Source of the DNA: a virus
Taxonomy: Duplodnaviria; Caudoviricetes
Length of the DNA: 58,493 bases
Reading direction: 5' to 3' (one strand)
Virus record (IMG/VR): IMGVR_UViG_3300044695_005296
Span: 1-58,493 of that record
How positions within the stretch are numbered: position 1 is the first letter of the stretch; each line of letters begins with the position of its first letter. The position numbers and the translations under genes were made by a program. The notes below the pieces were generated by a model. The model was given only the letters and a program-made list of their open reading frames with translations, did not search any database and was not told where the DNA came from. This document shows positions 1-58,493 of this stretch, in pieces.

Positions 1-44
1 AGGGAGACGGTAGTAGAGCTTAACTATTCGGAGGTTACAAAGCA

Positions 45-560
45 GTGACTAATTCGATTATGGTCCAGTTAAACCAGAAGCAGATTGAGCGTGCCGTAGT
101 CGCAGGCGCCCTTAGGGAGCTGCGTGCGATTAAGGACGGGCTAAAGGACAGGTATAACTGGGAGCGCGATGGCTGGAAGCAGCACATTGAGGGCGCAATG
201 GGCGAAGTTGCCGCTGCCGTTGCCACCGGCTTGCCGTGGACAGGAGAAGACATTGACACATTTAAGGGGGCAGATGTCGGAGAGAACGTGCAGGTTCGCT
301 TCCGACCTGGTCGCTACCAGGATCTCTCTATCCGCAAGGGGGACAGCAAGAAGTCAATCTACGTTCTTGTGTTGCCGGCGGATATGAGGAACTTTATTTT
401 TGAAGTGGTTGGATGGATGTCTGCGAAAGAAGGCATGGAGGAGAAGTACTACCACGAAGATAAGGCGCTGTACTTTGTGCCCAAGGCTCATCTGCATGAC
501 ATTACAACGCTTCCAGGATACGTACCGCCGCCACCGTCAGAATACGGGCTGTGGGGCTAG
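45..560 (+). CDS. Hypothetical phage protein, possible PD-(D/E)XK-fold nuclease
   Basis: GGAGG RBS at ~30 and GTG start; G-x-x-G-E-x-A...D-V...V-Q-V-R pattern. Confidence 0.6.
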   Translation: MTNSIMVQLNQKQIERAVVAGALRELRAIKDGLKDRYNWERDGWKQHIEGAMGEVAAAVATGLPWTGEDIDTFKGADVGENVQVRFRPGRYQDLSIRKGDSKKSIYVLVLPADMRNFIFEVVGWMSAKEGMEEKYYHEDKALYFVPKAHLHDITTLPGYVPPPPSEYGLWG

Positions 561-742
561 GCGCACTTTGCGTGATGGTGCAAAAGACGCGAGCTGCTCT
601 TTGCGCCAACAAAGCTAATTACATACTTAGACCTTATCTGGCTTGCAAGCATGGGCTGATCGCATACTGAGCATATACGCTTTGTAAGCGTTTCGGCTTT
701 CTTTTCACCCTTAGTTTTTGCGAGAGCTTTATTACCTGCCAT
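557..742 (-). CDS. Small basic protein with putative Zn finger (CxxC...HxxC)
   Basis: ATG at 742 preceded by GAGG; CSVC and HAKC; converges on the previous gene. Confidence 0.6.
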   Translation of the reverse strand: MAGNKALAKTKGEKKAETLTKRICSVCDQPMLASQIRSKYVISFVGAKSSSRLLHHHAKCA

Positions 743-749
743 ATACACC

Positions 750-920
750 TCTATCAATAGGTCGGCGGGAAGGCAACGGAGGAACGCCTGGATGCGACGC
801 AGCCCGTCGGCTCGCGCGGCCGCCAACACCGTTTCATGAGGCCCTCAAAGCCTCGTTAACCTTCCCGCCCTAGCCGACCATACCGTCGGCGAGCTGTCGC
901 CCATTGAGGAGGGACGACAA
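750..920 (-). ncRNA. Candidate structured non-coding RNA or 5' leader
   Basis: Several stems, including a perfect 10-bp pairing of 764-773 with 860-869; mismatches become G-U wobbles only on the minus strand; extended -10 directly upstream. Confidence 0.55.
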
Positions 921-925
921 ATTAC

Positions 926-934
926 ATACTATCA
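926..934 (-). promoter_or_regulatory. Extended -10 promoter (TGA-TAGTAT)
   Basis: TGn plus TAnnnT hexamer about 6 nt upstream of the first hairpin. Confidence 0.45.
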
Positions 935-968
935 CGGTTTTATAAGACTTGTGGACTTCTACAAAATC

Positions 969-977
969 TGCCATACT
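969..977 (+). promoter_or_regulatory. Extended -10 promoter, leaderless (TGC-CATACT-N6-ATG)
   Basis: Hexamer is 6 nt from ATG 984; no SD. Confidence 0.45.
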
Positions 978-983
978 GCGCCA

Positions 984-1196
984 ATGGAAAACCTTTTGTT
1001 CCCTAGCCAACGAGCTCGGGCGATCTGGATTCTCTGGTCGCAAGACAATCCAATTACCCTTACCCTGGAGCCTCGGTCCCAGGACGACGAAGAGCCGTAT
1101 CTGGTAATCTGTGGTCAGCACATTGATGCAGCCGTGCTCATGCGAGTTACGGAGAAGGAGGCAAATTGGCTAATCCACCAAAGGGCAGGGTTGTAG
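984..1196 (+). CDS. Hypothetical protein
   Basis: ORF heading the + strand cluster; ATG 984 chosen from promoter geometry. Confidence 0.55.
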   Translation: MENLLFPSQRARAIWILWSQDNPITLTLEPRSQDDEEPYLVICGQHIDAAVLMRVTEKEANWLIHQRAGL

Positions 1197-1633
1197 CTTC
1201 GGCAGAGCAGAGCTTTGAGGCAACGTTCGCAGAGATTTACTCCGAGGCATACGCACTTCTTGTGCGAAAGCAAGAGCGATACGGAGACTCCAACATCCAG
1301 CACCTTGGGATTCACGGGGTGATTAGCCGAATTGCGTACGACAAGATCGAGCGCGCTAAGCGCTTTCTTAATGGCAAGGTTGTTGACGGAGAAGTGATCC
1401 TTGACCCGCTGCCAGATGGTGGCGACGAATCTCTTGCCGACACTATGCTAGATATTGCAAACTACGCGCTCATTGCGGTTGCGCTACAGCGCTCTAAGTG
1501 GGGCCGACCACTAGACGGCCTCACGGCAGAGCTTCATCGTTTTGAACAGGAGAAGAAGGCGCCACGAGGGGATGCACCCAATCTTTCGCTGGCAAACCTT
1601 AGGGTGAATGTGATGGGAGCAAAGAAGAAGTGA
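1166..1633 (+). CDS. DUF1599 / nucleotide-modification-associated domain 1 (MazG-like fold) protein
   Basis: RKQERYG...SRIAYDKIER...ESLADTMLDIANYALI pattern. Confidence 0.75.
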   Translation: MANPPKGRVVASAEQSFEATFAEIYSEAYALLVRKQERYGDSNIQHLGIHGVISRIAYDKIERAKRFLNGKVVDGEVILDPLPDGGDESLADTMLDIANYALIAVALQRSKWGRPLDGLTAELHRFEQEKKAPRGDAPNLSLANLRVNVMGAKKK

Positions 1634-2466
1634 GCAAGAAGTCAAAGCGAGTACGAAACCCTAGGTCATTTGACTCACAAAGTATTGCTGCGCCTCAAAA
1701 GCGCCTTGGCATTTGTGTCGCAACGCCGACACTTGACGGCCGACTTCATGCTGGGTGCGTGGCAACCGTTATGCAATTGCAAAAGCTTTGCATTGAAGAA
1801 GGCATTTCCTTTACGTGGAAGGTGCTTGCTGGAAACTCTATTCTTCCCTTGGCGCGCAACGAGCTTGCTAAGCAGTTCCTGGACACAAAGGCAACGCACT
1901 TGTTTATGATTGACAGCGACATCCAGGTTGATCCAAGGCACATCTTGTATCTTCTGAGCCATGATCGAATGGTTAGTGCGCTTCCGTGCTCCAAGCGGGA
2001 AGTTCTTTGGAATCGCCTGGGTGAATTTATTTCTGCATACCCAAACACGAGCCTAGAAATGTATCCAGCCCTTATTGCGGAAGGCAACTTCTCAACAGAA
2101 GAGGACGTCTTCAAGGTGGATGAGTTTGGCTTTGCAAAGGTGCTAAAGGTGGGCACGGGCGCTATGATGGTCAAGCGGGAAGTGTTCGAGAAGATGATTG
2201 CAGAAAGCCCTGACAACTACTTCAACACAACGCAGGGGAAGCTTCACCAGTTCTTTAGCTACTCGCAAGACAACGAGACCAAGACTCAATACGGAGAGGA
2301 CTACACTTTCTGCAACACCTGGAGAAAGCTTGGTGGCGAGATTGATTTGCTGGTAGCGGCCAAGACCAAGCACCACGGACAATTAGCTATTGAGTTTAAC
2401 TGGAAGGGTATTGCCGAAACAATTACGGAATTTATGGCAGGGAAGGAGTCAAAGGATGCGGTCTGA
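1630..2466 (+). CDS. GT-A fold (GT2-like) glycosyltransferase
   Basis: ARN, THLFMIDSD (DxD), GTGAMMVKREVF and GEDYTFC motifs. Confidence 0.8.
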   Translation: MSKKSKRVRNPRSFDSQSIAAPQKRLGICVATPTLDGRLHAGCVATVMQLQKLCIEEGISFTWKVLAGNSILPLARNELAKQFLDTKATHLFMIDSDIQVDPRHILYLLSHDRMVSALPCSKREVLWNRLGEFISAYPNTSLEMYPALIAEGNFSTEEDVFKVDEFGFAKVLKVGTGAMMVKREVFEKMIAESPDNYFNTTQGKLHQFFSYSQDNETKTQYGEDYTFCNTWRKLGGEIDLLVAAKTKHHGQLAIEFNWKGIAETITEFMAGKESKDAV

Positions 2467-2959
2467 TTTACTTGCGCAAATCGCCCAATCTGTTTTCCCA
2501 AACAACTCGCGGGGCAGCGCAGCAAAGATGCTTGCCAATCGGATGAACGAGATCCTTGCCCCAGATCATCGGCGCTCGCCGCGCACGGTTGAGGCTTATG
2601 CAAGCAATCAGCGCGCCATCCCCGCAGACTACTCGGTGGCTGTTATTGAGTACGTAAAGAATAACCACCCGGAGTTGGTTGACATTATTGCCGAGGCAGA
2701 AGAGGACAGCGGCGCTGAGGTCAGCAGCGTTATCTCCAAGATTGACACGTTAACTGAAACGGTAGACAAGATTGAGAAGTCTGTTAACAAGCTGCAAGGA
2801 GCGACGCAAGCCGCTGGCATGTTGCTTGCTATTCGCAAGATGTGCGAAGATTGCGTTGGCGGCACGGCGGATAGCAAGGAAAGCTATTGCCACTGGAGTA
2901 ATTGTTCTCTTCGGGAATACAGTGATATGCGATTGTCACCCAACGCTAAGAGGATGTAG
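2456..2959 (+). CDS. Hypothetical protein: HTH-like N-terminus, coiled coil, Cys-rich C-terminus
   Basis: GGAG upstream of ATG 2456; CEDC...C...C cluster. Confidence 0.6.
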   Translation: MRSDLLAQIAQSVFPNNSRGSAAKMLANRMNEILAPDHRRSPRTVEAYASNQRAIPADYSVAVIEYVKNNHPELVDIIAEAEEDSGAEVSSVISKIDTLTETVDKIEKSVNKLQGATQAAGMLLAIRKMCEDCVGGTADSKESYCHWSNCSLREYSDMRLSPNAKRM

Positions 2960-3195
2960 TGGTCTGGTTTCCCGCTGTTTACACAACACTAGAAGACGGA
3001 CAGTGCTCTTCTGAGGTGTATGACAGCGAAACAATGATGGTCATTGGTTCCATTCAGGCGGGAGATCCAGAAAAAGTCTATGCCGAGACAGAAAGACTGC
3101 TGTCGTTCGTAAAGTATGTGTCAGATTCTCCTTCGCTATTGAAAGGATATGTGCTGAATGGTCAAGAAGAAGGCAAAGATGAACCAGGACTATGA
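2959..3195 (+). CDS. Hypothetical protein
   Basis: Start overlaps the previous stop; tightly packed operon. Confidence 0.55.
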   Translation: MVWFPAVYTTLEDGQCSSEVYDSETMMVIGSIQAGDPEKVYAETERLLSFVKYVSDSPSLLKGYVLNGQEEGKDEPGL

Positions 3196-3574
3196 TCACG
3201 ACTGGCTGCGCGGCTGGCTAAACGCCTCGTACAGTTCAACAGCAAGGACGCTTGGCCTGCTCCCAGAGCGCTGGACCCCAGGGGCAGAAGCCGCACTGGA
3301 GGAAGAGATTAGTCGAAACATTGCAGACATTTTACTTATTGGTAATTATGAGAAGTGCGAAATTGAAGGGGCGATCCTGCCGCCCTCTGAGGGGCATTCT
3401 AATTGGCGATTTATTGCAGTTGTCAAGTTGAACAAGATTCCATTTACCTGTATGGTGGGTTCCAAGAGCCCTGCTGGGCTCATTGATGCGGCAAGCGCTT
3501 GGGCCAACCATGTTGTTGCTCGCAAGTCACAACTGACAAAGAAGAAAATGAAAGAGGAGACAAGTGTCGATTGA
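3158..3574 (+). CDS. Hypothetical protein
   Basis: 138-aa ORF tiling the operon. Confidence 0.65.
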   Translation: MVKKKAKMNQDYDHDWLRGWLNASYSSTARTLGLLPERWTPGAEAALEEEISRNIADILLIGNYEKCEIEGAILPPSEGHSNWRFIAVVKLNKIPFTCMVGSKSPAGLIDAASAWANHVVARKSQLTKKKMKEETSVD

Positions 3575-3872
3575 GCGAGTGTTCCAGTACGTAGACGACA
3601 AGGCTGGCGACGCCTTGCTGAAGGTTGTGCAGGACGAGGATGGTTGCTATGCAGTTATGGCAGACACGGGCGAACCCTACGCTCGAATCTCATGCCTCAT
3701 TGAGAAGCAAAAGCCCATCGAGGGCTGGTTCTGGCTTAAGTGGTGGAGCGAAAATGAAGAGCTTGTTCGCCAGCTTGTAAACAAGGGGGTGCTGCAAACC
3801 CGAGACGATAAGATTATTCCTGTTTCAATGTGGCTGAACACTTGCGAGGCTCGCCTTGTCGAAGAAGAGTGA
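3564..3872 (+). CDS. Hypothetical protein
   Basis: GAGGAG RBS and GTG start. Confidence 0.7.
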   Translation: MSIERVFQYVDDKAGDALLKVVQDEDGCYAVMADTGEPYARISCLIEKQKPIEGWFWLKWWSENEELVRQLVNKGVLQTRDDKIIPVSMWLNTCEARLVEEE

Positions 3873-4068
3873 CACCATTGGGTACGCATACACCCAGCCG
3901 CAGGACCTTTGGGTTTGTTCGGTTTGTGGGGATGAGCGGCAAAGCGAAGCAGTCCAATCTACCCGCAGCAACACGCTGCATCAAGATTTTAAGCACGCCT
4001 CCTGTGTGGTGTGCCGGAGTACGCGGCTGTTTCGCGTAAAAAGGAGGGAAGATGAACGAGAAGTCTAG
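3856..4068 (+). CDS. Small Zn-ribbon protein
   Basis: CSVC...CVVC; fills the operon gap; start uncertain. Confidence 0.55.
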   Translation: MSKKSDTIGYAYTQPQDLWVCSVCGDERQSEAVQSTRSNTLHQDFKHASCVVCRSTRLFRVKRREDEREV

Positions 4069-4387
4069 TGTTCCTGCTTACGATGTCTTGCTGGCTGACG
4101 GCTGGGAGGACTGCATCATTGGCTTAGGGTGGCAATTTAATAAGCCGCTTATTGTTTACAGCAAGAACAAGATTCTGGCAAAGCTTGTTAATGAGTTTGC
4201 TGCGGATGCCCGCGACAACAAGGAGTTTGACGACAACGACGTCTACCGTGGGGACCGAGACTTTTTTGCTGAGGCAGAGGAATACTTTTCGTTTAACATC
4301 CAAGGCGCTTGGGTGGGCGAGTCAACCCCAGTCTTTGTTGACGAAGATGCCAACACCCCCGAAGCCATTAACGAGCAGTTGGCATGA
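4052..4387 (+). CDS. Conserved hypothetical phage protein
   Basis: GGAGG RBS; ADGWEDCIIG...EAEEYFSFNIQGAWVGESTPVF resembles a family common in aquatic phages. Confidence 0.75.
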   Translation: MNEKSSVPAYDVLLADGWEDCIIGLGWQFNKPLIVYSKNKILAKLVNEFAADARDNKEFDDNDVYRGDRDFFAEAEEYFSFNIQGAWVGESTPVFVDEDANTPEAINEQLA

Positions 4388-5316
4388 TCCGCTTTATCCT
4401 TGCGGCTGCCCTGTTGGCAGTTCCAAACACTCCTGACCCAAACCAGTTCTCCGTTGCTGGGTGGGAGCACGACCGAGTCAATCAGCGCGCTCACATCATG
4501 GATGGCAAGAGCTGGAACGGCAAGGAGTACGGCGCTGGCATTACCGTCTATGTAGTAGACAGCGGCGTATACGACTCCAAGATGTTCAACGGTGGCGTTG
4601 AGCAGGGGTACAGCGCATTTTCCGACGGGAAGGTTGCGTGTGGCGCCTACCACGGGAGCATGATTGCCTCAATTATTGCGGGTCGAAACATCGGCCTTGC
4701 GCAAAAGGCAAAGATTGTTTCTGTGCGCGTTATGAATTGCGCGGGTAAGGGAAACCCAAAGAACATCATTGCTGGGCTAAATTGGATTTTGCAAAATGCT
4801 GAACCAGGAACATCCGTAGTAAACATGTCGGTTAGCGGGGCGGCAACCCAGTCCCTTGACGACAAGGTAAACGAGATGGTTGACGCTGGCTTCCCAGTAG
4901 TTGTTGCCGCAGGAAACGAAGGGCGAGACGCCTGCCGATACAGCCCAGCGCGAGCGGCTAACGTTGTTACAATCGGCTCTTCCACCCGATTGGACCTGCG
5001 GTCCAGGGCAAGCAACATCGGTCCATGCATTTCCCTCTATGCCCCTGGGGAGAACCTTACCGTGTATCACCCTCTTAACGGGCAGATGAGGCAAACTGGT
5101 ACCTCTGGTGCTGCGGCATTCGTAAGCGGCGCTATTGCTGCAACTGCGTCTATGTATGGCCTAGAAACATATGACGCAATGACCGTGTTGTTCTACGGAT
5201 CAACTGCTGGGGCAATTTGCTGCGGCTACCGCACCACTTCAAGCGACCTGCTCTACCTCAATACTGACCTGTACAACATCAGTGACGGGGAGTGGTGGGC
5301 TGACTGGTGGGACTAG
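4384..5316 (+). CDS. Subtilisin-like S8 serine protease (proteinase K-like) with signal peptide
   Basis: VYVVDSG (Asp), YHGS (His), AAGN (oxyanion Asn), GTSGA (Ser); hydrophobic N-terminus. Confidence 0.9.
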   Translation: MIRFILAAALLAVPNTPDPNQFSVAGWEHDRVNQRAHIMDGKSWNGKEYGAGITVYVVDSGVYDSKMFNGGVEQGYSAFSDGKVACGAYHGSMIASIIAGRNIGLAQKAKIVSVRVMNCAGKGNPKNIIAGLNWILQNAEPGTSVVNMSVSGAATQSLDDKVNEMVDAGFPVVVAAGNEGRDACRYSPARAANVVTIGSSTRLDLRSRASNIGPCISLYAPGENLTVYHPLNGQMRQTGTSGAAAFVSGAIAATASMYGLETYDAMTVLFYGSTAGAICCGYRTTSSDLLYLNTDLYNISDGEWWADWWD

Positions 5317-6740
5317 AAGAACCTTCTGCCAGCAGTAAAGTAGAAAGAATTACCGCTTAGGTCTGCCGCATACACCAGCGCATCGACAAGGTCGTCGTGC
5401 TCCCCGTTTGGGAATGAGAGCATCTCATGCTCCAGGCTGTCAATCCCTGGAGCCCCGTTAAGGTGGAAAACTTTCCCCGCCTCATATCGTGCGGCAAGCG
5501 CGCGGCTTCTGCTTACCTTGTCCTTGTCCGGCCGAATGGCGCGAGCAGGAAGGCTGGTAGTGCCAAGGATCTCCCGAACAAACGTGCTCTGGTGCTGCAC
5601 GGCCTCAATGTTGAGCGACTCAATAAATCGTGGCTCTTCCGCCTCGTAGTTAAGACCACGAAGGCTGAGCATTCTCTGCGGCCAAAGGATCTTGGGGCCC
5701 TTGGAGCTGCCAATCTCCCCGTGCCGCGTAATGCCAGTCAGCCACTCCTGGTGACCCTCGTTGATCCGCTCCTTCCAGGCGCCAATCACGTAGAGATTGT
5801 GGTCGTCGTCCTCTAGGACTTCTACTGCAGTCGTATAGTCGCTGCGCTCGCTAATGGACGAAGCAAGGTCAACACCAATTCTCCTGGCGCCTTGCGGAAG
5901 TTTGTCTGTGCGCTGAAACCAGTCGTGGCGGAAGATGTTTCCACCCATAGAGGTAACGTCATTTTGGAACTGAAGCATAAAGATTGGGGTGCCGAGCTCT
6001 TCCTTCTTCTGGTTGAGCGTATCAACGGTGTACATTTCTGGCCAAAGAGGTTGGTTTTCCTCTAGCGCCCTTCGCTGATACGCCTGAATCCCCTTGCGCA
6101 TAAGCTCGGCATAGAAGTCATCTTCGTGCCAGCGCGTACCCACGTACCACTTCTTTGAACCAGGAACAAGCATTGGGTCAACAACTTGCCAGTACGTATC
6201 TGAGGCCTTTTGTCGTTGCCCAGCAGTAGCGTTCTCCTTCATGCCAACCATGTCGTCTGCAAACAACAAGTCAAGGCGGGCTCCTGGCTTAATAGATCCA
6301 AGGCCATCAGCAAAGCATGTGGCATCTTTACCCATGTTGACGCCCTTAATAGTCCAAGTTTCGTCGGTCCACTTGTTTCCAACCACGCCGTCGGCTGCCC
6401 AAGGGAACACTTCGGCGAAGAGCGGGCTCTCTATAAGGGTCTTGATAGCGCGGGATCTTGACATGGAGTCTGCAAGAACGGCTGTAAGGATGCCGATACG
6501 AATGTTTCCCTTGGTCATGCCAATGATTCGCGCAGCACGGAAGATTAAAGCAGTAGTCTTTGCATGTCCACGGGGCATGAGCACTAGTGCGCGGTCATGG
6601 TTGTCCATAAACTTTTCCATCTCTCGCAAGTGCCTAGGAAATACTAAGCCGCTCATGTACTCGGCAAATGCCGCATCTGAGGTTGCGGCCTTCTTGCGTA
6701 GCCAATCTCGGTATTCGCTGTTGCTAATACTAAGGCTCAA
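5313..6740 (-). CDS. terL: Terminase large subunit
   Basis: MPRGHAKT Walker A, LLFADD Walker B, GTRWHEDD, GVDLA, FPNGEHDDLVDA nuclease motifs. Confidence 0.95.
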   Translation of the reverse strand: MSLSISNSEYRDWLRKKAATSDAAFAEYMSGLVFPRHLREMEKFMDNHDRALVLMPRGHAKTTALIFRAARIIGMTKGNIRIGILTAVLADSMSRSRAIKTLIESPLFAEVFPWAADGVVGNKWTDETWTIKGVNMGKDATCFADGLGSIKPGARLDLLFADDMVGMKENATAGQRQKASDTYWQVVDPMLVPGSKKWYVGTRWHEDDFYAELMRKGIQAYQRRALEENQPLWPEMYTVDTLNQKKEELGTPIFMLQFQNDVTSMGGNIFRHDWFQRTDKLPQGARRIGVDLASSISERSDYTTAVEVLEDDDHNLYVIGAWKERINEGHQEWLTGITRHGEIGSSKGPKILWPQRMLSLRGLNYEAEEPRFIESLNIEAVQHQSTFVREILGTTSLPARAIRPDKDKVSRSRALAARYEAGKVFHLNGAPGIDSLEHEMLSFPNGEHDDLVDALVYAADLSGNSFYFTAGRRFF

Positions 6741-7242
6741 TTTCCGTCGCCTTGCCTTCGATAGGCTCTTCTTTCATGGCCTCCGCCCAAGCCTGCAAAC
6801 GTGTTGCCAGTTGATCCCTGGGCAGGGTGTCAATTTCATGGGGGACAGCGGACAGCTGGATTGCTGCCCCGTTCCGTCCCGTAATCTCAGTTCGGTCTGG
6901 CTCGTAAGCGCCAGTTAGCCTGGCTATACGATCAATTACTTCAAGCTGAATCTTTAAGAATTGGGCCTCATTGCTGGTGCCCTTGGCGCGGGCAGCCGCC
7001 GCAGCAGCCATCTTAGACACAAGGTTGGCCCGCTCAATGAGCTCACCCTTGTTTGTAGCGGGGTCTGGGTTTGGGTCAACCCATGATTTCTTGATGACGT
7101 AGCTGTGCTTTCGCACTGTTTCTTCGCTAAGGCTAACAATTCCTGCAATTTCGGACAGGGAAACACCCTGGAGCATCAACATTTTAATGCGCTCCCTGAG
7201 TGCTGCTAGTTGTTCTGCCGGCATGCGGCCTGGTCTTGCCAT
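6730..7242 (-). CDS. terS: Putative terminase small subunit
   Basis: N-terminal HTH, EITGRNG motif, directly upstream of terL. Confidence 0.7.
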   Translation of the reverse strand: MARPGRMPAEQLAALRERIKMLMLQGVSLSEIAGIVSLSEETVRKHSYVIKKSWVDPNPDPATNKGELIERANLVSKMAAAAAARAKGTSNEAQFLKIQLEVIDRIARLTGAYEPDRTEITGRNGAAIQLSAVPHEIDTLPRDQLATRLQAWAEAMKEEPIEGKATEIEP

Positions 7243-7248
7243 GTAACA

Positions 7249-7257
7249 ATGATAACA
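7249..7257 (-). promoter_or_regulatory. Extended -10 promoter, leaderless (TGT-TATCAT-N6-ATG)
   Basis: Hexamer is 6 nt from ATG 7242; no SD. Confidence 0.6.
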
Positions 7258-7329
7258 TACCAATCGTAGAAACTACCGTTCTGGTCATTTGCCTGCCCGC
7301 ACCATAAAATGCGGGCAAGGGGGATTCCT

Positions 7330-7686
7330 ATGGCCACGACTTACGATATTACAGCGGAACAAGGCAGCTACCTGACCATCAGCCTTGAATACCGTGACGC
7401 GGCTGGCAGCCTTGTCAATCTTACGGGGGCCACTGCGGCTATGCACGTTCGAAGAAGACAAGGCGCACAAGAGGCATTCTTGCGTCTTTCCAGCACGAAC
7501 GGAACCACAACCGGCATCGCCCTTGGAACCACCAATGGCGCAATAACCGTTTACGTATCAGACGAAGCCCTGAGCCTTATCGCCCCAGGGACGTATGTCT
7601 ACGACCTTGAAGTAAACCCTGTTGGCGGCGCCATGGTGAAGCTCATCTCTGGCCTGTTTACAGTGGCTGGAGAAGTAACCAGATGA
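7330..7686 (+). CDS. Virion structural protein (BppU-like beta-sandwich)
   Basis: EQG...[12 protein letters not shown]...GTYVYDLEV...GEVTR; heads the fibre cluster; AGGGGG RBS. Confidence 0.65.
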
Positions 7687-8216
7687 CAGTTGAGGTTTCC
7701 GAACAAACACGAACCATTAACGTTACGCAGCAAAGTAATAGCGTTACTGCAACAACCAGCCCTGTTTCCGTATCGGTAAGTGCGCCAACACTAAGTATTA
7801 CCAGCGCCAGCGGCGGCACAGTGCAGGGCCTCCAGGGGCCCACTGGTCCGCAGGGTCCCACCGGGGCAACTGGACCAACTGGCTCAACCGGATCGACGGG
7901 CGCCACTGGCGCTACTGGCTCAACCGGCCCGCAAGGCCCGCAAGGCGTGCAGGGGCCAACTGGATCTACCGGAGCAACGGGCGCAACCGGGCCGCAAGGG
8001 GCGCAAGGCAGCGGCGCTTCCCACTCAACTTACGTCTTCACGCAGAACTCCGCCTCAGCGACGTGGACAATTACGCACAACTTGGCGTGTTTTCCATCAG
8101 TAGAAATTGTTGATAGCGCAGGAACGCTAGTCATTGGCGATATCTCGTACATAGATAATAATAGCCTGACTGTCAGCTTTGTTGCTGCGTTTGGCGGCAA
8201 AGCATATTTAAACTAG
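7683..8216 (+). CDS. Collagen-like fibre protein
   Basis: About 20 Gly-X-Y triplets; C-terminal WTITHNL...GKAYLN fibre domain. Confidence 0.85.
7827..8006 (+). repeat. Collagen Gly-X-Y coding repeat
   Basis: GPT/GPQ/GAT/GST triplets. Confidence 0.9.
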
Positions 8217-8225
8217 GAGAGAGAA

Positions 8226-9701
8226 ATGAAGTTTTTAGCCAATCTTGACCTTCAGAAGAATGAGCTGCAGAACGCGGCAATTCAGAACCTTGCTACTGAC
8301 CCAGCATCTCCTGTTCAGGGGCAGATTTATTACAACACTGTTTCTGACGCCATCAAGGTTTATGACGGGGCTGCGTGGGTCACGCTTGCAACCGGTGGTG
8401 GCACCGTTACCTCCGTAACTGCCTCCAGCCCGCTTGCCTCTTCCGGCGGAAACACGCCAAACATTACCATCCAAGACGGCACGACTAGCCAAAAGGGTGC
8501 TGTCCAGCTAGAAGATTCATACACCAGCACGTCGACAACCAAGGCCGCAACGCCTGCTGCGGTTAAGGCTGCGTACGACCTTGCCAACGGTAAGGCAAAC
8601 CCTTCAGATACCACCTTTGTTGGTACAACAAGCGTTGCGCTCAACCGCTCATCTGCAAACCTTGCGCTTACTGGAATCACCAGCGTTGCCATGCCGGGAA
8701 GCACTTCAGGGACAACAACCCTTCAGCCTTCTGCTACTGCTGGTACGACAACCGTAACGCTTCCTGCCGCAACCGGCACTGTAGCGCTGACCGCAAACAA
8801 GCTAAGCGACTTTGCCGCAACAAGCTCTGCTGAGCTTGCTGGTGTCATTTCCGATGAGACTGGTACTGGTGCATTGGTCTTTGCCAACACGCCAACCCTT
8901 GTCACGCCAAACATTGGCGCAGCAACTGGTACAAGCCTTGTGCTTTCTGGCGACCTGACGGTCAACGGAACGACCACAACGATCAACTCAACAGAAATCA
9001 CTATCGATGATAAGAACCTTGTTCTTGGAGCAGTTACGAGCCCAACGGATGCTGGCGCCGATGGCGGCGGTATTACCCTTAAGGGCGCTACGGACAAGAC
9101 CATCAACTGGGTTGATGCAACCGACGCCTGGACCCTTTCTGAGCATGTCAATATTGCCAATGGCAAAGTATACAGAATTAATGGGACGGAAGTACTTAGT
9201 GGCACTGCACTTGGTTCAGGGGTTGTTGGGTCAAGCCTTACCTCGGTTGGCACGATTGCCACCGGTGTGTGGAACGGCACCGCAATCGCTATTGCAAACG
9301 GTGGTACTGGCGCAACTGACGCTGGCGCTGCCCGCACGGCCCTCGGCCTTGCAATTGGCACGGACGTTCAGGCATACAACGCAACCCTCGCCGCAGTGGC
9401 TGGCGGAACATACAGCGGTGATGACAGCATCACGACCGTTGGCACGATCTCTGCTGGTACGTGGCAGGGCACTGCTATTGCCTCAACCTACGGTGGAGCG
9501 CTCCGCTACAACACCAGTGCTACTTGGACTGCTGGAGAGGCTAAGACGGTCACCCACAGCCTTGGGACGAAGGCAGTGGTCGTTTCCGTGTACGACTCTG
9601 GCGATGCTGCGGTGCTCTGTGACGTGGTAACGGCCACGACCAACACCCTGACCGTCACAATCAGCCTGGCCGGGACATACCGAGTCGTCGTTCTAGGGTA
9701 A
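8226..9701 (+). CDS. Tail or head fibre protein
   Basis: KGAVQL...AATPAAVKAAYD fibre repeat, GDLTVNGTTT, GGTGAT..ARTALG motifs; AGGAG RBS. Confidence 0.85.
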   Translation: MKFLANLDLQKNELQNAAIQNLATDPASPVQGQIYYNTVSDAIKVYDGAAWVTLATGGGTVTSVTASSPLASSGGNTPNITIQDGTTSQKGAVQLEDSYTSTSTTKAATPAAVKAAYDLANGKANPSDTTFVGTTSVALNRSSANLALTGITSVAMPGSTSGTTTLQPSATAGTTTVTLPAATGTVALTANKLSDFAATSSAELAGVISDETGTGALVFANTPTLVTPNIGAATGTSLVLSGDLTVNGTTTTINSTEITIDDKNLVLGAVTSPTDAGADGGGITLKGATDKTINWVDATDAWTLSEHVNIANGKVYRINGTEVLSGTALGSGVVGSSLTSVGTIATGVWNGTAIAIANGGTGATDAGAARTALGLAIGTDVQAYNATLAAVAGGTYSGDDSITTVGTISAGTWQGTAIASTYGGALRYNTSATWTAGEAKTVTHSLGTKAVVVSVYDSGDAAVLCDVVTATTNTLTVTISLAGTYRVVVLG

Positions 9702-9710
9702 GATACCTCC

Positions 9711-10202
9711 ATGGTGAGAATTCTTAGCGACCTAACGCTTGACGCGGCAACAGACGACTTGACAGTTGACGGCACTATTACTTCTGCCGGATACATCAAG
9801 AGCGGCATGACTGCCCAACGCTATACCAACGGCGGATCTGCAGTCAGTACCACTAGCGTTGGCACTGATTACGTTGATATTTCCGGGCACACGGTAACGT
9901 TTACGCCAAACTATGTTGGTCAGCGGTGGCTGATTACCTTCACGGCGGCATCCCATACGAATACAAACACTGACCAATACATTATTTATCAAATCTTTAT
10001 TGACGGCGCCGCTTTTTTCTTTGTTCGAACAGTGAACATCGAAGGCACACTTAACTACACAACTAACGTTAGCGGAATGGATGTATACACATCTGTTGGC
10101 ACAAGCGCCGTTGTGTGCAAGGTCGGGGTTCGCATGCAGACAACCACGGGAGTTACTGTAAGCACATACTATGGCCGGCTCAACGCCGTACCGCTAACGT
10201 AA
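9711..10202 (+). CDS. Fibre-associated beta-sandwich protein, possible receptor-binding domain
   Basis: Thr/Val-rich beta-strand composition; follows the fibre gene. Confidence 0.6.
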   Translation: MVRILSDLTLDAATDDLTVDGTITSAGYIKSGMTAQRYTNGGSAVSTTSVGTDYVDISGHTVTFTPNYVGQRWLITFTAASHTNTNTDQYIIYQIFIDGAAFFFVRTVNIEGTLNYTTNVSGMDVYTSVGTSAVVCKVGVRMQTTTGVTVSTYYGRLNAVPLT

Positions 10203-10211
10203 GGGGAAGCC

Positions 10212-10376
10212 ATGAGCGAAATTGTTTTTATCATGACTGCAATTTGCCGGACAGCTGAGTGTGAGGCGAGCGGCATCCCAAACGTGTATGAGCAAGAGGA
10301 TGGTATTGATTTTCTTGTGCATTGTGGGCAATGCCAACACATTATTGAAGACATTACGGCAACGCCTAAAGAATAA
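10212..10376 (+). CDS. 54-aa Cys-containing protein (not in ORF track)
   Basis: AGGGGA RBS; MSEIVFIMTAICRTAEC...HCGQCQHIIEDITATPKE*. Confidence 0.7.
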   Translation: MSEIVFIMTAICRTAECEASGIPNVYEQEDGIDFLVHCGQCQHIIEDITATPKE

Positions 10377-10401
10377 TACAAACATAATCTTTTTTTCGTA
10401 G

Positions 10402-10430
10402 ACGCAATTGCTAATGCAATTGCGTTTTTT
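10402..10430 (+). terminator. Rho-independent terminator
   Basis: ACGCAATTGC-TAAT-GCAATTGCGT followed by a T tract. Confidence 0.75.
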
Positions 10431-10471
10431 ATTTGAGATAATCAATGCGTCACCAAGGAGATGGAGGGCGC

Positions 10472-10657
10472 ATGACAAAATCACAATCAGAAATTATTTT
10501 GGATCGTCTTGATCGCATTCAGCGAGACATTGACGCGCTCAAAAACGAAATGGCTGAAACGAGGGGCGCTTTTCGACTTGCAAAGTTTGTCCTTGCCATT
10601 CTCGGACTTTCAGGAGTTGGCGGACTCATTACGTGGCTATCGGGGCAGGGACAATGA
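10472..10657 (+). CDS. Small membrane protein (coiled coil plus one TM; XhlA/holin-like architecture)
   Basis: GGAGG RBS; [18 protein letters not shown]. Confidence 0.7.
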
Positions 10658-12189
10658 ATACTAGGTTTCTTACTATCCTTGCTTCTATTTGGCTTATTGC
10701 AGCCACGCTTGCGTACAGCGTCATTGCCTCGCCAGTTTCTGGCGCGCAAAGCAACTACGTAGACGCAACCAAAGACTTCTGGATTACCGTCCCCGAAGCT
10801 GGGTCGCTGCACCTTTGGACCGACCTGTGCGACGACAGCACCGCCCCTTGGTGCCCCGGCACGGTTGACTCCATGCTTTGGCTGTACGACAGCAACGGCA
10901 CTCTTCTCGCTGCCAACGACGACTCGTACACGGATCACACTGGCGGCTACTCTCTTGCCTCAACCATCATTATCACCGTAGACGCCGGCGAGTATCGTGT
11001 GCGCGCTGGGGTGTGCTGCGGCGATCCTACGGCAGACCGCTTCTACGGCAATCACTACTACCTCATTAGCAACTTTGACGCTGAGCTTGCTCCTGGAACG
11101 CCGTCTGCAACGTGGACGCCAACGCCTCAGCCAACTCCCACGCCCACACCAACTCCTACCCCGACACCAGAGCCAACGCCTACGCCTGTGCCAGACCCAT
11201 ACCTCAACGCCCCTACCGGCCTTATGGTCACCGTGTACACAGATGGCAACGTCTATCTGACGTGGAACGCCCCAGAGGCAAGCGGTACCGACGTTGAGCG
11301 ATACGGCGTGTTCTGGACCACTGGGGATTTTGCTGGTTGGGCTGCCGCCTCCAGCGAAACCAATATGGGCATTGCCAGCAACGTCTTCGTTATTACGGGC
11401 GGCGTTGACCAAACGTACACATTCTGGGTAAGGGCTGACAACGACACGCTTAGCGTGTATTCGCCTATCTCAGGCACGGTGTCCGTGTTTGTGCCAGCCC
11501 CGCCGCCACCAACCCCAAGCCCAACGCCTGAACCGACCCCTACGCCGACCCCAGAGCCCACACCTGAGCCGACCCCTTCTCCTACCCCAGAAACCCCAGC
11601 ACCAAGCCCTAGCGTGGCTCCTACGCCCACGCCAGAGCCTTCTGTAAGCCCGTCGCCGGTGCCAACACCGACGCCAACCCCGGAGGTAACAAATGAGCCG
11701 ACACCGGACCCGACTGCCACACCCGAGCCGACGCCCGAGCCAACAGAAACCCCTACGGAGTCTCCTGCCCCTTCTGTTGATCCCAGCCCTGTACCTACTG
11801 ACACACCTGGACCAATTGATCCGGGCGCTGCAGTAGAGGCTGTTACGGAAGCCGTAGGAGAGGCTGTCGCGGCAGTCGGAGAGGCAGTAAGCGCTGCTGT
11901 TGACACTGTTGCAAACCTTGGTAATGATATTACCGAAGAAGAAAAGGAAGAGGCCCGCACGGTTGTTGGGCCCGCAGTAATCATGACGACTATTGCACAG
12001 GCCGCAGTGTCAGCAGCTGCCGCAAAAAGTGCCACCAATTCTGGTGGTGGCTTTAGCGGTGGTGGTGGAGACGGCAAGAGCAAGGGTCGGGCGGGTGGTC
12101 GTCGCCAGGGGGGCGGCGGCGCAAAGCCGCAACAGGCTAAGGCGCAAGGAAAAACAGCCCAAATCGGGCAGAGGAGAGGTCTAAGATGA
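10654..12189 (+). CDS. Exported Pro/Thr-rich surface protein with a pre-peptidase-like beta domain, an FN3-like domain and a possible C-terminal anchor
   Basis: Signal peptide; [16 protein letters not shown]; APTGL...LTWNAP...YTFWVRA; long (PT/PE)n linkers. Confidence 0.8.
11115..11815 (+). repeat. Pro-Thr/Pro-Glu low-complexity coding tracts (about 11115-11195 and 11495-11815)
   Basis: PTPTPEPTP repeats. Confidence 0.8.
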
Positions 12190-12386
12190 GCAAGTGGAAG
12201 AGCCTGTTAGTGCAGGCAATTAACGACGTGGTAAGCCAGTCGTGGACCATCTTTGGTCTTCTGGTTGGTTGGATTGTTCTGCCAGACGGCGAGACGCGAA
12301 ACTTTGTAGGGGCAACCCTTGGAGTCCTAACGCTTGCCTGGGTAGTCACCATGCCGCTTCGTGTGTCCTTTGACGACGAAGAGTAG
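12186..12386 (+). CDS. Small two-TM membrane protein
   Basis: [13 protein letters not shown] and [15 protein letters not shown]; start coupled to the upstream stop. Confidence 0.75.
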
Positions 12387-12388
12387 TG

Positions 12389-12394
12389 TATAAT
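12389..12394 (+). promoter_or_regulatory. -10 box, leaderless (TATAAT-N6-ATG)
   Basis: Perfect TATAAT 6 nt before ATG 12401. Confidence 0.65.
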
Positions 12395-12400
12395 CGCCCT

Positions 12401-12604
12401 ATGGCGACATATGATTACGCATGCAAAAAGTGCAAGGTTGTGGTGGAGATCGTTCACCCCATGTCCGATGACTCGGAACACCCCTGCCCGCGCTGCAAAA
12501 AGTCCATGCGCAAAATGATTTCTCTTAGCGGTGTTGTGTTCAAGGGAGAAGGTTGGTCCAAGATTGACCGCAGGGGCACAGGCACCGACATTTATCTTGA
12601 CTAA
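12401..12604 (+). CDS. FmdB-family zinc-ribbon protein
   Basis: MATYDYACKKC...CPRC...VFKGEGW. Confidence 0.9.
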   Translation: MATYDYACKKCKVVVEIVHPMSDDSEHPCPRCKKSMRKMISLSGVVFKGEGWSKIDRRGTGTDIYLD

Positions 12605-12635
12605 AGAGAAACGCCCCGCACATGCGGGGCGCTCT
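12603..12635 (-). terminator. Rho-independent terminator between convergent genes
   Basis: CGCCCCGC-N4-GCGGGGCG followed by TTTCTCTTT on the minus strand. Confidence 0.75.
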
Positions 12636-12659
12636 CCGTATCAGCCGTCCTAGTTGGCG

Positions 12660-12869
12660 TTAACGCTTAAACCAGGACCCGACCTTCCCAAGAAGGGACT
12701 TCTTTTCAGCCTTTGGGGCCACAACGGCCTTCTTGGCAGGAGCCTTCTTCACCGGCTTTGCAGCTGCCTTAACGGCAGGCTTCGCAGCTGGCTTAGCAGC
12801 AACCTTCGCAGCAGGCTTTGCAGCCGGCTTAACTGGGGCCTTTGGGGCCACCTTGTTATTCTTGACCAT
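12660..12869 (-). CDS. Histone H1-like Lys/Ala/Pro-rich basic protein
   Basis: KPAA repeats; AGGAGG RBS; own TGG-TATAGT promoter at 12910-12918. Confidence 0.75.
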   Translation of the reverse strand: MVKNNKVAPKAPVKPAAKPAAKVAAKPAAKPAVKAAAKPVKKAPAKKAVVAPKAEKKSLLGKVGSWFKR

Positions 12870-12920
12870 TACTGGCCTCCTTGTACTTGCGGCTTTCTGC
12901 CGTAAGACAACTATACCACA

Positions 12921-13301
12921 TTACTTTGCGGCTTCGTCGTCCCACGTCTCGCCGGCAAGGCTGCCAGCAAGCTCGTCGGCAATGCCGTCGCCGTCAGTGT
13001 CAATGGCCGAGCCCTGGATGTGCGCGGTGCTTGCTGCCTCTTCGCGGGCAACCTTCACCTTTCCGACGCCAAACTTCGTGTCCTCTGGGTTGAGGGCTCG
13101 GACGATTACCTGGAGGGTTGCCGCAATGGCACCCGAGGCAACAGTTCGGAAGTCGTCGTTGCTCATGTCAAGGATTGGGGCGCCGGTGGCAAGCATTACT
13201 GCAATACCGGTGGCCAGTCCGACGCGGAACGCTTCAAGAAGCGCTTCGTCTACACCCGTGTTGTCAAGAATCCACTTAATCTTTGTGCCAATTGCGCTCA
13301 T
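12921..13301 (-). CDS. Putative holin with acidic DTDGDG tail
   Basis: Two hydrophobic helices, RALNPED.KFG motif, downstream of the peptidase; GGAGG RBS. Confidence 0.6.
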   Translation of the reverse strand: MSAIGTKIKWILDNTGVDEALLEAFRVGLATGIAVMLATGAPILDMSNDDFRTVASGAIAATLQVIVRALNPEDTKFGVGKVKVAREEAASTAHIQGSAIDTDGDGIADELAGSLAGETWDDEAAK

Positions 13302-13315
13302 AATGAACCTCCTAA

Positions 13316-14053
13316 TTACTTCTTGATGCCAGTGCCGCCGCAGGCTGGGCAAGGAACCGGCTTAACCGGAACTGGCGCAGGCGCTGGGGCTGGTGCTGGA
13401 GTTGGTACTGGCGCAGCAGCCACAACGGTGCCCGCCTCAATGATGATGGTGTGCTTGAATGCTGGGGCAACGTGCTTCTTTGAGAGGCGCTTGCTGTCGC
13501 AAAGCTTCAGCAGGGTCTCCTCGCTGATTCGCACGCCGAACTGCTCCTTGCCCTTGCCGGATCGCGTTGGGCATGCCCACTGCCATCCGAGCTCTGGGTC
13601 CCACACTGCGGCAGTCATGTGACCGTAGGTTCGGTTAGGCTGCTTCTGCTTAACCCACCACCAACGCTGCCACTTTGCATGCCACTCGGACACTTCAAGG
13701 TCCTTTGGGTAGCCAAATGGCTGCTCCACCCAGACGCCAATTGCAGCGCCCTTCTTGGCGCTAGTAATGACGTCGTTCCAGTCCTTGGCCCAGCGCGCCT
13801 TAGCGCCAAGCACCCGGGCGGTCTTAATAAGGTCGCCAAGGCTTGAACCGTTGTCGGACACGCCCTGCTTCTCAACAAATCCAGTAGCCTTTGCCTTGGC
13901 GGCAATGCCATCCCCTGCGGAAAAGTCTCCGCCTGGGGCGTACTTGTTCACCCAAGAAACGCATGCTGCTATAGACGATGGACCGCAGTCATCAAGAATG
14001 CCGCCCTTCTCCTCGTGGTCAAGCTGTGACTTAACCCTAAACTGAACTCCCAT
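13316..14053 (-). CDS. C39-like cysteine peptidase, putative endolysin
   Basis: SQLD...DDCGPSS (Cys), YGHM (His); Pro-Ala linker; adjacent to the holin-like gene. Confidence 0.7.
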   Translation of the reverse strand: MGVQFRVKSQLDHEEKGGILDDCGPSSIAACVSWVNKYAPGGDFSAGDGIAAKAKATGFVEKQGVSDNGSSLGDLIKTARVLGAKARWAKDWNDVITSAKKGAAIGVWVEQPFGYPKDLEVSEWHAKWQRWWWVKQKQPNRTYGHMTAAVWDPELGWQWACPTRSGKGKEQFGVRISEETLLKLCDSKRLSKKHVAPAFKHTIIIEAGTVVAAAPVPTPAPAPAPAPVPVKPVPCPACGGTGIKK

Positions 14054-14115
14054 AAGAACCTCCATACTGAATTGCCCTCTCGTGGGCTTACAGTATTTTA
14101 CCTGGAGGTAGTTAT

Positions 14116-17100
14116 TTATTCACGCCCTTCGAGTTCTGCGAGCCTGGCTTCTAAATCGTTGATCCGGTGTAGTAGCGCGGCAATGATGACGCGTTCGTCG
14201 TATCCGTCTGGCAAGCCTTCGCCGTCATAGGTCACGGCGCAGCCAAGCCCCGCCTCTGCAATCTCTTCAGCAATAAGTCCAAGCGTATGCTTGCCGCTCG
14301 GCACCACATTGCCCTCAGCATCTTTCTCCAAGGCTTCGTAGTGGACTGCTCGCAGGTTTTTTGCTGCAGCCAGCACTGCATCATCAGCCTCAACGATGTT
14401 GGTCTTGGCGCGGCGCGTTGATGAGTCGCGGCGCAAAGCGTATTCGCCATCGCCAAGGAGAACCCAACGTGCGCTGTTGGTCGTCAGGGTAGTAGTGTTT
14501 GGGATTGCAGTAAGTTCACCGTTACCGGTGACCGGAACGGTAACGTCGGGTCCGTATAGATAAATGTCGCCACCGCCAGATGCATTGAGTGCTGTGCCTG
14601 AAGTGCTGGCCGTGAACGCTGCTGCGCTAACGCTTGAAGTAGCGGTGATTGCGCCTGTTACATCTAGGGAGTCATTGAGGTCAAAGTTGCCGTCGTGGTC
14701 TAGCCGGAAAGATCCCTGACCACCCGGGAAGAATGTGTCGGCCACAAGCGCCGTGTACGCTGAGCCGTCGGTGTTTTTAATTGCAATGCTGTCGTTTCCC
14801 GCAGTAGCAGAAAACGCGCGAATAGATCCGCCGTTGCCGCCCTTGAAAATGATAGCACCTAGTGCACTTGTGTCGGATACCCCTATCTCAAAGTCGCCCG
14901 ATGTGGCAATATCGTCTTTTCCGCTTCTTGAAAATAGGTTTGCGCCGCCGGTGTAGGCGGGGCTGGTAAGCGGTGTGGTAAAGACGATTTCCCCATCTTT
15001 TGGTTTTGGCGTCCCTCCCCCGGTAACCGCTGGGTCGCCGCCAATGTTTTCAAAGTTAGAACCTAGAGCAATGGAGCCAACGCCAATCATTCCTGGGCTG
15101 AGGGTTGCTGCGATTGCATCGGCAATAAACACGCCACCGGGGGCCACAAGGGTCAATGTTTTGTAGCCACGCACCGTTGCGGAGGAAAGTGTCGCCGTGC
15201 CCATTGCATACGGTGCGGTAAAAGTAAATGTTGTTGCACTGACAGTTTTTACGCGAACTGCTTCACTTTGACTGTCTGTGCTAGTCCAGTTTGTTCCAGA
15301 AACACCGTGGAACGATACGTATTGACCGACACCAATGTCGTGGCCGGATTCAATTGTAACGGTAATAGTCGCGCCAACAGTAGAAGAGGGGCCATCTCCA
15401 GTAATATCGCTAATTGTCCAAGAAGAATACGTAGATGCGGCCATTGATGCGGCGTCGTGATCAGACCAAACCGTAAGAAGCGAACCGCCGACGTTTGTTG
15501 TGCCAACGGCGTTTGGCTTTAGGTTTATAGATCCGACTTGCGATGCGCCAACAGCGGCAACGTTTGAGTTGCTGAGGGTCACATCTGAGGCAGTGACGGA
15601 GCCGGTATTGCTAACAATAAAATTTGTTGATGTAATTGCTGCGGCACTAAGGCCGCTTAGAGTTAGGGTATTAGTTTGAATTTTATCAGCAGAGACAGTA
15701 GCAATTTTTGCGTTAGTGACTACCCCTGACCCGAGAACGTCGGATACGGTAATGGCGTCAATGGCGCTAATGCTTCCAATTCCTGTCAGGCTGAAAGAAC
15801 GAGCGGTAATGTTTCCAGCTTTGTCTACCACAAAGTTTGCCGTAGCGGCGTTTGAGTCGCCTGCCCAGAAACGATAGTTAGCATCCGCGCCGCTCATCAC
15901 CGCCACGTTGTTGCCAGAGCCAACGCTTACATAGCCAGAGCTATCCGCGACGATGTTTGTAGCCGTTAGGGCAGTTGCCCCAATAGTGAAGCCGCCAATG
16001 CGGCCACTTGCCGCCGTAACAGTGCCAGTAAAGGAACCGCTGGTAGCGGTAACTGCCCCCGTAATAGTGGCGTTAGTCGCCACAAGATTGCCGTCAAGGT
16101 CAACAGAGAACTCTGCGGAGGCCGGTGTAGCATTGCCTGCCCAGATACCCTGGAACGTTGGTGAAGTAGCGTCTGGGTAGTTGCCAACGCGCACAACCTG
16201 GTTTGCATTGATGTCCCCGCCCACGGTAATCTCGTCCGCCGTGACCGTGCCGATGTCAATGAACGATCCGCCAGCAGTTACGCCCAGCAAAACGGTGCCG
16301 TCTGACTTACGGATAACAATGCTGTCGTTGAGCACCTGGAAGACTGGCTCTCCGCCATCCTGGGTCTTGGCCGTGCGGATGTTTAATGAGGCAGAGGTCA
16401 GGTCGCCGTTTGACGTGACGGAGTATGCCTTGCGCACGCGGATTGCCACAGGGGCGTCAATGGACGGAAGCGACTCGGAGGAGATGACCGCACCAAAGTC
16501 AAGGTTAAAGCGGTGGCGGAAGTAAAACTCTCTTGTTGAGGGAACGCTCACGACATACCAGACGCCAGAATAAACTGGACCGCATGATGCAAGCTCAACG
16601 TAATCGCCAATGACAAAGTCATGGTCAGTTACGGTTGTAACAAATACGGAGTAGATTCCCGCTGGGTTTGGGCCAGAGATGCGCTGCGCATCTATGGAGA
16701 GAACCTGATTGGCCTTAGACATTGTTGGGATGTATTGCTGGCTCTTTGCGACTAGGCCGGATTCCAGCGTGCTCTTACTCGTGTTGGTCACCGTGTAGGT
16801 AACGCCGGTGCCTACGGTGTCAACCGCAACAATCTCCGCGTAGCCAAGAGGACCGTCGTGCTGGTCAATGATGCCGACGTTAGCGTTCTGGCCCGTAGGG
16901 CGAGTGAGTTCGTTTGGGTCGCCAAAGTAGGCGCCAGTAACGCGAACGTAATCGCCGACCTCAAACATTGCACTTGCCCCAACGGTAGCGGTGGTAGTGC
17001 CAGACTCATACGTACCCCAGGAAGCAAACTCGGCGTAGACGGTGTTCTCGGACACCGTAGACCAGTCTTGCAGGTAAACATAGCCGCCAGTAAAGCCCTG

Positions 17101-17430
17101 CTGAGCCTCAATGGCATCAAAGTCGGAACCGTAGGAGCGGCTATTCCACGAGGCAATCGTTTGTATTTGCCCCGTACGCATGAGGTTTGCATCAAGCACG
17201 CCGGTCTTAATGTATGAGGCGTTAATGGTTGCGCTGTTTGGACCAACGGAAATAATGGAAGAGCCAGCGGGCACCACTTGTCCCGAAGAGTTTTGAGTTG
17301 GTGCCGGGTTGACAATGTTAATTTCCGGCCCGTCAATAGATATCCCAGAGACGGATTGCCCAGCGGACGCAACGGGGTCGCTGCGAAATAGTGTTCTCTT
17401 TCTTTTGCCAGATATTCTTTGCATTGCCAT
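14116..17430 (-). CDS. Tail fibre/spike with C-terminal S74-type intramolecular chaperone
   Basis: SSTRRAKTNI...GLIAEE...terminal coiled coil; G-x-I-T-A beta-helix-like repeats; ATG follows the upstream stop. Confidence 0.85.
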   Translation of the reverse strand: MAMQRISGKRKRTLFRSDPVASAGQSVSGISIDGPEINIVNPAPTQNSSGQVVPAGSSIISVGPNSATINASYIKTGVLDANLMRTGQIQTIASWNSRSYGSDFDAIEAQQGFTGGYVYLQDWSTVSENTVYAEFASWGTYESGTTTATVGASAMFEVGDYVRVTGAYFGDPNELTRPTGQNANVGIIDQHDGPLGYAEIVAVDTVGTGVTYTVTNTSKSTLESGLVAKSQQYIPTMSKANQVLSIDAQRISGPNPAGIYSVFVTTVTDHDFVIGDYVELASCGPVYSGVWYVVSVPSTREFYFRHRFNLDFGAVISSESLPSIDAPVAIRVRKAYSVTSNGDLTSASLNIRTAKTQDGGEPVFQVLNDSIVIRKSDGTVLLGVTAGGSFIDIGTVTADEITVGGDINANQVVRVGNYPDATSPTFQGIWAGNATPASAEFSVDLDGNLVATNATITGAVTATSGSFTGTVTAASGRIGGFTIGATALTATNIVADSSGYVSVGSGNNVAVMSGADANYRFWAGDSNAATANFVVDKAGNITARSFSLTGIGSISAIDAITVSDVLGSGVVTNAKIATVSADKIQTNTLTLSGLSAAAITSTNFIVSNTGSVTASDVTLSNSNVAAVGASQVGSINLKPNAVGTTNVGGSLLTVWSDHDAASMAASTYSSWTISDITGDGPSSTVGATITVTIESGHDIGVGQYVSFHGVSGTNWTSTDSQSEAVRVKTVSATTFTFTAPYAMGTATLSSATVRGYKTLTLVAPGGVFIADAIAATLSPGMIGVGSIALGSNFENIGGDPAVTGGGTPKPKDGEIVFTTPLTSPAYTGGANLFSRSGKDDIATSGDFEIGVSDTSALGAIIFKGGNGGSIRAFSATAGNDSIAIKNTDGSAYTALVADTFFPGGQGSFRLDHDGNFDLNDSLDVTGAITATSSVSAAAFTASTSGTALNASGGGDIYLYGPDVTVPVTGNGELTAIPNTTTLTTNSARWVLLGDGEYALRRDSSTRRAKTNIVEADDAVLAAAKNLRAVHYEALEKDAEGNVVPSGKHTLGLIAEEIAEAGLGCAVTYDGEGLPDGYDERVIIAALLHRINDLEARLAELEGRE

Positions 17431-17431
17431 A

Positions 17432-20400
17432 TTAAAGTACTTCCTTGCCACCAACGGTGACGGCATCATCGGCCATTGGGTACTGTACCCAATCGGAGTA
17501 ATTATACACTGGTGTTGTGGCTGTGCCAAATTGCGCTATTGCGCGAATGCGGAACTGATAATCTTGGTCAATGTTGAGGTCGCCAGCGCCATCATCTCCG
17601 TCCACTGCTAGTGCGGCAGCGTTCCATGAGGCCCTTGTTGTAGTCCCCTTGCCTGTCTTAAGCGTCGTTTTCGTATCTGTTAGCCAGGGACCATAGGCAC
17701 CCTTCAGTGCTGTTTTATAAGCAACGTTAAGATCTGGCGCGGATTTTCCAAGGATAAAGCCAGCGGGGGTGCTCTTGAATTGCTCTTCAGTTGCCTCGTT
17801 AGTGTCTTCTGGCGTCATAACGTAGTACTTAAACCCGTTTTGTATTTTATCTTGAATTCTAAACGTTCCGTTAAGAGTTAAACCAGAAGGAACAGTTTTA
17901 TTGCCTAAATTCTCCGGTGCTCCTGAAATTGTTACAGGAGATCCAATTACCATGCCTGTGTATTTACCATAAACAGTAACAAGTGTTTGCGGGTTACCCC
18001 CGGAAGCAGCGAAGGCTATTAATTTTTCTCCATCTTTAATACTAGATCCCTTTTTACTAACCTGTGCCAACTTGCGCTTACGTGTGCGCACTTGGATTTC
18101 AAACCCACCAGTCTCTACCCCCCTAGTTGTTGCGTCGCCAAAAGGATACGACCAACTCAAATCAAAAATAGTCTCAATAGTGTTTGCAAAACCGTCTGGG
18201 TCCGTTGCCTCTACGATAAACCTTTGCGGGGCCGGTGGTTTTTCTGTCGCTGGCGAAGCAGAAGCAAGATCCACGGCAATAACGCGGCGCCCGATTAGCA
18301 CCAGAGCATTCTTTTGATAGTCTGGCTCCTGCTGAAGGGTGACCGTGTGGTACATCTCTGGGCCAATAAGTTTGGTGCTCTGGCTCTTGACAATCATTGG
18401 CTCCCAGATATCTACCTCAGACCACAGGTACGGGATTACAGAGCCAGGCGTAAGTAGCCCCGGCAGTCCGTTATTAGGGTGCTCAAATTGATAGCTACCC
18501 GATGCTTGGCCGCTCTCGCTAAAGAACGCCTCAGCTTTTCCAGAGACTTCTTTCAAAGTCCTAGCGGATTCCTCTGCCTTGCTTCCCTCTACAATCTTGC
18601 CGTGTGAATTCCAAACACCCTGAACATGGTCAAAGGTGTACTCCATTAGTTCTTGGTTTGAGGAAATAGCGGTAGTAGTTATTCCGTTTTCGTCAGAATC
18701 TGGAATAGTGGTGTAGAGGTACAGCCTGTTTGCCGAAGCTCCTGCGCTGCGGATATTGTCGGGGGACTCAAATGGATAGGTTGCCATCGGCATGTCGGAA
18801 CTTGTTTCCCCGCTGTTTAGCAGCAAAACGTCGTTGCTGTAATTCCCCTCGTCCGCAAAGCCAAATTCGCCAGTAAGTTTTACTGCGCGGATATCGGTCC
18901 AGTAGTGAGTCTCTGATGCTCCGCCTGCAAGCGCAAGAAGACCAACCGTAAATTTAGAGCTCCCGACTGGGATTTTTACAATCTTCCACATCTTGCGCCA
19001 TTCGTCGTTGTTGGCCCAGCCGCTGTACAGGTCCACGTAGCTGTTTGCATAGCCAGAACCAACCGTGTTTGTGGCAGCGGAGTAAAAGTGAACGCGCACT
19101 GCCATGCGGCTAGTGTCCGAAGACTTTACATACGCAGAAACAAAGAACAGGTCACCAGCAGCTAGTGTCTCCTCTGATGGCCCAATATTAATAAAATCTG
19201 AGTAGACTGATGTTGCGGAGGTTCCAGATGACTTCATAGCGTAGCCATATCCCCACGGGCCTGCAGTCCGGTCAAATTCGCCAGCGGTATCCTTTGCAAG
19301 GGTGTGATTTTCGGTGGTGCCGTTCCAGCGCTTCACGCTCCCAGTGCCCCGATCATTCTCAAACATTGGGTTCTCTACCAGATTGGCGGTGCTAATCTTG
19401 CGGTATTCTAGCTCCTTGTTTTTGTTAACCCAGAATTGCGCTCCACTATTCTTTGAAATGAAGTCAAGAACCTGACGAAGTGTCCTGCCGCCAAACTGCG
19501 TGTCCTTTACCTGGGATGCTTCAGCCAGGCGCTGGTTTGGGACATTATTAATGTCTCTGTAGTCTGGCTCATAGTCTGGGTCAATCAGCGAAACGAGCCC
19601 GTACTTGTGAAGGAGCCAAGCGCGCAGCAGCTCGGATTCATTCTTTGGGCTTGAAGCAGGGAGGCGATCAAAGCCTATGATCTCGCCAATGTATCCGTCA
19701 AACGGCTCTTCGTATGTATTAAGAGACGCGATTCCCGCGCCAACAACAACAGTGCCAGGGCCATAGCCGACTGAGTCTAGGCTGTCGTGATCAATCTCAA
19801 TGCCCGTGGACTGATAGAGGACACCGCTTGTTGCCGTGCCGGTTTCGTCAAAGTTTTTGTAAGCGGTAATAGACGCAATTCTGGTTGACCTATTGACGTT
19901 CACGACAAATTGCAGAACGCACTCTTCTTCATCTTCAATAGTGATGTCGTCAATAGAATACTTTGTAAACGAACCAGCGCTTACGCACAGCTGAACAAAC
20001 GGGTGGTTAGATGAATTTATACCAAACGCCATGTATGTGGATTTATCCCCTCGCTGCAGTATCCTCATGTCGGACGTCGTGGTATTTGGCCTAATGACAA
20101 ATGTCCACCACTGGTGGTAGTCAAGGCTGTCGGTTCCGACGCTATAGTCCTTAAACGATGGGTAAAGCGTGTCAGTGCGCAACAGGTTGTACTTGCTTTT
20201 AACAAAGTTTAATGCCTTTCTTCCCCCGATAAACACATCTGGGTTTCTTGGCATAGTCGGAGCCGTTGCTCCAGGCACATAGGCTGCCCTTGTTAGGATG
20301 GTGCAGTCTGTCGGGGACCCAACTGTCAGGCTGCCGCTTTGGAACGTAAACGTATTGCTACCAGTAACGGTTAACTGCTTTGCCGTATCGTCAATTGCGC

Positions 20401-23400
20401 TTAGGTTGATTGGGCTGCCCGCACTAGGCGTAAATACAATGCCGGGCTGCCGGTCACCAAGGTTATGCGGCTCGTCGGTCTCAACAAGGTATGTTCCGTT
20501 AGTTGATGTAAAGGAGCCATTTCTCGCTTTGGCCAAATATTCATAGTAGTACATCTCCGCAAGGGCTCCGCTGCCGTCCTTAGGAATCTTCAAATCGTTT
20601 GCGTAGTTTTTGTCTGAGGTCCCATCGGTTGCCTTGACAGTAAATGGGGTTGTTAGCGTTGAGGCTCCCGTAGAGTCAATCCAGTTAGTGGTTTTTGTTG
20701 TGCTTGGTCTTTTCCCAGTAAAAGTTGCTTGTGGCTTTGTGGCAAAAGAATTTAGAAGCTCTGCCTTAAAAGTAATAGTTGCGGCGCTTGTAGCGGACAT
20801 TACGCCGTTTGCGGCAATTCCGCCAACTCCAAACGAAGTCTCAAAGGTAAATTTTCTGGCATTAATTCGGCCAATCCCAGAAAGGTTAATGTTATTGGCA
20901 AGAGAAACCCCTGCAACCCCGCCTATGCCCTTAAGGGTAAAACCAAGAGTCGGGAAATATAGCTCTGCACAGTCTTCCGAAAGCTCAACCTCAAAAGCGT
21001 CTTTTTGTGTCGTTGGATTTGTGCAGCGAATAGACTTAATCTTGTACGATCCGTCCCCCACGGAAACACCAAAGACATTGCCAGCATTGCCGACAATAGT
21101 GATTTTCTTTTTTGCGGTTGTTGGCGCAACGTTGTTAAAATTCCATTGGCCCGCCCTAGTCATTTCTCCAATTGAGGCAAAGTACACCTGATCGCCAGCA
21201 ATGCGGCCGTGCTTTTTTACTGTAGTGAAACGGAATACGCCGTTGAGGTAGCTCCAGTCATTTATCGAAGATTGACTTACCTTAGTTACGCTTCCTGTTT
21301 TCCTTTCAAAATCGGCTACTCTGTAAGGAATGGAGTCCCCTTTTTGAGTGTCTACGTATTCAATAATATCTGCGCTTACAACAGATCCAGCAGCAACGGT
21401 ATATGCGCCAATCTCTGCAGTCAACGGCTGATCCTGTAACCATTGAATGTAGGGCTTACCTTCTGTTTTTCCTCGCTGGTCGTTGTGCTCGTCGTTGCCA
21501 AGCACTGAACCAGCGTTAATAATTGTGCGGATACCAGCAAACTTGTTTTCATATCCAAGGTTTGTCGTGCTAAGGTCAAGGTATACAGATCGACCTGAGG
21601 AAAATGCGTCTTTAAGCTCTTCGGTTAGCGTATCTGCAAAATACAGCGTCACTATGCCGTTAGCCTGCCAGTATAGGGACATAGCATTATAATTGGAAGA
21701 AACGCCGTAGTGCTTGATTCCACCGATTCTCCTTGGAACACTTGTGTCGAAAAGTGATCCGCCAACGCCGCTTACTGTAATCGCCTCGTGCTCAACCATC
21801 CCCTCTCCAATTCTTGACACTACGATTCCCAGGGCGGATGAGGTATCAGCGCCAAAGTTGCCAAAAGTTTTATCAATAATCATGTCAAACGGAGTCCCTG
21901 CGGAGGTTAGTGTGCCTGTTGAATCTGCCCCCACGACAAAATCTTGACCGCTATTTACCGCAAGGATTGTTGCTACGCCGCCTTCTGCTTCTAATGCTTG
22001 AATGACGTTAAGCGGCACAATGTCAATTATGGAAGTTGGGTTGCGAACAAGGCCATGGCTATCAGTTGTTGAAAGCTGTAAAACATCACGCTTAAAGTTG
22101 GTGTCAAATGACCTTTGCAAACTTGATACCGTTGTTTGCTCTGGCACCTCTCCAAGTACCAGGGAGCCGGTTGCAACCCCAACGTCTGCGCCTGTTTCTA
22201 CAAGAACGTTACTTTTTGTTACGGAGGTGACCTTGGCATTTGTGCAGTAAACGTTGCCTGGGATGGAAACTCTATCGCCAGAAGAAAATGCGTGTGCCGC
22301 AGCGGTAAATGTGGTTACTCCGCCTACCGAATTTACCGCACTGTAAGACTGCGCGGTAAATGCGGCAACATAACCAGCGGCGGCCCGGTAGTTTGTCAGC
22401 GCTCCAAGTCCTGGATTAAAAGGCCTGGCAATAGTGAAGGTGTTAGTGGCTTTTGCCACAACCTTTTCCCTATGAATGACGGAGCCGGAGCCGCTGTTGG
22501 GGTAAATGTTTACATAGTCACCAAGGGAAAATGGGTGAGCGGTTGCTGTGACGGTTAGCCTTTTTGTCGTGGTGTCCCACGTTGGAGTTCCAGATACGGC
22601 TGCGCTCTCTGCGGTAAAGATGTTTGCACTGCCATATGAAGTGAGCGTAACCGTCTTTCCGCTCACGGCGCTGACTGAATAAAGCCCAGAGAATGGCGGA
22701 ATTAAGCCAAGGATTCTTACAACCTGGTTTGTTGTAAAGGAATCCGCCTCCACGTTAAGCGTTATTTTAATTTGATTTGCGGCAACAAGCTCATAAGCAA
22801 CAATGACTTCAGCAATAATTGCAGTTAGCTCTCCAATCCCGCTCTCTTTTCTTGCGTGGATAATGCGGTATCGGTTTGTGCGGGATTCAAGATATTTCTG
22901 ATCTTCCTCAAACGTTGTTACCCTGCTTGGCGTTTCCCGGCTTGGGAATACTTCCATTCCTGGGTCTTCTGATCCGACAATCAGGCTAATGCTGCTAAAA
23001 TCTTTGGTGTTATCTTCAAGCTTAGCGCTAACATCTTCAACAGAAAACGTGTTGTCAAAGCCCCCTTCAAACTGTTGGGTTTCGTTAATTTTAAAGTTAT
23101 TTAACCTGATTGTTTCGCCTGGTTTAATAGCATGATGCTTGCTAGTGTAAAACTTCAAGGTACCGGCTTGTGCGTTGTGCACCGGCACCATGACAATCTC
23201 TGCAGTTGCAGAGCCGCCCAGGGTAAATACTGCATCGGCACTATTAATTGTCGCGTGGATTACGGAAGAAGTAGTATTTTCGTTAATTTCAAATATTCTG
23301 TATGCTGGAATGTCTCCGGTTAGAACGTCGTCTACTTTTCTTAGGTAAAACTTATCTCCTTCTACAAAGTTATTTGCCACCGTGACCAGCAATTCTCCGC

Positions 23401-25369
23401 CAGAGATTGCAATGCTGGCCCGGAATGTACTTTGCAGCCGGTGTTGCTTTGGTGCTCCGTTATTAATGATGACTTTTGGAACATGCTTGATAACGCTAGT
23501 GTTGGTCGCCACAATAGGATCATAGGCATACGCATTAAGGTTTGGCGAAAACTCCGCAACGAAATCCGCAACTGTCGTAATGCGATCAATGGCGTTGCTG
23601 TCTTCGTAGGCTTGTGCTGGGTAGCCAGGAAGCCACTGTCGAAGGATTGGGTTGTAGCGAAGGGTTTCTATGTGGTCAACGTTGTCTAAGTAGTTAATTC
23701 CAAGACCGTCGTAGTCTTCGTTGTATGGGTCCGTAGATCGAATAGACTCAAAGATAGAGGTAGTGATTGCTTGAATTTCAAGAGGGTGTTCCTCATCGTA
23801 ATAGAGCAAGCGCGCCTCCGCCTCTCCGCCAGAGCTTTCATACGCAATTTTAAAATTGTTTGCGTCGGCAACGTCTGCAACTGTTGCTGAGTACCAAGTC
23901 CCATCGGCGGTTGTAACGGCAATAAAACTACCAGTCCACGGGGCGAGCTGATTGTAGGTCTCAGGAGATATTAATACGGTATCCCCGCCAGACAGACCAT
24001 GCGACGTGCCAGTCGTAAATGTGGCTATGGTTGTGCTCTCTTTTCTCGCAACCGGATCGTATCCAGAAGCAAGGAATGGGGAAACAATATTCGCGTTAGT
24101 AAACGGGGTGGAGGCGGTTGCGGATGGGGTCGCTACGCGGTGAACAAAGAAAAACTTGCGAGAGTTTTCAATAATGTCAACAATGTATTTTGTGTTGGAA
24201 AGTTTAGCAATGCCGTTCCATAGGCTTGTGTCCGTGTGCGATTGATTGTTTACCTTTAACGCCTGCCCGACTTGCAGCTGATGGTCTTCCGCGCTGTCAA
24301 CTACGACCTCATGATTCCACAGCTTGAACTGCTGGCCATCCGCAATCATGGCCCCAGCATTTGCGGAATCGCACACCTGGTAGTAAATACCAGAGGAGTT
24401 TGTACCCTCCCAAAGCCCAACAACTTGATACTCATAGCCGCTGCTGCTGTATTTAAATCTTTCGTTACGGCGGATTCCGTGAGTGGTTGTGGTTTCGGCT
24501 TTTTGCACTCCGTTGTCTGAATCATATGAGACCTGGGTAAACGTGTACGAGGGAACATCAGGCGTGCTAATAGAGATTCTATTGACGCCTATTCTTCCCG
24601 CCTCATACAGCTCGCCACCAACAATCATCTCCCAGCCGTAGGTGTCCTGAGGTACGCGGTAGCGATCAATAACGCGCTCGTCTAGCAGGGCGGTATAGTC
24701 CGCACACGTGAGCTGCTGCAAGATCACCCCGCCAGCGCGCTTCTCCTCTACGGACATCATGACGCCACCGAAGAGCAGCTCGCTTACTTGAACATAAAGT
24801 ATTGCGGTATTGGTACCAGAAGCAACAGCGGTCTGGGAAATGGTTCTGGACGTTGCTTCGAGGTAGCTAATTGTGGTGCTGGTAACGGCGGTAATCGTTC
24901 GTTGGCCGCCAAGCATTAAGGGGTCTGGCGAACGCGCGGTGTCCCCAGCCAGGGTAACCACCAACGAGTTGCCCACAGTAAGCGTGTGGGACTGATTGAG
25001 TGTGAGCGTTACCGTAGTGCCGCTTTGGCTGTAGTGCGTTACTGCGTAGTACTTAGATAGGTCGCCATACGACTGAGATATCTTTATCTCGCTGCGTAGC
25101 GGGATCTCAAACCTAAACGTTGGGTCTAGCAGCGCTTCGGCAATAGACTCAGCTTCAGTTGCAGCGTACTCGTTCCAGCGCTTGCCAGAAAAGGGAAATA
25201 GCGTATACAGGCCAATGTCCGCATTGGCAGTTGATCCGTCAGCACTTGATGTAAATTCAAAAGCGTCGGAGTCTACTCGACCCGTGACGTCGTAAAACGC
25301 CAACGGGTCGGTAGCACCTTCAAACCTGGGCTGTATTTCTACTTTCAGGTCTTTTGTTATATTCATCAA
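17432..25369 (-). CDS. Very large tail-tip/hub protein with repeated beta-barrel inserts, LamG-like and carbohydrate-binding-like domains
   Basis: Directly after the TMP; LFGG...LTCADY and TLRQVLDFIS..GAQFWV hub-like motifs; FDGYIGEII (LamG-like); NLVENPMFE (CBM-like). Confidence 0.75.
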   Translation of the reverse strand: MMNITKDLKVEIQPRFEGATDPLAFYDVTGRVDSDAFEFTSSADGSTANADIGLYTLFPFSGKRWNEYAATEAESIAEALLDPTFRFEIPLRSEIKISQSYGDLSKYYAVTHYSQSGTTVTLTLNQSHTLTVGNSLVVTLAGDTARSPDPLMLGGQRTITAVTSTTISYLEATSRTISQTAVASGTNTAILYVQVSELLFGGVMMSVEEKRAGGVILQQLTCADYTALLDERVIDRYRVPQDTYGWEMIVGGELYEAGRIGVNRISISTPDVPSYTFTQVSYDSDNGVQKAETTTTHGIRRNERFKYSSSGYEYQVVGLWEGTNSSGIYYQVCDSANAGAMIADGQQFKLWNHEVVVDSAEDHQLQVGQALKVNNQSHTDTSLWNGIAKLSNTKYIVDIIENSRKFFFVHRVATPSATASTPFTNANIVSPFLASGYDPVARKESTTIATFTTGTSHGLSGGDTVLISPETYNQLAPWTGSFIAVTTADGTWYSATVADVADANNFKIAYESSGGEAEARLLYYDEEHPLEIQAITTSIFESIRSTDPYNEDYDGLGINYLDNVDHIETLRYNPILRQWLPGYPAQAYEDSNAIDRITTVADFVAEFSPNLNAYAYDPIVATNTSVIKHVPKVIINNGAPKQHRLQSTFRASIAISGGELLVTVANNFVEGDKFYLRKVDDVLTGDIPAYRIFEINENTTSSVIHATINSADAVFTLGGSATAEIVMVPVHNAQAGTLKFYTSKHHAIKPGETIRLNNFKINETQQFEGGFDNTFSVEDVSAKLEDNTKDFSSISLIVGSEDPGMEVFPSRETPSRVTTFEEDQKYLESRTNRYRIIHARKESGIGELTAIIAEVIVAYELVAANQIKITLNVEADSFTTNQVVRILGLIPPFSGLYSVSAVSGKTVTLTSYGSANIFTAESAAVSGTPTWDTTTKRLTVTATAHPFSLGDYVNIYPNSGSGSVIHREKVVAKATNTFTIARPFNPGLGALTNYRAAAGYVAAFTAQSYSAVNSVGGVTTFTAAAHAFSSGDRVSIPGNVYCTNAKVTSVTKSNVLVETGADVGVATGSLVLGEVPEQTTVSSLQRSFDTNFKRDVLQLSTTDSHGLVRNPTSIIDIVPLNVIQALEAEGGVATILAVNSGQDFVVGADSTGTLTSAGTPFDMIIDKTFGNFGADTSSALGIVVSRIGEGMVEHEAITVSGVGGSLFDTSVPRRIGGIKHYGVSSNYNAMSLYWQANGIVTLYFADTLTEELKDAFSSGRSVYLDLSTTNLGYENKFAGIRTIINAGSVLGNDEHNDQRGKTEGKPYIQWLQDQPLTAEIGAYTVAAGSVVSADIIEYVDTQKGDSIPYRVADFERKTGSVTKVSQSSINDWSYLNGVFRFTTVKKHGRIAGDQVYFASIGEMTRAGQWNFNNVAPTTAKKKITIVGNAGNVFGVSVGDGSYKIKSIRCTNPTTQKDAFEVELSEDCAELYFPTLGFTLKGIGGVAGVSLANNINLSGIGRINARKFTFETSFGVGGIAANGVMSATSAATITFKAELLNSFATKPQATFTGKRPSTTKTTNWIDSTGASTLTTPFTVKATDGTSDKNYANDLKIPKDGSGALAEMYYYEYLAKARNGSFTSTNGTYLVETDEPHNLGDRQPGIVFTPSAGSPINLSAIDDTAKQLTVTGSNTFTFQSGSLTVGSPTDCTILTRAAYVPGATAPTMPRNPDVFIGGRKALNFVKSKYNLLRTDTLYPSFKDYSVGTDSLDYHQWWTFVIRPNTTTSDMRILQRGDKSTYMAFGINSSNHPFVQLCVSAGSFTKYSIDDITIEDEEECVLQFVVNVNRSTRIASITAYKNFDETGTATSGVLYQSTGIEIDHDSLDSVGYGPGTVVVGAGIASLNTYEEPFDGYIGEIIGFDRLPASSPKNESELLRAWLLHKYGLVSLIDPDYEPDYRDINNVPNQRLAEASQVKDTQFGGRTLRQVLDFISKNSGAQFWVNKNKELEYRKISTANLVENPMFENDRGTGSVKRWNGTTENHTLAKDTAGEFDRTAGPWGYGYAMKSSGTSATSVYSDFINIGPSEETLAAGDLFFVSAYVKSSDTSRMAVRVHFYSAATNTVGSGYANSYVDLYSGWANNDEWRKMWKIVKIPVGSSKFTVGLLALAGGASETHYWTDIRAVKLTGEFGFADEGNYSNDVLLLNSGETSSDMPMATYPFESPDNIRSAGASANRLYLYTTIPDSDENGITTTAISSNQELMEYTFDHVQGVWNSHGKIVEGSKAEESARTLKEVSGKAEAFFSESGQASGSYQFEHPNNGLPGLLTPGSVIPYLWSEVDIWEPMIVKSQSTKLIGPEMYHTVTLQQEPDYQKNALVLIGRRVIAVDLASASPATEKPPAPQRFIVEATDPDGFANTIETIFDLSWSYPFGDATTRGVETGGFEIQVRTRKRKLAQVSKKGSSIKDGEKLIAFAASGGNPQTLVTVYGKYTGMVIGSPVTISGAPENLGNKTVPSGLTLNGTFRIQDKIQNGFKYYVMTPEDTNEATEEQFKSTPAGFILGKSAPDLNVAYKTALKGAYGPWLTDTKTTLKTGKGTTTRASWNAAALAVDGDDGAGDLNIDQDYQFRIRAIAQFGTATTPVYNYSDWVQYPMADDAVTVGGKEVL

Positions 25370-28300
25370 CTTGGCCTCATGAAGCCTGCCGCACGGAGGG
25401 TGCGTACCTGTGCCGAACTTACCTTCTCGGCAAGTTTATCAATATCTGCGGCATCCGACACAACAGGGTTGTTAATGGTGACGGACGCATTGATTGTCGC
25501 GCCTCCGCCAGCCATTCGCAAGTCCCCTGGAGCCTGCAACGCTTGCAGGCCAGTATTTGGCAACATGTAGCCACTGCTGTCAGGGATCATAAGCTCTGGC
25601 CCACGCTCACCAACAAGGTACGGTGTGTACTGCTTGATTGGCCCACCGAAGGCTCGCGCAACTGGCTCCGTTGACTTTCCGCCAACCATCGTTGAGCCAG
25701 TGCCGCCCTTAACAGGATTCCAGTTTTTTGGCATGACCTTTGACCATTCCCTAAAACCAGTAAACCCTGGCAGCATTTCGGTATAGTTTTTAACCCACCT
25801 AGGTTCCATTCCCATAAGCGAGAACAGCTCTTCGCTTGACCTAAATTTGCCAATATTCTCTGGTCTCCACATAAATGGAGGAATAATCATTCTTTGGGCA
25901 GCGAGCATCTTGTCTTGTGCTTGCTCTTTTTCGGCAGCGGTTAAAAGCTCTGTGTCAAAAAACGCTCGGCCAAGATTAAACGGTATTCCATAATCTTGCT
26001 TATTTTGCTTAACCAGGTCTTCGTAAGAAGTTCCGCCTGGATCACCCTTACCAAAAATGCTTTCCCATCCCATTTGGCCAAGATAACCAATGAATGGCGC
26101 AACTTTTCCGACAACGTCGGCAATGCCACCAGGCAAATCCCAAAGCATGCCGCCCGTCTTGTTTCCAACGTGATACGCGCCCGTTGTTAGCGCAAGAGAA
26201 GCAAGCAGGGAACCACCCAGCGTTTCTGGGGCAACTGCTGCCAGTTTTACGGCCGTAATCGTTTCTGCCAACGCGCCAAATCCAACTCTAGCAATTGAAC
26301 GACCGAGAGGCTCTTTCAGCTTGTCAAGTTCTTCTTTAGTTGCTTCAGACAAAACAATTGGCGGACCAGGGTTGAAATCGCCAGAGGCAAGGCCCTCTGC
26401 AATTGTGTAATCCTTCAGGGTGTCATACTTTTTATTTGGATCAAAGCTATCAAAAATTCCCGTAATTGACTCAGTAAAATTAAGCGGGCCACTGCCCAAC
26501 TGTAGATTTTCGTTTAACGTGGCACGCGCTAGTTCAGATTCAAGAGTCCCGTTTCTTTCAAACTCTCTTTTCTTATTTACCCAATAAGCTTCACTCATTT
26601 CCTCAATTCGAATTTGCTCTAGGCGCTTTTCCCACCAATTTCCGTCTTTCTCTTGCGCCTCGTAAAGGTCTGTTGCCCACCCAAAAGAGCTAAGTCCAAT
26701 AGAACCCTTCTTCCAGAATGGGTACATTTTTCGTTCTGCTTTTCGCAGCAGGTTAGAGTGCTTAAAGAAATCTTCAAGTATGCCACGGCCTTTTCCGCCC
26801 ACGCCCTCTGGGTAGAATTTGGCGCCCCTGCTCTGCGGAGAAACGTTTGGATCTCCAACAGTTTTTACAATTCCGAGTTCGTTAGGTTGCAAATGCGGCA
26901 GCAACCTGCCTGGCTGCAGCAGCAAATCGGCAAAAGGAGTTCCCTTAATGAAAGGAAGCTTTGCAAGTTGGGCAAACCAGCCATACTTGTATTTCCAACC
27001 AGTTCCGCCCCTTACAACCGCACCAACTTCACCACCGTGATTTGGTCCTGGCTTTAGCTGCATTCTTACTGGTCCGCCAGCAGCTTGTGTTACCTCGTCG
27101 CCAAATTGTCCGCCTGGAACCTCGTCAAGAAGCCTGGTCTCTCCTCCTTCACCTGGCCCAAATGGCGCAAAGATTTGCGTTCTTGCACCAGGAATTGGAC
27201 GAGATTTTCCTGTTTTTGGATCAACCGTATACGGGAATTCAACGTTTGCCGCAATATCCCCAAGGCTGTCAAGCAGCATTGGGTAAAGCTTCCAGTTGAA
27301 AGGAATTGTGGCGGTATCTGGGTCAATTATCGGCGGCTCTGGTGGATCAATTACTGTTGTAACCTTTTCACAATAGTAGCCGCCCTCGCTCCAAACCTTA
27401 ATATACCCAGGTGGGCAATCCCACGTTGGCGGCTCTGGCGGAATTGGTGGCTCTGGGGTAATTGGATCGTCCATTGGGATAGGCCCACGGCCCCTACCAA
27501 CGTACCCGCCCGCTGCCCGACCCATGACTGGGCTCCAGCCCATTCGTCCGCCACCGCGAATCTTGCTTGCTACATAGCGAGCGTAATTCTTTGGATAGCG
27601 ACGCATCATTTCGTTCTTCTGCGCTTTTGTGTTATTTGGGTTAGCCATAAACTCGTTGAAAGAGTTTTGCTGGAAGCCCATAGGGTCGCCAACAAAGCCC
27701 AAGCTTCTCTGGAAGCTATCTGTTGGGCTCCAGAACGGATCGTCTTTCCCTACGGGTCCGACATATCCGCCGCCAGCTCGACCAGTTACACCAACCAGAC
27801 CGCCGTAGTATCGTCCCTGCTTGCCCGCCTTAAGCGCGCCAGAAGAGGACTGCATGCTACTTGGAAGCTGGTGGTTTGGCGTGACGTAGCCGCCACCATT
27901 TTGGAACATGGTGAGCATTTCTGGCCCACGCTCCCCAACAATGTATTGACCAGCGCCAACAGGTCCGCCGGCCGCCATTGGCTGCCAGTTCCATGCAGTG
28001 CCGCTCCATACCCAGTCACCGTTTGTTGCATACGGTGGCTTATATGTTGGCTTAGGCGGCTTTGTGACCGTTCCTGAGCCAGTAGATGGGGCAAAGCCTT
28101 CCCCGCCCGTTCTGGCAATCGTTGGAAGATCGCCAAACTTCTTATAAATCGCGTCAAATTGTGCGTACAAACCATCAAATATTTCGTTGAACTGTGAGCG
28201 CTGGATGAATTCATCATAGCCATCGAAAGGCATATTTTGTAGTTTTACCGCAAAATCTCCAAGGTTATCAATAACGCCCGCTGCTTCTTTCGCTGCTTGG

Positions 28301-31300
28301 GTGCCTTTGTTTTCTATCGCAAATCCTGTAAGTCCCGCTTGCGCCCTGGTGACCACACCCTTTAGGCGATCCCGCTCTGCCAGGACTTTCTTTTTGCTAA
28401 TCTTGTCAAGACCTTTTTCTACGCGCTCTTGCTGGGCAACTATTGCATCAACGTTTGCCTCTGCGGCAGCAGCTGCCATTGCGGCCCTAACGACATCTGC
28501 CATGGTGGTGGAAATAATGTCGCCAAGTTCCTGGAATCGCGTAGCAAATGCGGTGCCCATAATGTCTGCCAAGGCCTCGCCCTGGAATTGACCCGTTGCA
28601 AGAATAGATTCAATTGGCAGTCCGGCGTCGCCAAACATTGCGTAGAATTCTTCCTGGGCATCGGCCGCCTTGATCTTTCCTTCTTGAATATCCTTAAGGA
28701 GCTTCTGCGCTCGTTCCTGAAGCCTCCTAGCCCGCTCTTGCTGGTCCGCCCCAAGGGTTTGTTCTTTTTCTTGATAATATGTTGAGACCTGCTGATATTG
28801 AACGCTGTTTTTTGCTTGCTCAATTGACGTCTCCATAGACGACAGCTGATAATCCGCCTCTTCTTCTTGTAGCTTTTTGGCGGCCTCTCGTGCGGCAATA
28901 GCGGCCTCGATTGGATCCTTTTGTGCGTCAAACAGGCCAAGGGTTGCGCGCGCTGCGTTTTCCTGAGCGTCGTTTAATGCATTAAGCTTTTCCTGCTCAG
29001 CACGCTGCTCTTTCATTGCAGTGTACTGTTCTTCCAAAACACCAAGCCGCATAATTTCGCCGTTGTGCAACGCGTCAACGTTGTAGATGGCGTCTTCTTG
29101 CTCGGCCTTCAACTGCGCGGTTTCTTCCGCGAATGTTTTATTAAGAAGCTCCATTGCCCTTGAAAGGAATTGATCAAATGCAGTTGCAAATGGATCAAAG
29201 ATCTTGGCAAGCGCCTTGGAAAGCTTGTCTAGGTTCTTTTGCGCGTCGTCTAGGCTTTCATTGAGAAGCTTAAGCGAATCACTTGTGGAGAAGAGCGCCT
29301 CGTCTGGCGTGCCCTCTTTATTAAATTCTCCCGTGAACGCCATTCCCTTTCCGCCCAAGCCGAATTTACTAAAAATCATTTCGTCTATTTGCGCTTGGCC
29401 AAAGTTCTCTGCAAGATATGCAGCCGGGTCAATTATCGCTGCTGGGAGTGTCGAGGTTGGGAGGCGGTAACCGCCAGCGTAATACATACCCTTTTCGCCA
29501 GTGACCGCGCCACTTGACATCCCCGCCCCCGCCGCGAGCTCTGTAATGAGAGAAGTCCCGTCGTCCCTAGACATGATGCCCATAGATACCAAGGCATAAA
29601 GCTTGTCGGCCATTTCACTGCCGATTCTTGCTGCAGCATTAGTGTTTGTAGCCTGATTGAATGCGACCATTTGCGAATCAAACGGGCGCATTGCCTCTCT
29701 ACTCAGGGCGCCAGACTGATATGCCGCAACTTCTTTTTCTACAGTTGCCTTTAAGTAGCCTGCTGTTTTTCCAGCTTTTGTCGGGGTGTAAATTGAAACG
29801 CCGGTTTCCCCTTCAAGGTTGTTTGCGGTGTACATTCCAGAAGCAACCAGCTCGTCCATTTCGGACGCTGATTTCTTTATGGTTTCTATCTGATCGTCGA
29901 TTACCTGCTTAGTGCTATAAGAAGCCTGTCCGGTAAGCGGGTCTTTCTTAATTTCCTTAACTGCAAGCCCACTGTCCTTCCAGGTCTTGGCAACATCTTG
30001 CATCTGCTTGCGGTCATTAGCACGACTTTCTTCGTAAGACATAACGGCAGCTTTGTTAGCAGAATTTACTGCTTCATTTGCAAGTACAAGACCTCCCAAT
30101 AGTGTGCCGAGGCCCATCATGCCGCCGCCCTTGCCAAAGAAGCCGCCTACTTTTCCAAGAATCCCCGAAACTCCGCCCATTGGCGCTATAGCTAGAGCAA
30201 CCTGGGAAGCAGTCTGCAAAACTGCCGCAAAGCCAATAAGTCCTTGTGACGCTTGCGCAAGTCCATCAATCTGCATACCAAACGCAGACGTAATTGCCTG
30301 CACGGCCATTCCGAGGCCACCAAGGGTCATGGCAGCCTTGGATGCCATGCCGGTCATTTCGGCAAAGGCCTCGGTACCGCCACCCATTAGTTGAATGTCG
30401 TCAATCGTTGAAGCGGCCGCCACAACAGCAGCTTCTATTTTTTCTTTTGCGGTTACCGGAAGATTTCGGTCTCTTTCCGGTCGACGATTTATAATGTCTT
30501 GCAAAGCGCGAGCTTTATTAATCTCGTAGGCAAGCCCCGTTGGGGAACCAGCCAATCCCTGTAGCCCCTCGACGCCTTGGGCAGCTACCCGTTGCGCCGG
30601 AGTCATGTATTCTTCGTCAATTGGGAGAGGGTTTAATCCCTGCTCTTTCCTTGCGTTGTTCTCCCTATGTTGTTCAGCCCTTCGCTCATCGCGCATTTTT
30701 CTGTATTCGTCAATGTTTAAACCAGATTCAAGAGCCAAAAGCTTTTCATCAGATTCGTATTTATCTAAAAGAATTGACCTGCCGCTCTTTGTAATCTGAG
30801 GATCTGCAATAGAGCCAGAGAGAAGGCCTGCCTTCAGCAATTGAACTGTTTTTGCGTGAGTCCTTTGGGCCAAGGCGAGCTCTTCCGCCGAGGCCGCCTC
30901 GCCAAGGGCTCGATATCTGGTGACTGGCTTCTGAACGGCCATGCCATCTGGGCGAACCTCGCCAGTGATCTCATATCCGGTGTACGGGATTGGCGCTCCA
31001 GCGTATATCCCTGTTGCGTGTTCCTTAAAGTAGCTTGGCGCGGCCCCCTGGCCCGCAAAATCTCCAGGCTTAAAGCCCGTAGTTTGACTAATTCCAATCC
31101 CGCGAGGCTCCATCGCCGATACCGTTTTGGGCTCCATCATTGGCTCGCCTGTTTCCGGATTGGACAAAGGCATTCCAGTTGCTGGGTCTATAACGGGAAC
31201 CATTACTTCTTTTGTTGGCCCAAGAATGCCGTATCTAGAGGCTCCGGTTCGACCGTATGAGCTCATTTCCACAGCAGCAACCTGCATATTTTGCTGCAAG

Positions 31301-34300
31301 CCTGCAAGCAAACCCGATACGCCGTTAGTGAGAATGGCCATACCTTCGATTGCTGCCTTCTTTACAACAAACGCGCCCATCAAGGATCCGATAAGCGGAG
31401 CAAGTTTTTCCAGAACTCCGGCCATTGCACCAAGCCCTGCGGCTATGCTTGAAATTAGCGGAAGGGCTGCCTTTAGGGCAATTACCAATCCCCCGCCAAT
31501 AATCTGTGCCGCAGCCGCGCCAAGCGCTTTAATTGCAGGGATTAGTGCCTCGGCAATATCTGGCCCAATTTCCATAAGCGGCGCAGCCGCCTGATCAACA
31601 GTGTCTGCAAAGCCAAGGAAGTTTGTTTCGTATGCGTTACGCAGAGCGCCAAGAGCCGCAATTGCAAGAGTGATTGTTGCGACTAGCGGGTTTGTGCTTA
31701 CCGCAGTCATCAGTGCCTTGATTGCCAAGGAGGCAACGACCGCTGCTCGGACTAGGTTATTAGAGAGCAAGTCCCCGATAGTTGCAATGCCGCTGCGCAA
31801 GAAATCTATTGCACTTCCCGTTTCTGATCCGCCGAATACCTTGGCAAACAAGTTACCAAAATACAGCATTGAATTAGCAATTACCTTCATTGATGCAGGA
31901 ATTGCCTCTCTTAGCGTATTCGCAAATCCTTGCAGGCTTTGTCCAATCTTTACAAATATCCCGTATGTTCCCTTTTGCTGCAACAATTCTGAGAAGCGCA
32001 CAAGCAAGTCACGGATGGCGTTATAAAGAGGGCCAGTCATAACCGCAACAAGCGATTGCGACATATCCGAAATGGTGCTCATGGCACCGGTCATCGTCTT
32101 AGAGAGGCGCTCCATTCCGCCGCCGTACTTCTCGCCAAGCCCCTCAATAATTGCCCCTGAGGCAGCCTTTCCTGAAATTCTTCCTGCGGTTGTTAGCCGA
32201 CGGATTGCTTCAATAGGGTTTGCATACAGGTCATTAAGAATTCTTCTTTGCTCATTAGTCATCTTGTCGCCAGTTGCTTCAATTTCTTGAATCAAAGCCT
32301 CTGACAAGATTTCGTAACCAGCAATACCGGCGTTAGCTAGCTGCATCATGTCGTTTTGATACACGCGACCAGCTGATCGCATCTGGCCCAAGGCGTACGT
32401 AATGCGCATGATGCGCTCGTCGCCACCACCAAGAGCCGCAACGGCGTCACCGATGTCCTTGATATAGCCGACTAGTTGCCCGGATTCATCTCTTTGGATA
32501 ACGTCACCAATGTTGAATCCGAACGCTTGCATTCGGACAGCCGCTTCCTGCAGCTGCGTGAAGTAGAACGGCGTAATGTTGGCGAACTCTTTAAGTCGGT
32601 CGATCATGCCGGTAGCACGACCCTCAGCAACTCCCATAGAGTCGCCTGCGTTATAGAACAACGTCGAGAACCCAACCTTTGCGTCTTCAAGCGCCTGGTT
32701 GAACTGGATAAAGCCTGAAGAAAGGTGGCTAATAGATCGGTAAATAGCGTTTGCTGCGTTCTGCGTAAGAACGAATGCAACAGCCAGTTTTGCCGTATCC
32801 TTAAAGGTGCTGATTAATCCGCTGCCGCTGCTTGTTGCAGCGTCTAGCGCCTGGCTAAAGTCAAGCGATCCCTCAGATGCTCGCATAACGGCATCGTCAA
32901 AGTCTTGCATGATCCCGACCATTGGCCGAGTCGCCATAAAGGCATTTTTCATTCCAGAGGCCATGTCGCCAATTTTGCTAAGCCCAGGGAACGTATTCAT
33001 TCCTTGCATGACGTTGTCGAGATCTGAGAAGCCTTGCCCGCCAAATGCAAATGGCATGCTTGTTGCGCCAGCGTCCCCGCCAATCAGCTCCCTGTAATTG
33101 CTATCAAATATTGCCTTGCTGATAGATTCGGCAAGATCGGTTGATAGTGGGTCAAAGTATGGCTGCACTGCTGTTGATCCAGAAACAACTGGGCCAACAG
33201 GTCCGCCACGTCTCCCTCGCTTTGTTGCAGGAACCCTAGTTCCTGGCTGCGCGCCAAGGAGAGGATGGTCTGGTCTGTACTCTCGTACAAATGGGAGAAG
33301 CTCTGGGAACTGCTCTGCAAGTCCGGCAATTGCCGACGAGGCCAAGCTTGTTCTTGCCAGTTCTGTTCCGGCAAGCGGTCTGTCTGGAAGACCGGCCATC
33401 CTGCGTACTTGTCCCCTGTAAATCTGATTTTCTTTTCCGCCGCCAACAACTCCGGTGAGAAGAAGCTCAGAAATTGTAGAAAGAAGGTTTTGGCCCGCTG
33501 CGGAAACTGCAGCAACCCTGCCTGCTGGCTCTGGAACAAAACCAGGACCAGTGCTTGGTGGTGCCGCAGGTCCAGCCGGCTTCTTCTTTCCCCCCTTACG
33601 CTTAGCGCCACCTGCTGCCTCTACGAGTGTGGCAAGCTGCTCTGGATCATCTGCGTCGCTACCTACAATTCCGTGTGGAACCGTCGGACTTGCAGCAACG
33701 CCCAGCTTATCCGTAAGCATTGCCGTAAGCGCTGGTATGTTTTTTGCTCTGCCTAAAGTGTCAAGAACAACAGCGGCGTCAAGGATTCTTTCTGGCCTAA
33801 TTGACTCAAAGACCTTGCTTCGCTCGCTGGCTGGAGTTGCCTTAAGCGCACCTTCAAGTGCTCTGGCAAACATTGCGCCAAGGTCCTTAGGGTTGACGCC
33901 GCCCGCAGCGGCAGCGCCAGTAAGCTGGCCAGACATATTCCTTCTCAGTCGAGCAGCAAATTCAGCAACTGGCTTAAGCGCCGTTCCAAAATGTTGCGAA
34001 AGATCAAAGGCTCTAAGCAAACCGCCCTGATAGGGATTTGCGCCACCGGCAATTCCAGGAAGGATTGAGCCAATGTCCGTAATTCCGCCTGGGCTGCCGG
34101 CTTTTCTTGCTCCGGCATTCATCTGCCGAGTAGAAAGAGCCAAGCTGGCTTCTGTCTCTCCGGGTTGCAATATCTGCGTTGATTGCGCAAGCAGTTCTGC
34201 GTACTGGCTTAGGCCCGCACCACGGGATGCTTCCAGCATCCTTACCTGTGGGCCAAAGTGCCCAGGAACGTTGATATGCATACCTTGTGCATTTGGGTCA

Positions 34301-37300
34301 ATGTCAGCTGCCGTTTTTTGGTCAACATATGCTGGCTCATACCCAGCTTTTTCCTTAGGGCTTAGGGCCTTGTACTTAGAGGCCGCAATTGCCCCCTTTG
34401 GCAAATCAAAATAGCTAAAGCCTTCAAGATTGTTAGCATCTCCAAGTGGTATGGTCTTTCCGCCGACCTTGCTTCCTTTTGGAACAAACATGTCTTCGCC
34501 AGAAATTCCAGAGAATACTCGGTACTGCGAAGGCACCGGGACGCCAATCTTCTTATATACTTCCCGCTCAATGCGGGCGCGCTCTGCTGGATCGGTTACG
34601 CCTTTTACGCGATCCGCAGTTTCCAGTCTTGCATTGTCAACTTTTGCGTGAGTAAACTCGTGCGCAAGCGTAGTCAGCGCGCCGCCAAGCGTAACGTTGA
34701 CTGGATCTTGCCTCCTGCCGCCCAGGTCCATATCGACAGTTCCCGTGCCGCCCTTGCTTACTGGCGAGTAAGACGCCCAAGCTCCCTGGGTCGCAATAGG
34801 ATTTCCAAATTGAAGATCTATACCGCCAGGAACCCCTGGAGGTGCAAACTTTTGAGCAAAGTCTGCAAGGATATTTGCCAAACCACCAACTGCTTTTGGA
34901 TCATTGCCAAACTGAGTAAGGTGCGAAGCAAGAGTTGCCGATCCGGCAAGTCTTAGGCCAGGTGGGATTGGAGCCCCACCAAGTCGCGTAAGATTTGATG
35001 GTCCGTCTCCGTATTGAACGGTGCTTATTGAAGGAAGCCTTACCGCCCCTGGTCCGCTTGGCTTCTTCTTTTGCAACGCTGGGTTTGCGGCAATCTGCGC
35101 AATGTCTGGCGCATAGGTTGAAGGAACCTGACCAAGCATGCTAAACAGCACCTTGCGAAGAGGGATACCCTTCAGGTCGCCGCTCTTAAATGCTGCGGTG
35201 CCCGTGTCTTCGATATCCTTAAGGATGCCGCTGAACATGCCCATGATGGACTTGCGTGCCTTTGGTGCAATGCCGCGCAGGGCTTTCTGCATTGATCCGC
35301 CAGCAAACTCTCCCTGGCCCGTAGCGGCTTCAAGGATGGTCTTTTGGAACGACTCAATACTCTGCCTGAACAGGCTTGGGTTCATCTTTTGGCCAGCAAG
35401 AGATACCTTCAGGTTCTTGATGGCGGTAAGGGTTACCTGCTCAAAGGCGGTCTGCAGGGCTGTGTACGGGGTGCCAGTAGCAGCTCCACCGCTGCGCTTG
35501 CTGTATTCGGCAAAGGGGTTTGTCAGGCCGTTCATACTGCCACCCCCTGATCTTCGTGATAGTTCCCGACCGTCCGGCCGGGCTGCGCCCCGCGATTCAG
35601 CCATGCGACTCCTAAACGCTTCACGTGCGCGTCTGAAGATAGCATCGACTGTTGCGAGTGCTTCCTGCTCACTATATCCCCCTGCTCGCAATGCTTCAAG
35701 CAATTGCGGCTCTATAACTTTTCGCCGCGTCATGATGCCCGCAAGGGTAGCGGCTTCTTCCCTTGCGAGTTTTGTTTGAGTGTCCCGGAACTTTCCGGGG
35801 ATTCCAATTGGCACATCGCTGGCTGGGCGATATGGCTGTTGTCCAATCCTGCCGGTGCCCGGTGGGCTCAGGGTCAGGTCGTGATCAATGGCGGTCACGC
35901 GATAATTTCCAGGAGAGCCTACGCCGCCCTTCGGGTCGGCTAAATTGAGGAGGTAGTTAAGTCCGTGTCGGTCAAATGTCTGCCCAAGATGATCAAGGAT
36001 CTGCATGCGCCTTCCGCCCCTGCTTGCAAGCCACGGCTTATCGCGAAGGGCTGGATCATCTGAGCGCGGGCCTAGGGGCTGGGAGAAGCGACCGATAATC
36101 TCGTCGTCTTCCCATACATCAACCATCTTTGACGGAGGTGCGTTGCGCTTGTTGACAAAGTCAATTGCGGTTTCCCCTGGGGCCATTGGCTGAATTGCCA
36201 TTCTCCTGCCACCAATGCTGCGCTCCAGAATTGTTGGGGTGTCCACCCCGAGAAGCCCAGCAAGGATCTCCATTGCCTTGTTTGGGAATTTACCCTCCAT
36301 CGGCTGCGCAAGGACATTTCTTACTTCTCCAGTAAGAGTTTTCAAAGCAAGGATTTGTTTGCCAGCCCCGCCAGACCAGTGGCCGATGCCGTGCGAGCCC
36401 ATGCCGGTAATGTCTCCGCCCAGCAAGTCCTGCAGCGTCATCCCATAGGTTTGTCCACCAGTAATCTGCTGCATGATGTTTGGCCTGCCCCTACCAAAGA
36501 GACCGCCAAGCATTCCACCAATGCCGCCAGAGCGCTTGCTGTATTCAGCCCATTGGTTGTTTCTTGCCAAAATGCGCGCAACTCGATAGCCAAGTTTATT
36601 TTTTGCGTCTACATCGGGATGCCCGCCAAGGGCAGCGTCTGGCGCCCCCCATGCGCGACTGCTCCATTTTGCAAACATTTGAGCCATCCACTCGGTCCCA
36701 ACATGCATTTGCCCTCTAATAGAGCCATATCCGCCAATTTTCCAAAGCTCTTGCATTGCTTCATTAATATTTTTATATTGCTTTGGAAGGACGCTGGCAA
36801 GCGGACCCTGCTTCCCCATCAGCATCATTTCGCCAATTTTTCGCATTTGGAGTTGCTCAGTAACATCCTCTACCATAAATCCTGTTTTGTTACTTCCATA
36901 CATCGTTTTTTGTTTCTTACTGCCAGGATGGAAAAAGCCACTGTAAGCGCCGCCCTGCCTGTTGCTTTTGCCGTCTATTTCTCCAGGCAAATAAAAATCT
37001 TCTGGCTTTAATCTTCCGCCAGTAGTCTCTTCAACATTTGCAAGCGCGGCCATCTGCGCCATGCCCTTTTTGTAGTCATAATGGTAGCCCCTGGCGCCGC
37101 GACCCATGCCATCTCTTCTGTCTCCGTATACAAACTCATCATATGGCTGATACCCGTAAAAACTAATACCTTTTTGTTTCATTGCTTCTTGATATTTGTC
37201 AACAGCCATTACGTGACCGAGCTCATGGGCAAAGATGCCGTGTATGCTCTGCGCCCTGCCAGCAAGGCCATCCTTGCTCGCAAAACGAGGATTCTTTGAC

Positions 37301-40300
37301 TTGTAGTAATCAAAGTATGCATTCTTGTCGTGTGCCGAATCTGGCGTAAGCAAATAATCCATCAGGTTTATCGGTCCAGAACCGACTGATGCCGTGCCAG
37401 TAGCGCCCCCATGCAATTTTTCGTATGACATCCTGATTCCGGTACTTCTTGGACCAGCAAGCTCTTGCATTTGTTCTGGATACTTCTTGTGGAAGCTTTC
37501 TACAGCTGCAATAATTTCTTGCAGTCGCCCTCGGTGAGCATCAGCCGGAACATTGTCAATTCGCAAGCCGCTAGGTGTCACTACTTGGTAATACGGAATG
37601 CCTCGGTGTCCGCTTGGCCTTGGGATTGGCTGTCCTTTACGGGGTCCAGCTACATACGTTTCGTTCTGGGGGTAAAATCTTGTTCCGCGCGTAAATGAAC
37701 CAAGCAAATTTTCTTCGCTTAATCTAAAAGCGGTTTGCCCTAGGTAATTTGGGTCTCCCGGACCCATCCTTCTAACAAGTTTTTCTTGCATTGGGTACGA
37801 TGTCTTGCCAGACCTTCGCGCAAACTCCATTGGGCTGTAGGCAATGCCCTGCTCTGCAAGGCGGGCTTCTACTCTCTTGATCTCTGCACGGATTTTTCCG
37901 TACATGTCAACAACCTTGTCTCCACCCATATGCATAAAGCTGCTTCTAGCGCCTAGGTCGGTAAATTCAAACCCGAGCGCCTCGTACAGGCCCATACCTC
38001 TTTCACTGGCTTTTAAGCTCAGTCCACCAGGGCTGCCTGGTCGCATGTTGAGGCGGGGGAGATCTTCTGGGGACACACCGTATTTAGCCTCTAGGGCGCC
38101 GGGGTATCTTCTTCGAGCCTCCATAGTTGCCCGAGCGTGCCGACGCAACTCATACGCCATAAGGCTTGTGCCGACACCTGGCACCCCAAGGCCGGACAGG
38201 CCAGCAAGTTTGCCTTGCTCGCCAGTGCCTGGCATTCTATGGGTCATTGCGCCAACAACAAGATTTCTTAGGCCAGCAGCGTCTTCCATGCCTGGGACAT
38301 AAAACCTATTTGGCGCGGTAGCAATAAACCCGCCCGTAAGCCCAATGCGGCGATTGCCGCTTTGGCCGGCCCTCCTATCTCTTCGCGCACCAGGCGTACC
38401 CGCGCTCACCTCTCTAAACGCATCAAAACCACTCATTTCGTCAAGGGCAGAACCAACCATATCCGCACGCGCCCTTCGATCAGTGTCCGTTGCATCCATC
38501 AAAGCTGAGCTTGTGAGCACTGAGCCCGGAGCCAATGTGGCAATTGATCCCATTCCTGATCGCTGGCGTCTAAACAGTTGGTACGCCCGAGCTGCAGCCA
38601 TTTGATCTGCTCGTGAAGTAATTCTTCTAACGTTTCCATCGTTCTGAACTGAAACGCCCATAGCCTGAAGCTGAGCATTAATCAACCGCTCAGGGTCTGG
38701 GGCAATTTCCCGAACCCGCATACCGGCGTTGTGGGATGCCACAAGAGCTTCCGCAAAAATCTGCTCGGGGCTTCTGCCAGCAAGGTTTTGAGGAATTATA
38801 GGCCTAGATCCCCTGCTTGCTCGACCAGGAATGAACTCTTTTCCTGTAACCAAAGACGTCCTAGTTTCATCTTCAAAAGTCACTGGTCGAGCTTTTTGGT
38901 CCCTCTGTTTTCTTTGCAGCATTTCGCCAAGCAGCCGAATCGGTCTTGGGAGCTCAGCAAAATCCCCACTAGGAAGATCTTGTGGAAGCATGACCCCGCG
39001 TCCAGTTGCCCTGGTTCTTGCAGCAAGTTTTCTCTGGGCCCCAGAACGGCGCGACATTTGCAGCATTTGATAATACTGTCCGGCATCGGTCGATCCCGAA
39101 GATGCCTCTGCCTCTCTTGTAATTGCAGCAGCCTCTAGCCGTGTTCGAAGGGTCTCCATGTACTTTTTAGTGTCTCTATATGAATATCCAGCAGACAAGA
39201 AAGATTCTTCAACAATCTTCATTGACCTCTTGCCGCCAAGAATTCCCCTTAGAGTTTTTGCTTCTCGCGCAGATGCGTCTTGTTCTTGCTTGTTTAATTT
39301 TACTCTTGAAAGTGTTCCGCCACCTTTATTCCACGGCAGCAGTGCGCTCAATGACTGAGGAATCTCTCGCGGCTTATAGCGCGCAGAGAATGAGGAGAAT
39401 TGCGGCGTATTGTTTAACTGCCTATCAAGGTCTGAGATGGGCCTATCAAGGCCGCGCATGCTAAATAAATGCTCATTATCAATGCCGACGATTCTTTTTC
39501 TTCCGCTTCGACCCTTGCCGACCATGATGTTGCTGCCGTGTCGATCTGACTGGCCAAGGATCTGATCAAGGAGCATGATGCGTCGCATGTCTCTTGTTGA
39601 GCCAAGGTGCCTAGTTGCTTGCGTTTCAATTTCATTGTTAAATACAGGATTTCCAGGAAGCGACTTGCCCATTGTTTCAAAATTTTCAAGCCAAGGAATC
39701 ATCCATGCATTGCGGCTAAGTGGCCGGTGTTGACGAACTTCTGTGTGTTGGAATTTCCCAGAAGCGATTCTGCGGGTTGCGCCAATGTTTGTTCTAGCCG
39801 AAGAGCCAACTTGCGGTAGTCTTCCGCCAGTTGCCAGTTGCTGCTCTAATGGAGTTAGCCTTCTCCTAACGACAGCGGGCGTTGGAGCCCCAAGCATCCC
39901 GCCAAGAACCTCATATACTTTTTCTGCCATTGGGCTATATGGAGAAAGTTTCTTTCTTCTAGTTTTTCTGTCCCCCTGCCCAAGGTTTCTCCCGACCTCT
40001 CGGCCATCTCGTTGTCCTTTGAGCCCCCTGTCGTTCTCGGGGATCATGGCGATAGCTGTGCCTCGCACTCGATCTCGCCCCGTGCCCATGGAAACGGTGG
40101 TGGATAGTCTTTTTGTGTTTAGGCGTTGGGCGCCAATCTCTTGGCCGAACGACATGTCGCCTCTGCGGATTGCCTCCAGGATTCGACGATCTGGCACAAA
40201 TCCAAAGGCTGTCTCGGCAACGGAGCGGGAGCCAGAGCGTCGTGACATTTCGCGCGGTCCGCCCTTGCCCTCCTTGCCGCCGTAGCCACGACCGTCAACA

Positions 40301-41646
40301 ACTGCACCCTTTTTGCGCAACGTAGAAATAAAGTTTTGTAGCGCTCGGCGGTCTGATGCAGAAGATGGATAAAACACTGGGGCGCCAGATGGGGAAACAA
40401 GTTTTTTATGATTTTTCCCTTTTTCAATTCTCCAGCCTTGCCCGAGAACCTGACCAACTATTCGGTCAATATCCTTGTTGCCGCCACTACCGCCCCTGCC
40501 GGATTTCTTGGAAAACTCCATGAGGCCGCGACCCGGAACGTGGACCGACATTGGCTTTCCCGGTGAAGTTCTTGGGAAGAACGTGCTGCTGCGACGTCTG
40601 GCTCTTCTTGCTGTCTCAATCATTCTTTGCAAATAAGCAGGCATGCGTCGCACGTCTTCTCTCATGCGACCTTGTGGGGCTCGAAGAGCTGATTGAAGAA
40701 GGCTTAGATTTTCTTGCTCTATTGCCGCCTCAAAAAGAGCAAGATCTCCTTGCTGCACATCGTAGCGACCCGAGCGCCTCTTTGGCTTTGGCGGACCAAA
40801 GCGATTGCCACGCCAGGCAAAATTTCTAAGGTCTAACGGCTCAGATGGATATGAGACGTCGCCAGTTTCTGATGCAACAAGCCTTGAAATGAAACGACCA
40901 AGATCACGCGAAGAAAGACGGGAAAGAAGCTGTGATCTTGCCTCTCTTCTAATAAAGTCTGGGTCTGTGTCGTAAGATGGGCCGGTGTCGCCCGTGCGGC
41001 CCTCAATGGCAATGCCTGCCTTGCGCATACCAGAGCGCTTAGACAGCTCCAGGCCAAGCGCGGCCCTTGATATGCCCGCTATGCTGGGTATAGAGCGGGC
41101 AGCCGCCCCGGAATCGTCTAGTGAGGAGCGGGCGCCGCGCGTTCCTGCGGCTCCCGTACCTGCCCCACCTCGACCGAAGGAACCGCTACCAGAGCGACCA
41201 GCATTTCTAAATGCCATCGCTCCGGTGCGGTTTTGCGACATGGCAGCACGCGCCATCGCGTCTGCGGTTCGCATTGCCTGGCGCTCTTGTGCCGCCAAGG
41301 CATTGGTAACTCGCTGGATGCCAGAAACGGCGTTATTGGGCTGTGCCCCAATATTAAATACTCGGCTTAGGCTTGCAGCAGAGGCGTTTGCCTGCGTCTG
41401 CAGCTTTCTAAGTGCGGGTATCGCGTCCGCGTCAACAGCGTTTCTGAATTGCTTAAGGGAGAGAGAGGCTTGGCGCAAACCTCGGAAAGACGAGCCGACC
41501 TTGCTTCCCGCTACCTCAAACTGATTAAGACCCTGTGTAAGCAGTCGGATATCTGCAAGGATGGCCTGTGTTCCAGCCTTGAATTGGCTGGTATCAAGAC
41601 CAATGGATATCTGTCCAGTACTGGACTGATCTGCCGAATCTGCCAC
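25366..41646 (-). CDS. Giant tape measure protein with multiple enzymatic cargo domains
   Basis: Follows the chaperone pair; FANITPF...GDAVAALGG...ALGQM..AGRV...MMQLANAGI tape-measure domain at about 32000-32750; VGERGPE C-terminal motifs. Confidence 0.9.
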   Translation of the reverse strand: MADSADQSSTGQISIGLDTSQFKAGTQAILADIRLLTQGLNQFEVAGSKVGSSFRGLRQASLSLKQFRNAVDADAIPALRKLQTQANASAASLSRVFNIGAQPNNAVSGIQRVTNALAAQERQAMRTADAMARAAMSQNRTGAMAFRNAGRSGSGSFGRGGAGTGAAGTRGARSSLDDSGAAARSIPSIAGISRAALGLELSKRSGMRKAGIAIEGRTGDTGPSYDTDPDFIRREARSQLLSRLSSRDLGRFISRLVASETGDVSYPSEPLDLRNFAWRGNRFGPPKPKRRSGRYDVQQGDLALFEAAIEQENLSLLQSALRAPQGRMREDVRRMPAYLQRMIETARRARRRSSTFFPRTSPGKPMSVHVPGRGLMEFSKKSGRGGSGGNKDIDRIVGQVLGQGWRIEKGKNHKKLVSPSGAPVFYPSSASDRRALQNFISTLRKKGAVVDGRGYGGKEGKGGPREMSRRSGSRSVAETAFGFVPDRRILEAIRRGDMSFGQEIGAQRLNTKRLSTTVSMGTGRDRVRGTAIAMIPENDRGLKGQRDGREVGRNLGQGDRKTRRKKLSPYSPMAEKVYEVLGGMLGAPTPAVVRRRLTPLEQQLATGGRLPQVGSSARTNIGATRRIASGKFQHTEVRQHRPLSRNAWMIPWLENFETMGKSLPGNPVFNNEIETQATRHLGSTRDMRRIMLLDQILGQSDRHGSNIMVGKGRSGRKRIVGIDNEHLFSMRGLDRPISDLDRQLNNTPQFSSFSARYKPREIPQSLSALLPWNKGGGTLSRVKLNKQEQDASAREAKTLRGILGGKRSMKIVEESFLSAGYSYRDTKKYMETLRTRLEAAAITREAEASSGSTDAGQYYQMLQMSRRSGAQRKLAARTRATGRGVMLPQDLPSGDFAELPRPIRLLGEMLQRKQRDQKARPVTFEDETRTSLVTGKEFIPGRASRGSRPIIPQNLAGRSPEQIFAEALVASHNAGMRVREIAPDPERLINAQLQAMGVSVQNDGNVRRITSRADQMAAARAYQLFRRQRSGMGSIATLAPGSVLTSSALMDATDTDRRARADMVGSALDEMSGFDAFREVSAGTPGARRDRRAGQSGNRRIGLTGGFIATAPNRFYVPGMEDAAGLRNLVVGAMTHRMPGTGEQGKLAGLSGLGVPGVGTSLMAYELRRHARATMEARRRYPGALEAKYGVSPEDLPRLNMRPGSPGGLSLKASERGMGLYEALGFEFTDLGARSSFMHMGGDKVVDMYGKIRAEIKRVEARLAEQGIAYSPMEFARRSGKTSYPMQEKLVRRMGPGDPNYLGQTAFRLSEENLLGSFTRGTRFYPQNETYVAGPRKGQPIPRPSGHRGIPYYQVVTPSGLRIDNVPADAHRGRLQEIIAAVESFHKKYPEQMQELAGPRSTGIRMSYEKLHGGATGTASVGSGPINLMDYLLTPDSAHDKNAYFDYYKSKNPRFASKDGLAGRAQSIHGIFAHELGHVMAVDKYQEAMKQKGISFYGYQPYDEFVYGDRRDGMGRGARGYHYDYKKGMAQMAALANVEETTGGRLKPEDFYLPGEIDGKSNRQGGAYSGFFHPGSKKQKTMYGSNKTGFMVEDVTEQLQMRKIGEMMLMGKQGPLASVLPKQYKNINEAMQELWKIGGYGSIRGQMHVGTEWMAQMFAKWSSRAWGAPDAALGGHPDVDAKNKLGYRVARILARNNQWAEYSKRSGGIGGMLGGLFGRGRPNIMQQITGGQTYGMTLQDLLGGDITGMGSHGIGHWSGGAGKQILALKTLTGEVRNVLAQPMEGKFPNKAMEILAGLLGVDTPTILERSIGGRRMAIQPMAPGETAIDFVNKRNAPPSKMVDVWEDDEIIGRFSQPLGPRSDDPALRDKPWLASRGGRRMQILDHLGQTFDRHGLNYLLNLADPKGGVGSPGNYRVTAIDHDLTLSPPGTGRIGQQPYRPASDVPIGIPGKFRDTQTKLAREEAATLAGIMTRRKVIEPQLLEALRAGGYSEQEALATVDAIFRRAREAFRSRMAESRGAARPDGRELSRRSGGGSMNGLTNPFAEYSKRSGGAATGTPYTALQTAFEQVTLTAIKNLKVSLAGQKMNPSLFRQSIESFQKTILEAATGQGEFAGGSMQKALRGIAPKARKSIMGMFSGILKDIEDTGTAAFKSGDLKGIPLRKVLFSMLGQVPSTYAPDIAQIAANPALQKKKPSGPGAVRLPSISTVQYGDGPSNLTRLGGAPIPPGLRLAGSATLASHLTQFGNDPKAVGGLANILADFAQKFAPPGVPGGIDLQFGNPIATQGAWASYSPVSKGGTGTVDMDLGGRRQDPVNVTLGGALTTLAHEFTHAKVDNARLETADRVKGVTDPAERARIEREVYKKIGVPVPSQYRVFSGISGEDMFVPKGSKVGGKTIPLGDANNLEGFSYFDLPKGAIAASKYKALSPKEKAGYEPAYVDQKTAADIDPNAQGMHINVPGHFGPQVRMLEASRGAGLSQYAELLAQSTQILQPGETEASLALSTRQMNAGARKAGSPGGITDIGSILPGIAGGANPYQGGLLRAFDLSQHFGTALKPVAEFAARLRRNMSGQLTGAAAAGGVNPKDLGAMFARALEGALKATPASERSKVFESIRPERILDAAVVLDTLGRAKNIPALTAMLTDKLGVAASPTVPHGIVGSDADDPEQLATLVEAAGGAKRKGGKKKPAGPAAPPSTGPGFVPEPAGRVAAVSAAGQNLLSTISELLLTGVVGGGKENQIYRGQVRRMAGLPDRPLAGTELARTSLASSAIAGLAEQFPELLPFVREYRPDHPLLGAQPGTRVPATKRGRRGGPVGPVVSGSTAVQPYFDPLSTDLAESISKAIFDSNYRELIGGDAGATSMPFAFGGQGFSDLDNVMQGMNTFPGLSKIGDMASGMKNAFMATRPMVGIMQDFDDAVMRASEGSLDFSQALDAATSSGSGLISTFKDTAKLAVAFVLTQNAANAIYRSISHLSSGFIQFNQALEDAKVGFSTLFYNAGDSMGVAEGRATGMIDRLKEFANITPFYFTQLQEAAVRMQAFGFNIGDVIQRDESGQLVGYIKDIGDAVAALGGGDERIMRITYALGQMRSAGRVYQNDMMQLANAGIAGYEILSEALIQEIEATGDKMTNEQRRILNDLYANPIEAIRRLTTAGRISGKAASGAIIEGLGEKYGGGMERLSKTMTGAMSTISDMSQSLVAVMTGPLYNAIRDLLVRFSELLQQKGTYGIFVKIGQSLQGFANTLREAIPASMKVIANSMLYFGNLFAKVFGGSETGSAIDFLRSGIATIGDLLSNNLVRAAVVASLAIKALMTAVSTNPLVATITLAIAALGALRNAYETNFLGFADTVDQAAAPLMEIGPDIAEALIPAIKALGAAAAQIIGGGLVIALKAALPLISSIAAGLGAMAGVLEKLAPLIGSLMGAFVVKKAAIEGMAILTNGVSGLLAGLQQNMQVAAVEMSSYGRTGASRYGILGPTKEVMVPVIDPATGMPLSNPETGEPMMEPKTVSAMEPRGIGISQTTGFKPGDFAGQGAAPSYFKEHATGIYAGAPIPYTGYEITGEVRPDGMAVQKPVTRYRALGEAASAEELALAQRTHAKTVQLLKAGLLSGSIADPQITKSGRSILLDKYESDEKLLALESGLNIDEYRKMRDERRAEQHRENNARKEQGLNPLPIDEEYMTPAQRVAAQGVEGLQGLAGSPTGLAYEINKARALQDIINRRPERDRNLPVTAKEKIEAAVVAAASTIDDIQLMGGGTEAFAEMTGMASKAAMTLGGLGMAVQAITSAFGMQIDGLAQASQGLIGFAAVLQTASQVALAIAPMGGVSGILGKVGGFFGKGGGMMGLGTLLGGLVLANEAVNSANKAAVMSYEESRANDRKQMQDVAKTWKDSGLAVKEIKKDPLTGQASYSTKQVIDDQIETIKKSASEMDELVASGMYTANNLEGETGVSIYTPTKAGKTAGYLKATVEKEVAAYQSGALSREAMRPFDSQMVAFNQATNTNAAARIGSEMADKLYALVSMGIMSRDDGTSLITELAAGAGMSSGAVTGEKGMYYAGGYRLPTSTLPAAIIDPAAYLAENFGQAQIDEMIFSKFGLGGKGMAFTGEFNKEGTPDEALFSTSDSLKLLNESLDDAQKNLDKLSKALAKIFDPFATAFDQFLSRAMELLNKTFAEETAQLKAEQEDAIYNVDALHNGEIMRLGVLEEQYTAMKEQRAEQEKLNALNDAQENAARATLGLFDAQKDPIEAAIAAREAAKKLQEEEADYQLSSMETSIEQAKNSVQYQQVSTYYQEKEQTLGADQQERARRLQERAQKLLKDIQEGKIKAADAQEEFYAMFGDAGLPIESILATGQFQGEALADIMGTAFATRFQELGDIISTTMADVVRAAMAAAAAEANVDAIVAQQERVEKGLDKISKKKVLAERDRLKGVVTRAQAGLTGFAIENKGTQAAKEAAGVIDNLGDFAVKLQNMPFDGYDEFIQRSQFNEIFDGLYAQFDAIYKKFGDLPTIARTGGEGFAPSTGSGTVTKPPKPTYKPPYATNGDWVWSGTAWNWQPMAAGGPVGAGQYIVGERGPEMLTMFQNGGGYVTPNHQLPSSMQSSSGALKAGKQGRYYGGLVGVTGRAGGGYVGPVGKDDPFWSPTDSFQRSLGFVGDPMGFQQNSFNEFMANPNNTKAQKNEMMRRYPKNYARYVASKIRGGGRMGWSPVMGRAAGGYVGRGRGPIPMDDPITPEPPIPPEPPTWDCPPGYIKVWSEGGYYCEKVTTVIDPPEPPIIDPDTATIPFNWKLYPMLLDSLGDIAANVEFPYTVDPKTGKSRPIPGARTQIFAPFGPGEGGETRLLDEVPGGQFGDEVTQAAGGPVRMQLKPGPNHGGEVGAVVRGGTGWKYKYGWFAQLAKLPFIKGTPFADLLLQPGRLLPHLQPNELGIVKTVGDPNVSPQSRGAKFYPEGVGGKGRGILEDFFKHSNLLRKAERKMYPFWKKGSIGLSSFGWATDLYEAQEKDGNWWEKRLEQIRIEEMSEAYWVNKKREFERNGTLESELARATLNENLQLGSGPLNFTESITGIFDSFDPNKKYDTLKDYTIAEGLASGDFNPGPPIVLSEATKEELDKLKEPLGRSIARVGFGALAETITAVKLAAVAPETLGGSLLASLALTTGAYHVGNKTGGMLWDLPGGIADVVGKVAPFIGYLGQMGWESIFGKGDPGGTSYEDLVKQNKQDYGIPFNLGRAFFDTELLTAAEKEQAQDKMLAAQRMIIPPFMWRPENIGKFRSSEELFSLMGMEPRWVKNYTEMLPGFTGFREWSKVMPKNWNPVKGGTGSTMVGGKSTEPVARAFGGPIKQYTPYLVGERGPELMIPDSSGYMLPNTGLQALQAPGDLRMAGGGATINASVTINNPVVSDAADIDKLAEKVSSAQVRTLRAAGFMRPS

Positions 41647-41665
41647 GGGTTTTCCTCACAAGAGA

Positions 41666-41947
41666 CTAGGACGAGCCGAATCCCGGCTTACCGAATGTTG
41701 CCACTAACTGCTCAATGGAGTCAATGCTTGCTGTTCCTGCGCCCTTTTTATTTCCTTGGCTCTTGGAACGCTTCTTCATATCATCATCGCGCTTCTCAGC
41801 GTACTGAGAAAAGGCATTGAGCTGGGCAAGAGTTAAGTTGAAAAAATCACTGGGGGTAAAGCCAAAGCTGTCCGCGTAGGAAGCCATGATGCTCCCCCAG
41901 TCGATTTCGCTCCAACCTAAGCCTTTGCCGCCTCCTCGCTTTTTCCC
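41666..41947 (-). CDS. Tail assembly chaperone, -1 frameshift extension (gpGT-like)
   Basis: The -1 frame is open from the slippery site (KRGGGKGLGWSEIDWGSIMASY...FGFTPSDFFNLT) to the stop at 41666. Confidence 0.85.
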   Translation of the reverse strand, partial: GKKRGGGKGLGWSEIDWGSIMASYADSFGFTPSDFFNLTLAQLNAFSQYAEKRDDDMKKRSKSQGNKKGAGTASIDSIEQLVATFGKPGFGSS

Positions 41948-42216
41948 GCAGCGCCCTCAACCTCACCGCCAAGAAGACCGCTTGCGCGCATGACCTTATC
42001 GATCTCTTCTCGCATGGTGTCAAGGCTAAAGCGGTCGCCCACTTCGCGCTCGGTAAGCTGCGGCTCGTCCTTCTTCAGAACTAGCCAAAGGATATAGCGA
42101 ATAACGGTAAACTTGGTCAGGTCGATCTGATCAAGCGATCCGTATTTCTCCTCGATATCGGCGAGGTCGTTAAGGGTTAGAACCTTTGTGGGTCTAACCT
42201 GGGACAGGTTTGCCAT
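41917..42216 (-). CDS. Tail assembly chaperone (gpG-like)
   Basis: Between the major tail gene and the TMP; AGGAG RBS. Confidence 0.85.
   Translation of the reverse strand: MANLSQVRPTKVLTLNDLADIEEKYGSLDQIDLTKFTVIRYILWLVLKKDEPQLTEREVGDRFSLDTMREEIDKVMRASGLLGGEVEGAAGKSEEAAKA
41941..41947 (-). other. Programmed -1 ribosomal frameshift site G GGA AAA
   Basis: X XXY YYZ heptamer in the correct phase near the end of the chaperone ORF. Confidence 0.85.
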
Positions 42217-42371
42217 GATTTACTCCTGCTACTACTCTGCATGCGTTCCGTCAACGTAACGGCACTGCTGCAAACAAATGATACACCAAGATGGTGCGAA
42301 TCTACGGGGAGCGTAGACGGTGTGTGGCCCCGGTTGGGGGTAATTGGGTGCGACTCTTGTAGCGGTCGCTT

Positions 42372-42401
42372 GGGGCCGCCAGGATTACTCCTAGCGGCCC
42401 C
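42372..42401 (-). terminator. Strong GNRA-capped hairpin after the major tail gene (terminator or processing site)
   Basis: GGGGCCGCTAGGA-GTAA-TCCTGGCGGCCCC; no U tract. Confidence 0.55.
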
Positions 42402-42428
42402 TTGCTGTCTAGTCGTTAAGAACCTAAA

Positions 42429-43181
42429 TTAGGCCTGAACGAACACAATTGACGGGGTAACCGTGCCCGAAACCTTGCAGCTTCGATCAACGGTTCCCGA
42501 GAAGTCCAAGTCCATCGTCGCGATATCTTCGCGGGTGAACGGGAACATCAACTGCATGCTGTACGCCTTTGGAAGATGGATGCGGACCGTCTGGGACGGG
42601 TCATCCGAACGTCGGTGCGTAAAGCGAACGTAGATAGGACGTGGCAGACCCATCGGGGCTGACTGTCCACCCTGCCCAGCGACGCGCGTGTTACCGACGA
42701 AGCCGGTGCCAGCGCCTGGAAGCTGACCGCTGAGCTTTGGCTCAGTGGCATCATTCGTTACGCCGGCGCCAGTTGACGGGCGGAACAAATAGTCTCCTGG
42801 GGTTGCGTCATGGGTGTCAATGGCATAGCCATAAACAAGGGCGGTGGTCGTTGTGCCTTCGCCAAGGTCGTTGTGGAAGAGGTTCTTCAGGTTATCCCAG
42901 TTGACCTCAACGCCACGTGCACGAACTTCGCAGCGGCCGCCGAAGAAGGCCTTTGCTACTGGGAAGTTCTGCTGACCGTAGAACTCGCGCTCCTGGAAGT
43001 TGATGTCGAACTCGACGTCGCCGCCGACTTCGCCGATGGTTACAAGCTCGGTGCCATAAGCGCCCGTGTTGCCATAACCTACCGTGCCATCAAAATAGGG
43101 AACTGTGCGGCTTCCCGAGCCGGCTTCCGCGCCAGGCTTCCAGAAAGCAATATCAATAGTACCGGAACCAAGTGTAAGCAT
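42429..43181 (-). CDS. Major tail (tube) protein
   Basis: Position; LGSG...IGEVGG...F; beta-rich 250 aa. Confidence 0.8.
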   Translation of the reverse strand: MLTLGSGTIDIAFWKPGAEAGSGSRTVPYFDGTVGYGNTGAYGTELVTIGEVGGDVEFDINFQEREFYGQQNFPVAKAFFGGRCEVRARGVEVNWDNLKNLFHNDLGEGTTTTALVYGYAIDTHDATPGDYLFRPSTGAGVTNDATEPKLSGQLPGAGTGFVGNTRVAGQGGQSAPMGLPRPIYVRFTHRRSDDPSQTVRIHLPKAYSMQLMFPFTREDIATMDLDFSGTVDRSCKVSGTVTPSIVFVQA

Positions 43182-43193
43182 TTTTTGCTCCCC

Positions 43194-43592
43194 TTAAGTT
43201 TTTATGACTTGATATCGGATTACTCGCCGATATTCTAAACTGTTTGGGTCATATCCGTCACGTTGTGCGATTTTACGCGCTACGTGCAAGACTGCCCCGT
43301 TTGGTCCAGACAGACGCTCGCGGTTAAGTACCGCATCTATGGCACTACCAATATTATTCAGCTCTGTTGCGCTGGCGTTGCTTGCAATAAGCACGTCAAC
43401 AACAGGTCTGTCAATAGGCAGCCCCAAGTCGCTACTACCCGCTACTACTGCGATTCGCACCGCAGGAAGCGTGCTCCGTCCCGTGTTTGTGATCGGATAT
43501 ACCTTCTTGTCTGTCGCCGAGCCGCCCAGCAAGGTTTGCAGGGACGAGTCCCCGCTCAGCGCCGTAAAGAAAGCTTCATATATACCGTCCAC
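43194..43592 (-). CDS. Tail terminator protein (DUF3168-like)
   Basis: ALSGDSSLQTLLG...KVYP...LPAV; precedes the major tail gene. Confidence 0.75.
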   Translation of the reverse strand: MDGIYEAFFTALSGDSSLQTLLGGSATDKKVYPITNTGRSTLPAVRIAVVAGSSDLGLPIDRPVVDVLIASNASATELNNIGSAIDAVLNRERLSGPNGAVLHVARKIAQRDGYDPNSLEYRRVIRYQVIKT

Positions 43593-43598
43593 GTGTGT

Positions 43599-43607
43599 AG
43601 ATTACCA
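43599..43607 (-). promoter_or_regulatory. Extended -10 promoter, leaderless (TGG-TAATCT-N6-GTG)
   Basis: Hexamer is 6 nt from GTG 43592; no SD. Confidence 0.55.
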
Positions 43608-43719
43608 ACTATTCAGTAAGTTTCCAGCCCACAGACATCTACACGCAAAAAAATGCGCGCAGGTTGCGTAGCAGGTATACTATGGGCGCGGCGACTATGC
43701 CGAAAATATTGGAGGTTTT

Positions 43720-45003
43720 GTGGAAAAAGGTCATGACCGATTAGTGCTCTCATGGACCCCCCAAGAGAAGGCGGATGCCGTGAGCATGGAGTGGGAAGAT
43801 TTCCACGCAAAGTATCCAACCCGAACACCCAACGCCTATCGCATTAAGCGCAACACCCTCCTAAACGGGAAGGCTTCGTTTATTGACAGGCGGGTTCACA
43901 ACGGCTCAGTGCGCAACGTGTTCCCCGGAACGCTTGCCGCTAAAGTTGCAAGCGAGGGTCGAATTGACCGCAACGCTGTTGCCAAGGTTGTAGAAGATGA
44001 GCTGTCATCAGAAGCGGTGCGAAGCGAGATTGAGCAGTTGAAGCAGGCCCATCGCGCGGCCCTTCGCAAGTTGTCCCAAAAGGACGACGACCGAGCGGAG
44101 CTGGTTCGCGCTGTTTACCAGGCCGCAAGCGACGCTGCTGCTGCCATTACGCTCCCTACTGTTAAGGCTCCAGCCAAGGACAAGCGTAAGGGCGCACCAG
44201 AGACCGCCATTTTGCTTCTCTCCGATTGGCAGCTTGGCAAGATTACCCCAACCTACAACAGCGACATTTGCGCAGAGCGGATTGAGCTGCTTGCGGCAAA
44301 GGTAGAGTCACTTGTTGCGATTCAGCGAGCAGACCACCCAGTAACGGATTTGCGGGTGTATCTGCTTGGCGATCTGGTTGAGGGAGAAGACATCTTCCCT
44401 GGCCAGGCGCACTTGATTGACGCATCCCTCTACAACCAGACTTTCCGTGGCGCGGAAATCCTTGCTGGGCTTGTTCGCCGATTGGCGGCAACCTTTGAGA
44501 ACATTCGCGTTGTTGGCGCAATTGGCAACCATGGGCGACTTGGCCGAAAGGGCACGTTCCACCCAGAGTCCAATGCCGACGCAATGATGTACAAGGTTGC
44601 CTCTATGTTGGTTAAGGACATCAAGCACGTTGATTGGGTAGAGACCATCTCCAAGGGCGAGCGGGCTTGGTTCGGCACCGACGAGGTGTACGGCAAGCGC
44701 TGGTTCCTATTCCATGGCGACCAGGTTGGTGGCGGCTTTGCTGGCTTCCCCTGGTACGGATTCGGGAAGAAGATCCAGGGCTGGAATATGACCGTTGCCC
44801 CGTTTGACTACAGCGTAGCTGGGCACTTCCACACACCAGTGCGGATGTACCTTAACGGCATCGTTCACTGGAACGGCGGCTCAACAGAGAGCAGCAACAC
44901 CTACGCCCAGGAGCAACTTGCTTCGGCTGGTGAGCCTTGCCAGTGGCTGTTGTTCCAGCACCCAGACGGCGTATCTGCGGAGTACCTGATTCGCCTTACC
45001 TAG
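43720..45003 (+). CDS. Calcineurin-like metallophosphoesterase with N-terminal coiled coil
   Basis: SDWQLG, LGDLVEG, GNHGR, FHGD, GHFH; GGAGG RBS; TATACT at 43676. Confidence 0.9.
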   Translation: MEKGHDRLVLSWTPQEKADAVSMEWEDFHAKYPTRTPNAYRIKRNTLLNGKASFIDRRVHNGSVRNVFPGTLAAKVASEGRIDRNAVAKVVEDELSSEAVRSEIEQLKQAHRAALRKLSQKDDDRAELVRAVYQAASDAAAAITLPTVKAPAKDKRKGAPETAILLLSDWQLGKITPTYNSDICAERIELLAAKVESLVAIQRADHPVTDLRVYLLGDLVEGEDIFPGQAHLIDASLYNQTFRGAEILAGLVRRLAATFENIRVVGAIGNHGRLGRKGTFHPESNADAMMYKVASMLVKDIKHVDWVETISKGERAWFGTDEVYGKRWFLFHGDQVGGGFAGFPWYGFGKKIQGWNMTVAPFDYSVAGHFHTPVRMYLNGIVHWNGGSTESSNTYAQEQLASAGEPCQWLLFQHPDGVSAEYLIRLT

Positions 45004-45611
45004 GCGGCGCTACCGTACTTTTTCAGGATGTACCTTCTCTGGCGGAAGATCTTTAACTGACGGGAGCGGGGCAGCGATGCAAGCTTTGCTGGTCCGTATC
45101 CGCGCCCAGTTCTTGTTCGAACAAAACTTTTGTCTAACGCTCTCTCAAAAAGTTGCACCAAAAATTCTTCTGCCGCGCTTCTTACCGCCCCGGTAACGGC
45201 CTGGTTGATCATGGGTCGGTACTTCTGAACGTTAAACTTTACAAACTGCCCGTAGTAATGCTCCCCGCCATCTTTTGATTCTTCAAATGGGTCGCTTCCG
45301 TACTCAACAGTAATGTCGTCACCATATGGGGTTAAATCAAAAACTGGGTTTGAGTACCTGGCGGCTTTGCGCTTGCTGGAAGTAAATGCTCCCCACTGTC
45401 CAGAAAGACCAGCCTGAAATGCGCCGGAGTCAACGGGGGCGGCCCCTGCGGCTTTGGGTGCAACCTCTGAGTACACCGCTTGGAACGCGGCGGCCTGAAC
45501 CGCCCGGGCAAACTGCGCCTCTGCCTCTTTTGGCACTCCGCCCAGATTCTTTGCAAGCGCGCTAAGGCCGCCAATTACACCTTTGACGCGCACCCTGACA
45601 GCCTTGCTCAT
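45000..45611 (-). CDS. Tail completion protein (HK97 gp10-like)
   Basis: APVDSG...Y..FV motif; position. Confidence 0.65.
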   Translation of the reverse strand: MSKAVRVRVKGVIGGLSALAKNLGGVPKEAEAQFARAVQAAAFQAVYSEVAPKAAGAAPVDSGAFQAGLSGQWGAFTSSKRKAARYSNPVFDLTPYGDDITVEYGSDPFEESKDGGEHYYGQFVKFNVQKYRPMINQAVTGAVRSAAEEFLVQLFERALDKSFVRTRTGRGYGPAKLASLPRSRQLKIFRQRRYILKKYGSAA

Positions 45612-45938
45612 TTATACCTCGGAGATTCTTGCCTTAACCGTTAGGTGGTGACGAAGAGATTCCTGCAAGATGCCAATAACAATAAAGGTCTTTCCATGGA
45701 CAACCAGGCGGTCGTCTGGTGCCGGTCGACTTGTTCCGGTTAGGAACGGCAGGTAGAACTCATAAAACTCTTCAGCCCGGCGGCCGGTGTCATTCTGCTG
45801 TTCAATGTTGTAACGCTTCTGGTAGTGACCCTTCTTGGTCCAGACTACAGACGTGGTCCGGATAGGCGTGCCCATTGCGTCTTGGGACGTTGTTCCCGGT
45901 CGGGCAAGCTGTATGGAGGCATTGAATCCTGGAATCAT
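45612..45938 (-). CDS. Head closure/stopper protein
   Basis: QDAMG...DRLVVHGKTFIV; size and position. Confidence 0.75.
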   Translation of the reverse strand: MIPGFNASIQLARPGTTSQDAMGTPIRTTSVVWTKKGHYQKRYNIEQQNDTGRRAEEFYEFYLPFLTGTSRPAPDDRLVVHGKTFIVIGILQESLRHHLTVKARISEV

Positions 45939-46870
45939 CGCAGTGCTGTTCCTTGATACTGGTCAAGGAGGGCCATGGCCGAACGTGGGATTCTTATGCT
46001 GCTTCCCATCTTGCCACCCTCACGCTCTCCTTGTGGGTTTGCGGCATACATTTCAAACTCGCCAATGCGGAACCGGGAAAGCCCGCCCATGCCCTGCTTA
46101 ATAAGGTTGTCCTTAGCAAGTAGGTCTACCGTGATCAGTGCCACGGCGTCCTTAACGGGCTGCGGGGCGGCCTGATAGCCGTGCGTGTAGGTAATCTCCA
46201 CAACGGGCTCAATCATTCCCAAGGCGACAATCGCCGGGAAAAGCGAATAGGTAACAGCGGCCAAAGAGGTGACCTCCACGTACCCGCGATCTTCGTTAAT
46301 GTAAAAGTCATTAACAGTAAAGCTGGCGCTCTGCTGGGCGCTAACGTGAACGCTCACTTCTGAAACTGAAACAATTGGGCGCTGGCGCACGTAGATGCGG
46401 CGGTTGGAGTGATTCCACGGGTGCTTCTCAGTGTTCTGGACGTACTCAAACGAGTAGCCCACGTAGGAGTCAGCAAGCCCGCCGGCAGCCTTAATAAGGC
46501 GCTCAATCTTCTGGTCGCTGAGTGGGGTGCCGTCTGGGTCGGTTAGGTCGCCAATCTCGTAAGAGCGGAACTCATCAACCGTAATATAGCCAAGGGGCTG
46601 ACCCTGGAATGGGGTTGCCCAAGAGCCAGATGCCAGGGTACTGGTGTTGTACAGGCGCCATGTGCTGAATTGATTACTGGCGCAGCTAGTGTCAATGTAC
46701 TCGTAGGCGGAGACGACCGCGTTGAGGGTGATGACCGAACCAATGTTAATAAAGGTGCCGCTCTGGGCCGCTGCTTCTGCAGACGTGGCTGCCCTGCCCA
46801 CCTGGATGGCGTTATACGTTGCCACGGCGGTCTGGATGTCTGAAACGTTGATTGTTAGTTTTACAGCCAT
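45935..46870 (-). CDS. Head-tail adaptor with extra N-terminal domain
   Basis: YITVDEF...LIKAA...D.YVG...RPIVSVS...ITYTHGY...PVKDAV. Confidence 0.8.
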   Translation of the reverse strand: MAVKLTINVSDIQTAVATYNAIQVGRAATSAEAAAQSGTFINIGSVITLNAVVSAYEYIDTSCASNQFSTWRLYNTSTLASGSWATPFQGQPLGYITVDEFRSYEIGDLTDPDGTPLSDQKIERLIKAAGGLADSYVGYSFEYVQNTEKHPWNHSNRRIYVRQRPIVSVSEVSVHVSAQQSASFTVNDFYINEDRGYVEVTSLAAVTYSLFPAIVALGMIEPVVEITYTHGYQAAPQPVKDAVALITVDLLAKDNLIKQGMGGLSRFRIGEFEMYAANPQGEREGGKMGSSIRIPRSAMALLDQYQGTALR

Positions 46871-46917
46871 ATTCGTATTCTCCAAAATTTATCGGTTTGA
46901 CGCCATAGGGAGGCTAT

Positions 46918-47169
46918 CTACGCTTTGCCTTCAATTAATCGGCAACCGTTGCGCTCAGCGCTGTCTAAATGCTTTGCAGGTATCTTGGCCCTTTTGTTAA
47001 CAAAACGCACAAAATATCCGCCATCTAGCCCCAGAACGCCGTCCATAATCCACTCAATTTCTACAAGCTGATCGGATTTACGAAAGGCAACTTCTCGAAT
47101 ATGCCTTTTTGCAAGATTGGCTGCATGATCTTCCATGGTTAGCGGTTTGATAATTTTCTTACGCGGCAT
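46918..47169 (-). CDS. Hypothetical head-module protein
   Basis: GAGGT RBS; between the capsid and adaptor genes. Confidence 0.65.
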   Translation of the reverse strand: MPRKKIIKPLTMEDHAANLAKRHIREVAFRKSDQLVEIEWIMDGVLGLDGGYFVRFVNKRAKIPAKHLDSAERNGCRLIEGKA

Positions 47170-47180
47170 TTCTACCTCTA

Positions 47181-47214
47181 AATAGTAGAGGCGGAGCCTA
47201 AGCCCCGCCTCTAC
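47181..47214 (-). terminator. Rho-independent terminator after the major capsid gene
   Basis: GTAGAGGCGGGGC-TTAG-GCTCCGCCTCTAC-TATTT. Confidence 0.75.
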
Positions 47215-47234
47215 ATTAGTTCCTATCGAAAAGA

Positions 47235-48461
47235 TTACACGTTTACGCGAATCTTGCCGTTGAACTGCGGTGCCTTGTTCGCAAGACCGAACATTACATA
47301 CATAATGTACAGGCGCGAAAGGGAACCGGCCACGCCAATTGGAATCTCCAACGTCGTGATCGAGTCCGAGCCAAGGTATGGCATCGACCAGGAATCCTCG
47401 TCCACGACATACATGTCGCGGTGGCCCTGGGCGCTGATGGTGTACGTACCAATGCTGTCGCCTGGAACTGGAAGGAGTGGAAGCTCACCAGCGGCCGTAA
47501 CTACGGTGCCGAGGGTAAGTCCCATTGCCTGCTGTCCCTGCGATGGGGCATTGTAACGAACAAGGTTCGTTACTTCGTTAACAAGACCGGCGTAATCCGT
47601 TGGCGAGCAAAGGATTGCCGATGGGTTTCCACCCGCGTTAAGAATCGAAGCAACGTTATCGTTGATCGTCGCAAGATAGGTGGCAGACGACTTGTTTACG
47701 ATCTGCGCAGCAGCAGCGGCGGAGCCGAGGTGCTTGCGGAGGCCGGTAAAGCCGTTTGCATCGTATGCGCCAAGCTCAGTTGCAGCGCCGGCCGAAGCCG
47801 TCGTGTCAGCGTTACCCTGGAACAGGGCAGTCTGAAGCTTTGCCGCTATGGCAGTGACGCCACCCGCAAGCTCGGTTGAAAGGCCGTTGAACGGCCCGCC
47901 ACCCTGACCAAGTGCAAACTGTGACTTCAGCGTGATCCCACGGCGCGTTGCAAGCACAGCGACGTTAGTCGTCTGGCGAGCATAGGTCGAGGAATCATCG
48001 GTTACGGTGCCAGTTTCCGTCTGGAAAACTGCGGTACCGTAAGCGCTCTGCTGATTGAACGCGTGCACGAGGCCGTTTGCCGGCTCCTTGCGGATGCGCT
48101 CGAAGAATGGGAACTTCTTTACGAACAGCGAGTAAAGGATTGGCTCTAGGTCCTGTCGGATAAGGGCCGATCCACCGCTGCTGTCAAGAAGCTTGGCAAT
48201 GTTGGGGTTAGCAACTGCCAACTGATTAAGGACGTCGGACGAAGCCTGCTTGCCGGTCTCGCGGGCTGCCTGAATGTCAAGCATCTCGTGAAGGTCGGAC
48301 GTGTTCATCTTCGAGAACTTCTTGCGAAGGTCCTTCTGAATCGCGTAGGCCTCGGCGGCGTCGAAAGTCTTCCCTGCGCCCGAATCTCGGGTCACTACGG
48401 ACTCGTTAAGGGTTTCAAGACCCTGCTCGAATCCGCCTAGGATCTCTCGGTTGTCGCTCAT
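47235..48461 (-). CDS. Major capsid protein (HK97 fold)
   Basis: 408 aa directly after the protease/scaffold; ALIRQDLEP, LFQGN...FTGL; followed by a terminator. Confidence 0.85.
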   Translation of the reverse strand: MSDNREILGGFEQGLETLNESVVTRDSGAGKTFDAAEAYAIQKDLRKKFSKMNTSDLHEMLDIQAARETGKQASSDVLNQLAVANPNIAKLLDSSGGSALIRQDLEPILYSLFVKKFPFFERIRKEPANGLVHAFNQQSAYGTAVFQTETGTVTDDSSTYARQTTNVAVLATRRGITLKSQFALGQGGGPFNGLSTELAGGVTAIAAKLQTALFQGNADTTASAGAATELGAYDANGFTGLRKHLGSAAAAAQIVNKSSATYLATINDNVASILNAGGNPSAILCSPTDYAGLVNEVTNLVRYNAPSQGQQAMGLTLGTVVTAAGELPLLPVPGDSIGTYTISAQGHRDMYVVDEDSWSMPYLGSDSITTLEIPIGVAGSLSRLYIMYVMFGLANKAPQFNGKIRVNV

Positions 48462-48467
48462 GATTTA

Positions 48468-50051
48468 TTACTCCTGAGTCTCCAGCACACGCTGGATGTA
48501 TGGGCTTAGCCAAGGTGCGGATGTTGCCATCTCGCCCGTGGCGCGCTTGATGGCTGGAACGTGACTGACGGGGACGTCAATCAGTCTACCAACCAGGTCC
48601 AATGTCTTTTCCAACTCCAGCTCGACCTTGGCCTTTGCGGCAATGACTTCGGCAACGCTCTTCTTCAGGGCTGTTACCTCTGCCTGTGCTGCAAGTGCTG
48701 CATCTAGCGCAGACTTGGCAATTTCGGCGACCTCGGCAAGAGCTGCTGTATCGACCGACTTATCATCCGCAGCAGCTTCTGGCTCTGCGGCATGTTCAAT
48801 TTCCGTTGCTGGCGCTTCTACCGGAGCCTCTGGCTCAACGGCTGGCGCCTCAACGGCGGGGGTCTCTTCGACCTTCTCTTCTGCTGGGGCCTCTGGCTCC
48901 ACAGCATTTGCCGCAGCTTCAGCGGCCTGTCGGGCCTGCCGGGCGGCAATCTCTAGGTCGGTATCCTTGACAACTTCTGCGCCAAGGGCCTCTAGGGCCA
49001 CAACGTGCGCAGGCTCGTCCTCTGCTGCAGCCTCTTCTGCTGGTGCGTCTACGGCCGGCTCTTCAGCCGGAGCCTCTACTGGCGCCTCTGGGGCGACTTC
49101 TGCTGCTGGCACTACGGCCTCTTCAGCAATAATCTCGTTCTCGTTTTCCACGTTCTTTACCTCCAATGGTTCGCCCTGTGGGCGCTGATCTTGCTCGATG
49201 CCCGAGGTCAGTACTTCTGCCTCTCCTGGCTCTTCAACTTCATGCGTCTCGACAACAAGGCTGTCAAAAGACTTTGCGGCACGAAGGGTGGACATTTTGT
49301 GCCCAACAATTGTGTCCGTTGCCTTGTCATCTTTATAAACGCGAATAAGGACAGCCGGATCGCCTTCCTCTGCGTTAATTGTAAACGAAGAACCAGGCAC
49401 CTTAACGCTGCCTTCGCGAACAATCTTAGTGATTTTTCCGCGAGCCGTTCCACCGCTAGAGCCCCAGCTGACCATATCGCCAACGCTAAAGTTGCCATGG
49501 GCCTTTTGCTCTTCGACAGCAGTGCTGCGAAGGCTCTTAACAGCGTTCTGTAGGTATGAGCGCTGGTTTGCTGGAATACCAACAACTGAGGCTTCCATCA
49601 ACTTGACGCTATCAATAACGTATGTCTCTTCCCCGGTTGACTTATCAACCTTTTTGCTTACTCTGTCAACTCTTGCGCCAATTGAAAGGCCAAGCTTGAC
49701 ACCACGCTTGATTGCGCGATAGGCACGAATTGCCTCTGGGTTCTCGTCCTCAGAAACAACAGATATATCGACGTCAAGGTCAAAGACCTCTTGGCCATCT
49801 TCGTCAATGCGCTTGACAATGCGAGCGTCCTTGACTGAGCCAAACAGGTCATCAGGGACCTGGTACTCGTGGTTGAGCCAAATGGTCATGTTCTGCTTTG
49901 CGGTTGCCTCCATGCTCTTTAAAGCAGATAGGGTCATCTCATCTCCGTGGAGGTCCCTAATCGTGGAAGAAGTGGTGCCGGTTACAAAACGGTCGCCGTT
50001 ATCAGCTTCGTAAGCCTTTAACGCATTTGTATAGATCTTGAAATCAGACAT
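48468..50051 (-). CDS. HK97-family prohead protease fused to a Tudor-like domain and an acidic scaffold
   Basis: DLHGDEM, LNH, GLSIG, LMEASVVGIPAN; VGDMVSW.SSGG.ARGKI; Ala/Glu/Pro-rich tail. Confidence 0.9.
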   Translation of the reverse strand: MSDFKIYTNALKAYEADNGDRFVTGTTSSTIRDLHGDEMTLSALKSMEATAKQNMTIWLNHEYQVPDDLFGSVKDARIVKRIDEDGQEVFDLDVDISVVSEDENPEAIRAYRAIKRGVKLGLSIGARVDRVSKKVDKSTGEETYVIDSVKLMEASVVGIPANQRSYLQNAVKSLRSTAVEEQKAHGNFSVGDMVSWGSSGGTARGKITKIVREGSVKVPGSSFTINAEEGDPAVLIRVYKDDKATDTIVGHKMSTLRAAKSFDSLVVETHEVEEPGEAEVLTSGIEQDQRPQGEPLEVKNVENENEIIAEEAVVPAAEVAPEAPVEAPAEEPAVDAPAEEAAAEDEPAHVVALEALGAEVVKDTDLEIAARQARQAAEAAANAVEPEAPAEEKVEETPAVEAPAVEPEAPVEAPATEIEHAAEPEAAADDKSVDTAALAEVAEIAKSALDAALAAQAEVTALKKSVAEVIAAKAKVELELEKTLDLVGRLIDVPVSHVPAIKRATGEMATSAPWLSPYIQRVLETQE

Positions 50052-50192
50052 GATTCCCCCTCTAAGGCCGACACAACTTGGCCAGCCGGTAGATAATACA
50101 CATGCTTTATCCTGTAACACAACGCGCTACAAATCTATACCTTTAGTATCTGCACGCAGTTGTGTGTCTAGTGTCATACCATGCTGGAAACA

Positions 50193-50201
50193 TGATAACA
50201 T
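50193..50201 (+). promoter_or_regulatory. Extended -10 promoter, leaderless (TGA-TAACAT-N7-ATG)
   Basis: Hexamer is 7 nt from ATG 50209; no SD. Confidence 0.5.
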
Positions 50202-50208
50202 AGCCCCC

Positions 50209-50643
50209 ATGGAAAAATGCATACTTTGCCAGCAGATACGCGAGTCCGGTTCTGAGGTGCAGGATCTGGCATCGGCACTGCTCCGCTTGCAGAGAACGAT
50301 CCAGCCAATCCTGGAGAGCTACGACCGGCAGCGCAAAGCCCACCATCGATGCGCCCTGTGCACCATCTTGGTTGGAGACTCCCACACGGAAAACACGCTG
50401 GTCCTTGAACCTATGGTTCCACGGGCTAAGGGGCAAAAGCGTTACGCGGTTTGTCCAAATTGCCACAAGCACTTAAAGTCACTGCGCATGAGTGTTCCTC
50501 AGGCAAGAAAATACCATCAAAGGCTTGACGAGATATTGCAAAAGGAAGAAGAGCTAGAAGAGGCAAGCCTGCCAACCCTGGAGGAAGCCGAGGCGGAGGC
50601 CAGAGCCTGGGCACTGGAGTCCTTGACAGAAGATGAATCCTGA
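50209..50643 (+). CDS. Hypothetical protein with three CxxC motifs
   Basis: CILC, CALC, CPNC. Confidence 0.65.
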   Translation: MEKCILCQQIRESGSEVQDLASALLRLQRTIQPILESYDRQRKAHHRCALCTILVGDSHTENTLVLEPMVPRAKGQKRYAVCPNCHKHLKSLRMSVPQARKYHQRLDEILQKEEELEEASLPTLEEAEAEARAWALESLTEDES

Positions 50644-50857
50644 CATTCAATCAACCGTAGAGGTTGAGTTTGTTGATATTACCTGCGTAGTTCCTGTATG
50701 GTGGAGCCCATACATGTCGCAGTACACGGTAACGTATCGCAACGGGAGAAGAGTGGTATCCTGTACAAGAGCAGAGATGCAGGACCACGTAAACAAGCAA
50801 ATGACGGATTCAATCTTTCGCAGGGCACTGCGGGGCGGGATTCGAGGGAGAGGCTAA
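50633..50857 (+). CDS. Hypothetical protein
   Basis: Tiles between neighbouring genes. Confidence 0.6.
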   Translation: MNPDIQSTVEVEFVDITCVVPVWWSPYMSQYTVTYRNGRRVVSCTRAEMQDHVNKQMTDSIFRRALRGGIRGRG

Positions 50858-52987
50858 ATGGCAGATGACAGGTCGCTAATTGACCGAATACTGAATCGAA
50901 ACCCCACAAGCGTAAAGGCTGGCGGAACAGCAATTGTTCCTGATTACGACATTGGGCCATACGCCCGTGGCGTCGGCACCGTGCAGATGACCCGCAGGAG
51001 CGTTCTTCAGCTCCGCAAGTGGTCTCGCAGCAACCCGTGGATTCGCTCGGCGATCAACCTTCGTCGCCAGCAGGTCAGCCGCGCCAAGTGGGACATTGTT
51101 ACCTACGACGGAGAAGAGCGCGGCACAGTTCGAAAGATTAACCAGGTAAAGGATCTCTTGCGCTCACCAAACCGCCGAATGGATTCTTGGCGTTCATTAA
51201 TTGAGCCAGTTGTTGAGGATATCCTTGTTCTTGACCAGGGTTGCATTGAAGTAATTCCAACTCGCGGCGGAGCAATTGGGCTAGAAAGCGCAAAGCCCGT
51301 AGCAGAGCTTATTGCCAGGAATGGCGGCAACATTGCGTTCAACAACGAGTGGGACGGAGAAGACGACGCTGACGCGCGCTATTTTGAGGTTGATGAAACT
51401 GGCCGACAGGTTCGAAAGTTTAAGAACCACGAGCTTTTGGTCATCATTGCAAACCCAGTTACCTATTCCCCAATTGGGCTTTCGCCGCTTGAAGTTTTGG
51501 CAGACACCATTGAGGCCGACCTTACGGCTGCCGCCTACAACGCAAAGGCCGTTTCGCAGGCAGCCCCTCCAGGGGTTCTGCATCTTGGCGAAGGAATTCG
51601 CGCAGACCAGGTTGATTCGTTTAAGGCGTACTGGGACACCGAGATTTCCGGACGCAGCCAGATTGCCATTACAGGCGGCGGCAAGGGCGTTCAGTGGATT
51701 CCCCTTGCGTCCACCAACCGCGACATGCAGTTCATGGAGTGGCAGGTCTACCTTGCCCGAAAGATCTGCGCGGTCTTTGGCGTTCAGCCACAGGACATCG
51801 GCATTACCATGGACGTTAACCGAGCAAGCGCCGAGGTTGGCGCGGCATTTACTGCCGACAACGGCATCGCCCCGCTGCTTGATCTTATCGCTGAGTACAT
51901 GACCCGTGAAATTATCTGGCGCTACGACAAGAATCTTCGTTTTGTGTACACGGAAGTTGGCCGAGAGAGCCAAAGCGCCATGTCTAGCTACTACAAGGCT
52001 GCACTCTCAGGAATGCCTTGGCTAAAGCTTAACGAAGCCCTGCAGGAGCGCGGTCACGAAAGCATTGGCGAAATGGGGGACGACATTTTTGTTCCTTCGC
52101 CCAAGGGCTATATCCCGCTTTCGCGCTATACGGAATACCTCGACAGTGCGCTTGGGAAGACAGAAGACCCAAACAGCCCAAATGAACCAGACGGCGACGA
52201 CGCACCACCATCACAGGGCGGCCCAGACAATCCGGGCGAAGAGCCCAATCAGGGCGAAACCATGAACCCGCAACAGCAAACCAGCAAGGCGCTTCTTGGC
52301 TTAATGATTGGCATTGAGGCCCTATACGACGAAGACTGGGAGATTCGACCGAAGGTGGCTGAGGCTATTGCCGAAGCCAAGGATTCCGGTCGGCGCATTG
52401 CTATCGTTGTTGGCTTTAAGAACGACAAGGAAGAGATTGCCGAGTGGCTTAGCGAGGACAACATTCCTTATGACGATTTGATTATTAATACGTGGCCAGA
52501 AGGCACAGAAAACCGATTCCGCCTGTATGCCGCAAGCAAGCTAATGCGAGATGGCGAGCTGGAAATCATTGAGAAGACCGACGAACTGGCTGAGGAGTAC
52601 AGGAAGATTGGCGCATCGTTTGTTGCGGTAAACATTTCTAACGACCCAATTGAAGCCCAGAAGGAAGGCGCGAGCACAGTCGCCCCAGCTGGAGCCAAGG
52701 CAGAAGCTCGCAAGGGATTGAAGTGGCGAGAAGAGTTTGGTCGTGGCGGAATTGGCCCAGGCCAAGCTACCGCGCGAATGATTATTGGCAACCGACTGAC
52801 TATTGCCCGAATCCGCAAGATGAGCGCCTACTTTGCTCGTCACGAAGTTGACAAGAAGGGCAAGGGCTGGGCTCCTGGCTCCGAAGGATTCCCAAGCAAC
52901 GGGCGAATCGCTTGGGCGCTATGGGGTGGAGACCCTGGGAGGACGTGGTCGGCAAAGGTATCTCGCCAAAGCAAGGAAAAGAAGTAG
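50858..52987 (+). CDS. HK97-family portal protein with two extra C-terminal domains
   Basis: GLSPLE, RDMQFME...ICAVFGVQP..IG, NEAL.ERG..SI..GDD portal motifs. Confidence 0.92.
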   Translation: MADDRSLIDRILNRNPTSVKAGGTAIVPDYDIGPYARGVGTVQMTRRSVLQLRKWSRSNPWIRSAINLRRQQVSRAKWDIVTYDGEERGTVRKINQVKDLLRSPNRRMDSWRSLIEPVVEDILVLDQGCIEVIPTRGGAIGLESAKPVAELIARNGGNIAFNNEWDGEDDADARYFEVDETGRQVRKFKNHELLVIIANPVTYSPIGLSPLEVLADTIEADLTAAAYNAKAVSQAAPPGVLHLGEGIRADQVDSFKAYWDTEISGRSQIAITGGGKGVQWIPLASTNRDMQFMEWQVYLARKICAVFGVQPQDIGITMDVNRASAEVGAAFTADNGIAPLLDLIAEYMTREIIWRYDKNLRFVYTEVGRESQSAMSSYYKAALSGMPWLKLNEALQERGHESIGEMGDDIFVPSPKGYIPLSRYTEYLDSALGKTEDPNSPNEPDGDDAPPSQGGPDNPGEEPNQGETMNPQQQTSKALLGLMIGIEALYDEDWEIRPKVAEAIAEAKDSGRRIAIVVGFKNDKEEIAEWLSEDNIPYDDLIINTWPEGTENRFRLYAASKLMRDGELEIIEKTDELAEEYRKIGASFVAVNISNDPIEAQKEGASTVAPAGAKAEARKGLKWREEFGRGGIGPGQATARMIIGNRLTIARIRKMSAYFARHEVDKKGKGWAPGSEGFPSNGRIAWALWGGDPGRTWSAKVSRQSKEKK

Positions 52988-52988
52988 C

Positions 52989-53756
52989 GTGCAGCCACTC
53001 TCATTTTCCGACCAGCTTTGGGTCACGGGCGTAGCGAGAAACGTCGGACCGCACCTTGATGCAGTTTTGGCAAACTTTGATCGCCTATCCGAGATGTACC
53101 CAGACATTCATTTTAGCCTTTTTGAAAATGACTCTGACGATGACACGCGATCCAAGCTGGAAAGTTGGGTTGCCGAAAAGTACAATGCGCACCTGAACAT
53201 TCAAGACGGCCTAAGCGAGCGGATTAAGGACAGGGTTGACCGCATTGCCTACGCTCGCAACGTTGCACTTTCTGCCGTAAACTTTTATAAGGCAAAAATG
53301 ATTCTTAACGTAGACATGGATGAGGTTTTTACTAGGCCCCTAGAAACAAAATCGTTTGTTTCGGCTATGAATACCTTAACGGAGTGCGACGTTGTTACGG
53401 CAAACGGCCATGGTGGTTATTACGACATTTACGCACTGCGTATTCCCGAAATCCTGGAGTACGACTGCTGGGATCTTTATTACTGGCTCGTCCGAGAGCA
53501 AGGGTGGGAAAAAGAGAAGGCCATATATCATGCAATTGAAAAATGGAAAGATTTTATGCCCACTGTTGAAAAGCCAATGGAGGTATGGTCGGCGTTTAAC
53601 GCTGCCGCCTTGTACCGAGCCGATGCGTTTGAGGGCTTTGTGAAATACAACACACAAGACCTATTGGGACAGAAGGTTTGCGAGCACGTTGGCATGCACG
53701 AACGGATGCGGGTAAACGGCAAGCGCATTGTCTTTGACCCAAACTTCCGCGTATGA
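52989..53756 (+). CDS. GT-A fold glycosyltransferase (CAP59-like)
   Basis: FENDSDD.T, RIAYARN, VDMD, YYDIYALR, SAFN, CEHV. Confidence 0.8.
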   Translation: MQPLSFSDQLWVTGVARNVGPHLDAVLANFDRLSEMYPDIHFSLFENDSDDDTRSKLESWVAEKYNAHLNIQDGLSERIKDRVDRIAYARNVALSAVNFYKAKMILNVDMDEVFTRPLETKSFVSAMNTLTECDVVTANGHGGYYDIYALRIPEILEYDCWDLYYWLVREQGWEKEKAIYHAIEKWKDFMPTVEKPMEVWSAFNAAALYRADAFEGFVKYNTQDLLGQKVCEHVGMHERMRVNGKRIVFDPNFRV

Positions 53757-53899
53757 GCGATAAGTTTTATCACCCAGCAACATGCTTTTGCCTGCCTTGC
53801 CGCGCTCTTCGCCAAGAAGGCGTAGCCAAGCCCGCCAAGAAGGCGGTTCCGGAAGAGGAGCCAGCCAAGAAGCCTAAGAAGAAGAAACGTGGCGCATAA
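53753..53899 (+). CDS. 48-aa basic protein (not in ORF track)
   Basis: ATGA overlap with the upstream stop; MSDKFYHPATCFCLPCR...KKPKKKKRGA*. Confidence 0.6.
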   Translation: MSDKFYHPATCFCLPCRALRQEGVAKPAKKAVPEEEPAKKPKKKKRGA

Positions 53900-54185
53900 A
53901 GACCCCGTCACCCCAGACGTGTATGCGGCCGTTATGTTGCGGGACGAGCGATCCTGCATTGGCCCAGGCATTGGCATGGCTGGAGAGTGCGGTAGCCAGT
54001 GGGGGCCGGGAAGGCCTGTTGTCCTAGAGATTGACCATGTGAACAACGCTGGGTTTGGCAAGCGTGGGCCTTCCGTAGAAGAAAATCTTGTGGTATTATG
54101 CGGCTACCACCATCGCATCAAGACCGAGACAAGTCGGGTCTGGCGAGCGGCAATTAACGAATACCTACGGGGGCACTATGAATAA
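53889..54185 (+). CDS. HNH endonuclease
   Basis: RD...C...LEIDHV...NLVVLCGYHH..KT. Confidence 0.85.
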   Translation: MAHKDPVTPDVYAAVMLRDERSCIGPGIGMAGECGSQWGPGRPVVLEIDHVNNAGFGKRGPSVEENLVVLCGYHHRIKTETSRVWRAAINEYLRGHYE

Positions 54186-54414
54186 TTTTGGACGATGGGA
54201 CGGCAACAAGAGCATGTTTGGCAGGCTTGTGTGCGACATGCCTGAGTGCCTAAATAGGACTGCCGGATCTACGCACAAGACTGCATATTTCAAAGACCTT
54301 GGCCCCGTAGTTGAGGTTGGCTCTTCTCGAAAACACATCCGCTGCCTGGTTGCCAAGACCGAAAACGAGGTCGTTACCAAGGCTATCACAGAATCGGTTG
54401 ACCAAGCCGAATAG
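54178..54414 (+). CDS. Hypothetical protein, possibly Zn-binding
   Basis: CxxxxC...HxxC; overlaps the HNH stop. Confidence 0.55.
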   Translation: MNNFGRWDGNKSMFGRLVCDMPECLNRTAGSTHKTAYFKDLGPVVEVGSSRKHIRCLVAKTENEVVTKAITESVDQAE

Positions 54415-54450
54415 GTGTGATACTATCCTTGCAGATAGCACTTTGCTATC
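54398..54450 (+). promoter_or_regulatory. Sigma70-type promoter with adjacent inverted repeat
   Basis: TTGACC-N17-TACTAT with TGn; GATAGCA-CTT-TGCTATC at 54434-54450. Confidence 0.7.
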
Positions 54451-54465
54451 AGTATTGGAGGCTTT

Positions 54466-54714
54466 ATGCAGTACGAAGATGCATACATTCAGGGCGCCAG
54501 CGCCCTGGCGGAAATTCTCCCAGCTGAGCTCCCGGCTGACCCTGCAACACGGATTGCCGTCCTGCAAGACGCAATTCCTAAAGCCCAGGAAGTCCTTGGC
54601 AACAAGGGGCATTGGGAGCACGAAGATTGGCTATCGGCCTGCGAGGGAATCTCCCACGTGGCGGTTCGGTGGCTGGAGGATGGAGTAGTGGCAAAGGTGA
54701 ATGCAGATGAGTAA
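54466..54714 (+). CDS. Hypothetical protein
   Basis: GGAGG RBS; first gene after the promoter. Confidence 0.7.
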   Translation: MQYEDAYIQGASALAEILPAELPADPATRIAVLQDAIPKAQEVLGNKGHWEHEDWLSACEGISHVAVRWLEDGVVAKVNADE

Positions 54715-54964
54715 GCAGAGCGGAGACGACTTTAAGCAGATCCGCCTTGCGCAAAAGCGGGAGACCGCAAAGGTATGGGAAATTATTCGAGAGTCTGGGA
54801 TTAAGCGGCGCTGGATTGCAAAGCATCTCGGAGTGTCGTATGGTTACCTCAACCAGGTGCAGTATGGTCACGCTCCAATGAGTGGGGCAATGCGCCAGCG
54901 CCTGAGTGAGTATTTAGGAATTCCCGAGAGCGAACTGTTCTCGGATCTGAAGGAGGAAAGTTAA
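54707..54964 (+). CDS. XRE/Cro-like HTH regulator
   Basis: GIKRRWIAKHLGVSYGYLNQV...LSEYLGIPESELF. Confidence 0.85.
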   Translation: MSKQSGDDFKQIRLAQKRETAKVWEIIRESGIKRRWIAKHLGVSYGYLNQVQYGHAPMSGAMRQRLSEYLGIPESELFSDLKEES

Positions 54965-55552
54965 GTGGCGTTTGATAAGAGTGCGCTAAAGGATTACGTT
55001 GATGTCGCAGAGCGGATTCGCGCGTGGTATGAAGCCTACCCAAACGGTCGCATTGAGACTGCCGTGCTGGATCACGACGACAAGCGCGTTGTGATTGAGG
55101 CTAAGGCGTATCGCGGCGACGTCCCAGACGAGAAGCCCGCAGGGGTTGGCCATAGCGCCATGCAGATCCCTGGCAGCACCCCATACACACGCGGCTCGGA
55201 GATTGAGAACTGCGAGACCTCTGCTGTTGGTCGTGCGCTAGTTATGGCTGGCTTGCCATCCAAGCGCATCGCTTCCGACGACGAGATTCGCTCCAAGGCA
55301 GGGGTTGCCAAGACCAGCCCAGTGCAGGAGCGCGAGAAGCAGAAGATTGATGACGAAGAGGTTCTTCGCGCAGCAGCGGCTGTGTTTGACGGACCAAGCC
55401 CTGCCGCCATTGAGTGGGCAGACGCTATCAACGGTGCAACGACTGCAGCGGAGCTTGGCAAGATTGGTCAGCAGATTGCGACGGCCAAGATTTCCGACGA
55501 CGACAAGACCTATCTCCAGAGCGTGTACAAGAGCCGCAAGGCTGCCTTGTAA
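54965..55552 (+). CDS. Putative single-strand annealing protein (Rad52/Sak-like)
   Basis: DYVDVAERI...ENCETSAVGRAL; adjacent to the exonuclease. Confidence 0.7.
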   Translation: MAFDKSALKDYVDVAERIRAWYEAYPNGRIETAVLDHDDKRVVIEAKAYRGDVPDEKPAGVGHSAMQIPGSTPYTRGSEIENCETSAVGRALVMAGLPSKRIASDDEIRSKAGVAKTSPVQEREKQKIDDEEVLRAAAAVFDGPSPAAIEWADAINGATTAAELGKIGQQIATAKISDDDKTYLQSVYKSRKAAL

Positions 55553-56424
55553 TGCATGAACGTGATGTAGAGCACATTAGCGTCAGCGAGATTCGGGAGT
55601 ACTTCTCGTGTCCGCTGCGCTGGTGGTATCGCTATCGCCTTGGTCTCTGGACCGATAAGACTGCGGCATTCTTTGCCCTGGGGACGTCGGTGCACGCTGG
55701 CCTTGCTGGCTGGTACGCGCCGCTTCACGGGGGCAAGTTGACTGGCGACATTGGGCTGGCATATCGGCAATACGATAAGACGTTTGCTGAAGAGTCGGCT
55801 AAGGTTGACTGGGCTGTCGAGAAGGACGCCGATCCGATTGGTCAAGGCCAAATGGGCAAGACGATGCTCCAGGCCGCAATCTATGCTGGCGACGACTGGA
55901 ACGGCAAGCACATTGAACACACGATGTTTGCCGACATTACCCATAGTCGCCTTGGCAAGCTTCCTATCAAGTTGAAGGCGCAGGTTGACCTGTTGCTTGA
56001 TACCAACGATGTGGTTGAGCACAAGACCGCATCGCGCAAGTGGGAAGAGGGTCGAGAGCATGGCGACATTCAGGCGACTGCCTACACGATGGCGGTTCGC
56101 CAGAACTATGAGCATGACCCAAGCGTGACTTTTAACATTATTAGCAAGAACGCTAAGGGTCCGCTTGTAGATCGACGGGTCACAACACGAAACCAGGGCG
56201 ACATTGACCGCCTGTACACGCAGGCGCGAGTGGTCCTGACTGCAATGGAACAAGGGATTGTGTATCCTAATCCAACGGCGTTTGCGCACGCCACGTGCGA
56301 GTATAAGGAGGCTTGCAACCGATGGGAGAGTCACCCGCAACAGCTACCGAAAACGGAGGAGGGCTTGAAGAAGCTCCTGCCAGTGGTGCGTATCTCGGAC
56401 AACCTGCGAGATCGCCTGAGGTAA
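55552..56424 (+). CDS. PD-(D/E)XK RecB/Cas4-like exonuclease
   Basis: HISVSEI..Y..CP, GTSVH, VDLL...VEHKT, Q...Y, terminal Cys cluster. Confidence 0.85.
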   Translation: MHERDVEHISVSEIREYFSCPLRWWYRYRLGLWTDKTAAFFALGTSVHAGLAGWYAPLHGGKLTGDIGLAYRQYDKTFAEESAKVDWAVEKDADPIGQGQMGKTMLQAAIYAGDDWNGKHIEHTMFADITHSRLGKLPIKLKAQVDLLLDTNDVVEHKTASRKWEEGREHGDIQATAYTMAVRQNYEHDPSVTFNIISKNAKGPLVDRRVTTRNQGDIDRLYTQARVVLTAMEQGIVYPNPTAFAHATCEYKEACNRWESHPQQLPKTEEGLKKLLPVVRISDNLRDRLR

Positions 56425-57080
56425 TTGCGCGGCACTATTGGAAGTGCTACGCCGACCTGCCACGACACAAGAAGATCTGGCGACTACCAGACCACAATGC
56501 TCGCTGGGCATGGGTAACGATCCTTTGCGCAGCCTCAGAGTGTGGCGGCGTGTTTGAGTCTGACCAGCACATTGAGGCGATGGTTGGTACCCAGAACGCA
56601 AAGTACCTGCCAATCTTCCGAAGGGTTGGACTGCTTGACGGACTGGTCGTTCACGACTGGGACGAGTGGCAAGAGACCCCAGACTCTATCGGGGCGCAGG
56701 AGCGTGCGGAGAAGGCCGCTTCAGCAATTGCCCGACTAGAGCGGCTAGGCCTACGCGACGAAGAAGGCACAGAGATTGTCTACCGCACGATGAAGGAGTG
56801 GTTGGAATATGTCGTCTCTGGACCAAACACGCAAGGCCGGCTTGGCGAGTTTATGGGGGCGATGTTTGGCATTGTGCTTCAGCGTGGAGACTACAGCCGA
56901 ATCGCCAAGTTGATGAAAACCTACCCAGGCGGAATTCCTGCTATCATGTCTGCAATGGCTGACGCAGCCTTGCGGGACGTCACGGGAGACCCGTTGGCAT
57001 ACGTGCAGAAGATGAGCGGCTTCAAGAAGTGGGAGCCCGAAAAGAAAGTAGGAGGAAGGGATGCATTCATTGAGTCCTGA
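56424..57080 (+). CDS. Putative replication initiator/replisome organiser (start uncertain)
   Basis: W.K...HKK...W..ILC...VHDWDEWQ N-terminus; DPLAYV C-terminus; upstream of the DnaC-like gene. Confidence 0.65.
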   Translation: MARHYWKCYADLPRHKKIWRLPDHNARWAWVTILCAASECGGVFESDQHIEAMVGTQNAKYLPIFRRVGLLDGLVVHDWDEWQETPDSIGAQERAEKAASAIARLERLGLRDEEGTEIVYRTMKEWLEYVVSGPNTQGRLGEFMGAMFGIVLQRGDYSRIAKLMKTYPGGIPAIMSAMADAALRDVTGDPLAYVQKMSGFKKWEPEKKVGGRDAFIES

Positions 57081-57750
57081 GCTAGACCGCATTGCTGGGG
57101 CATTCCAGCTTGGCGAACACAGTGTTCCAAATGCCGAAGAGCTGCACCTTGCTCAACAGCGAGATGTACTGGAGCGCATGACAAAGGCAACCCTTATTCC
57201 CCCACGCTATGTGGGCGCTACATTTCTTGAGTTCGGAACAGAGAAGGGCAACCAGAAGGCCTACGACGTGGCACTCGACTGGTCCAACAGCACCGCAAAC
57301 CAGACACGTGGCGAAGGCTTCTTCCTTCTGGGCGAGCCAGGCACGGGCAAGACTCACTTGGTATGCGCAGCAGCAATGGAGCGCGTCCGCAAGGGTCAGT
57401 CAGGCATTCGCTACCTGAACGTTCCAATCTTTCTTGACCGTATCCGCGCCTCATTCAAGTTCTCAGAGTCTGCAGCCCAAGACCTGTTCGAGTTTGCCTG
57501 CACCAAGGCAACCCTTGTGGTTCTAGACGACTTTGGTAAGGAGAAGGCAACGGACTGGGCAACAGAGCGCCTCTATGTGCTAGTGGAGTCCCGCTACCAG
57601 AACATGCTCCCTATGCTTGTCACGTCCAATCGGACGCTGGACGAGCTAGACTCCCTTGGCTATGGGGCAACCGTATCGCGGCTACAGCAGATGTGCCGTA
57701 CGATTAAGCTGGAGACGGCGGACCACCGCCCATTACAGTGGAAGAAATAA
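57061..57750 (+). CDS. DnaC/IstB-like AAA+ helicase loader
   Basis: GEPGTGKTHL, LVVLDDFGKE, R Y..MLP.LVTSN, SRL. Confidence 0.9.
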   Translation: MHSLSPELDRIAGAFQLGEHSVPNAEELHLAQQRDVLERMTKATLIPPRYVGATFLEFGTEKGNQKAYDVALDWSNSTANQTRGEGFFLLGEPGTGKTHLVCAAAMERVRKGQSGIRYLNVPIFLDRIRASFKFSESAAQDLFEFACTKATLVVLDDFGKEKATDWATERLYVLVESRYQNMLPMLVTSNRTLDELDSLGYGATVSRLQQMCRTIKLETADHRPLQWKK

Positions 57751-58184
57751 CATTCTCCCTCTTCATCCCTGGGCTTCCCATCCCGCAGGGATCTACTACT
57801 GCTTTCATGCATAACGGTCGGCCGGTGATTACATCGGCAAACCGCAAGCTGAAGGGTTGGCGGACCAAGGTGCGTACGGCAATTGCCATGCACCGACAGA
57901 CCCCGCCAGACAGTCCATATTGGGTTGTGTTGCGGTTTTGCCTGCCACGACCCAAGCATCACTACGGCGCTAAGGGGTTGAAAGACTCAGCCCCCATGAG
58001 CCATACGTCAAAGCCGGATTTGGACAAGTTGGTCCGAGCCGTGCTTGACGGTGTAACAGACGCAAAGGTGTGGGTGGACGATTCGCATGTTGTGCGGATT
58101 GTCGCATCCAAGGAGTATTGTGATTTGGACAAGATCGGTGTCCACGTCACCCTACGCCATGCAGAGCACCTTGGCGCATATTAA
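57738..58184 (+). CDS. rusA: RusA-family Holliday junction resolvase
   Basis: PIPQGS, KPDLDKLVRAVLDGVT...WVDDSHVV...K.Y. Confidence 0.9.
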   Translation: MEEITFSLFIPGLPIPQGSTTAFMHNGRPVITSANRKLKGWRTKVRTAIAMHRQTPPDSPYWVVLRFCLPRPKHHYGAKGLKDSAPMSHTSKPDLDKLVRAVLDGVTDAKVWVDDSHVVRIVASKEYCDLDKIGVHVTLRHAEHLGAY

Positions 58185-58209
58185 TCCGATCAGGAAGAAG
58201 GGTTAAGCA

Positions 58210-58493
58210 ATGATCAAGGTACAGATGATCGGCCGCGTCGGCGGTGAGCCAACTACGCGACAGACCGCAAAGGGTCGCCCAGTCGCTAACTTCAACGTTG
58301 CCGTACACGGCGCGAAGAATGAGAAGGGCGAGTCGGAAGCCACGTGGTATCCGATTACCTGCTGGGATGGTCGCGCAGAGCTTGCAGAGAAGGTTGTCAA
58401 GAAGGGTGACCTTATCTGGATCGAGGGAACCCCACAGGTTTCTTCGTGGCAGGACAAGTCAGGAACCACACGGACTGACTTGAACATTCACGC
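58210..58493 (+). CDS. ssb: Single-stranded DNA-binding protein, truncated at the window end (not in ORF track)
   Basis: MIKVQMIGRVGGEP...VANFNVAV...TWYPITCWD..AE...KKGDLIWIEG. Confidence 0.92.
   Translation, partial: MIKVQMIGRVGGEPTTRQTAKGRPVANFNVAVHGAKNEKGESEATWYPITCWDGRAELAEKVVKKGDLIWIEGTPQVSSWQDKSGTTRTDLNIH

Follow-up and report, generated by a model that had tools for sequence, protein, structure and literature searches.

In the window analysed here (the whole 58,493-nucleotide stretch of DNA, from a lake-water phage), a single open-reading frame encodes a giant tape measure protein (TMP) of 5,426 aa (25366..41646, minus strand) whose front half is built of swappable, enzyme-like modules, and because such modules sit in the front half of the tail ruler, it probably, by analogy with known systems, brings preformed proteins into the host before the DNA arrives. 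The architecture itself, its conservation, the modular exchange of the cargo and purifying selection on every module were all observed. Fusion of a TMP to an enzyme is already known from the Thermus phage P23-45, the multi-module and exchangeable array is the new part.

The 5,426-aa ORF is genuine. An earlier note on this DNA had described it as uninterrupted, and contigs of at least 99% identity from 4/4 other lake-water runs cover 30 of 30 bins along it, with zero indels inside the ORF and all eight module junctions bridged, whilst two metagenome relatives possess colinear, closed ORFs of 5,498 aa (L012) and 5,438 aa (L017), the latter in a 90.8 kb record which is 100% complete and has terminal repeats. 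The same note had raised a fused or chimeric assembly as a possible refutation. We found none: in other samples the independent contigs proved colinear and span each junction, and no supporting point emerged for separate genes having been fused, or for a chimera, an explanation which the contig evidence, within its reach, refutes and to which we give a negligible probability. An internal start giving a short TMP was also considered and set aside, a 5-nt SD-like motif being present at only three in-frame starts (aa 1, 1749 and 2015), about the number expected by chance.

The tape-measure domain, which had been placed from about aa 2950 onward, was recovered as a core at aa 2950–3480 (31207..32799, minus strand). 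It contains a TMP_3 domain (PF20155) at aa 3005–3201, which scored 41.3 bits, above the curated cut-off of 41 (47.3 bits in a six-frame search of the window), and the core profile matches the solved TMP gp57 of 80alpha (6v8i, E = 4e-7). The core is also matched by 96 cultured-phage records, and among the 30 listed all 27 that are annotated (27/27) bear the name tape measure protein. Downstream of the core, the tape and C-terminal region (25366..31206, minus strand; aa 3481–5426) is acidic and holds conserved C-terminal TMP motifs, with matches to phrog_1538 at aa 4559–4603 and phrog_5062 at aa 5330–5386. The giant gene directly follows a G/GT chaperone pair bearing a −1 slippery site and lies downstream of a candidate tail tube gene. 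The tail assembly chaperone G (41917..42216, minus strand; 99 aa) matches the tail protein family phrog_2115 (E = 1.1e-9), and the −1 frame extension that supplies the T of G/GT (41666..41956, minus strand) is reached through the slippery sequence G GGA AAA at 41941–41947. The candidate major tail (tube) protein (42429..43181, minus strand; 250 aa) is placed by position only, between gp17 and the chaperone, with zero family matches, and the tail completion gp17 gene (43194..43592) adjoins it. An overlapping pair of ~100-aa ORFs stands before the TMP in 16 of the 16 related loci examined. Judged from these matches and the gene order, the giant ORF encodes a genuine tape measure protein, and the lake-water phage is of siphovirus type. 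The tail of ~800 nm that it implies is not absurd, because phage P74-26, related to P23-45, is given a tail of nearly 1 µm in the available text of its report (PMC10034513).

The chain runs from a conserved N-terminal module through exchangeable, strongly basic cargo modules and a conserved stretch before the core, which holds the second HExxH motif, to the TMP core and the tape. The N-terminal module M0 (41041..41646; aa 1–202; this and all the following modules are on the minus strand) has the first junction motif at its end. It is followed by the basic module M1 (40510..41040; aa 203–379), the HicA-like module M2 (40243..40509; aa 380–468), a first PI3/PI4-kinase-like module, M3 (39052..40242; aa 469–865), the module M4 previously called a GNAT (37819..39051; aa 866–1276), a first HExxH module, M5 (36538..37818; aa 1277–1703), a second PI3/PI4-kinase-like module, M6 (35557..36537; aa 1704–2030), a spacer of 19 aa between two junction motifs, M7 (35500..35556; aa 2031–2049), and the conserved pre-core region, M8a, with the second HExxH motif (32800..35499; aa 2050–2949). 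The cargo is basic (net +100, pI 10.3), with M1 at pI 11.3, whilst the tape is acidic (pI 5.3; pI 4.7–7.0 for the tape and C-terminal region). Across all modules dN/dS was 0.05–0.29, compared with 0.14 for the TMP core, with values of 0.05–0.08 in M0, the most conserved part, and 0.14–0.24 in M1. As each module lies within this range, we regard the cargo as functional coding sequence under purifying selection.

At least six enzyme-like domains had been proposed for the front half, of which the HicA-like and the two kinase-like calls keep moderate support and the two HExxH (zincin) calls weak support, whilst the GNAT call is unsupported. M2 is moderately supported as HicA-like: it has a small alpha-beta-beta-beta-alpha fold, confident in the AF2 model, and many free-standing small homologues. 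The HicA toxin family (PF07927) gave zero match on the window's protein at E ≤ 0.1, and one of ten M2 homologues scanned matched it weakly (E = 6.4e-4, below the cut-off). Support is likewise moderate for M3 and M6 as PI3/PI4-kinase-like modules. The best score of M3 against PF00454 was 25.2 bits, below the cut-off of 27.1, the family was found at E ≤ 1 in six of ten M3/M6 members and is precomputed for four clade members, and hhalign placed M3 on P0014 at 81.6% over the catalytic loop. M3 possesses the motifs DRHGSN and IDNEH and M6 possesses DRHGLN and IDHD, with D233, R234, H235 and N238, as well as I254 and D255, invariant in 10/10 M3/M6 sequences; we take DRHxxN to be the PI3/PI4-kinase catalytic loop and the downstream D to be metal-binding. 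M6 shares 23% identity with M3 over 287 aa (E = 1e-5), which makes the two modules paralogues. For M5 and M8a a zincin-type assignment is weakly supported by the motif itself, which in M5 (HELGH at aa 1474) is invariant across alleles of 42–90% identity and in M8a (HEFTH at aa 2329) is invariant in the sequences compared. The nearest named Atlas clusters to M5 are peptidase families at 0.89–0.90, below the tool's 0.9 line, and both HExxH modules had zero Pfam and zero PDB profile matches. M4 had no Pfam, PDB profile or usable Atlas match and its AF2 model was unconfident, although it holds stretches (G-x-G-[VI]-G...L and ...LYEALGF) which we presume to resemble GNAT motifs A and B; its core is present four times in the L014 clade.

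A fold check of the segments by profiles and AF2 upheld the HicA-like stretch, whilst M4, the kinase-like modules, whose profile had zero match in the PDB profile search, and the HExxH modules found no PDB counterpart. The AF2 models of aa 380–1276 and aa 1277–2450, each from a 7-sequence alignment, had mean pLDDT values of 35.2 and 34.5, only the HicA-like stretch was usable, and owing to this low confidence on both cargo halves most cargo folds are putative. A structure search with the first model returned mostly helical noise at model residues 401–494, and phmmer of both cargo halves against the PDB returned nothing meaningful. Searching aa 380–1579 with phmmer against 1.84-billion proteins recovered distant relatives for the HicA-like part only, together with one multi-kinase protein, and a word-indexed search for shorter cargo relatives yielded one 391-aa fragment. 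Polyvalent-protein Pfam domains (ddrB-ParB, MPTase-PolyVal, LPD and others) were absent from the window's protein at E ≤ 0.1.

The module borders are marked by a short motif, [LMFY][SA][KR][KR]SG (in its longer form E-[LMFY]-[SA]-[KR][KR]-S-G), which occurs eight times in the giant TMP against a mean of 0.018 and a maximum of one in 2,000 shuffles. It is confined to these borders and absent from the 3,377 aa beyond the last junction; a six-frame scan of the window gave one further match, in a stop-broken frame, and none elsewhere in an open frame. Each site uses different codons, which points to conservation at the peptide rather than the DNA level, and because the codons differ at every site, a DNA repeat or recombination site was ruled out. 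The motif is kept at 5/5 assessable sites in the relatives L002 and L003, and a variant, F-[AD]-[KR][KR]-G, stands at four repeat ends in L014. A divergent M5 allele begins and ends at the motifs at aa 1277 and 1704, which identifies it as an exchanged cassette bounded by motifs. A variant haplotype also exists, with its differences between nt 35337 and 36616. Other cargo-bearing clades lack the junction motif and have Gly-rich linkers instead. The head protease was considered as a cutter and set aside, with the capsid, scaffold-protease and other structural ORFs free of any junction-like motif.

Among metagenomic viral TMPs, M0 and the core are common to many phages and the cargo between them differs. 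The same core is present in 63 cluster representatives of 3,075–5,545 aa. M0 occurs in the window and in 24 loci spanning several cargo clades, without detectable relation to the N-termini of TMPs lacking it, whilst M1 is found in the close clade only and M8a is conserved in the L014 clade and L013. In the 45 of 81 loci with both ends of the ORF closed, the core is offset from the N-terminus by 72 to ~2,830 aa and the ORF measures 1,537–5,597 aa. A ddrB-ParB domain, recorded for 6 of the 63 giant relatives, scores above the Pfam cut-off in three relatives (L072, L023 and L019). One giant clade (L045, L048, L060 and L070) has acidic extensions without M0, and these may be plain tape. The architecture proposed in the earlier note holds, and the case for it is stronger than that note could know.

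The phage also encodes an S8 subtilase (4384..5316, plus strand; PF00082, E = 5.6e-26), a candidate processing protease that we treat as a lead only. Of 13 records with M0-bearing TMPs, 8 have such a subtilase, versus 1 of 8 without M0. This co-occurrence may reflect kinship only, because a subtilase also turns up among relatives without the junction motif and the complete M0-bearing genome G007 lacks one. Host scans of the genome contigs gave only distant MAG matches at 29–31% identity (Anaerolinea, Dethiobacter and Thermoleophilia), the window holds no tRNA genes, and it has zero nucleotide match to cultured phages.

The earlier note knew of no described example of this architecture, but the TMP-RNA polymerase fusion of P23-45 is a precedent: gp96 is a 5,002-aa TMP whose N-terminal part is the virion RNA polymerase, and which is present in virions as a full-size, uncleaved protein (PMC10770324). 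The likeness extends to size (5,002 vs. 5,426 aa), to an N-terminal enzyme, here a predicted one, within one ORF, and to a metallopeptidase, here a putative one, and membrane segments further along the chain, and in P23-45 the enzyme is a virion component for which a role at DNA entry is proposed. The cargo of gp96 is, however, a single enzyme, a two-barrel RNA polymerase, whereas here at least six unrelated modules form an array that is accompanied by junction motifs, cassette exchange and the conserved leader module M0. The polymerase motif D-x-D-[GAS]-D (DxDxD) is absent from the window's protein, and on that ground an RNA polymerase cargo of the P23-45 kind was rejected; the motif was found in 3 of 82 ORFs searched, upstream of the core at aa 97 in L059 and downstream of the core in L064 and L065. 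The cultured-phage search found zero similarity between the window's TMP and P23-45. A second parallel is provided by the polyvalent proteins of Iyer et al. 2017, which hold two to fifteen effector or catalytic domains per polypeptide, with kinase, peptidase, GNAT and ParB-like types listed, and for which delivery with the DNA, autoproteolytic release by metallopeptidase and mosaic evolution were proposed (PMC5512222). One domain of that set, ddrB-ParB, occurs in relatives of the window's TMP. In contrast to the present case, the vehicles described in that study are head-packaged or conjugation-transferred proteins (the word 'tape' is absent from its text) and its kinases are of Ser/Thr/Tyr type rather than PI3/PI4-like (PMC5512222). 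Effectors of actinobacterial contractile injection systems (CIS) such as Sle1, as presented in the available part of the source, use a TMP-derived scaffold as a reconfigurable carrier of variable domains in a tail-like tube, but Sle1 is an effector of a bacterial nanomachine with a C-terminal variable domain, whereas the array here is N-terminal, multi-module and part of a phage TMP (PMC13277306). The literature on TMPs with polyvalent cargo thus offered P23-45 and the CIS effectors and no multi-module TMP, though supplements may hold more. Viral polyproteins and dibasic-site proproteins also place several units in one translation product with a short recurring [KR][KR] motif between them, and proteases acting at dibasic sites are the background against which we set the junction motif, alongside the S8 subtilase gene.

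On balance, judging from sequence, we favour a TMP-borne array of polyvalent effectors which would be carried to the host and probably processed at the junction motifs. Within the tail the array would accompany the TMP and exit just before the DNA, in the manner of the P23-45 fusion. Once in the host it could act as an effector set for RNA cleavage, phosphorylation and proteolysis, with anti-restriction by ddrB-ParB in relatives, and the eight junctions would be processing sites that free the modules, the cutter being an embedded HExxH peptidase or the phage S8 subtilase. Counted against this explanation is a physical question, the storage of ~2,000–2,900 cargo residues per TMP chain in the tail tube. 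A bolder form of it, less likely than not, is a phage polyprotein strategy, where the TMP would thread up to seven basic effectors ahead of the genome and a zincin or subtilase would cut the dibasic junctions to free the enzymes (peptidases, a HicA of RNase-like type and two modules resembling lipid or protein kinases) before phage gene expression, the motifs also serving as swap borders between co-occurring lake phages.

The same architecture and delivery could also operate with the array left uncleaved, the motif being a linker, a hinge or a docking element for partners such as the G/GT chaperone or the tube lumen. P23-45 gp96, full-size in virions in the available account (PMC10770324), fits this, as do the Gly-rich linkers that replace the motif in other cargo clades. 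We nevertheless consider an uncleaved array rather doubtful: the motif has a dibasic pair and is conserved as protein sequence, it is found at module borders and never past the last junction, and two HExxH modules and a subtilase are at hand. It is unlikely, in turn, that the array is removed ahead of tail assembly or in the course of it and has its role in the producing cell, on assembly, lysis timing or exclusion, leaving a virion TMP from ~aa 2050. Other phages are known to process their TMPs, the region conserved together with the core follows the last junction (aa 2050), and the problem of tube space would vanish, but M0, the most conserved part, precedes the cargo and would be thrown away with it. 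HicA-like and ddrB-ParB cargo would, moreover, suit an invaded cell better than a producing one, and P23-45 retains its N-terminal enzyme in virions, as the accessible text has it (PMC10770324). Most domain calls lack family-level support, which would fit a non-enzymatic front half that adds ruler length to, or fills the lumen of, a very long tail of ~0.8 µm, the domain calls being chance motifs; the tail of nearly 1 µm in the P23-45 relative, from the available text (PMC10034513), and the M0-less giant clade whose acidic extensions may be plain tape point the same way. This is quite improbable given the sharp change in composition between cargo and tape, the confident fold and many free-standing homologues of the HicA-like module, the catalytic-loop motifs invariant in both kinase paralogues, the HExxH motifs invariant across alleles of 42–57% identity and the exchange of cassettes as units.

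M0 and the core framing an exchangeable, multi-enzyme payload like that of polyvalent proteins suggests that the TMP-enzyme principle known from one experimentally studied case, P23-45, is general and modular, in a TMP family with a shared core that is widespread in lake metagenomes. It would join two separate lines of work, on polyvalent proteins and on TMP biology, and the repeated junction motif provides a directly testable processing hypothesis. If the cargo is delivered, new activities in host takeover or anti-defence may be sought among its modules, and the M0/core frame might be used as a naturally occurring scaffold for protein delivery.

The giant tape measure protein (TMP) is encoded by an open-reading frame at 25366..41646 (−) that runs without interruption for 5,426 aa, as the earlier note had read it, and both ORF calling and colinear relatives bear out its extent and its place in the TMP position. 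That the frame was chimeric or fused in assembly, which that note had named as a possible flaw, is ruled out, at the level of contigs, by four other runs and by colinear ORFs in other samples: the contigs of these runs span 30 of 30 bins of the ORF, with pieces at least 99% alike (11 of 11, 13 of 14, 28 of 28 and 32 of 32 in the four runs), there are zero indels within it and all eight module junctions are bridged by the contig pieces listed. Colinear ORFs of 5,498 and 5,438 aa occur on the related IMG/VR contigs L012 and L017, the latter a 90.8 kb record, 100% complete with terminal repeats, and additional relatives carry copies cut at contig ends. The ORF is confirmed as a true TMP. Over aa 3005-3201 the score exceeds the Pfam TMP_3 cut-off, TMP PHROGs match at aa 2975-3439, 4559-4603 and 5330-5386, and a core profile of 18 sequences matches the solved 80alpha TMP gp57 (6v8i, E 4e-7), its other matches being coiled-coil noise. 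The core is present in 96 cultured-phage records (tblastn), and among the 30 matches listed all 27 with an annotation are tape measure proteins. Directly upstream lies a 99-aa tail protein (phrog_2115), an overlapping −1 frame stops no more than 20 nt short of the TMP start and G GGA AAA sits at 41941-41947 inside the overlap of these two frames, which is the classical G/GT chaperone arrangement; all 16 of the 16 related loci inspected have an overlapping pair of ~100-aa ORFs ahead of the TMP, at any TMP length.

The window spans an entire IMG/VR virus record, linear, 58,493 bp, with a CheckV completeness of 64%, and the sequence is present in 24 listed runs, labelled lake water metagenome (23) or metagenome (one). 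It encodes a tailed-phage gene set: a terminase large subunit (5313..6740, −), portal (50858..52987, +), S78 prohead protease (Peptidase_S78) with a fused Hva1_TUDOR domain (48468..50120, −), SU10-type major capsid protein (47235..48461, −), a tail fibre with an S74 chaperone domain (14116..17529, −), a head-tail adaptor, a gp10-like protein and tail completion gp17. The S78 protein also carries a long acidic Ala/Glu/Pro-rich tail, probably the scaffold. The head-tail/tail gene block is interrupted midway by an exonuclease gene (43720..45003, +; phrog_284, E 1.4e-43) read from the other strand, and a collagen-repeat protein (7683..8216, +) adjoins a tail-fibre-like virion protein (8226..9701, +), this pair also being on the strand opposite the main tail genes. 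The TMP stop shares a 4-nt overlap with the next ORF (17432..25369, −), which encodes 2,645 aa and has no Pfam or PHROG match; of 16 related loci inspected, 15 have a large ORF (1,001-2,834 aa) behind the TMP, and the other one, L030, stops ~130 nt past its TMP.

The front half of the TMP is punctuated by eight copies of a short motif, [LMFY][SA][KR][KR]SG (majority form E-phi-S-[KR]-R-S-G), at aa 201-206, 378-383, 467-472, 864-869, 1275-1280, 1702-1707, 2029-2034 and 2048-2053, which split the N-terminal 2,050 aa into the units M0-M7. Beyond them, 3,377 aa contain no copy, the sole other match in a six-frame scan of the window sits in a stop-broken frame, and 2,000 shuffles of aa 1-2100 gave a mean of 0.018 copies and a maximum of 1. 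The motif is conserved at five of five assessable sites in the related loci L002 and L003. Its codons vary by site (Ser TCT/TCC/TCA/TCG/AGC; Arg CGC/CGA/CGT/AGG/AGA), so selection acts on the peptide and not on a DNA repeat. The clade of locus L014 has a variant, [VI]-[QR]-F-[AD]-[KR][KR]-G, closing all four of its repeated M4-like units; in the other clades with cargo the motif is absent and Gly-rich linkers take its place.

At least six enzyme-like domains had been proposed here in the earlier note, a list that is partly confirmed: a HicA-like module and two modules kinase-like at the catalytic loop have moderate support, two modules with a kept HExxH have weak support, and the GNAT call is unsupported. 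M2 (aa 380-468) is HicA-like: it matches phrog_2089, it alone within aa 380-1579 has distant homologues in numbers (1.84 billion proteins searched), mostly free-standing at 65-90 aa, and it is the sole stretch predicted confidently by AF2 (pLDDT 70-82; helix, three strands, helix). HicA_toxin itself matched weakly in one of ten homologues scanned. A G-x-H in the second strand, conserved among relatives (GGH, SGH), falls where HicA toxins have their catalytic histidine. M3 (aa 469-865) and M6 (aa 1704-2030) are paralogues (23% identity over 287 aa, E 1e-5) whose ten aligned copies share an invariant DRHxxN and downstream I-D. Pfam PI3_PI4_kinase matches this loop in six of the ten (best 25.2 bits, cut-off 27.1), hhalign (81.6% probability) links the modules to a metagenomic protein of 1,687 aa whose own PF00454 match is at 9e-27, and a profile search of PDB returned no match; both modules are thus kinase-like at the catalytic loop. 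HExxH is kept in M5 (aa 1277-1703; HELGH, HEFGH or HEVGH) and M8a (aa 2050-2949; HEFTH, HEITH or HEIEH) across alleles just 30-57% identical overall. Neither profile matched PDB; the nearest named Atlas clusters to M5 are the peptidase families M90, DUF7211 peptidase and lethal-factor type, at 0.89-0.90, below the Atlas line of 0.9. M8a is conserved jointly with the core in a second clade, and may correspond to the metallopeptidase domain described in the P23-45 paper as characteristic of many TMPs (PMC10770324). A third HExxH (HETGH), which the window's TMP lacks, occurs within aa ~4270-4995 of the L012, L017 and L010 ORFs, where the C-terminal region is variable. The GNAT assignment of M4 (aa 866-1276) found no support in Pfam, PDB or Atlas; its G-x-G-[VI]-G...L and ...LYEALGF stretches may resemble GNAT motifs A and B. 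M1 (aa 203-379) carries no family assignment. An in-frame ATG at ~35602-35604 (aa 2015), with AGGAG ahead and 16 codons before the M6/M7 junction, could be the internal start of a shorter TMP, a combination within chance expectation.

Searching metagenomic viral TMPs, as the earlier note had proposed, recovered a common core with variable cargo, differing inserts lying behind the same M0. In total 76 IMG/VR loci are related to the core; in the 45 of 81 loci with an ORF closed at both ends, stop-to-stop length is 1,537-5,597 aa and between 72 and ~2,830 aa precede the core. Besides the window, 24 loci carry M0 (aa ~10-182), a count that includes some double views of a single contig, and they are spread over clades with different inserts: four M4-like units and M8a in the L014 clade, HicA-like then ddrB-ParB in L024, HicA-like and ddrB-ParB in L025 and L038, and ddrB-ParB, above the Pfam cut-off, in L023, L072 and L019. 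Among 63 giant relatives of 3,075-5,545 aa (5.8 billion proteins searched), precomputed domains include ddrB-ParB in six and PF00454 in four. M0 has no detectable relationship to the N-termini of M0-less TMPs. A second giant clade (L045, L048, L060, L067, L070; 5,113-5,597 aa) has acidic N-terminal extensions without M0 or family matches; these may be ordinary long tape or a different kind of cargo.

The cargo is real coding sequence and is swapped as cassettes, as comparison with relatives shows. Every module has a dN/dS of 0.05-0.29 (pairwise against four relatives, where dS was unsaturated; TMP core 0.14), and adjacent modules differ several-fold in dS. Two M5 alleles exist: the one in L017 and L010 is near-identical to the window's, the one in L012, L004 and L003 shares only 42-57% identity with it. 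Scored against L012 in 20-aa steps, identity is 18/20 at aa 1260, just 7/20 at aa 1280 and 19/20 again at 1700, breakpoints that coincide with the motif copies at 1277 and 1704. In each of the four other runs compared, loose contig ends at nt 35337 and 36616 suggest a co-occurring variant strain differing over ~aa 1678-2103, the region of M6, the second kinase-like module.

All cargo modules are basic (pI 9.6-11.3; net charge of aa 203-2049, +100), the tape from aa 2950 is acidic (net −35, pI 5.3), and the extension is likewise strongly basic in 16 of 20 relatives examined, a pattern that would suit either storage inside a tube with an electronegative lumen or binding to DNA. An S8 subtilase (PF00082, E 5.6e-26) is encoded beside the terminase gene at 4384..5316 (+). 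Of 13 records whose TMP bears M0, the window included, 8 have it (4 of the 5 that are at least 90% complete), against 1 of 8 records without M0 (0 of 4 complete ones). As a TMP-processing protease it is a lead and not evidence, because it is also found in motif-less relatives, is missing from the complete M0-bearing genome G007, and kin genomes share genes anyway.

The earlier note knew of no described example of this architecture; a published precedent exists in gp96 of Thermus phage P23-45, the closest case to the window's TMP. In that paper, gp96 is a 5,002-aa TMP whose N-terminal ~1,100-1,200 aa are a virion RNA polymerase, virions contain it at full size, and the authors propose that the polymerase transcribes pre-early genes at the entry pore (PMC10770324). 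Polyvalent proteins are described as multi-domain effectors with kinases, peptidases, GNATs and ParB-like domains, for which autoproteolytic release is proposed (PMC5512222); the word 'tape' occurs nowhere in that paper. CIS effectors related to TMPs, with variable functional domains, are also reported (PMC13277306). In the literature searched, supplements aside, neither a multi-module polyvalent array nor a junction motif turned up in any TMP. TMP-borne effector delivery is plausible and, given the precedent, less novel than first thought; we infer delivery, processing and every enzymatic activity of the modules. What goes beyond the precedent is the multi-cassette array, conserved leader, junction motif and cassette exchange, which make this TMP worth experimental follow-up.

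Follow-up and report, generated by a model that had tools for sequence, protein, structure and literature searches.

In an uncultured phage, the N-terminal part of a giant tape measure protein (TMP) is divided into a string of cargo modules, two of which, D1 and D2, are divergent kinase-like modules, and the reading that we consider reasonably probable is that both are tail-carried ATP-dependent phosphotransferases acting in the cell. The presence of two kinase-like cores in a tail TMP points to kinase-like effectors that the phage introduces into the cell together with its tail. To our knowledge, the enzymatic domains known to be embedded in TMPs are cell-wall hydrolases. The window analysed here, an entire linear IMG/VR virus record of 58,493 bp with a CheckV completeness of about 64%, contains a GTG-started open reading frame of 5426 aa, uninterrupted in five related IMG/VR loci (Table 1), which matched three tape measure families of PHROG, phrog_1533 (E 1e-15), phrog_12798 and phrog_9959, and scored 40.6 bits with the Pfam family TMP_3, whose cut-off is 41. 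Conservation in the protein is highest in residues 1-200, which precede the cargo and are 90-100% identical in the relatives.

Table 1. Features of the TMP locus, with positions in the window and residues of the TMP
Feature	Residues	Position	Strand	Evidence or conservation
TMP ORF, 5426 aa, GTG start; cargo region, then TMP proper	cargo 1-2053	25366..41646	-	Pfam, PHROG, open frame
TMP_3-type tape measure core	3006-3201	32044..32631	-	Pfam TMP_3
99-aa tail protein gene upstream of TMP, at tail assembly chaperone position		41917..42216	-	phrog_2115 'tail protein', E 1.1e-9
Linker motif 1, ELSKRSG	200-206	41029..41049	-	conserved in 5 relatives
Linker motif 2, EFSKKSG	377-383	40498..40518	-	conserved in relatives
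Linker motif 3, EMSRRSG, N-terminal edge of D1	466-472	40231..40251	-	conserved in relatives
D1 kinase-like module	473-864	39055..40230	-	Pfam PI3_PI4_kinase, hhalign, external HMM
D1 catalytic loop, D701-R-H-G-S-N706	701-706	39529..39546	-	identical in 6/6 phages; invariant columns D229 R230 H231 N234
D1 putative metal-binding loop, I722-D723-N-E (DFG equivalent)	722-725	39472..39483	-	kept in 6/6 phages; I250, D251 invariant
Linker motif 4, QMSRRSG, C-terminal edge of D1	863-869	39040..39060	-	conserved in relatives
Linker motif 5, EFARRSG	1274-1280	37807..37827	-	conserved in relatives
HELGH in module 6, zincin-like HExxH, candidate processing or muralytic peptidase	1474-1478	37213..37227	-	weak Pfam Peptidase_M48
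Linker motif 6, EYSKRSG, N-terminal edge of D2	1701-1707	36526..36546	-	EYNRRSG in L003
D2 kinase-like module	1708-2029	35560..36525	-	hhalign, external HMM
D2 catalytic loop, D1892-R-H-G-L-N1897	1892-1897	35956..35973	-	DRHxxN kept in 6/6 phages
D2 putative metal-binding loop, I1920-D1921-H-D	1920-1923	35878..35889	-	IDHD kept in 6/6 phages
Linker motif 7, ELSRRSG, C-terminal edge of D2	2028-2034	35545..35565	-	conserved in relatives
Linker motif 8, EYSKRSG	2047-2053	35488..35508	-	conserved in relatives
HEFTH, second HExxH, downstream of D2	2329-2333	34648..34662	-	HEITH in relatives

The first-pass annotation had placed two PI3/4-kinase/HipA-like domains in the TMP, and the tape measure identity was borne out by the Pfam and PHROG matches. 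The two ranges that it gave correspond to residues 473-862 and 1708-2027. All the strings that it quoted were recovered inside D1 (LGAPTP at residue 585, DRHGSN at 701-706, GIDNE at 721-725) and D2 (LGVDTP at residue 1799, DRHGLN at 1892-1897, AIDHD at 1919-1923), the DRHxxN loop and the ID motif being intact in both domains and conserved in all six phages, and the domain ends that it gave turned out to be sites of a repeated linker motif. The helix AREA.TL.GI ... AGYS, described there as following both domains, is likewise seen in the invariant columns of the pairwise alignment (E323 A324 T326 L327 G329 I330 ... A347 G348 Y349 S350). The family assignment stood in part: the core is judged homologous to the PI3/PI4-kinase / HipA_2 group, but the nearest solved relatives are the type II PI 4-kinases (E 3e-6 to 7e-5), whereas HipA structures were matched by the family profile far more weakly (E 0.085) and CtkA had no entry among the profile matches to solved structures.

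Both segments thus named hold, as judged from profile comparison, a catalytic core homologous to this group, which is a branch of the protein-kinase-like superfamily. The Pfam PI3_PI4_kinase model (cut-off 27.1 bits) matched D1 with 28.1 bits (E 2.3e-6) when a 2700-aa piece was scanned and with 25.2 bits when D1 was scanned alone; D2 had no direct Pfam match at E up to 10, and neither domain matched HipA or HipA_2 in Pfam. The search of 1.84 billion proteins with a D1+D2 profile returned 10 matches at E up to 1e-3, namely one close relative, one spurious repeat protein and eight proteins with one to six kinase-like stretches each, of which seven passed the PI3_PI4_kinase cut-off and several also matched HipA_2. 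The HMM built without D1 and D2, on 27 kinase-like domains found in other proteins, matched only two places in the 5426 residues, residues 659-733 in D1 (48.4 bits) and 1813-2005 in D2 (34.1 bits), and gave the domains D1 and D2 themselves 54.4 and 41.1 bits, against 4.6 bits for the best of 2000 D1/D2 shuffles; this test is partly circular, because the 27 domains had been found with the D1+D2 profile, while their Pfam labels are independent. The hhalign probability against the external kinase-domain profile was 97.5% for D1 and 96.5% for D2, and among solved structures the family profile ranked PI4K type II beta/alpha on top (E 3.3e-6 to 6.6e-5), followed by Tel1, PI4KA, mTOR and DNA-PKcs. 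Clusters of PI3_PI4_kinase made up 6 of the 30 protein-language-model neighbours for each domain. The reading as a chance resemblance, with DRHxxN and ID lying in unrelated sequence devoid of kinase homology, could draw on the missing direct Pfam match of D2, on single-sequence PDB searches that found nothing relevant and on the empty fold searches; it is contradicted by hhalign, by the external HMM and by the PDB profile search, and is regarded as highly improbable.

The best solved relatives by profile, the type II PI 4-kinases PI4K2A/PI4K2B (PF00454; 4wtv, 9hhm, 4pla, 4hnd), have in common with the D1/D2 family the LD-x-I-x-x-N/Q-x-DR-x-x-N helix and loop, after which come a strand hairpin and I-D-N/H. 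However, the match spans only about 45-60 residues, the N-lobe, lipid-binding elements and palmitoylation insert of these enzymes are without counterpart in D1 and D2, and, unlike them, D1 and D2 are embedded in a phage tail protein. The toxin kinases HipA / HipA_2 (PF20613) fall into the same clan-level group of Pfam as the D1/D2 family, but D1 and D2 lack an antitoxin partner and lie inside the TMP instead of being free-standing.

The similarity of the two domains, presented at first as paralogy, exceeds chance in a direct alignment: BLASTP gave 35.4 bits (E 1e-6, 24% identity over 287 columns) and hhalign of the D1 family against the D2 family gave E 4.8e-5 with a probability of 68%. D1 and D2 are read as old, strongly diverged copies of a lipid-kinase/HipA-type core. 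They may have originated by internal duplication, the one point in favour being the long collinear D1-D2 alignment, and the tree leaves such an event neither supported nor rejected.

What stays invariant in the alignment of 17 sequences is exactly D222, D-R-H229-231, N234, I-D250-251 and one Gly. The core residues, i.e., the predicted catalytic Asp (D701/D1892), Mg-ligand Asn (N706/N1897) and Mg-binding Asp (D723/D1921), are kept in D1 and D2, the D2 loop reading DRHNSN in two relatives (L004 and L005), and with dN/dS of 0.12-0.22 for D1 and 0.21-0.29 for D2 both domains are under purifying selection. In pseudokinases, one or more of the catalytic Asp, the Mg-ligand Asn and the Mg-binding Asp are usually missing. 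The interpretation of D1, D2 or both as pseudokinases, which would serve the TMP as modules for binding, scaffolding or assembly or act as decoys that bind nucleotides, draws on the N-lobe: the N-terminal halves alone gave a probability below 1% in profile comparison, and both domains carry an insert of 35-45 residues between the first hairpin and alphaC. By eye, no beta3 ATP-binding lysine could be placed in D1, where the window has Ile at the expected position and the relatives have Phe (AIAM[IF]PEND), and K566, the only conserved lysine candidate, stands in a charged, non-strand-like context; in D2, K1769 is a plausible beta3 lysine, and the canonical alphaC Glu position is occupied by N1789 (by eye against the consensus). 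Neither domain was folded by AlphaFold2 (mean pLDDT 36.6 for D1 and 43.7 for D2, giving no usable models), and Foldseek searches of the PDB gave no match up to E 1e-3. Against the pseudokinase interpretation, it is precisely the three catalytic residues that stay invariant at 24% identity and across the 17 sequences, and they are kept in 6/6 phages under the dN/dS given above; we therefore hold this interpretation to be rather unlikely and favour active, ATP-binding phosphotransferases.

The cargo layout is defined by the motif [EQ][FLMY][SA][KR][KR]SG, which occurs only in the TMP ORF, eight times against a mean of 0.004 and a maximum of 1 in 2000 shuffles, is absent from the capsid, scaffold and portal proteins, and is kept at all eight sites in the five relatives. 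Since the codons of the motif differ between sites, the constraint is on the peptide, not on a DNA repeat. The eight linkers split the N-terminal ~2050 residues into about seven modules, the two kinase-like ones included. Module 6 is swapped in two relatives (26-50% identity), with a jump to 92% identity where the motif is reached (residue 1703). The HELGH site of this module scored E 0.027 and 14.7 bits with Pfam Peptidase_M48, below the cut-off of 20.3, and the HEFTH site found no family match, so that neither HExxH site has a significant one; no protease was tied to the linker motif.

The delivery of D1 and D2 with the virion is inferred because of the TMP fusion and because members of the same family are carried by MuF virion proteins. 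P0006 and P0008 start with MuF-type head-morphogenesis domains, P0008 also has an ADP-ribosyltransferase (ART) domain, P0010 has a NUDIX domain, and HipA_2 is matched by P0011, P0005 and P0008. A further phage contig encodes a member of 645 aa within its head gene module, behind a portal-MuF fusion and the prohead protease. D1 and D2, most likely ATP-dependent phosphotransferases, would be made late as parts of the TMP. They would either stay with the tail or be released through cleavage of the dibasic linkers by a protease of the phage or the host. Entering the cell together with the TMP, immediately before the DNA, they could modify a protein, lipid or small molecule of the host by phosphorylation and so favour takeover or counter defence. 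However, a folded domain of 35-45 kDa should not fit inside the tail tube, and for this reason tail-tube space counts against injected folded domains. The N-terminal polyprotein could alternatively be cut off in the producing cell, the kinases acting there late in, e.g., envelope modification, superinfection exclusion or assembly regulation, with the TMP fusion serving for co-expression only. The eight linker motifs would permit such removal before assembly, and a late role of that kind is proposed, in the available passages of PMC8008677, for the HipA-family kinase of the 'Gratiaviridae' gut phages, which is encoded between portal and capsid genes and, like D1 and D2, among late structural genes. 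Nevertheless, the same domain family occurs on MuF-type head proteins with ART and NUDIX effector domains, passages of PMC5512222 regard the MuF platform as packaged in the virion and injected, and the high conservation of residues 1-200 is more in keeping with an N-terminus that is assembled than with one that is discarded; a purely late, non-injected role is accordingly thought improbable, and delivery with the tail is preferred.

Among known systems, the MuF-fused effectors and the polyvalent proteins of phages and conjugative elements (Iyer et al. 2017, PMC5512222, as far as its available passages go) are similar in having many effector-type domains in one virion-associated polypeptide, zincin-like HExxH modules, proposed processing and cassette-like module exchange; the proposal there is that multidomain polyvalent proteins are injected and that zincin peptidases process them, and ART and NUDIX domains on MuF recur in the sister proteins of the D1/D2 family. 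Differently, the carrier here is a TMP, while 'tape measure' occurs 0 times in the main text of that work; its kinase clade is a truncated Ser/Thr/Tyr-kinase group, not PI3/PI4K-like as D1 and D2, and its available passages hold no mention of an eight-fold dibasic linker motif. The phage kinase T7 gp0.7 acts during takeover on transcription and translation proteins of the host, which it phosphorylates (PMC5512222, PMC8008677, in the passages available), but it is an early gene product and no part of a virion protein, and belongs to another kinase family than D1 and D2. The TMP-related contractile-injection effector Sle1, according to the accessible parts of PMC13277306, similarly combines a TMP scaffold with an exchangeable functional domain that is ejected along with the contents of the tail; its single functional domain is C-terminal, whereas the modules of the present TMP are N-terminal and number about seven.

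The core homology of the kinase-like modules D1 (residues 473-864) and D2 (residues 1708-2029) of the giant tape measure protein (TMP) is almost certainly real, as judged from their sequences. The stretches delimited by the first-pass annotation correspond to TMP residues 473-862 and 1708-2027, where all the strings quoted by it were found, and the alignment of the two domains that it had proposed was obtained by BLASTP with an E of 1e-6 and 24% identity over 287 columns, starting from the helix AEKVYEVLGGMLGAPTP (D1) / NKAMEILAGLLGVDTP (D2), including DRHGxN and ID[NH], and ending in the common C-terminal AREA..TL.GI...AGYS helices. The DRH-x-x-N loop and the ID motif are intact in both domains, as had been described, and DRHxxN and ID[NH] are kept in each of them in all six phages compared (the present one and the five related IMG/VR contigs L002-L006). 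The catalytic loop extends from D701 to N706 in D1 and from D1892 to N1897 in D2, the latter reading DRHNSN in L004 and L005, and the metal-binding, DFG-equivalent aspartate stands in I-D723-N-E (D1) and I-D1921-H-D (D2). The I-D pair is the same in all 17 aligned sequences, whose invariant columns (one Gly, D222, D229-R-H231, N234 and I250-D251 in D1 numbering) are those of the predicted catalytic loop and metal-binding aspartate. Purifying selection acts on both modules, with pairwise dN/dS of 0.12-0.22 for D1 and 0.21-0.29 for D2.

The ORF of 5426 aa that carries the modules is, by profiles and gene order, the predicted tape measure protein, with both a profile match and a position between tail chaperone and distal tail genes. 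Several PHROG tape measure families match it (best E 1e-15), and the TMP_3 match at residues 3006-3201, with 40.6 bits, is just below the cut-off of 41. In L002-L006, with D1 80-85% identical, the ORF is likewise open and collinear. The proteins of 2645 and 1137 aa encoded after it probably belong to the distal tail and fibres. The best conserved part of the TMP is formed by residues 1-200 (41047-41646, minus strand), with 90-100% identity to three relatives in 50-aa bins; it stands upstream of all cargo modules and may be a docking part for chaperone or terminator proteins. The record is linear (58,493 bp), with a completeness estimate of 64%. A D1-based scan of GTDB genomes confirmed none of 43 pattern matches, and thus neither a prophage nor a host was found by it. 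Within the otherwise minus-strand structural module, a possible plus-strand gene of 427 aa without Pfam match lies at 43720-45003.

Features of the structural module and modules of the tape measure protein
Feature	Position	Strand	Remarks
Portal gene	50858-52987	+	
Prohead protease (Peptidase_S78) with scaffold-like tail fusion	48468-50120	-	structural module
Major capsid protein (SU10_MCP)	47235-48461	-	
Head-tail adaptor	45935-46885	-	
Small tail protein gene, phrog_2115	41917-42216	-	upstream of the TMP gene
TMP	25366-41646	-	single uninterrupted ORF, 5426 aa
2645-aa protein	17432-25369	-	without Pfam match; directly after the TMP, stop/start overlapping
1137-aa protein	14116-17529	-	C-terminal Peptidase_S74 intramolecular/fibre chaperone domain
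TMP module	residues 1-199	-	
TMP module	residues 207-376	-	
TMP module	residues 384-465	-	matches small PHROG family phrog_2089
TMP module D1	residues 473-864	-	between linkers; precedes 870-1273
TMP module	residues 870-1273	-	
TMP module 6	residues 1281-1700 (36547-37806)	-	HELGH, weak M48 signal
TMP module D2	residues 1708-2029	-	followed by 11-residue spacer
TMP remainder	after the spacer	-	HEFTH, then TMP core

The Pfam family PI3_PI4_kinase (PF00454) was matched by D1 borderline within a 2700-aa piece (28.1 bits vs the cut-off of 27.1) and with 25.2 bits, under the cut-off, when D1 was scanned alone, and D2 gave no direct match to it. A profile built from D1 and D2 found, among 1.84 billion representatives, ten proteins at E <= 1e-3, namely the close relative P0002, the spurious repeat protein P0004, which was dropped (E 0.27 with a 12-sequence HMM; Pfam TYW2_N_2), and eight others with one to six kinase-like stretches each: six in P0003, four each in P0005, P0007 and P0011, three in P0008, two each in P0006 and P0010, and one in P0009; P0012 and P0013 were added by further search. 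Seven of the eight pass the PI3_PI4_kinase cut-off (E 6.8e-54 to 1.8e-6), P0009 staying under it, and three also match HipA_2. An external HMM of 27 domains out of nine proteins, with neither D1 nor D2 included, matched the whole 5426-aa TMP at two places only, residues 659-733 (48.4 bits) and 1813-2005 (34.1 bits), vs a best score of 4.6 bits in 2000 shuffled D1/D2 sequences; the test is circular in part, the D1+D2 profile having supplied the reference domains, whose Pfam labels are independent. By hhalign, the external kinase-domain profile was matched with a probability of 97.5% by D1 and 96.5% by D2. Because the external domains pass the cut-off of Pfam, D1 and D2 match PI3_PI4_kinase transitively and are assigned to this profile by the catalytic core only.

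Among solved structures, the profile of the 17-sequence family retrieved type II beta and alpha PI 4-kinases first (E 3.3e-6 to 6.6e-5), followed by Tel1 (3e-4), PI4KA (5e-4), mTOR and DNA-PKcs (0.006-0.009), and more weakly by a Fam20-like protein (0.019) and the HipA-family toxins (0.085). In a language-model atlas, PI3_PI4_kinase clusters made up six of the 30 neighbours for D1 and likewise for D2, and HipA_2 clusters were two of the neighbours of D1. On these profile and atlas matches, the family appears to be PI3/PI4-kinase-like, nearest to the type II PI 4-kinases; thus the PI3/4-kinase half of the proposed PI3/4-kinase/HipA-like label holds for the core, while HipA becomes a more distant cousin. 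The profile match and HipB-type partner that mark a HipA toxin kinase were both missing, with no HipA-type Pfam match at E up to 10 for either domain and no antitoxin gene found adjoining the TMP, to which D1 and D2 are internal, and the modules are not classed as such toxins. Simpler searches returned little: a single-sequence D1 search of a 5.8-billion-cluster index found nothing among proteins of 215-686 aa and 687-2000 aa, tblastn of D1 gave no match in 50,697 GenBank phage records, PDB sequences searched by phmmer with either domain yielded irrelevant weak rows only, and none of D1, D2 and three neighbouring pieces matched NCBIfam.

An N-lobe was not detectable by profile in the N-terminal halves. 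They were left unaligned by hmmalign and, taken alone, reached an hhalign probability below 1%, the best local matches lying where alphaC and the hinge would be expected. By eye, D1 keeps the alphaC glutamate E575 of the family consensus, has Ile/Phe at the position expected for the beta3 lysine, and contains a conserved K566 in a charged context ten residues before E575. D2, also by eye, has K1769 in the strand-like hydrophobic ILALK, kept in 6/6 phages, and an asparagine (N1789) in place of the alphaC Glu, E1793 following after one turn. The proposed check by structure prediction did not bring out a kinase fold: the AlphaFold2 models from 16- and 17-row alignments are of low confidence (mean pLDDT 36.6 for D1 and 43.7 for D2), and for neither model was there a Foldseek match in PDB at E <= 1e-3. 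PI4KII-alpha (4hnd) came only at rank 18 in the fold search with D1, at a chance-level E of 1.6 that is not evidence, VIA-align gave only generic helical hairpins, to residues 243-322 of D2 (its tail), and the predicted order of secondary structure is compatible with a kinase at a pLDDT too low to count as evidence. These N-terminal halves would suit pseudokinase modules, a reading considered unlikely beside the DRHxxN and ID residues kept in both domains; at least one of D1 and D2 is, on balance, predicted to be catalytically active.

An internal duplication as the origin of D1 and D2, as the first-pass annotation had suggested, is not proven, although a specific relationship between them is likely from their alignment: only D2 aligns to D1 over about 287 columns, vs 20-170 columns for the others in BLASTP, by the score of which the best outside match of D1 is not D2. 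A quick maximum-likelihood tree, computed for 37 rows without L005 (whose sequence equals that of L004), does not place D1 and D2 as sisters; only deep forks with 69% support connect their long branches (2.6 and 2.4). Within P0003, P0005, P0011 and P0010 the copies group together, as do four of the five P0007 copies, and therefore, except for one long-branch P0007 copy, tandem amplification of this kinase domain seems recurrent. Giant in size (1687-3184 aa), P0003, P0005, P0007 and P0011 each contain four to six tandem PI3_PI4_kinase/HipA_2-like domains, and P0005 has DUF4347 in addition. A larger duplicated unit of kinase plus zincin was rejected by the comparison of module 6 with residues 2054-2700 (E 0.28).

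The edges of the D1 and D2 domains, as first delimited, are instances of the linker motif [EQ][FLMY][SA][KR][KR]SG, eight sites of which (at residues 202, 379, 468, 865, 1276, 1703, 2030 and 2049) all lie within the first 2053 residues of the TMP (35488-41049, minus strand), and which is confined to the TMP among the real ORFs of the window, shuffled sequence giving a mean of 0.004 and a maximum of 1. All eight are kept in the five relatives, with one Ser-to-Asn change. Its origin as a DNA repeat was rejected, since the codons vary from site to site, which points to a constraint on the peptide. The identity of module 6 falls to 26-50% in L003 and L004, vs 70-98% for its flanks, and is back to 92% at the motif of residue 1703, in a cassette-like exchange of this one module. 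The motif looks like a polyprotein processing or recognition code, its dibasic and Ser-Gly composition resembling a protease site, and putative cleavage at it is considered possible but somewhat doubtful. The motif and its looser forms are absent from the capsid, portal and adaptor proteins, and the scaffold also lacks it (unrelated VSKK strings only occur in the protease-scaffold and 2645-aa proteins), so that nothing ties it to the prohead protease, whose role as the cutter is unsupported. For HELGH and HEFTH, the candidate motifs of a zincin-like metallopeptidase, the only family signal was that of module 6 with Pfam Peptidase_M48 (E 0.027, 14.7 bits vs the cut-off of 20.3), and NCBIfam gave nothing for either. 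The prohead protease is itself fused to an Hva1_TUDOR domain and has a long acidic Ala/Glu/Pro-rich tail, which is probably the scaffold.

According to the mechanism considered most likely, D1 and D2 would be putative phosphotransferase modules of a cargo polyprotein on the TMP N-terminus. Synthesised late, they would either stay with the tail or be split off at the linkers; entering the host along with the TMP, before the DNA, they would then modify a target there. The chances for and against their delivery with the virion are held to be about level. P0006 and P0008 begin with domains of the MuF type of head-morphogenesis virion protein (phrog_28751, E 5e-31; phrog_4728, phrog_2468 and phrog_115), and an ADP-ribosyltransferase exoenzyme domain is present in P0008 as well, and a NUDIX domain in P0010. 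For the HipA-family kinase among the late genes of 'Gratiaviridae', a non-injected role is favoured in the available part of the account of Benler et al. 2021 (PMC8008677); that D1 and D2 would similarly be late intracellular enzymes, cut off before assembly, is deemed improbable beside the recurrence of their family on virion proteins. As to injected cargo, the accessible text of Nagakubo et al. 2026 (PMC13277306) describes TMP-related contractile-injection effectors with exchangeable functional domains. The fullest form of the delivery reading, rather unlikely as a whole, is that the TMP would be an injected polyprotein: an embedded zincin, or a dibasic-specific protease of the host, would cut its 2050 N-terminal residues at the eight E-[FLMY]-S-[KR]-[KR]-S-G sites and yield about seven effectors, two of them active PI4K/HipA-like kinases acting on host targets before phage gene expression; if true, effector delivery of a tail-borne kind, with exchangeable cassettes, would exist beside the head-borne MuF route.

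Injected 'polyvalent' proteins that are processed by zincins, and effectors fused to MuF, are described by Iyer et al. 2017 (PMC5512222); in the available part of that source, polyvalent proteins are defined by at least two effector-type domains per polypeptide, encoded by a phage or conjugative element and tied to virion or transfer components, and the TMP, which fuses the two kinase-like and at least five further modules, falls under this definition. However, the kinase clade presented there is another one than that of D1 and D2, and 'tape measure' does not occur in its main text, as far as available, whereas the carrier here is a TMP. Kinase-like domains of phages, TMPs with enzymatic domains and polyvalent virion proteins are already known separately, few phage protein kinases being characterised, with the T7-like and 933W ones as the only examples named in the accessible part of PMC8008677. 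What is new is that two PI4K/HipA-like cores are combined within one TMP, that the N-terminal polyprotein is motif-delimited and exchanges cassettes, and that D1 and D2 belong to a family also riding on MuF proteins; in the literature searched, no description was found of a TMP with a kinase domain in it or of this combination. A kinase-like family nearly invisible to sequence search recurs on virion proteins, the TMP here and MuF elsewhere. If active and delivered, the domains would act at the first moment of infection, which makes them candidate enzymes of takeover or counter-defence, and tape measure proteins would gain a role beyond those known. The eight-fold linker motif is a possible processing code for giant phage polyproteins that can be tested directly.

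A 645-aa relative of P0012 and P0013 is encoded in the head module of another phage contig, L008, where the portal-MuF fusion is followed by the prohead protease, two unassigned ORFs and then this kinase-like protein. The C-terminal part of the prohead protease in that region (L008:98-8747) matches PHROG 'RNA ligase' families.

Follow-up and report, generated by a model that had tools for sequence, protein, structure and literature searches.

How does a phage tail protein that carries a train of unrelated domains mark the place where one domain ends and the next begins, and is that mark a place where the chain is cut? The question is raised by a stretch of 58,493 bases of tailed-phage DNA (IMG/VR record IMGVR_UViG_3300044695_005296), referred to here as the window. 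It encodes a giant tape measure protein (TMP) in which the motif [EQ][FLMY][SA][KR][KR]SG occurs eight times between the N-terminal modules. An earlier note on this DNA had taken the motif to be a protease site releasing individual effectors. The repeated boundary motif in a giant TMP is confirmed as an observation; polyprotein processing at the motif is a proposal made from the sequence.

The tape measure protein and its modules

Every copy of the motif is carried by a single open reading frame with a GTG start, located at 25366..41646 on the minus strand and encoding 5426 aa; all TMP features described below are given by their coordinates on that strand. The frame is identified as a TMP both by a profile match and by its gene order. 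Pfam TMP_3 (PF20155) matches aa 3005-3201 with 41.3 bits, above the curated cut-off of 41, and PHROG tape-measure families match the protein at E values of 6e-11 to 4e-9. The order of genes runs from putative tube (42429-43181) and chaperone (41917-42216) through the TMP to distal tail and fibre. Upstream lie genes for a gp17-like tail-completion protein, the putative tube protein of 250 aa and a phrog_2115 tail protein, and downstream lie genes for proteins of 2645 aa and 1137 aa, the latter with Peptidase_S74.

Seven modules precede the ruler. Module 1 (aa 1-199; 41050..41646) is a head piece at the N-terminus that is conserved in this group of TMPs; it shares 65% identity with the N-terminus of a sister lineage (L020-L023) and matches lineage L038 more weakly, and similar N-termini are found in many lineages. 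Module 2 (aa 207-376; 40519..41028) belongs to no known family and is mosaic, with 91% identity to its counterpart in the relative L007 and 68% identity to that in L004. Module 3 (aa 384-465; 40252..40497) is a HicA-like small alpha/beta domain that falls in phrog_2089, and its top Foldseek match is E. coli HicA, with a non-significant E value of 0.24. Module 4 (aa 473-862; 39061..40230) is PI3/PI4-kinase-like. In it, PF00454 is found at aa 684-731, scoring 29 bits within the first 2100 aa and 25.2 bits when the module is scanned alone, against a cut-off of 27.1. Module 5 (aa 870-1273; 37828..39039) has no known family, a GNAT-like look being at most an impression that no search bore out, and it is the homologue of a module of ~310 aa that is repeated in the sister lineage. 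Module 6 (aa 1281-1700; 36547..37806) contains the sequence HELGH (aa 1474-1478) and exists as three divergent variants within the family. Module 7 (aa 1708-2027; 35566..36525) is a second PI3/PI4-kinase-like module and a paralogue of module 4 (BLASTP E 1e-6, 24% identity over 287 columns). The region past the last motif copy (aa 2054-2950; 32797..35487) contains a further HExxH sequence, HEFTH (aa 2329-2333).

The modules with HELGH and HEFTH had been labelled zincin 1 and zincin 2, respectively. The HExxH sequences are indeed present, but the label goes further than the family matches, of which there is only a weak one of module 6 to Peptidase_M48 (E 0.027, below cut-off); module 6 has no match among PDB sequences. 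No family was found for modules 1, 2, 5, 6 and 7, or for aa 2054-2900, in Pfam, NCBIfam, PDB sequence and profile searches and one search of the ESM Atlas.

The cargo modules are all strongly basic, with pI values of 9.4-11.7, while the ruler is acidic (pI 4.9-5.6). As in a polyprotein, several independent domains lie in one frame, and independent contigs preserve this frame as a single ORF. The gene call of P0003 begins directly after copy 1; the frame is continuous at this point in two other contigs.

A short motif repeated along the cargo

The eight matches lie in a single frame of the ORF, and the positions reported for them previously (aa 200, 377, 466, 863, 1274, 1701, 2028 and 2047) were reproduced exactly, both as coordinates and as residue numbers. 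Copy 1 is ELSKRSG (aa 200-206; 41029..41049). Copies 2 (EFSKKSG; aa 377-383; 40498..40518) and 3 (EMSRRSG; aa 466-472; 40231..40251) flank the HicA-like core, 7 aa N-terminal and 10 aa C-terminal of it, respectively. Copy 4 (QMSRRSG; aa 863-869; 39040..39060) toggles between E and Q among orthologues. Copies 5 (EFARRSG; aa 1274-1280; 37807..37827) and 6 (EYSKRSG; aa 1701-1707; 36526..36546), the latter of which reads EYNRRSG in L007, form the left and right breakpoints of a swapped cassette that is described below. Copy 7 (ELSRRSG; aa 2028-2034; 35545..35565) is followed after 12 aa by copy 8 (EYSKRSG; aa 2047-2053; 35488..35508). A partial ninth copy, KPKRRSG (aa 287-293; 40768..40788), is found within module 2; it has no E-hydrophobic-S part, reads KPKRSSG in the relative L097, and is probably not a true copy of the motif.

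The motif does not occur at background frequency. The composition of the TMP predicts 0.002 matches against the 8 observed, and in 5000 shuffles of its sequence the mean count was 0.0024 and the maximum 1. A six-frame scan of the window returns the 8 TMP matches and zero others, and when the TMP is scanned for repeated 7-mers with BLOSUM scores in an unsupervised manner, the linker motif emerges as the top family. The earlier statement that the motif is absent from the ruler region also holds: the core [KR][KR]SG is observed 9 times in aa 1-2053, where 0.44 are expected, and 0 times in aa 2054-5426, where 0.23 are expected.

Conservation is at the level of the protein, as had been argued from the use of different serine codons. 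TCT, TCC, TCA, TCG and AGC all occur across the copies, and pairwise identity over the eight is 0.58, 0.72 and 0.30 at the first, second and third codon positions. The 7 constrained positions lie between flanks that are variable over 6 residues on each side; in sequence terms, such sharp-edged conservation is characteristic of short linear recognition sites. The flanks of all 8 copies show no significant linker-like bias in composition (G/S/P, P = 0.09; hydrophobicity, P = 0.31), and they are clearly Gly-rich at only 4/8 copies.

Position of the motif at module boundaries

Stand-alone homologues of module 3, of which there are ~45 with lengths of 65-100 aa, cover aa ~389-452 only, between copies 2 and 3. 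In an AF2 model the HicA-like core (aa 388-452) has a pLDDT of 87-96 and copies 2 and 3 lie in low-confidence coil with a pLDDT of 52-67, where the flanks fall outside the alignment, itself a factor that lowers pLDDT. A model of aa 1260-2069, built from a 6-sequence alignment, has a mean pLDDT of 34 and is unusable both for domain borders and for judging whether a motif docks in an HExxH cleft, so structural context is limited to these two copies. The paralogous kinase-like modules 4 and 7 can be compared by alignment, which stops 9-14 aa short of the following motif in both. Copies of the motif are found at module edges and not inside folded domains. It had been claimed that recognisable domains occur singly, each flanked by two copies, and this is true of those for which it is testable, namely the HicA-like module, both PI3/PI4-kinase-like modules and the HELGH module. 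The protein thus has one conserved short site at its domain boundaries, as a polyprotein does.

The boundaries are also visible in the exchange of modules. The relatives L029 and L007 share 95-97% identity in modules 4, 5 and 7, and 35% in module 6; similarity drops at copy 5 and returns directly past copy 6. Judged from these alignments, the module between copies 5 and 6 is swapped among relatives as a cassette, with its breakpoints at the motifs.

The motif in related phages

In the close family, 8/8 copies are kept in 5 contigs and 5/5 covered copies in a further 2 contigs, and the variants seen (ELSKKSG, EFSRRSG, EYNRRSG and EFARKSG) are all conservative. In G001, a complete relative of 90.8 kb, the 7-residue matches to a looser pattern are the TMP's 8 copies only. 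The same genome has one further match to the core, KLSKRSG, which is without E/Q at position 1 and lies in a 94-aa open frame. This frame overlaps a longer gene of the opposite strand.

The sister lineage is 63% identical to the window lineage in the TMP core. An IMG/VR scan recovered from it a variant motif, [QR][FY]A[KR][KR]G, which there occupies the homologous position, the C-terminal end, in 4 repeated modules, and copy 5 (EFARRSG) is the positional homologue of its QFAKKG and RFAKRG. Since seven unrelated modules each precede a copy in the window lineage, the motif has not merely been inherited with one duplicated domain.

Beyond these lineages, a widened pattern has zero matches in 69/76 related TMP loci; 4 of these are the sister lineage with its variant form, and 65 are without any such motif. 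The cargo regions of 75 related TMPs range from ~80 to ~2900 aa, and most are motif-free. Several of the motif-free TMPs have long N-terminal cargo, HicA-like modules included, that is joined via poly-G, PT or TAAT runs. Carriage of cargo does not, therefore, require a specific site. The first 2100 aa of the TMP have no match among GenBank phages. Searches by word index in 5.8 billion proteins, and by phmmer in 1.84 billion representatives, returned only the close family, HicA-like singletons and one multi-kinase-like protein, with no distant motif-bearing relative. A search for prophage relatives that might point to the host gave three distant matches only, in unrelated MAGs.

The earlier note had named four findings that would speak against its proposal. 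Three were looked for, these being background frequency, a position inside folded domains and absence from homologues, and none was encountered; in the close family every covered copy is kept.

Cleavage, docking or modification

The motif may be a shared endopeptidase recognition site, most likely marking where the chain is cut, and we give this reading about an even chance of being correct. Much of the earlier argument for a protease site stands, in that the motif exceeds chance, is under selection as protein sequence, stays within the cargo, sits at module edges and is kept in homologues; the part that named the prohead protease as a candidate is not supported. A siphovirus TMP would, on the cleavage reading, have a cargo train inserted between its N-terminal head piece and its TMP_3 core, with the motif in each linker. 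Cuts at the eight sites would give seven pieces and a 12-residue spacer. The pieces set free would be the head piece, the HicA-like and HExxH modules, the two PI3/PI4-kinase-like modules and two modules of no known family, and the HEFTH-bearing remainder (aa 2054-5426) would become the mature ruler. As to the scissile bond, we infer that it either follows the hydrophobic residue of position 2 or coincides with or follows the two basic residues; a cut after position 2 is as compatible as the cut between KR and SG that had been assumed earlier. A late cut, after tail assembly or following ejection into the host, is favoured, because the head piece is conserved in cargo-free relatives and is presumably needed on the ruler during assembly. 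A cut at copy 1 severs this conserved piece from the ruler, which is counted against cleavage.

A bolder form of the proposal, which can be held only tentatively, is that of a MARTX-like effector train, in which seven basic modules, two of them kinase-like and one HicA-like, would be threaded unfolded through the tail tube and into the host ahead of the DNA and then cut apart at the eight copies. The cutter would be either an HExxH peptidase of the train itself or a protease co-opted from the host. The cleavage code would have arisen at one module type, which the sister lineage shares, and spread from there to every boundary.

The signature of a short linear motif would equally fit a peptide that is bound and never cut. 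It has been considered, and seems unlikely, that each module carries a non-covalent docking or loading peptide for one partner, such as the chaperone of tail assembly, a host factor or the tail tube with its electronegative lumen, which would keep the very basic cargo unfolded or orderly. The contrast between basic cargo and acidic ruler does suggest adaptation to a charged environment, one tag per module suits loading or chaperoning, and without cutting the conserved head piece remains on the ruler. Comparable cargo, including a HicA-like module, is nevertheless carried without a tag in related lineages, and the tandem copies 7 and 8, only 12 aa apart, would be without obvious use. Insertion or exchange of modules could also leave the motif behind as a by-product, or it might be a folding-insulating linker, recognised in either case by nothing. 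Such a passive junction is quite improbable, even though the cassette breakpoints coincide with motifs and copy 5 is co-inherited with its module in two lineages. The copies are no more alike in DNA than their amino acids require, and from the low identity at third positions it follows that the motif is not a recombination site. Moreover, poly-G or PT runs insulate in related lineages, and seven specified residues, with acidic, large hydrophobic and paired basic ones among them, exceed what a passive spacer needs.

There remains the serine at position 6, which is invariant in 8/8 copies and in all family variants and is preceded by two basic residues. It might be modified, for example phosphorylated by the PI3/PI4-kinase-like modules, two of which lie within the same chain, or by a host kinase, and so regulate the cargo. 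We regard this as very improbable. No link between PI3/PI4-kinase-like domains and the motif was found, and a regulatory site is not expected at all boundaries yet never inside modules. In the sister lineage the serine is not conserved, its aligned counterpart being Gly (FAKKGK, FAKRGS), and BLASTP at E <= 1e-4 finds neither of the kinase-like modules there.

Candidate enzymes

Among the matches listed (25 of 30 Pfam families for the second half of G001), the protease set comprises S78, S8 and S74 enzymes and the two HExxH modules, and none of them tracks the motif. The HK97 prohead protease cuts a Lys-Ser bond, and a short conserved motif is the target of the prohead proteases in phiKZ/SPN3US-like and T4-like phages. 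The window encodes a prohead protease (Peptidase_S78) with a TUDOR-like domain and an acidic scaffold (48468..50120, minus strand), which the earlier note had listed as a candidate. An S78 enzyme of the HK97 type would be expected to find the same site in its established substrates. No [KR][KR][SAG][SAG] or [KR]SG site is present in the major capsid protein, the protease-scaffold protein, the adaptor or the portal, the first two of which are its expected substrates, and the candidacy is not upheld.

A fourth phage-encoded protease, absent from the earlier list, is a proteinase-K-type subtilase (Peptidase_S8; 4384..5316, plus strand) of 310 aa with a signal-like N-terminus and no propeptide. 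It was considered seriously because position 2 of the motif (F/L/M/Y) fits the P1 preference of classic subtilisins. The best PDB matches are 2b6n and 8c4z, and no kexin or furin is among the 60 matches listed; a dibasic site of the kexin/furin type would call for a kexin-type subtilase in the compartment of the substrate, which is not what is found here. Comparison with GenBank phages gives distant matches only (<=39% identity). The N-terminus is signal-peptide-like in 7/7 homologues, and the subtilase is found in three motif-free lineages; from its sequence it looks exported and does not track the motif, and it was rated down to a weak candidate.

In searches of Pfam, NCBIfam and PDB sequences and profiles, no peptidase family reaches threshold for the HExxH modules. 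Zincin 2 was taken up as a possible motif-specific partner when BLASTP suggested that it occurs in two motif lineages only, and was dropped when a scan for HExxH found modules of similar context in many motif-free related TMPs. Prp (PF04327) is absent from all three family records (G000, G001 and G002), and the motif resembles an L27-type Prp site only in part, in a different register. No CPD-like cysteine protease was detected here. We infer an order of candidates in which an embedded HExxH module or a host protease comes ahead of the prohead protease, and the exported subtilase comes last.

Significance and comparison with known systems

Tailed phages are thought to make discrete proteins, processing being known for head proteins and as single cuts in TMPs. 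If the cleavage reading is true, an eight-fold site that splits a tail protein into host-directed proteins would amount to a polyprotein strategy, novel for this class of virus. It would also open the manner and timing of cargo release from the tail to direct study, with the related phage group, in which most TMPs are motif-free, as natural controls. Were the motif a docking or modification site instead, it would still be a rare sequence-defined short linear motif that organises the cargo of a phage tail protein.

The following comparisons draw on excerpts of the sources cited. In MARTX toxins an embedded protease cuts, once delivery has taken place, small-Leu-small sites in unstructured inter-effector segments (PMC2900308). 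The TMP is similar in being a giant single polypeptide with a train of unrelated modules and short inter-module sites, although cleavage is here only proposed; the type of site would also be similar if the cut follows position 2 (F/L/M/Y, then S/A). Unlike in MARTX, the carrier is a TMP and not an RTX translocator, the motif is longer and has a dibasic pair, and no sequence relationship was found. Another likeness is to polyvalent proteins, which phages and conjugative elements encode as multidomain conflict-type proteins that are delivered with DNA, and in phages their processing by embedded zincin-like metallopeptidases has been proposed (PMC5512222, Iyer et al. 2017). That account has 0 occurrences of 'tape measure', and in its excerpted part no repeated defined linker motif is described. 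The HExxH modules of the TMP differ from those of polyvalent proteins in matching no known peptidase family.

Proteolysis of phage structural proteins takes two further forms. The ejection and inner-body proteins of phiKZ/SPN3US-like and T4-like phages, which travel in the virion and are destined for the host, are trimmed by a phage protease (PMC10052503, PMC5694885). These substrates are separate head proteins processed in the prohead, whereas here it is a tail protein that bears the motif and the head proteins are without it. Cutting by a host protease has a precedent in staphylococcal phage 80alpha, whose structural proteins are cut by Prp (PMC5744158). The Prp motif, MLxx(D/N)LQ(F/L)F'A(S/H)KK, is found in ribosomal protein L27 and in the 80alpha capsid and scaffold proteins (PMC9405229). 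Its order is Q, hydrophobic residue, cut, small residue and dibasic pair, and QFAKKG of the sister lineage and EFARRSG and EFSKKSG of the window resemble it in style. The TMP motif has, however, one hydrophobic and one small residue fewer, and it lies in internal linkers, while Prp sites are N-terminal leaders.

TMPs with embedded or appended domains, together with the TMP-related effectors of contractile injection systems (Sle1), have been described as modular carriers to a target cell (PMC13277306). In those systems, as that source presents them in part, there is one functional domain and no repeated boundary motif; in the protein described here there are seven modules and eight copies.

The tape measure gene and its surroundings

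The whole finding lies in one open reading frame of 5426 aa (25366-41646, minus strand), in a record with an estimated completeness of 64%. Its product matches Pfam TMP_3 at aa 3005-3201, along with several PHROG tape-measure families, and the gene occupies the position expected for a siphovirus tape measure protein (TMP). On its 5' side are genes for portal, S78 protease-scaffold, SU10-type capsid, adaptor, head-completion, tail-completion, putative tube and chaperone proteins; on its 3' side are those for tail proteins of 2645 and 1137 aa. One continuous TMP frame is also present in independent contigs.

Several neighbouring genes have features of their own. The prohead protease (48468-50120, minus strand) is fused to a Hva1_TUDOR-like domain and to a scaffold-like tail that is long, rich in Ala, Glu and Pro, and very acidic. 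The portal gene (50858-52987, plus strand) is on the strand opposite to the other head genes and has a C-terminal extension matching phrog_2859, and an exonuclease gene (phrog_284; 43720-45003, plus strand) lies on the opposite strand amid the head-tail block.

A motif repeated eight times

Eight copies of [EQ][FLMY][SA][KR][KR]SG had been reported in the TMP, and a regular-expression search returns exactly these, at aa 200, 377, 466, 863, 1274, 1701, 2028 and 2047. Composition predicts 0.002 matches, the maximum in 5000 shuffles was one, and the six-frame translation of the window holds no further match. An unsupervised search for repeated 7-mers ranked the motif first. With a looser pattern, the 7-residue matches in G001, a complete relative of 90.8 kb, are the eight TMP copies only; one other core match there, KLSKRSG, falls in a 94-aa open frame overlapping a longer gene on the opposite strand. 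The motif is indeed missing from the ruler, the later part of the TMP: its core, [KR][KR]SG, occurs 0 times against 0.23 expected after aa 2053, and nine times against 0.44 expected before. KPKRRSG at aa 287, which lacks the first three positions and reads KPKRSSG in one relative, was left uncounted as a ninth copy.

Pairwise identity among the copies is 0.58, 0.72 and 0.30 at the three codon positions, and the six flanking residues on each side are variable. Selection therefore acts on the seven amino acids and not on the DNA, in agreement with the earlier note, which had placed conservation at the protein level. The gene call of one homologue, P0003, begins at a Met directly after copy 1 (window aa 207); in two other contigs the frame is continuous.

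Motif copies as module boundaries

That the copies mark module boundaries is borne out along four lines: stand-alone homologues, paralogues, mosaicism and sister-lineage alignment. When aa 190-1290 were compared by phmmer with 1.84 billion representatives, 48 proteins were returned, about 45 of which stand alone (65-100 aa, some longer) and match nothing outside aa ~389-452, a stretch flanked by copies 2 and 3. From that alignment AF2 predicts an alpha-beta-beta-beta-alpha core at aa 388-452 (pLDDT 87-96), with copies 2 and 3 in coil (pLDDT 52-67); these flanks lie outside the alignment, which alone is enough to lower pLDDT. The top Foldseek match of the core is E. coli HicA (E 0.24, not significant). 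Modules 4 and 7, both PI3/PI4-kinase-like, are paralogous (BLASTP E 1e-6), and in each the alignment stops 9-14 aa ahead of the next motif. In an unrelated protein of 1687 aa, P0017, PI3/PI4-kinase-like units follow one another in tandem, about five in all; their catalytic loop is of the DRHxxN style, as in modules 4 and 7, and no motif separates them.

The family is a mosaic, module by module. Between relatives L029 and L007, identity is 95-97% in modules 4, 5 and 7 but 35% in module 6, while module 2 of the window TMP is 91% identical to that of L007 and 68% to that of L004. In a stepwise comparison along the chain, identity drops at copy 5 and returns directly after copy 6. A sister lineage contains repeated modules, four of which align with module 5, the alignment terminating in the motif. 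Against the boundary reading, linker-like flank composition over all eight copies was not significant (G/S/P, P = 0.09), and only four of the eight have clearly Gly-rich flanks. No usable AF2 model was obtained for the longer stretch aa 1260-2069.

Distribution among relatives

Relatives of the cargo region are scarce. In 5.8 billion proteins, two word-indexed searches turned up nothing beyond P0002-P0004 (67-84% identity), three fragments and P0005; this last protein has in common with the window TMP the ruler together with the initial ~190 aa. The motif is kept in homologues: seven IMG/VR contigs of 82-84% identity retain every covered copy (8/8 in five, 5/5 in two), with conservative variants only. 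A scan with P0005 as query gave 76 TMP loci, 75 of which have the TMP_3 core in common. As the core begins anywhere from ~aa 80 to ~aa 2900, the cargo is a hypervariable insert between it and a short conserved N-terminal head piece. These 76 IMG/VR loci (L020-L093) constitute a large siphovirus TMP group with inserts of ~80 to 2900 aa.

A widened motif pattern matches only the seven loci of the window family (0/69 others). In the sister lineage L020-L023, with a core 63% identical, [QR][FY]A[KR][KR]G[KS]L occurs four times together with one degenerate copy, each at the C-terminus of one of the repeated modules, which are ~310 aa long and homologous to module 5 of the window TMP. Four to five of these paralogous modules, of no known family, stand in tandem at aa 281-1575 of L020, and likewise in L021-L023. 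Module joints in other lineages are poly-G, PT or TAAT runs, and HicA-like modules there lack the motif. The TMPs of L025-L029, which are close relatives, bear near the C-terminus (aa ~4270-4995) a third HExxH, HETGH, that the window TMP lacks, and thus the tip-proximal end is also exchanged among relatives.

Possible function of the motif

The most likely function, at about even odds, is that of a shared endopeptidase site. This reading is favoured because the seven-residue signature is sharp, because it stands at every boundary, after unrelated modules, because it is absent elsewhere among the phage-encoded proteins, and because MARTX toxins and polyvalent proteins offer precedents. The motif might instead be a non-covalent docking or loading peptide. 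Charge serves both readings equally: 35488-41646 (minus strand) encodes a basic stretch, with a pI of 9.4-11.7 in every cargo module, whereas the ruler part of 25366-35487 (minus strand) is acidic (pI 4.9-5.6 in segments spanning aa 2951-4500), a sharp split consistent with a chain that is transported inside an electronegative tube or passes through one. If the endopeptidase reading is right, cutting would come after tail assembly or ejection, since the head piece is conserved even without cargo. The scissile bond might lie after position 2, giving a hydrophobic P1 and small P1', or at or after the dibasic pair, as the earlier note had assumed.

No candidate enzyme is tied to the motif. The prohead protease (S78), one of those proposed, loses ground, as its expected substrates hold no motif-like site. 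For the internal zincins the HExxH signatures at aa 1474 and 2329 are present, but a peptidase family match is not; zincin-2-context modules occur in many motif-free lineages. A Pfam protease census of G001 (95/104 ORFs scanned, the other nine covered through window orthologues) gave two families, S78 and Peptidase_S8, among those listed (25 of 30 in the second listing). The S8 member, a subtilase of proteinase K type (4384-5316, plus strand), has no I9 propeptide; in the alignment its Asp, His, Ser and Asn motifs are retained. It is present in 7/13 records examined (4/8 among those at least 90% complete), and three S8-bearing lineages lack the motif. All seven homologues have a hydrophobic, signal-like N-terminal segment directly ahead of the mature domain; the enzyme is probably exported, and it is a weak candidate here. 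Lysis, receptor trimming and exclusion are possible roles. Its C-terminal tail is Trp-rich (...EWWADWWD), and the stop codon of an upstream ORF (4052-4387), encoding an acidic protein of 111 aa (pI 4.1) of no family, overlaps its start. Prp is absent from the three family records. A host protease is a live option.

Comparison with known systems

Literature listed on TMPs in connection with polyproteins, cleavage and prohead proteases, N-terminal extensions, effectors or toxin domains yielded no description of a repeated boundary motif in a TMP, and the polyvalent-protein paper (PMC5512222) never mentions tape measure proteins. A cleavage function for such a motif is testable, but unproven. The published L27 site of Prp, MLxx(D/N)LQ(F/L)F'A(S/H)KK (PMC9405229), resembles QFAKKG and EFARRSG in style, although the register differs; MARTX and Prp sites have a hydrophobic P1 and a small P1', as the motif would if cut after position 2. 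The nearest concepts are MARTX toxins (PMC2900308), polyvalent proteins (PMC5512222), giant-phage ejection proteins that a protease trims, and those effectors of contractile injection systems that are related to TMPs (PMC13277306).
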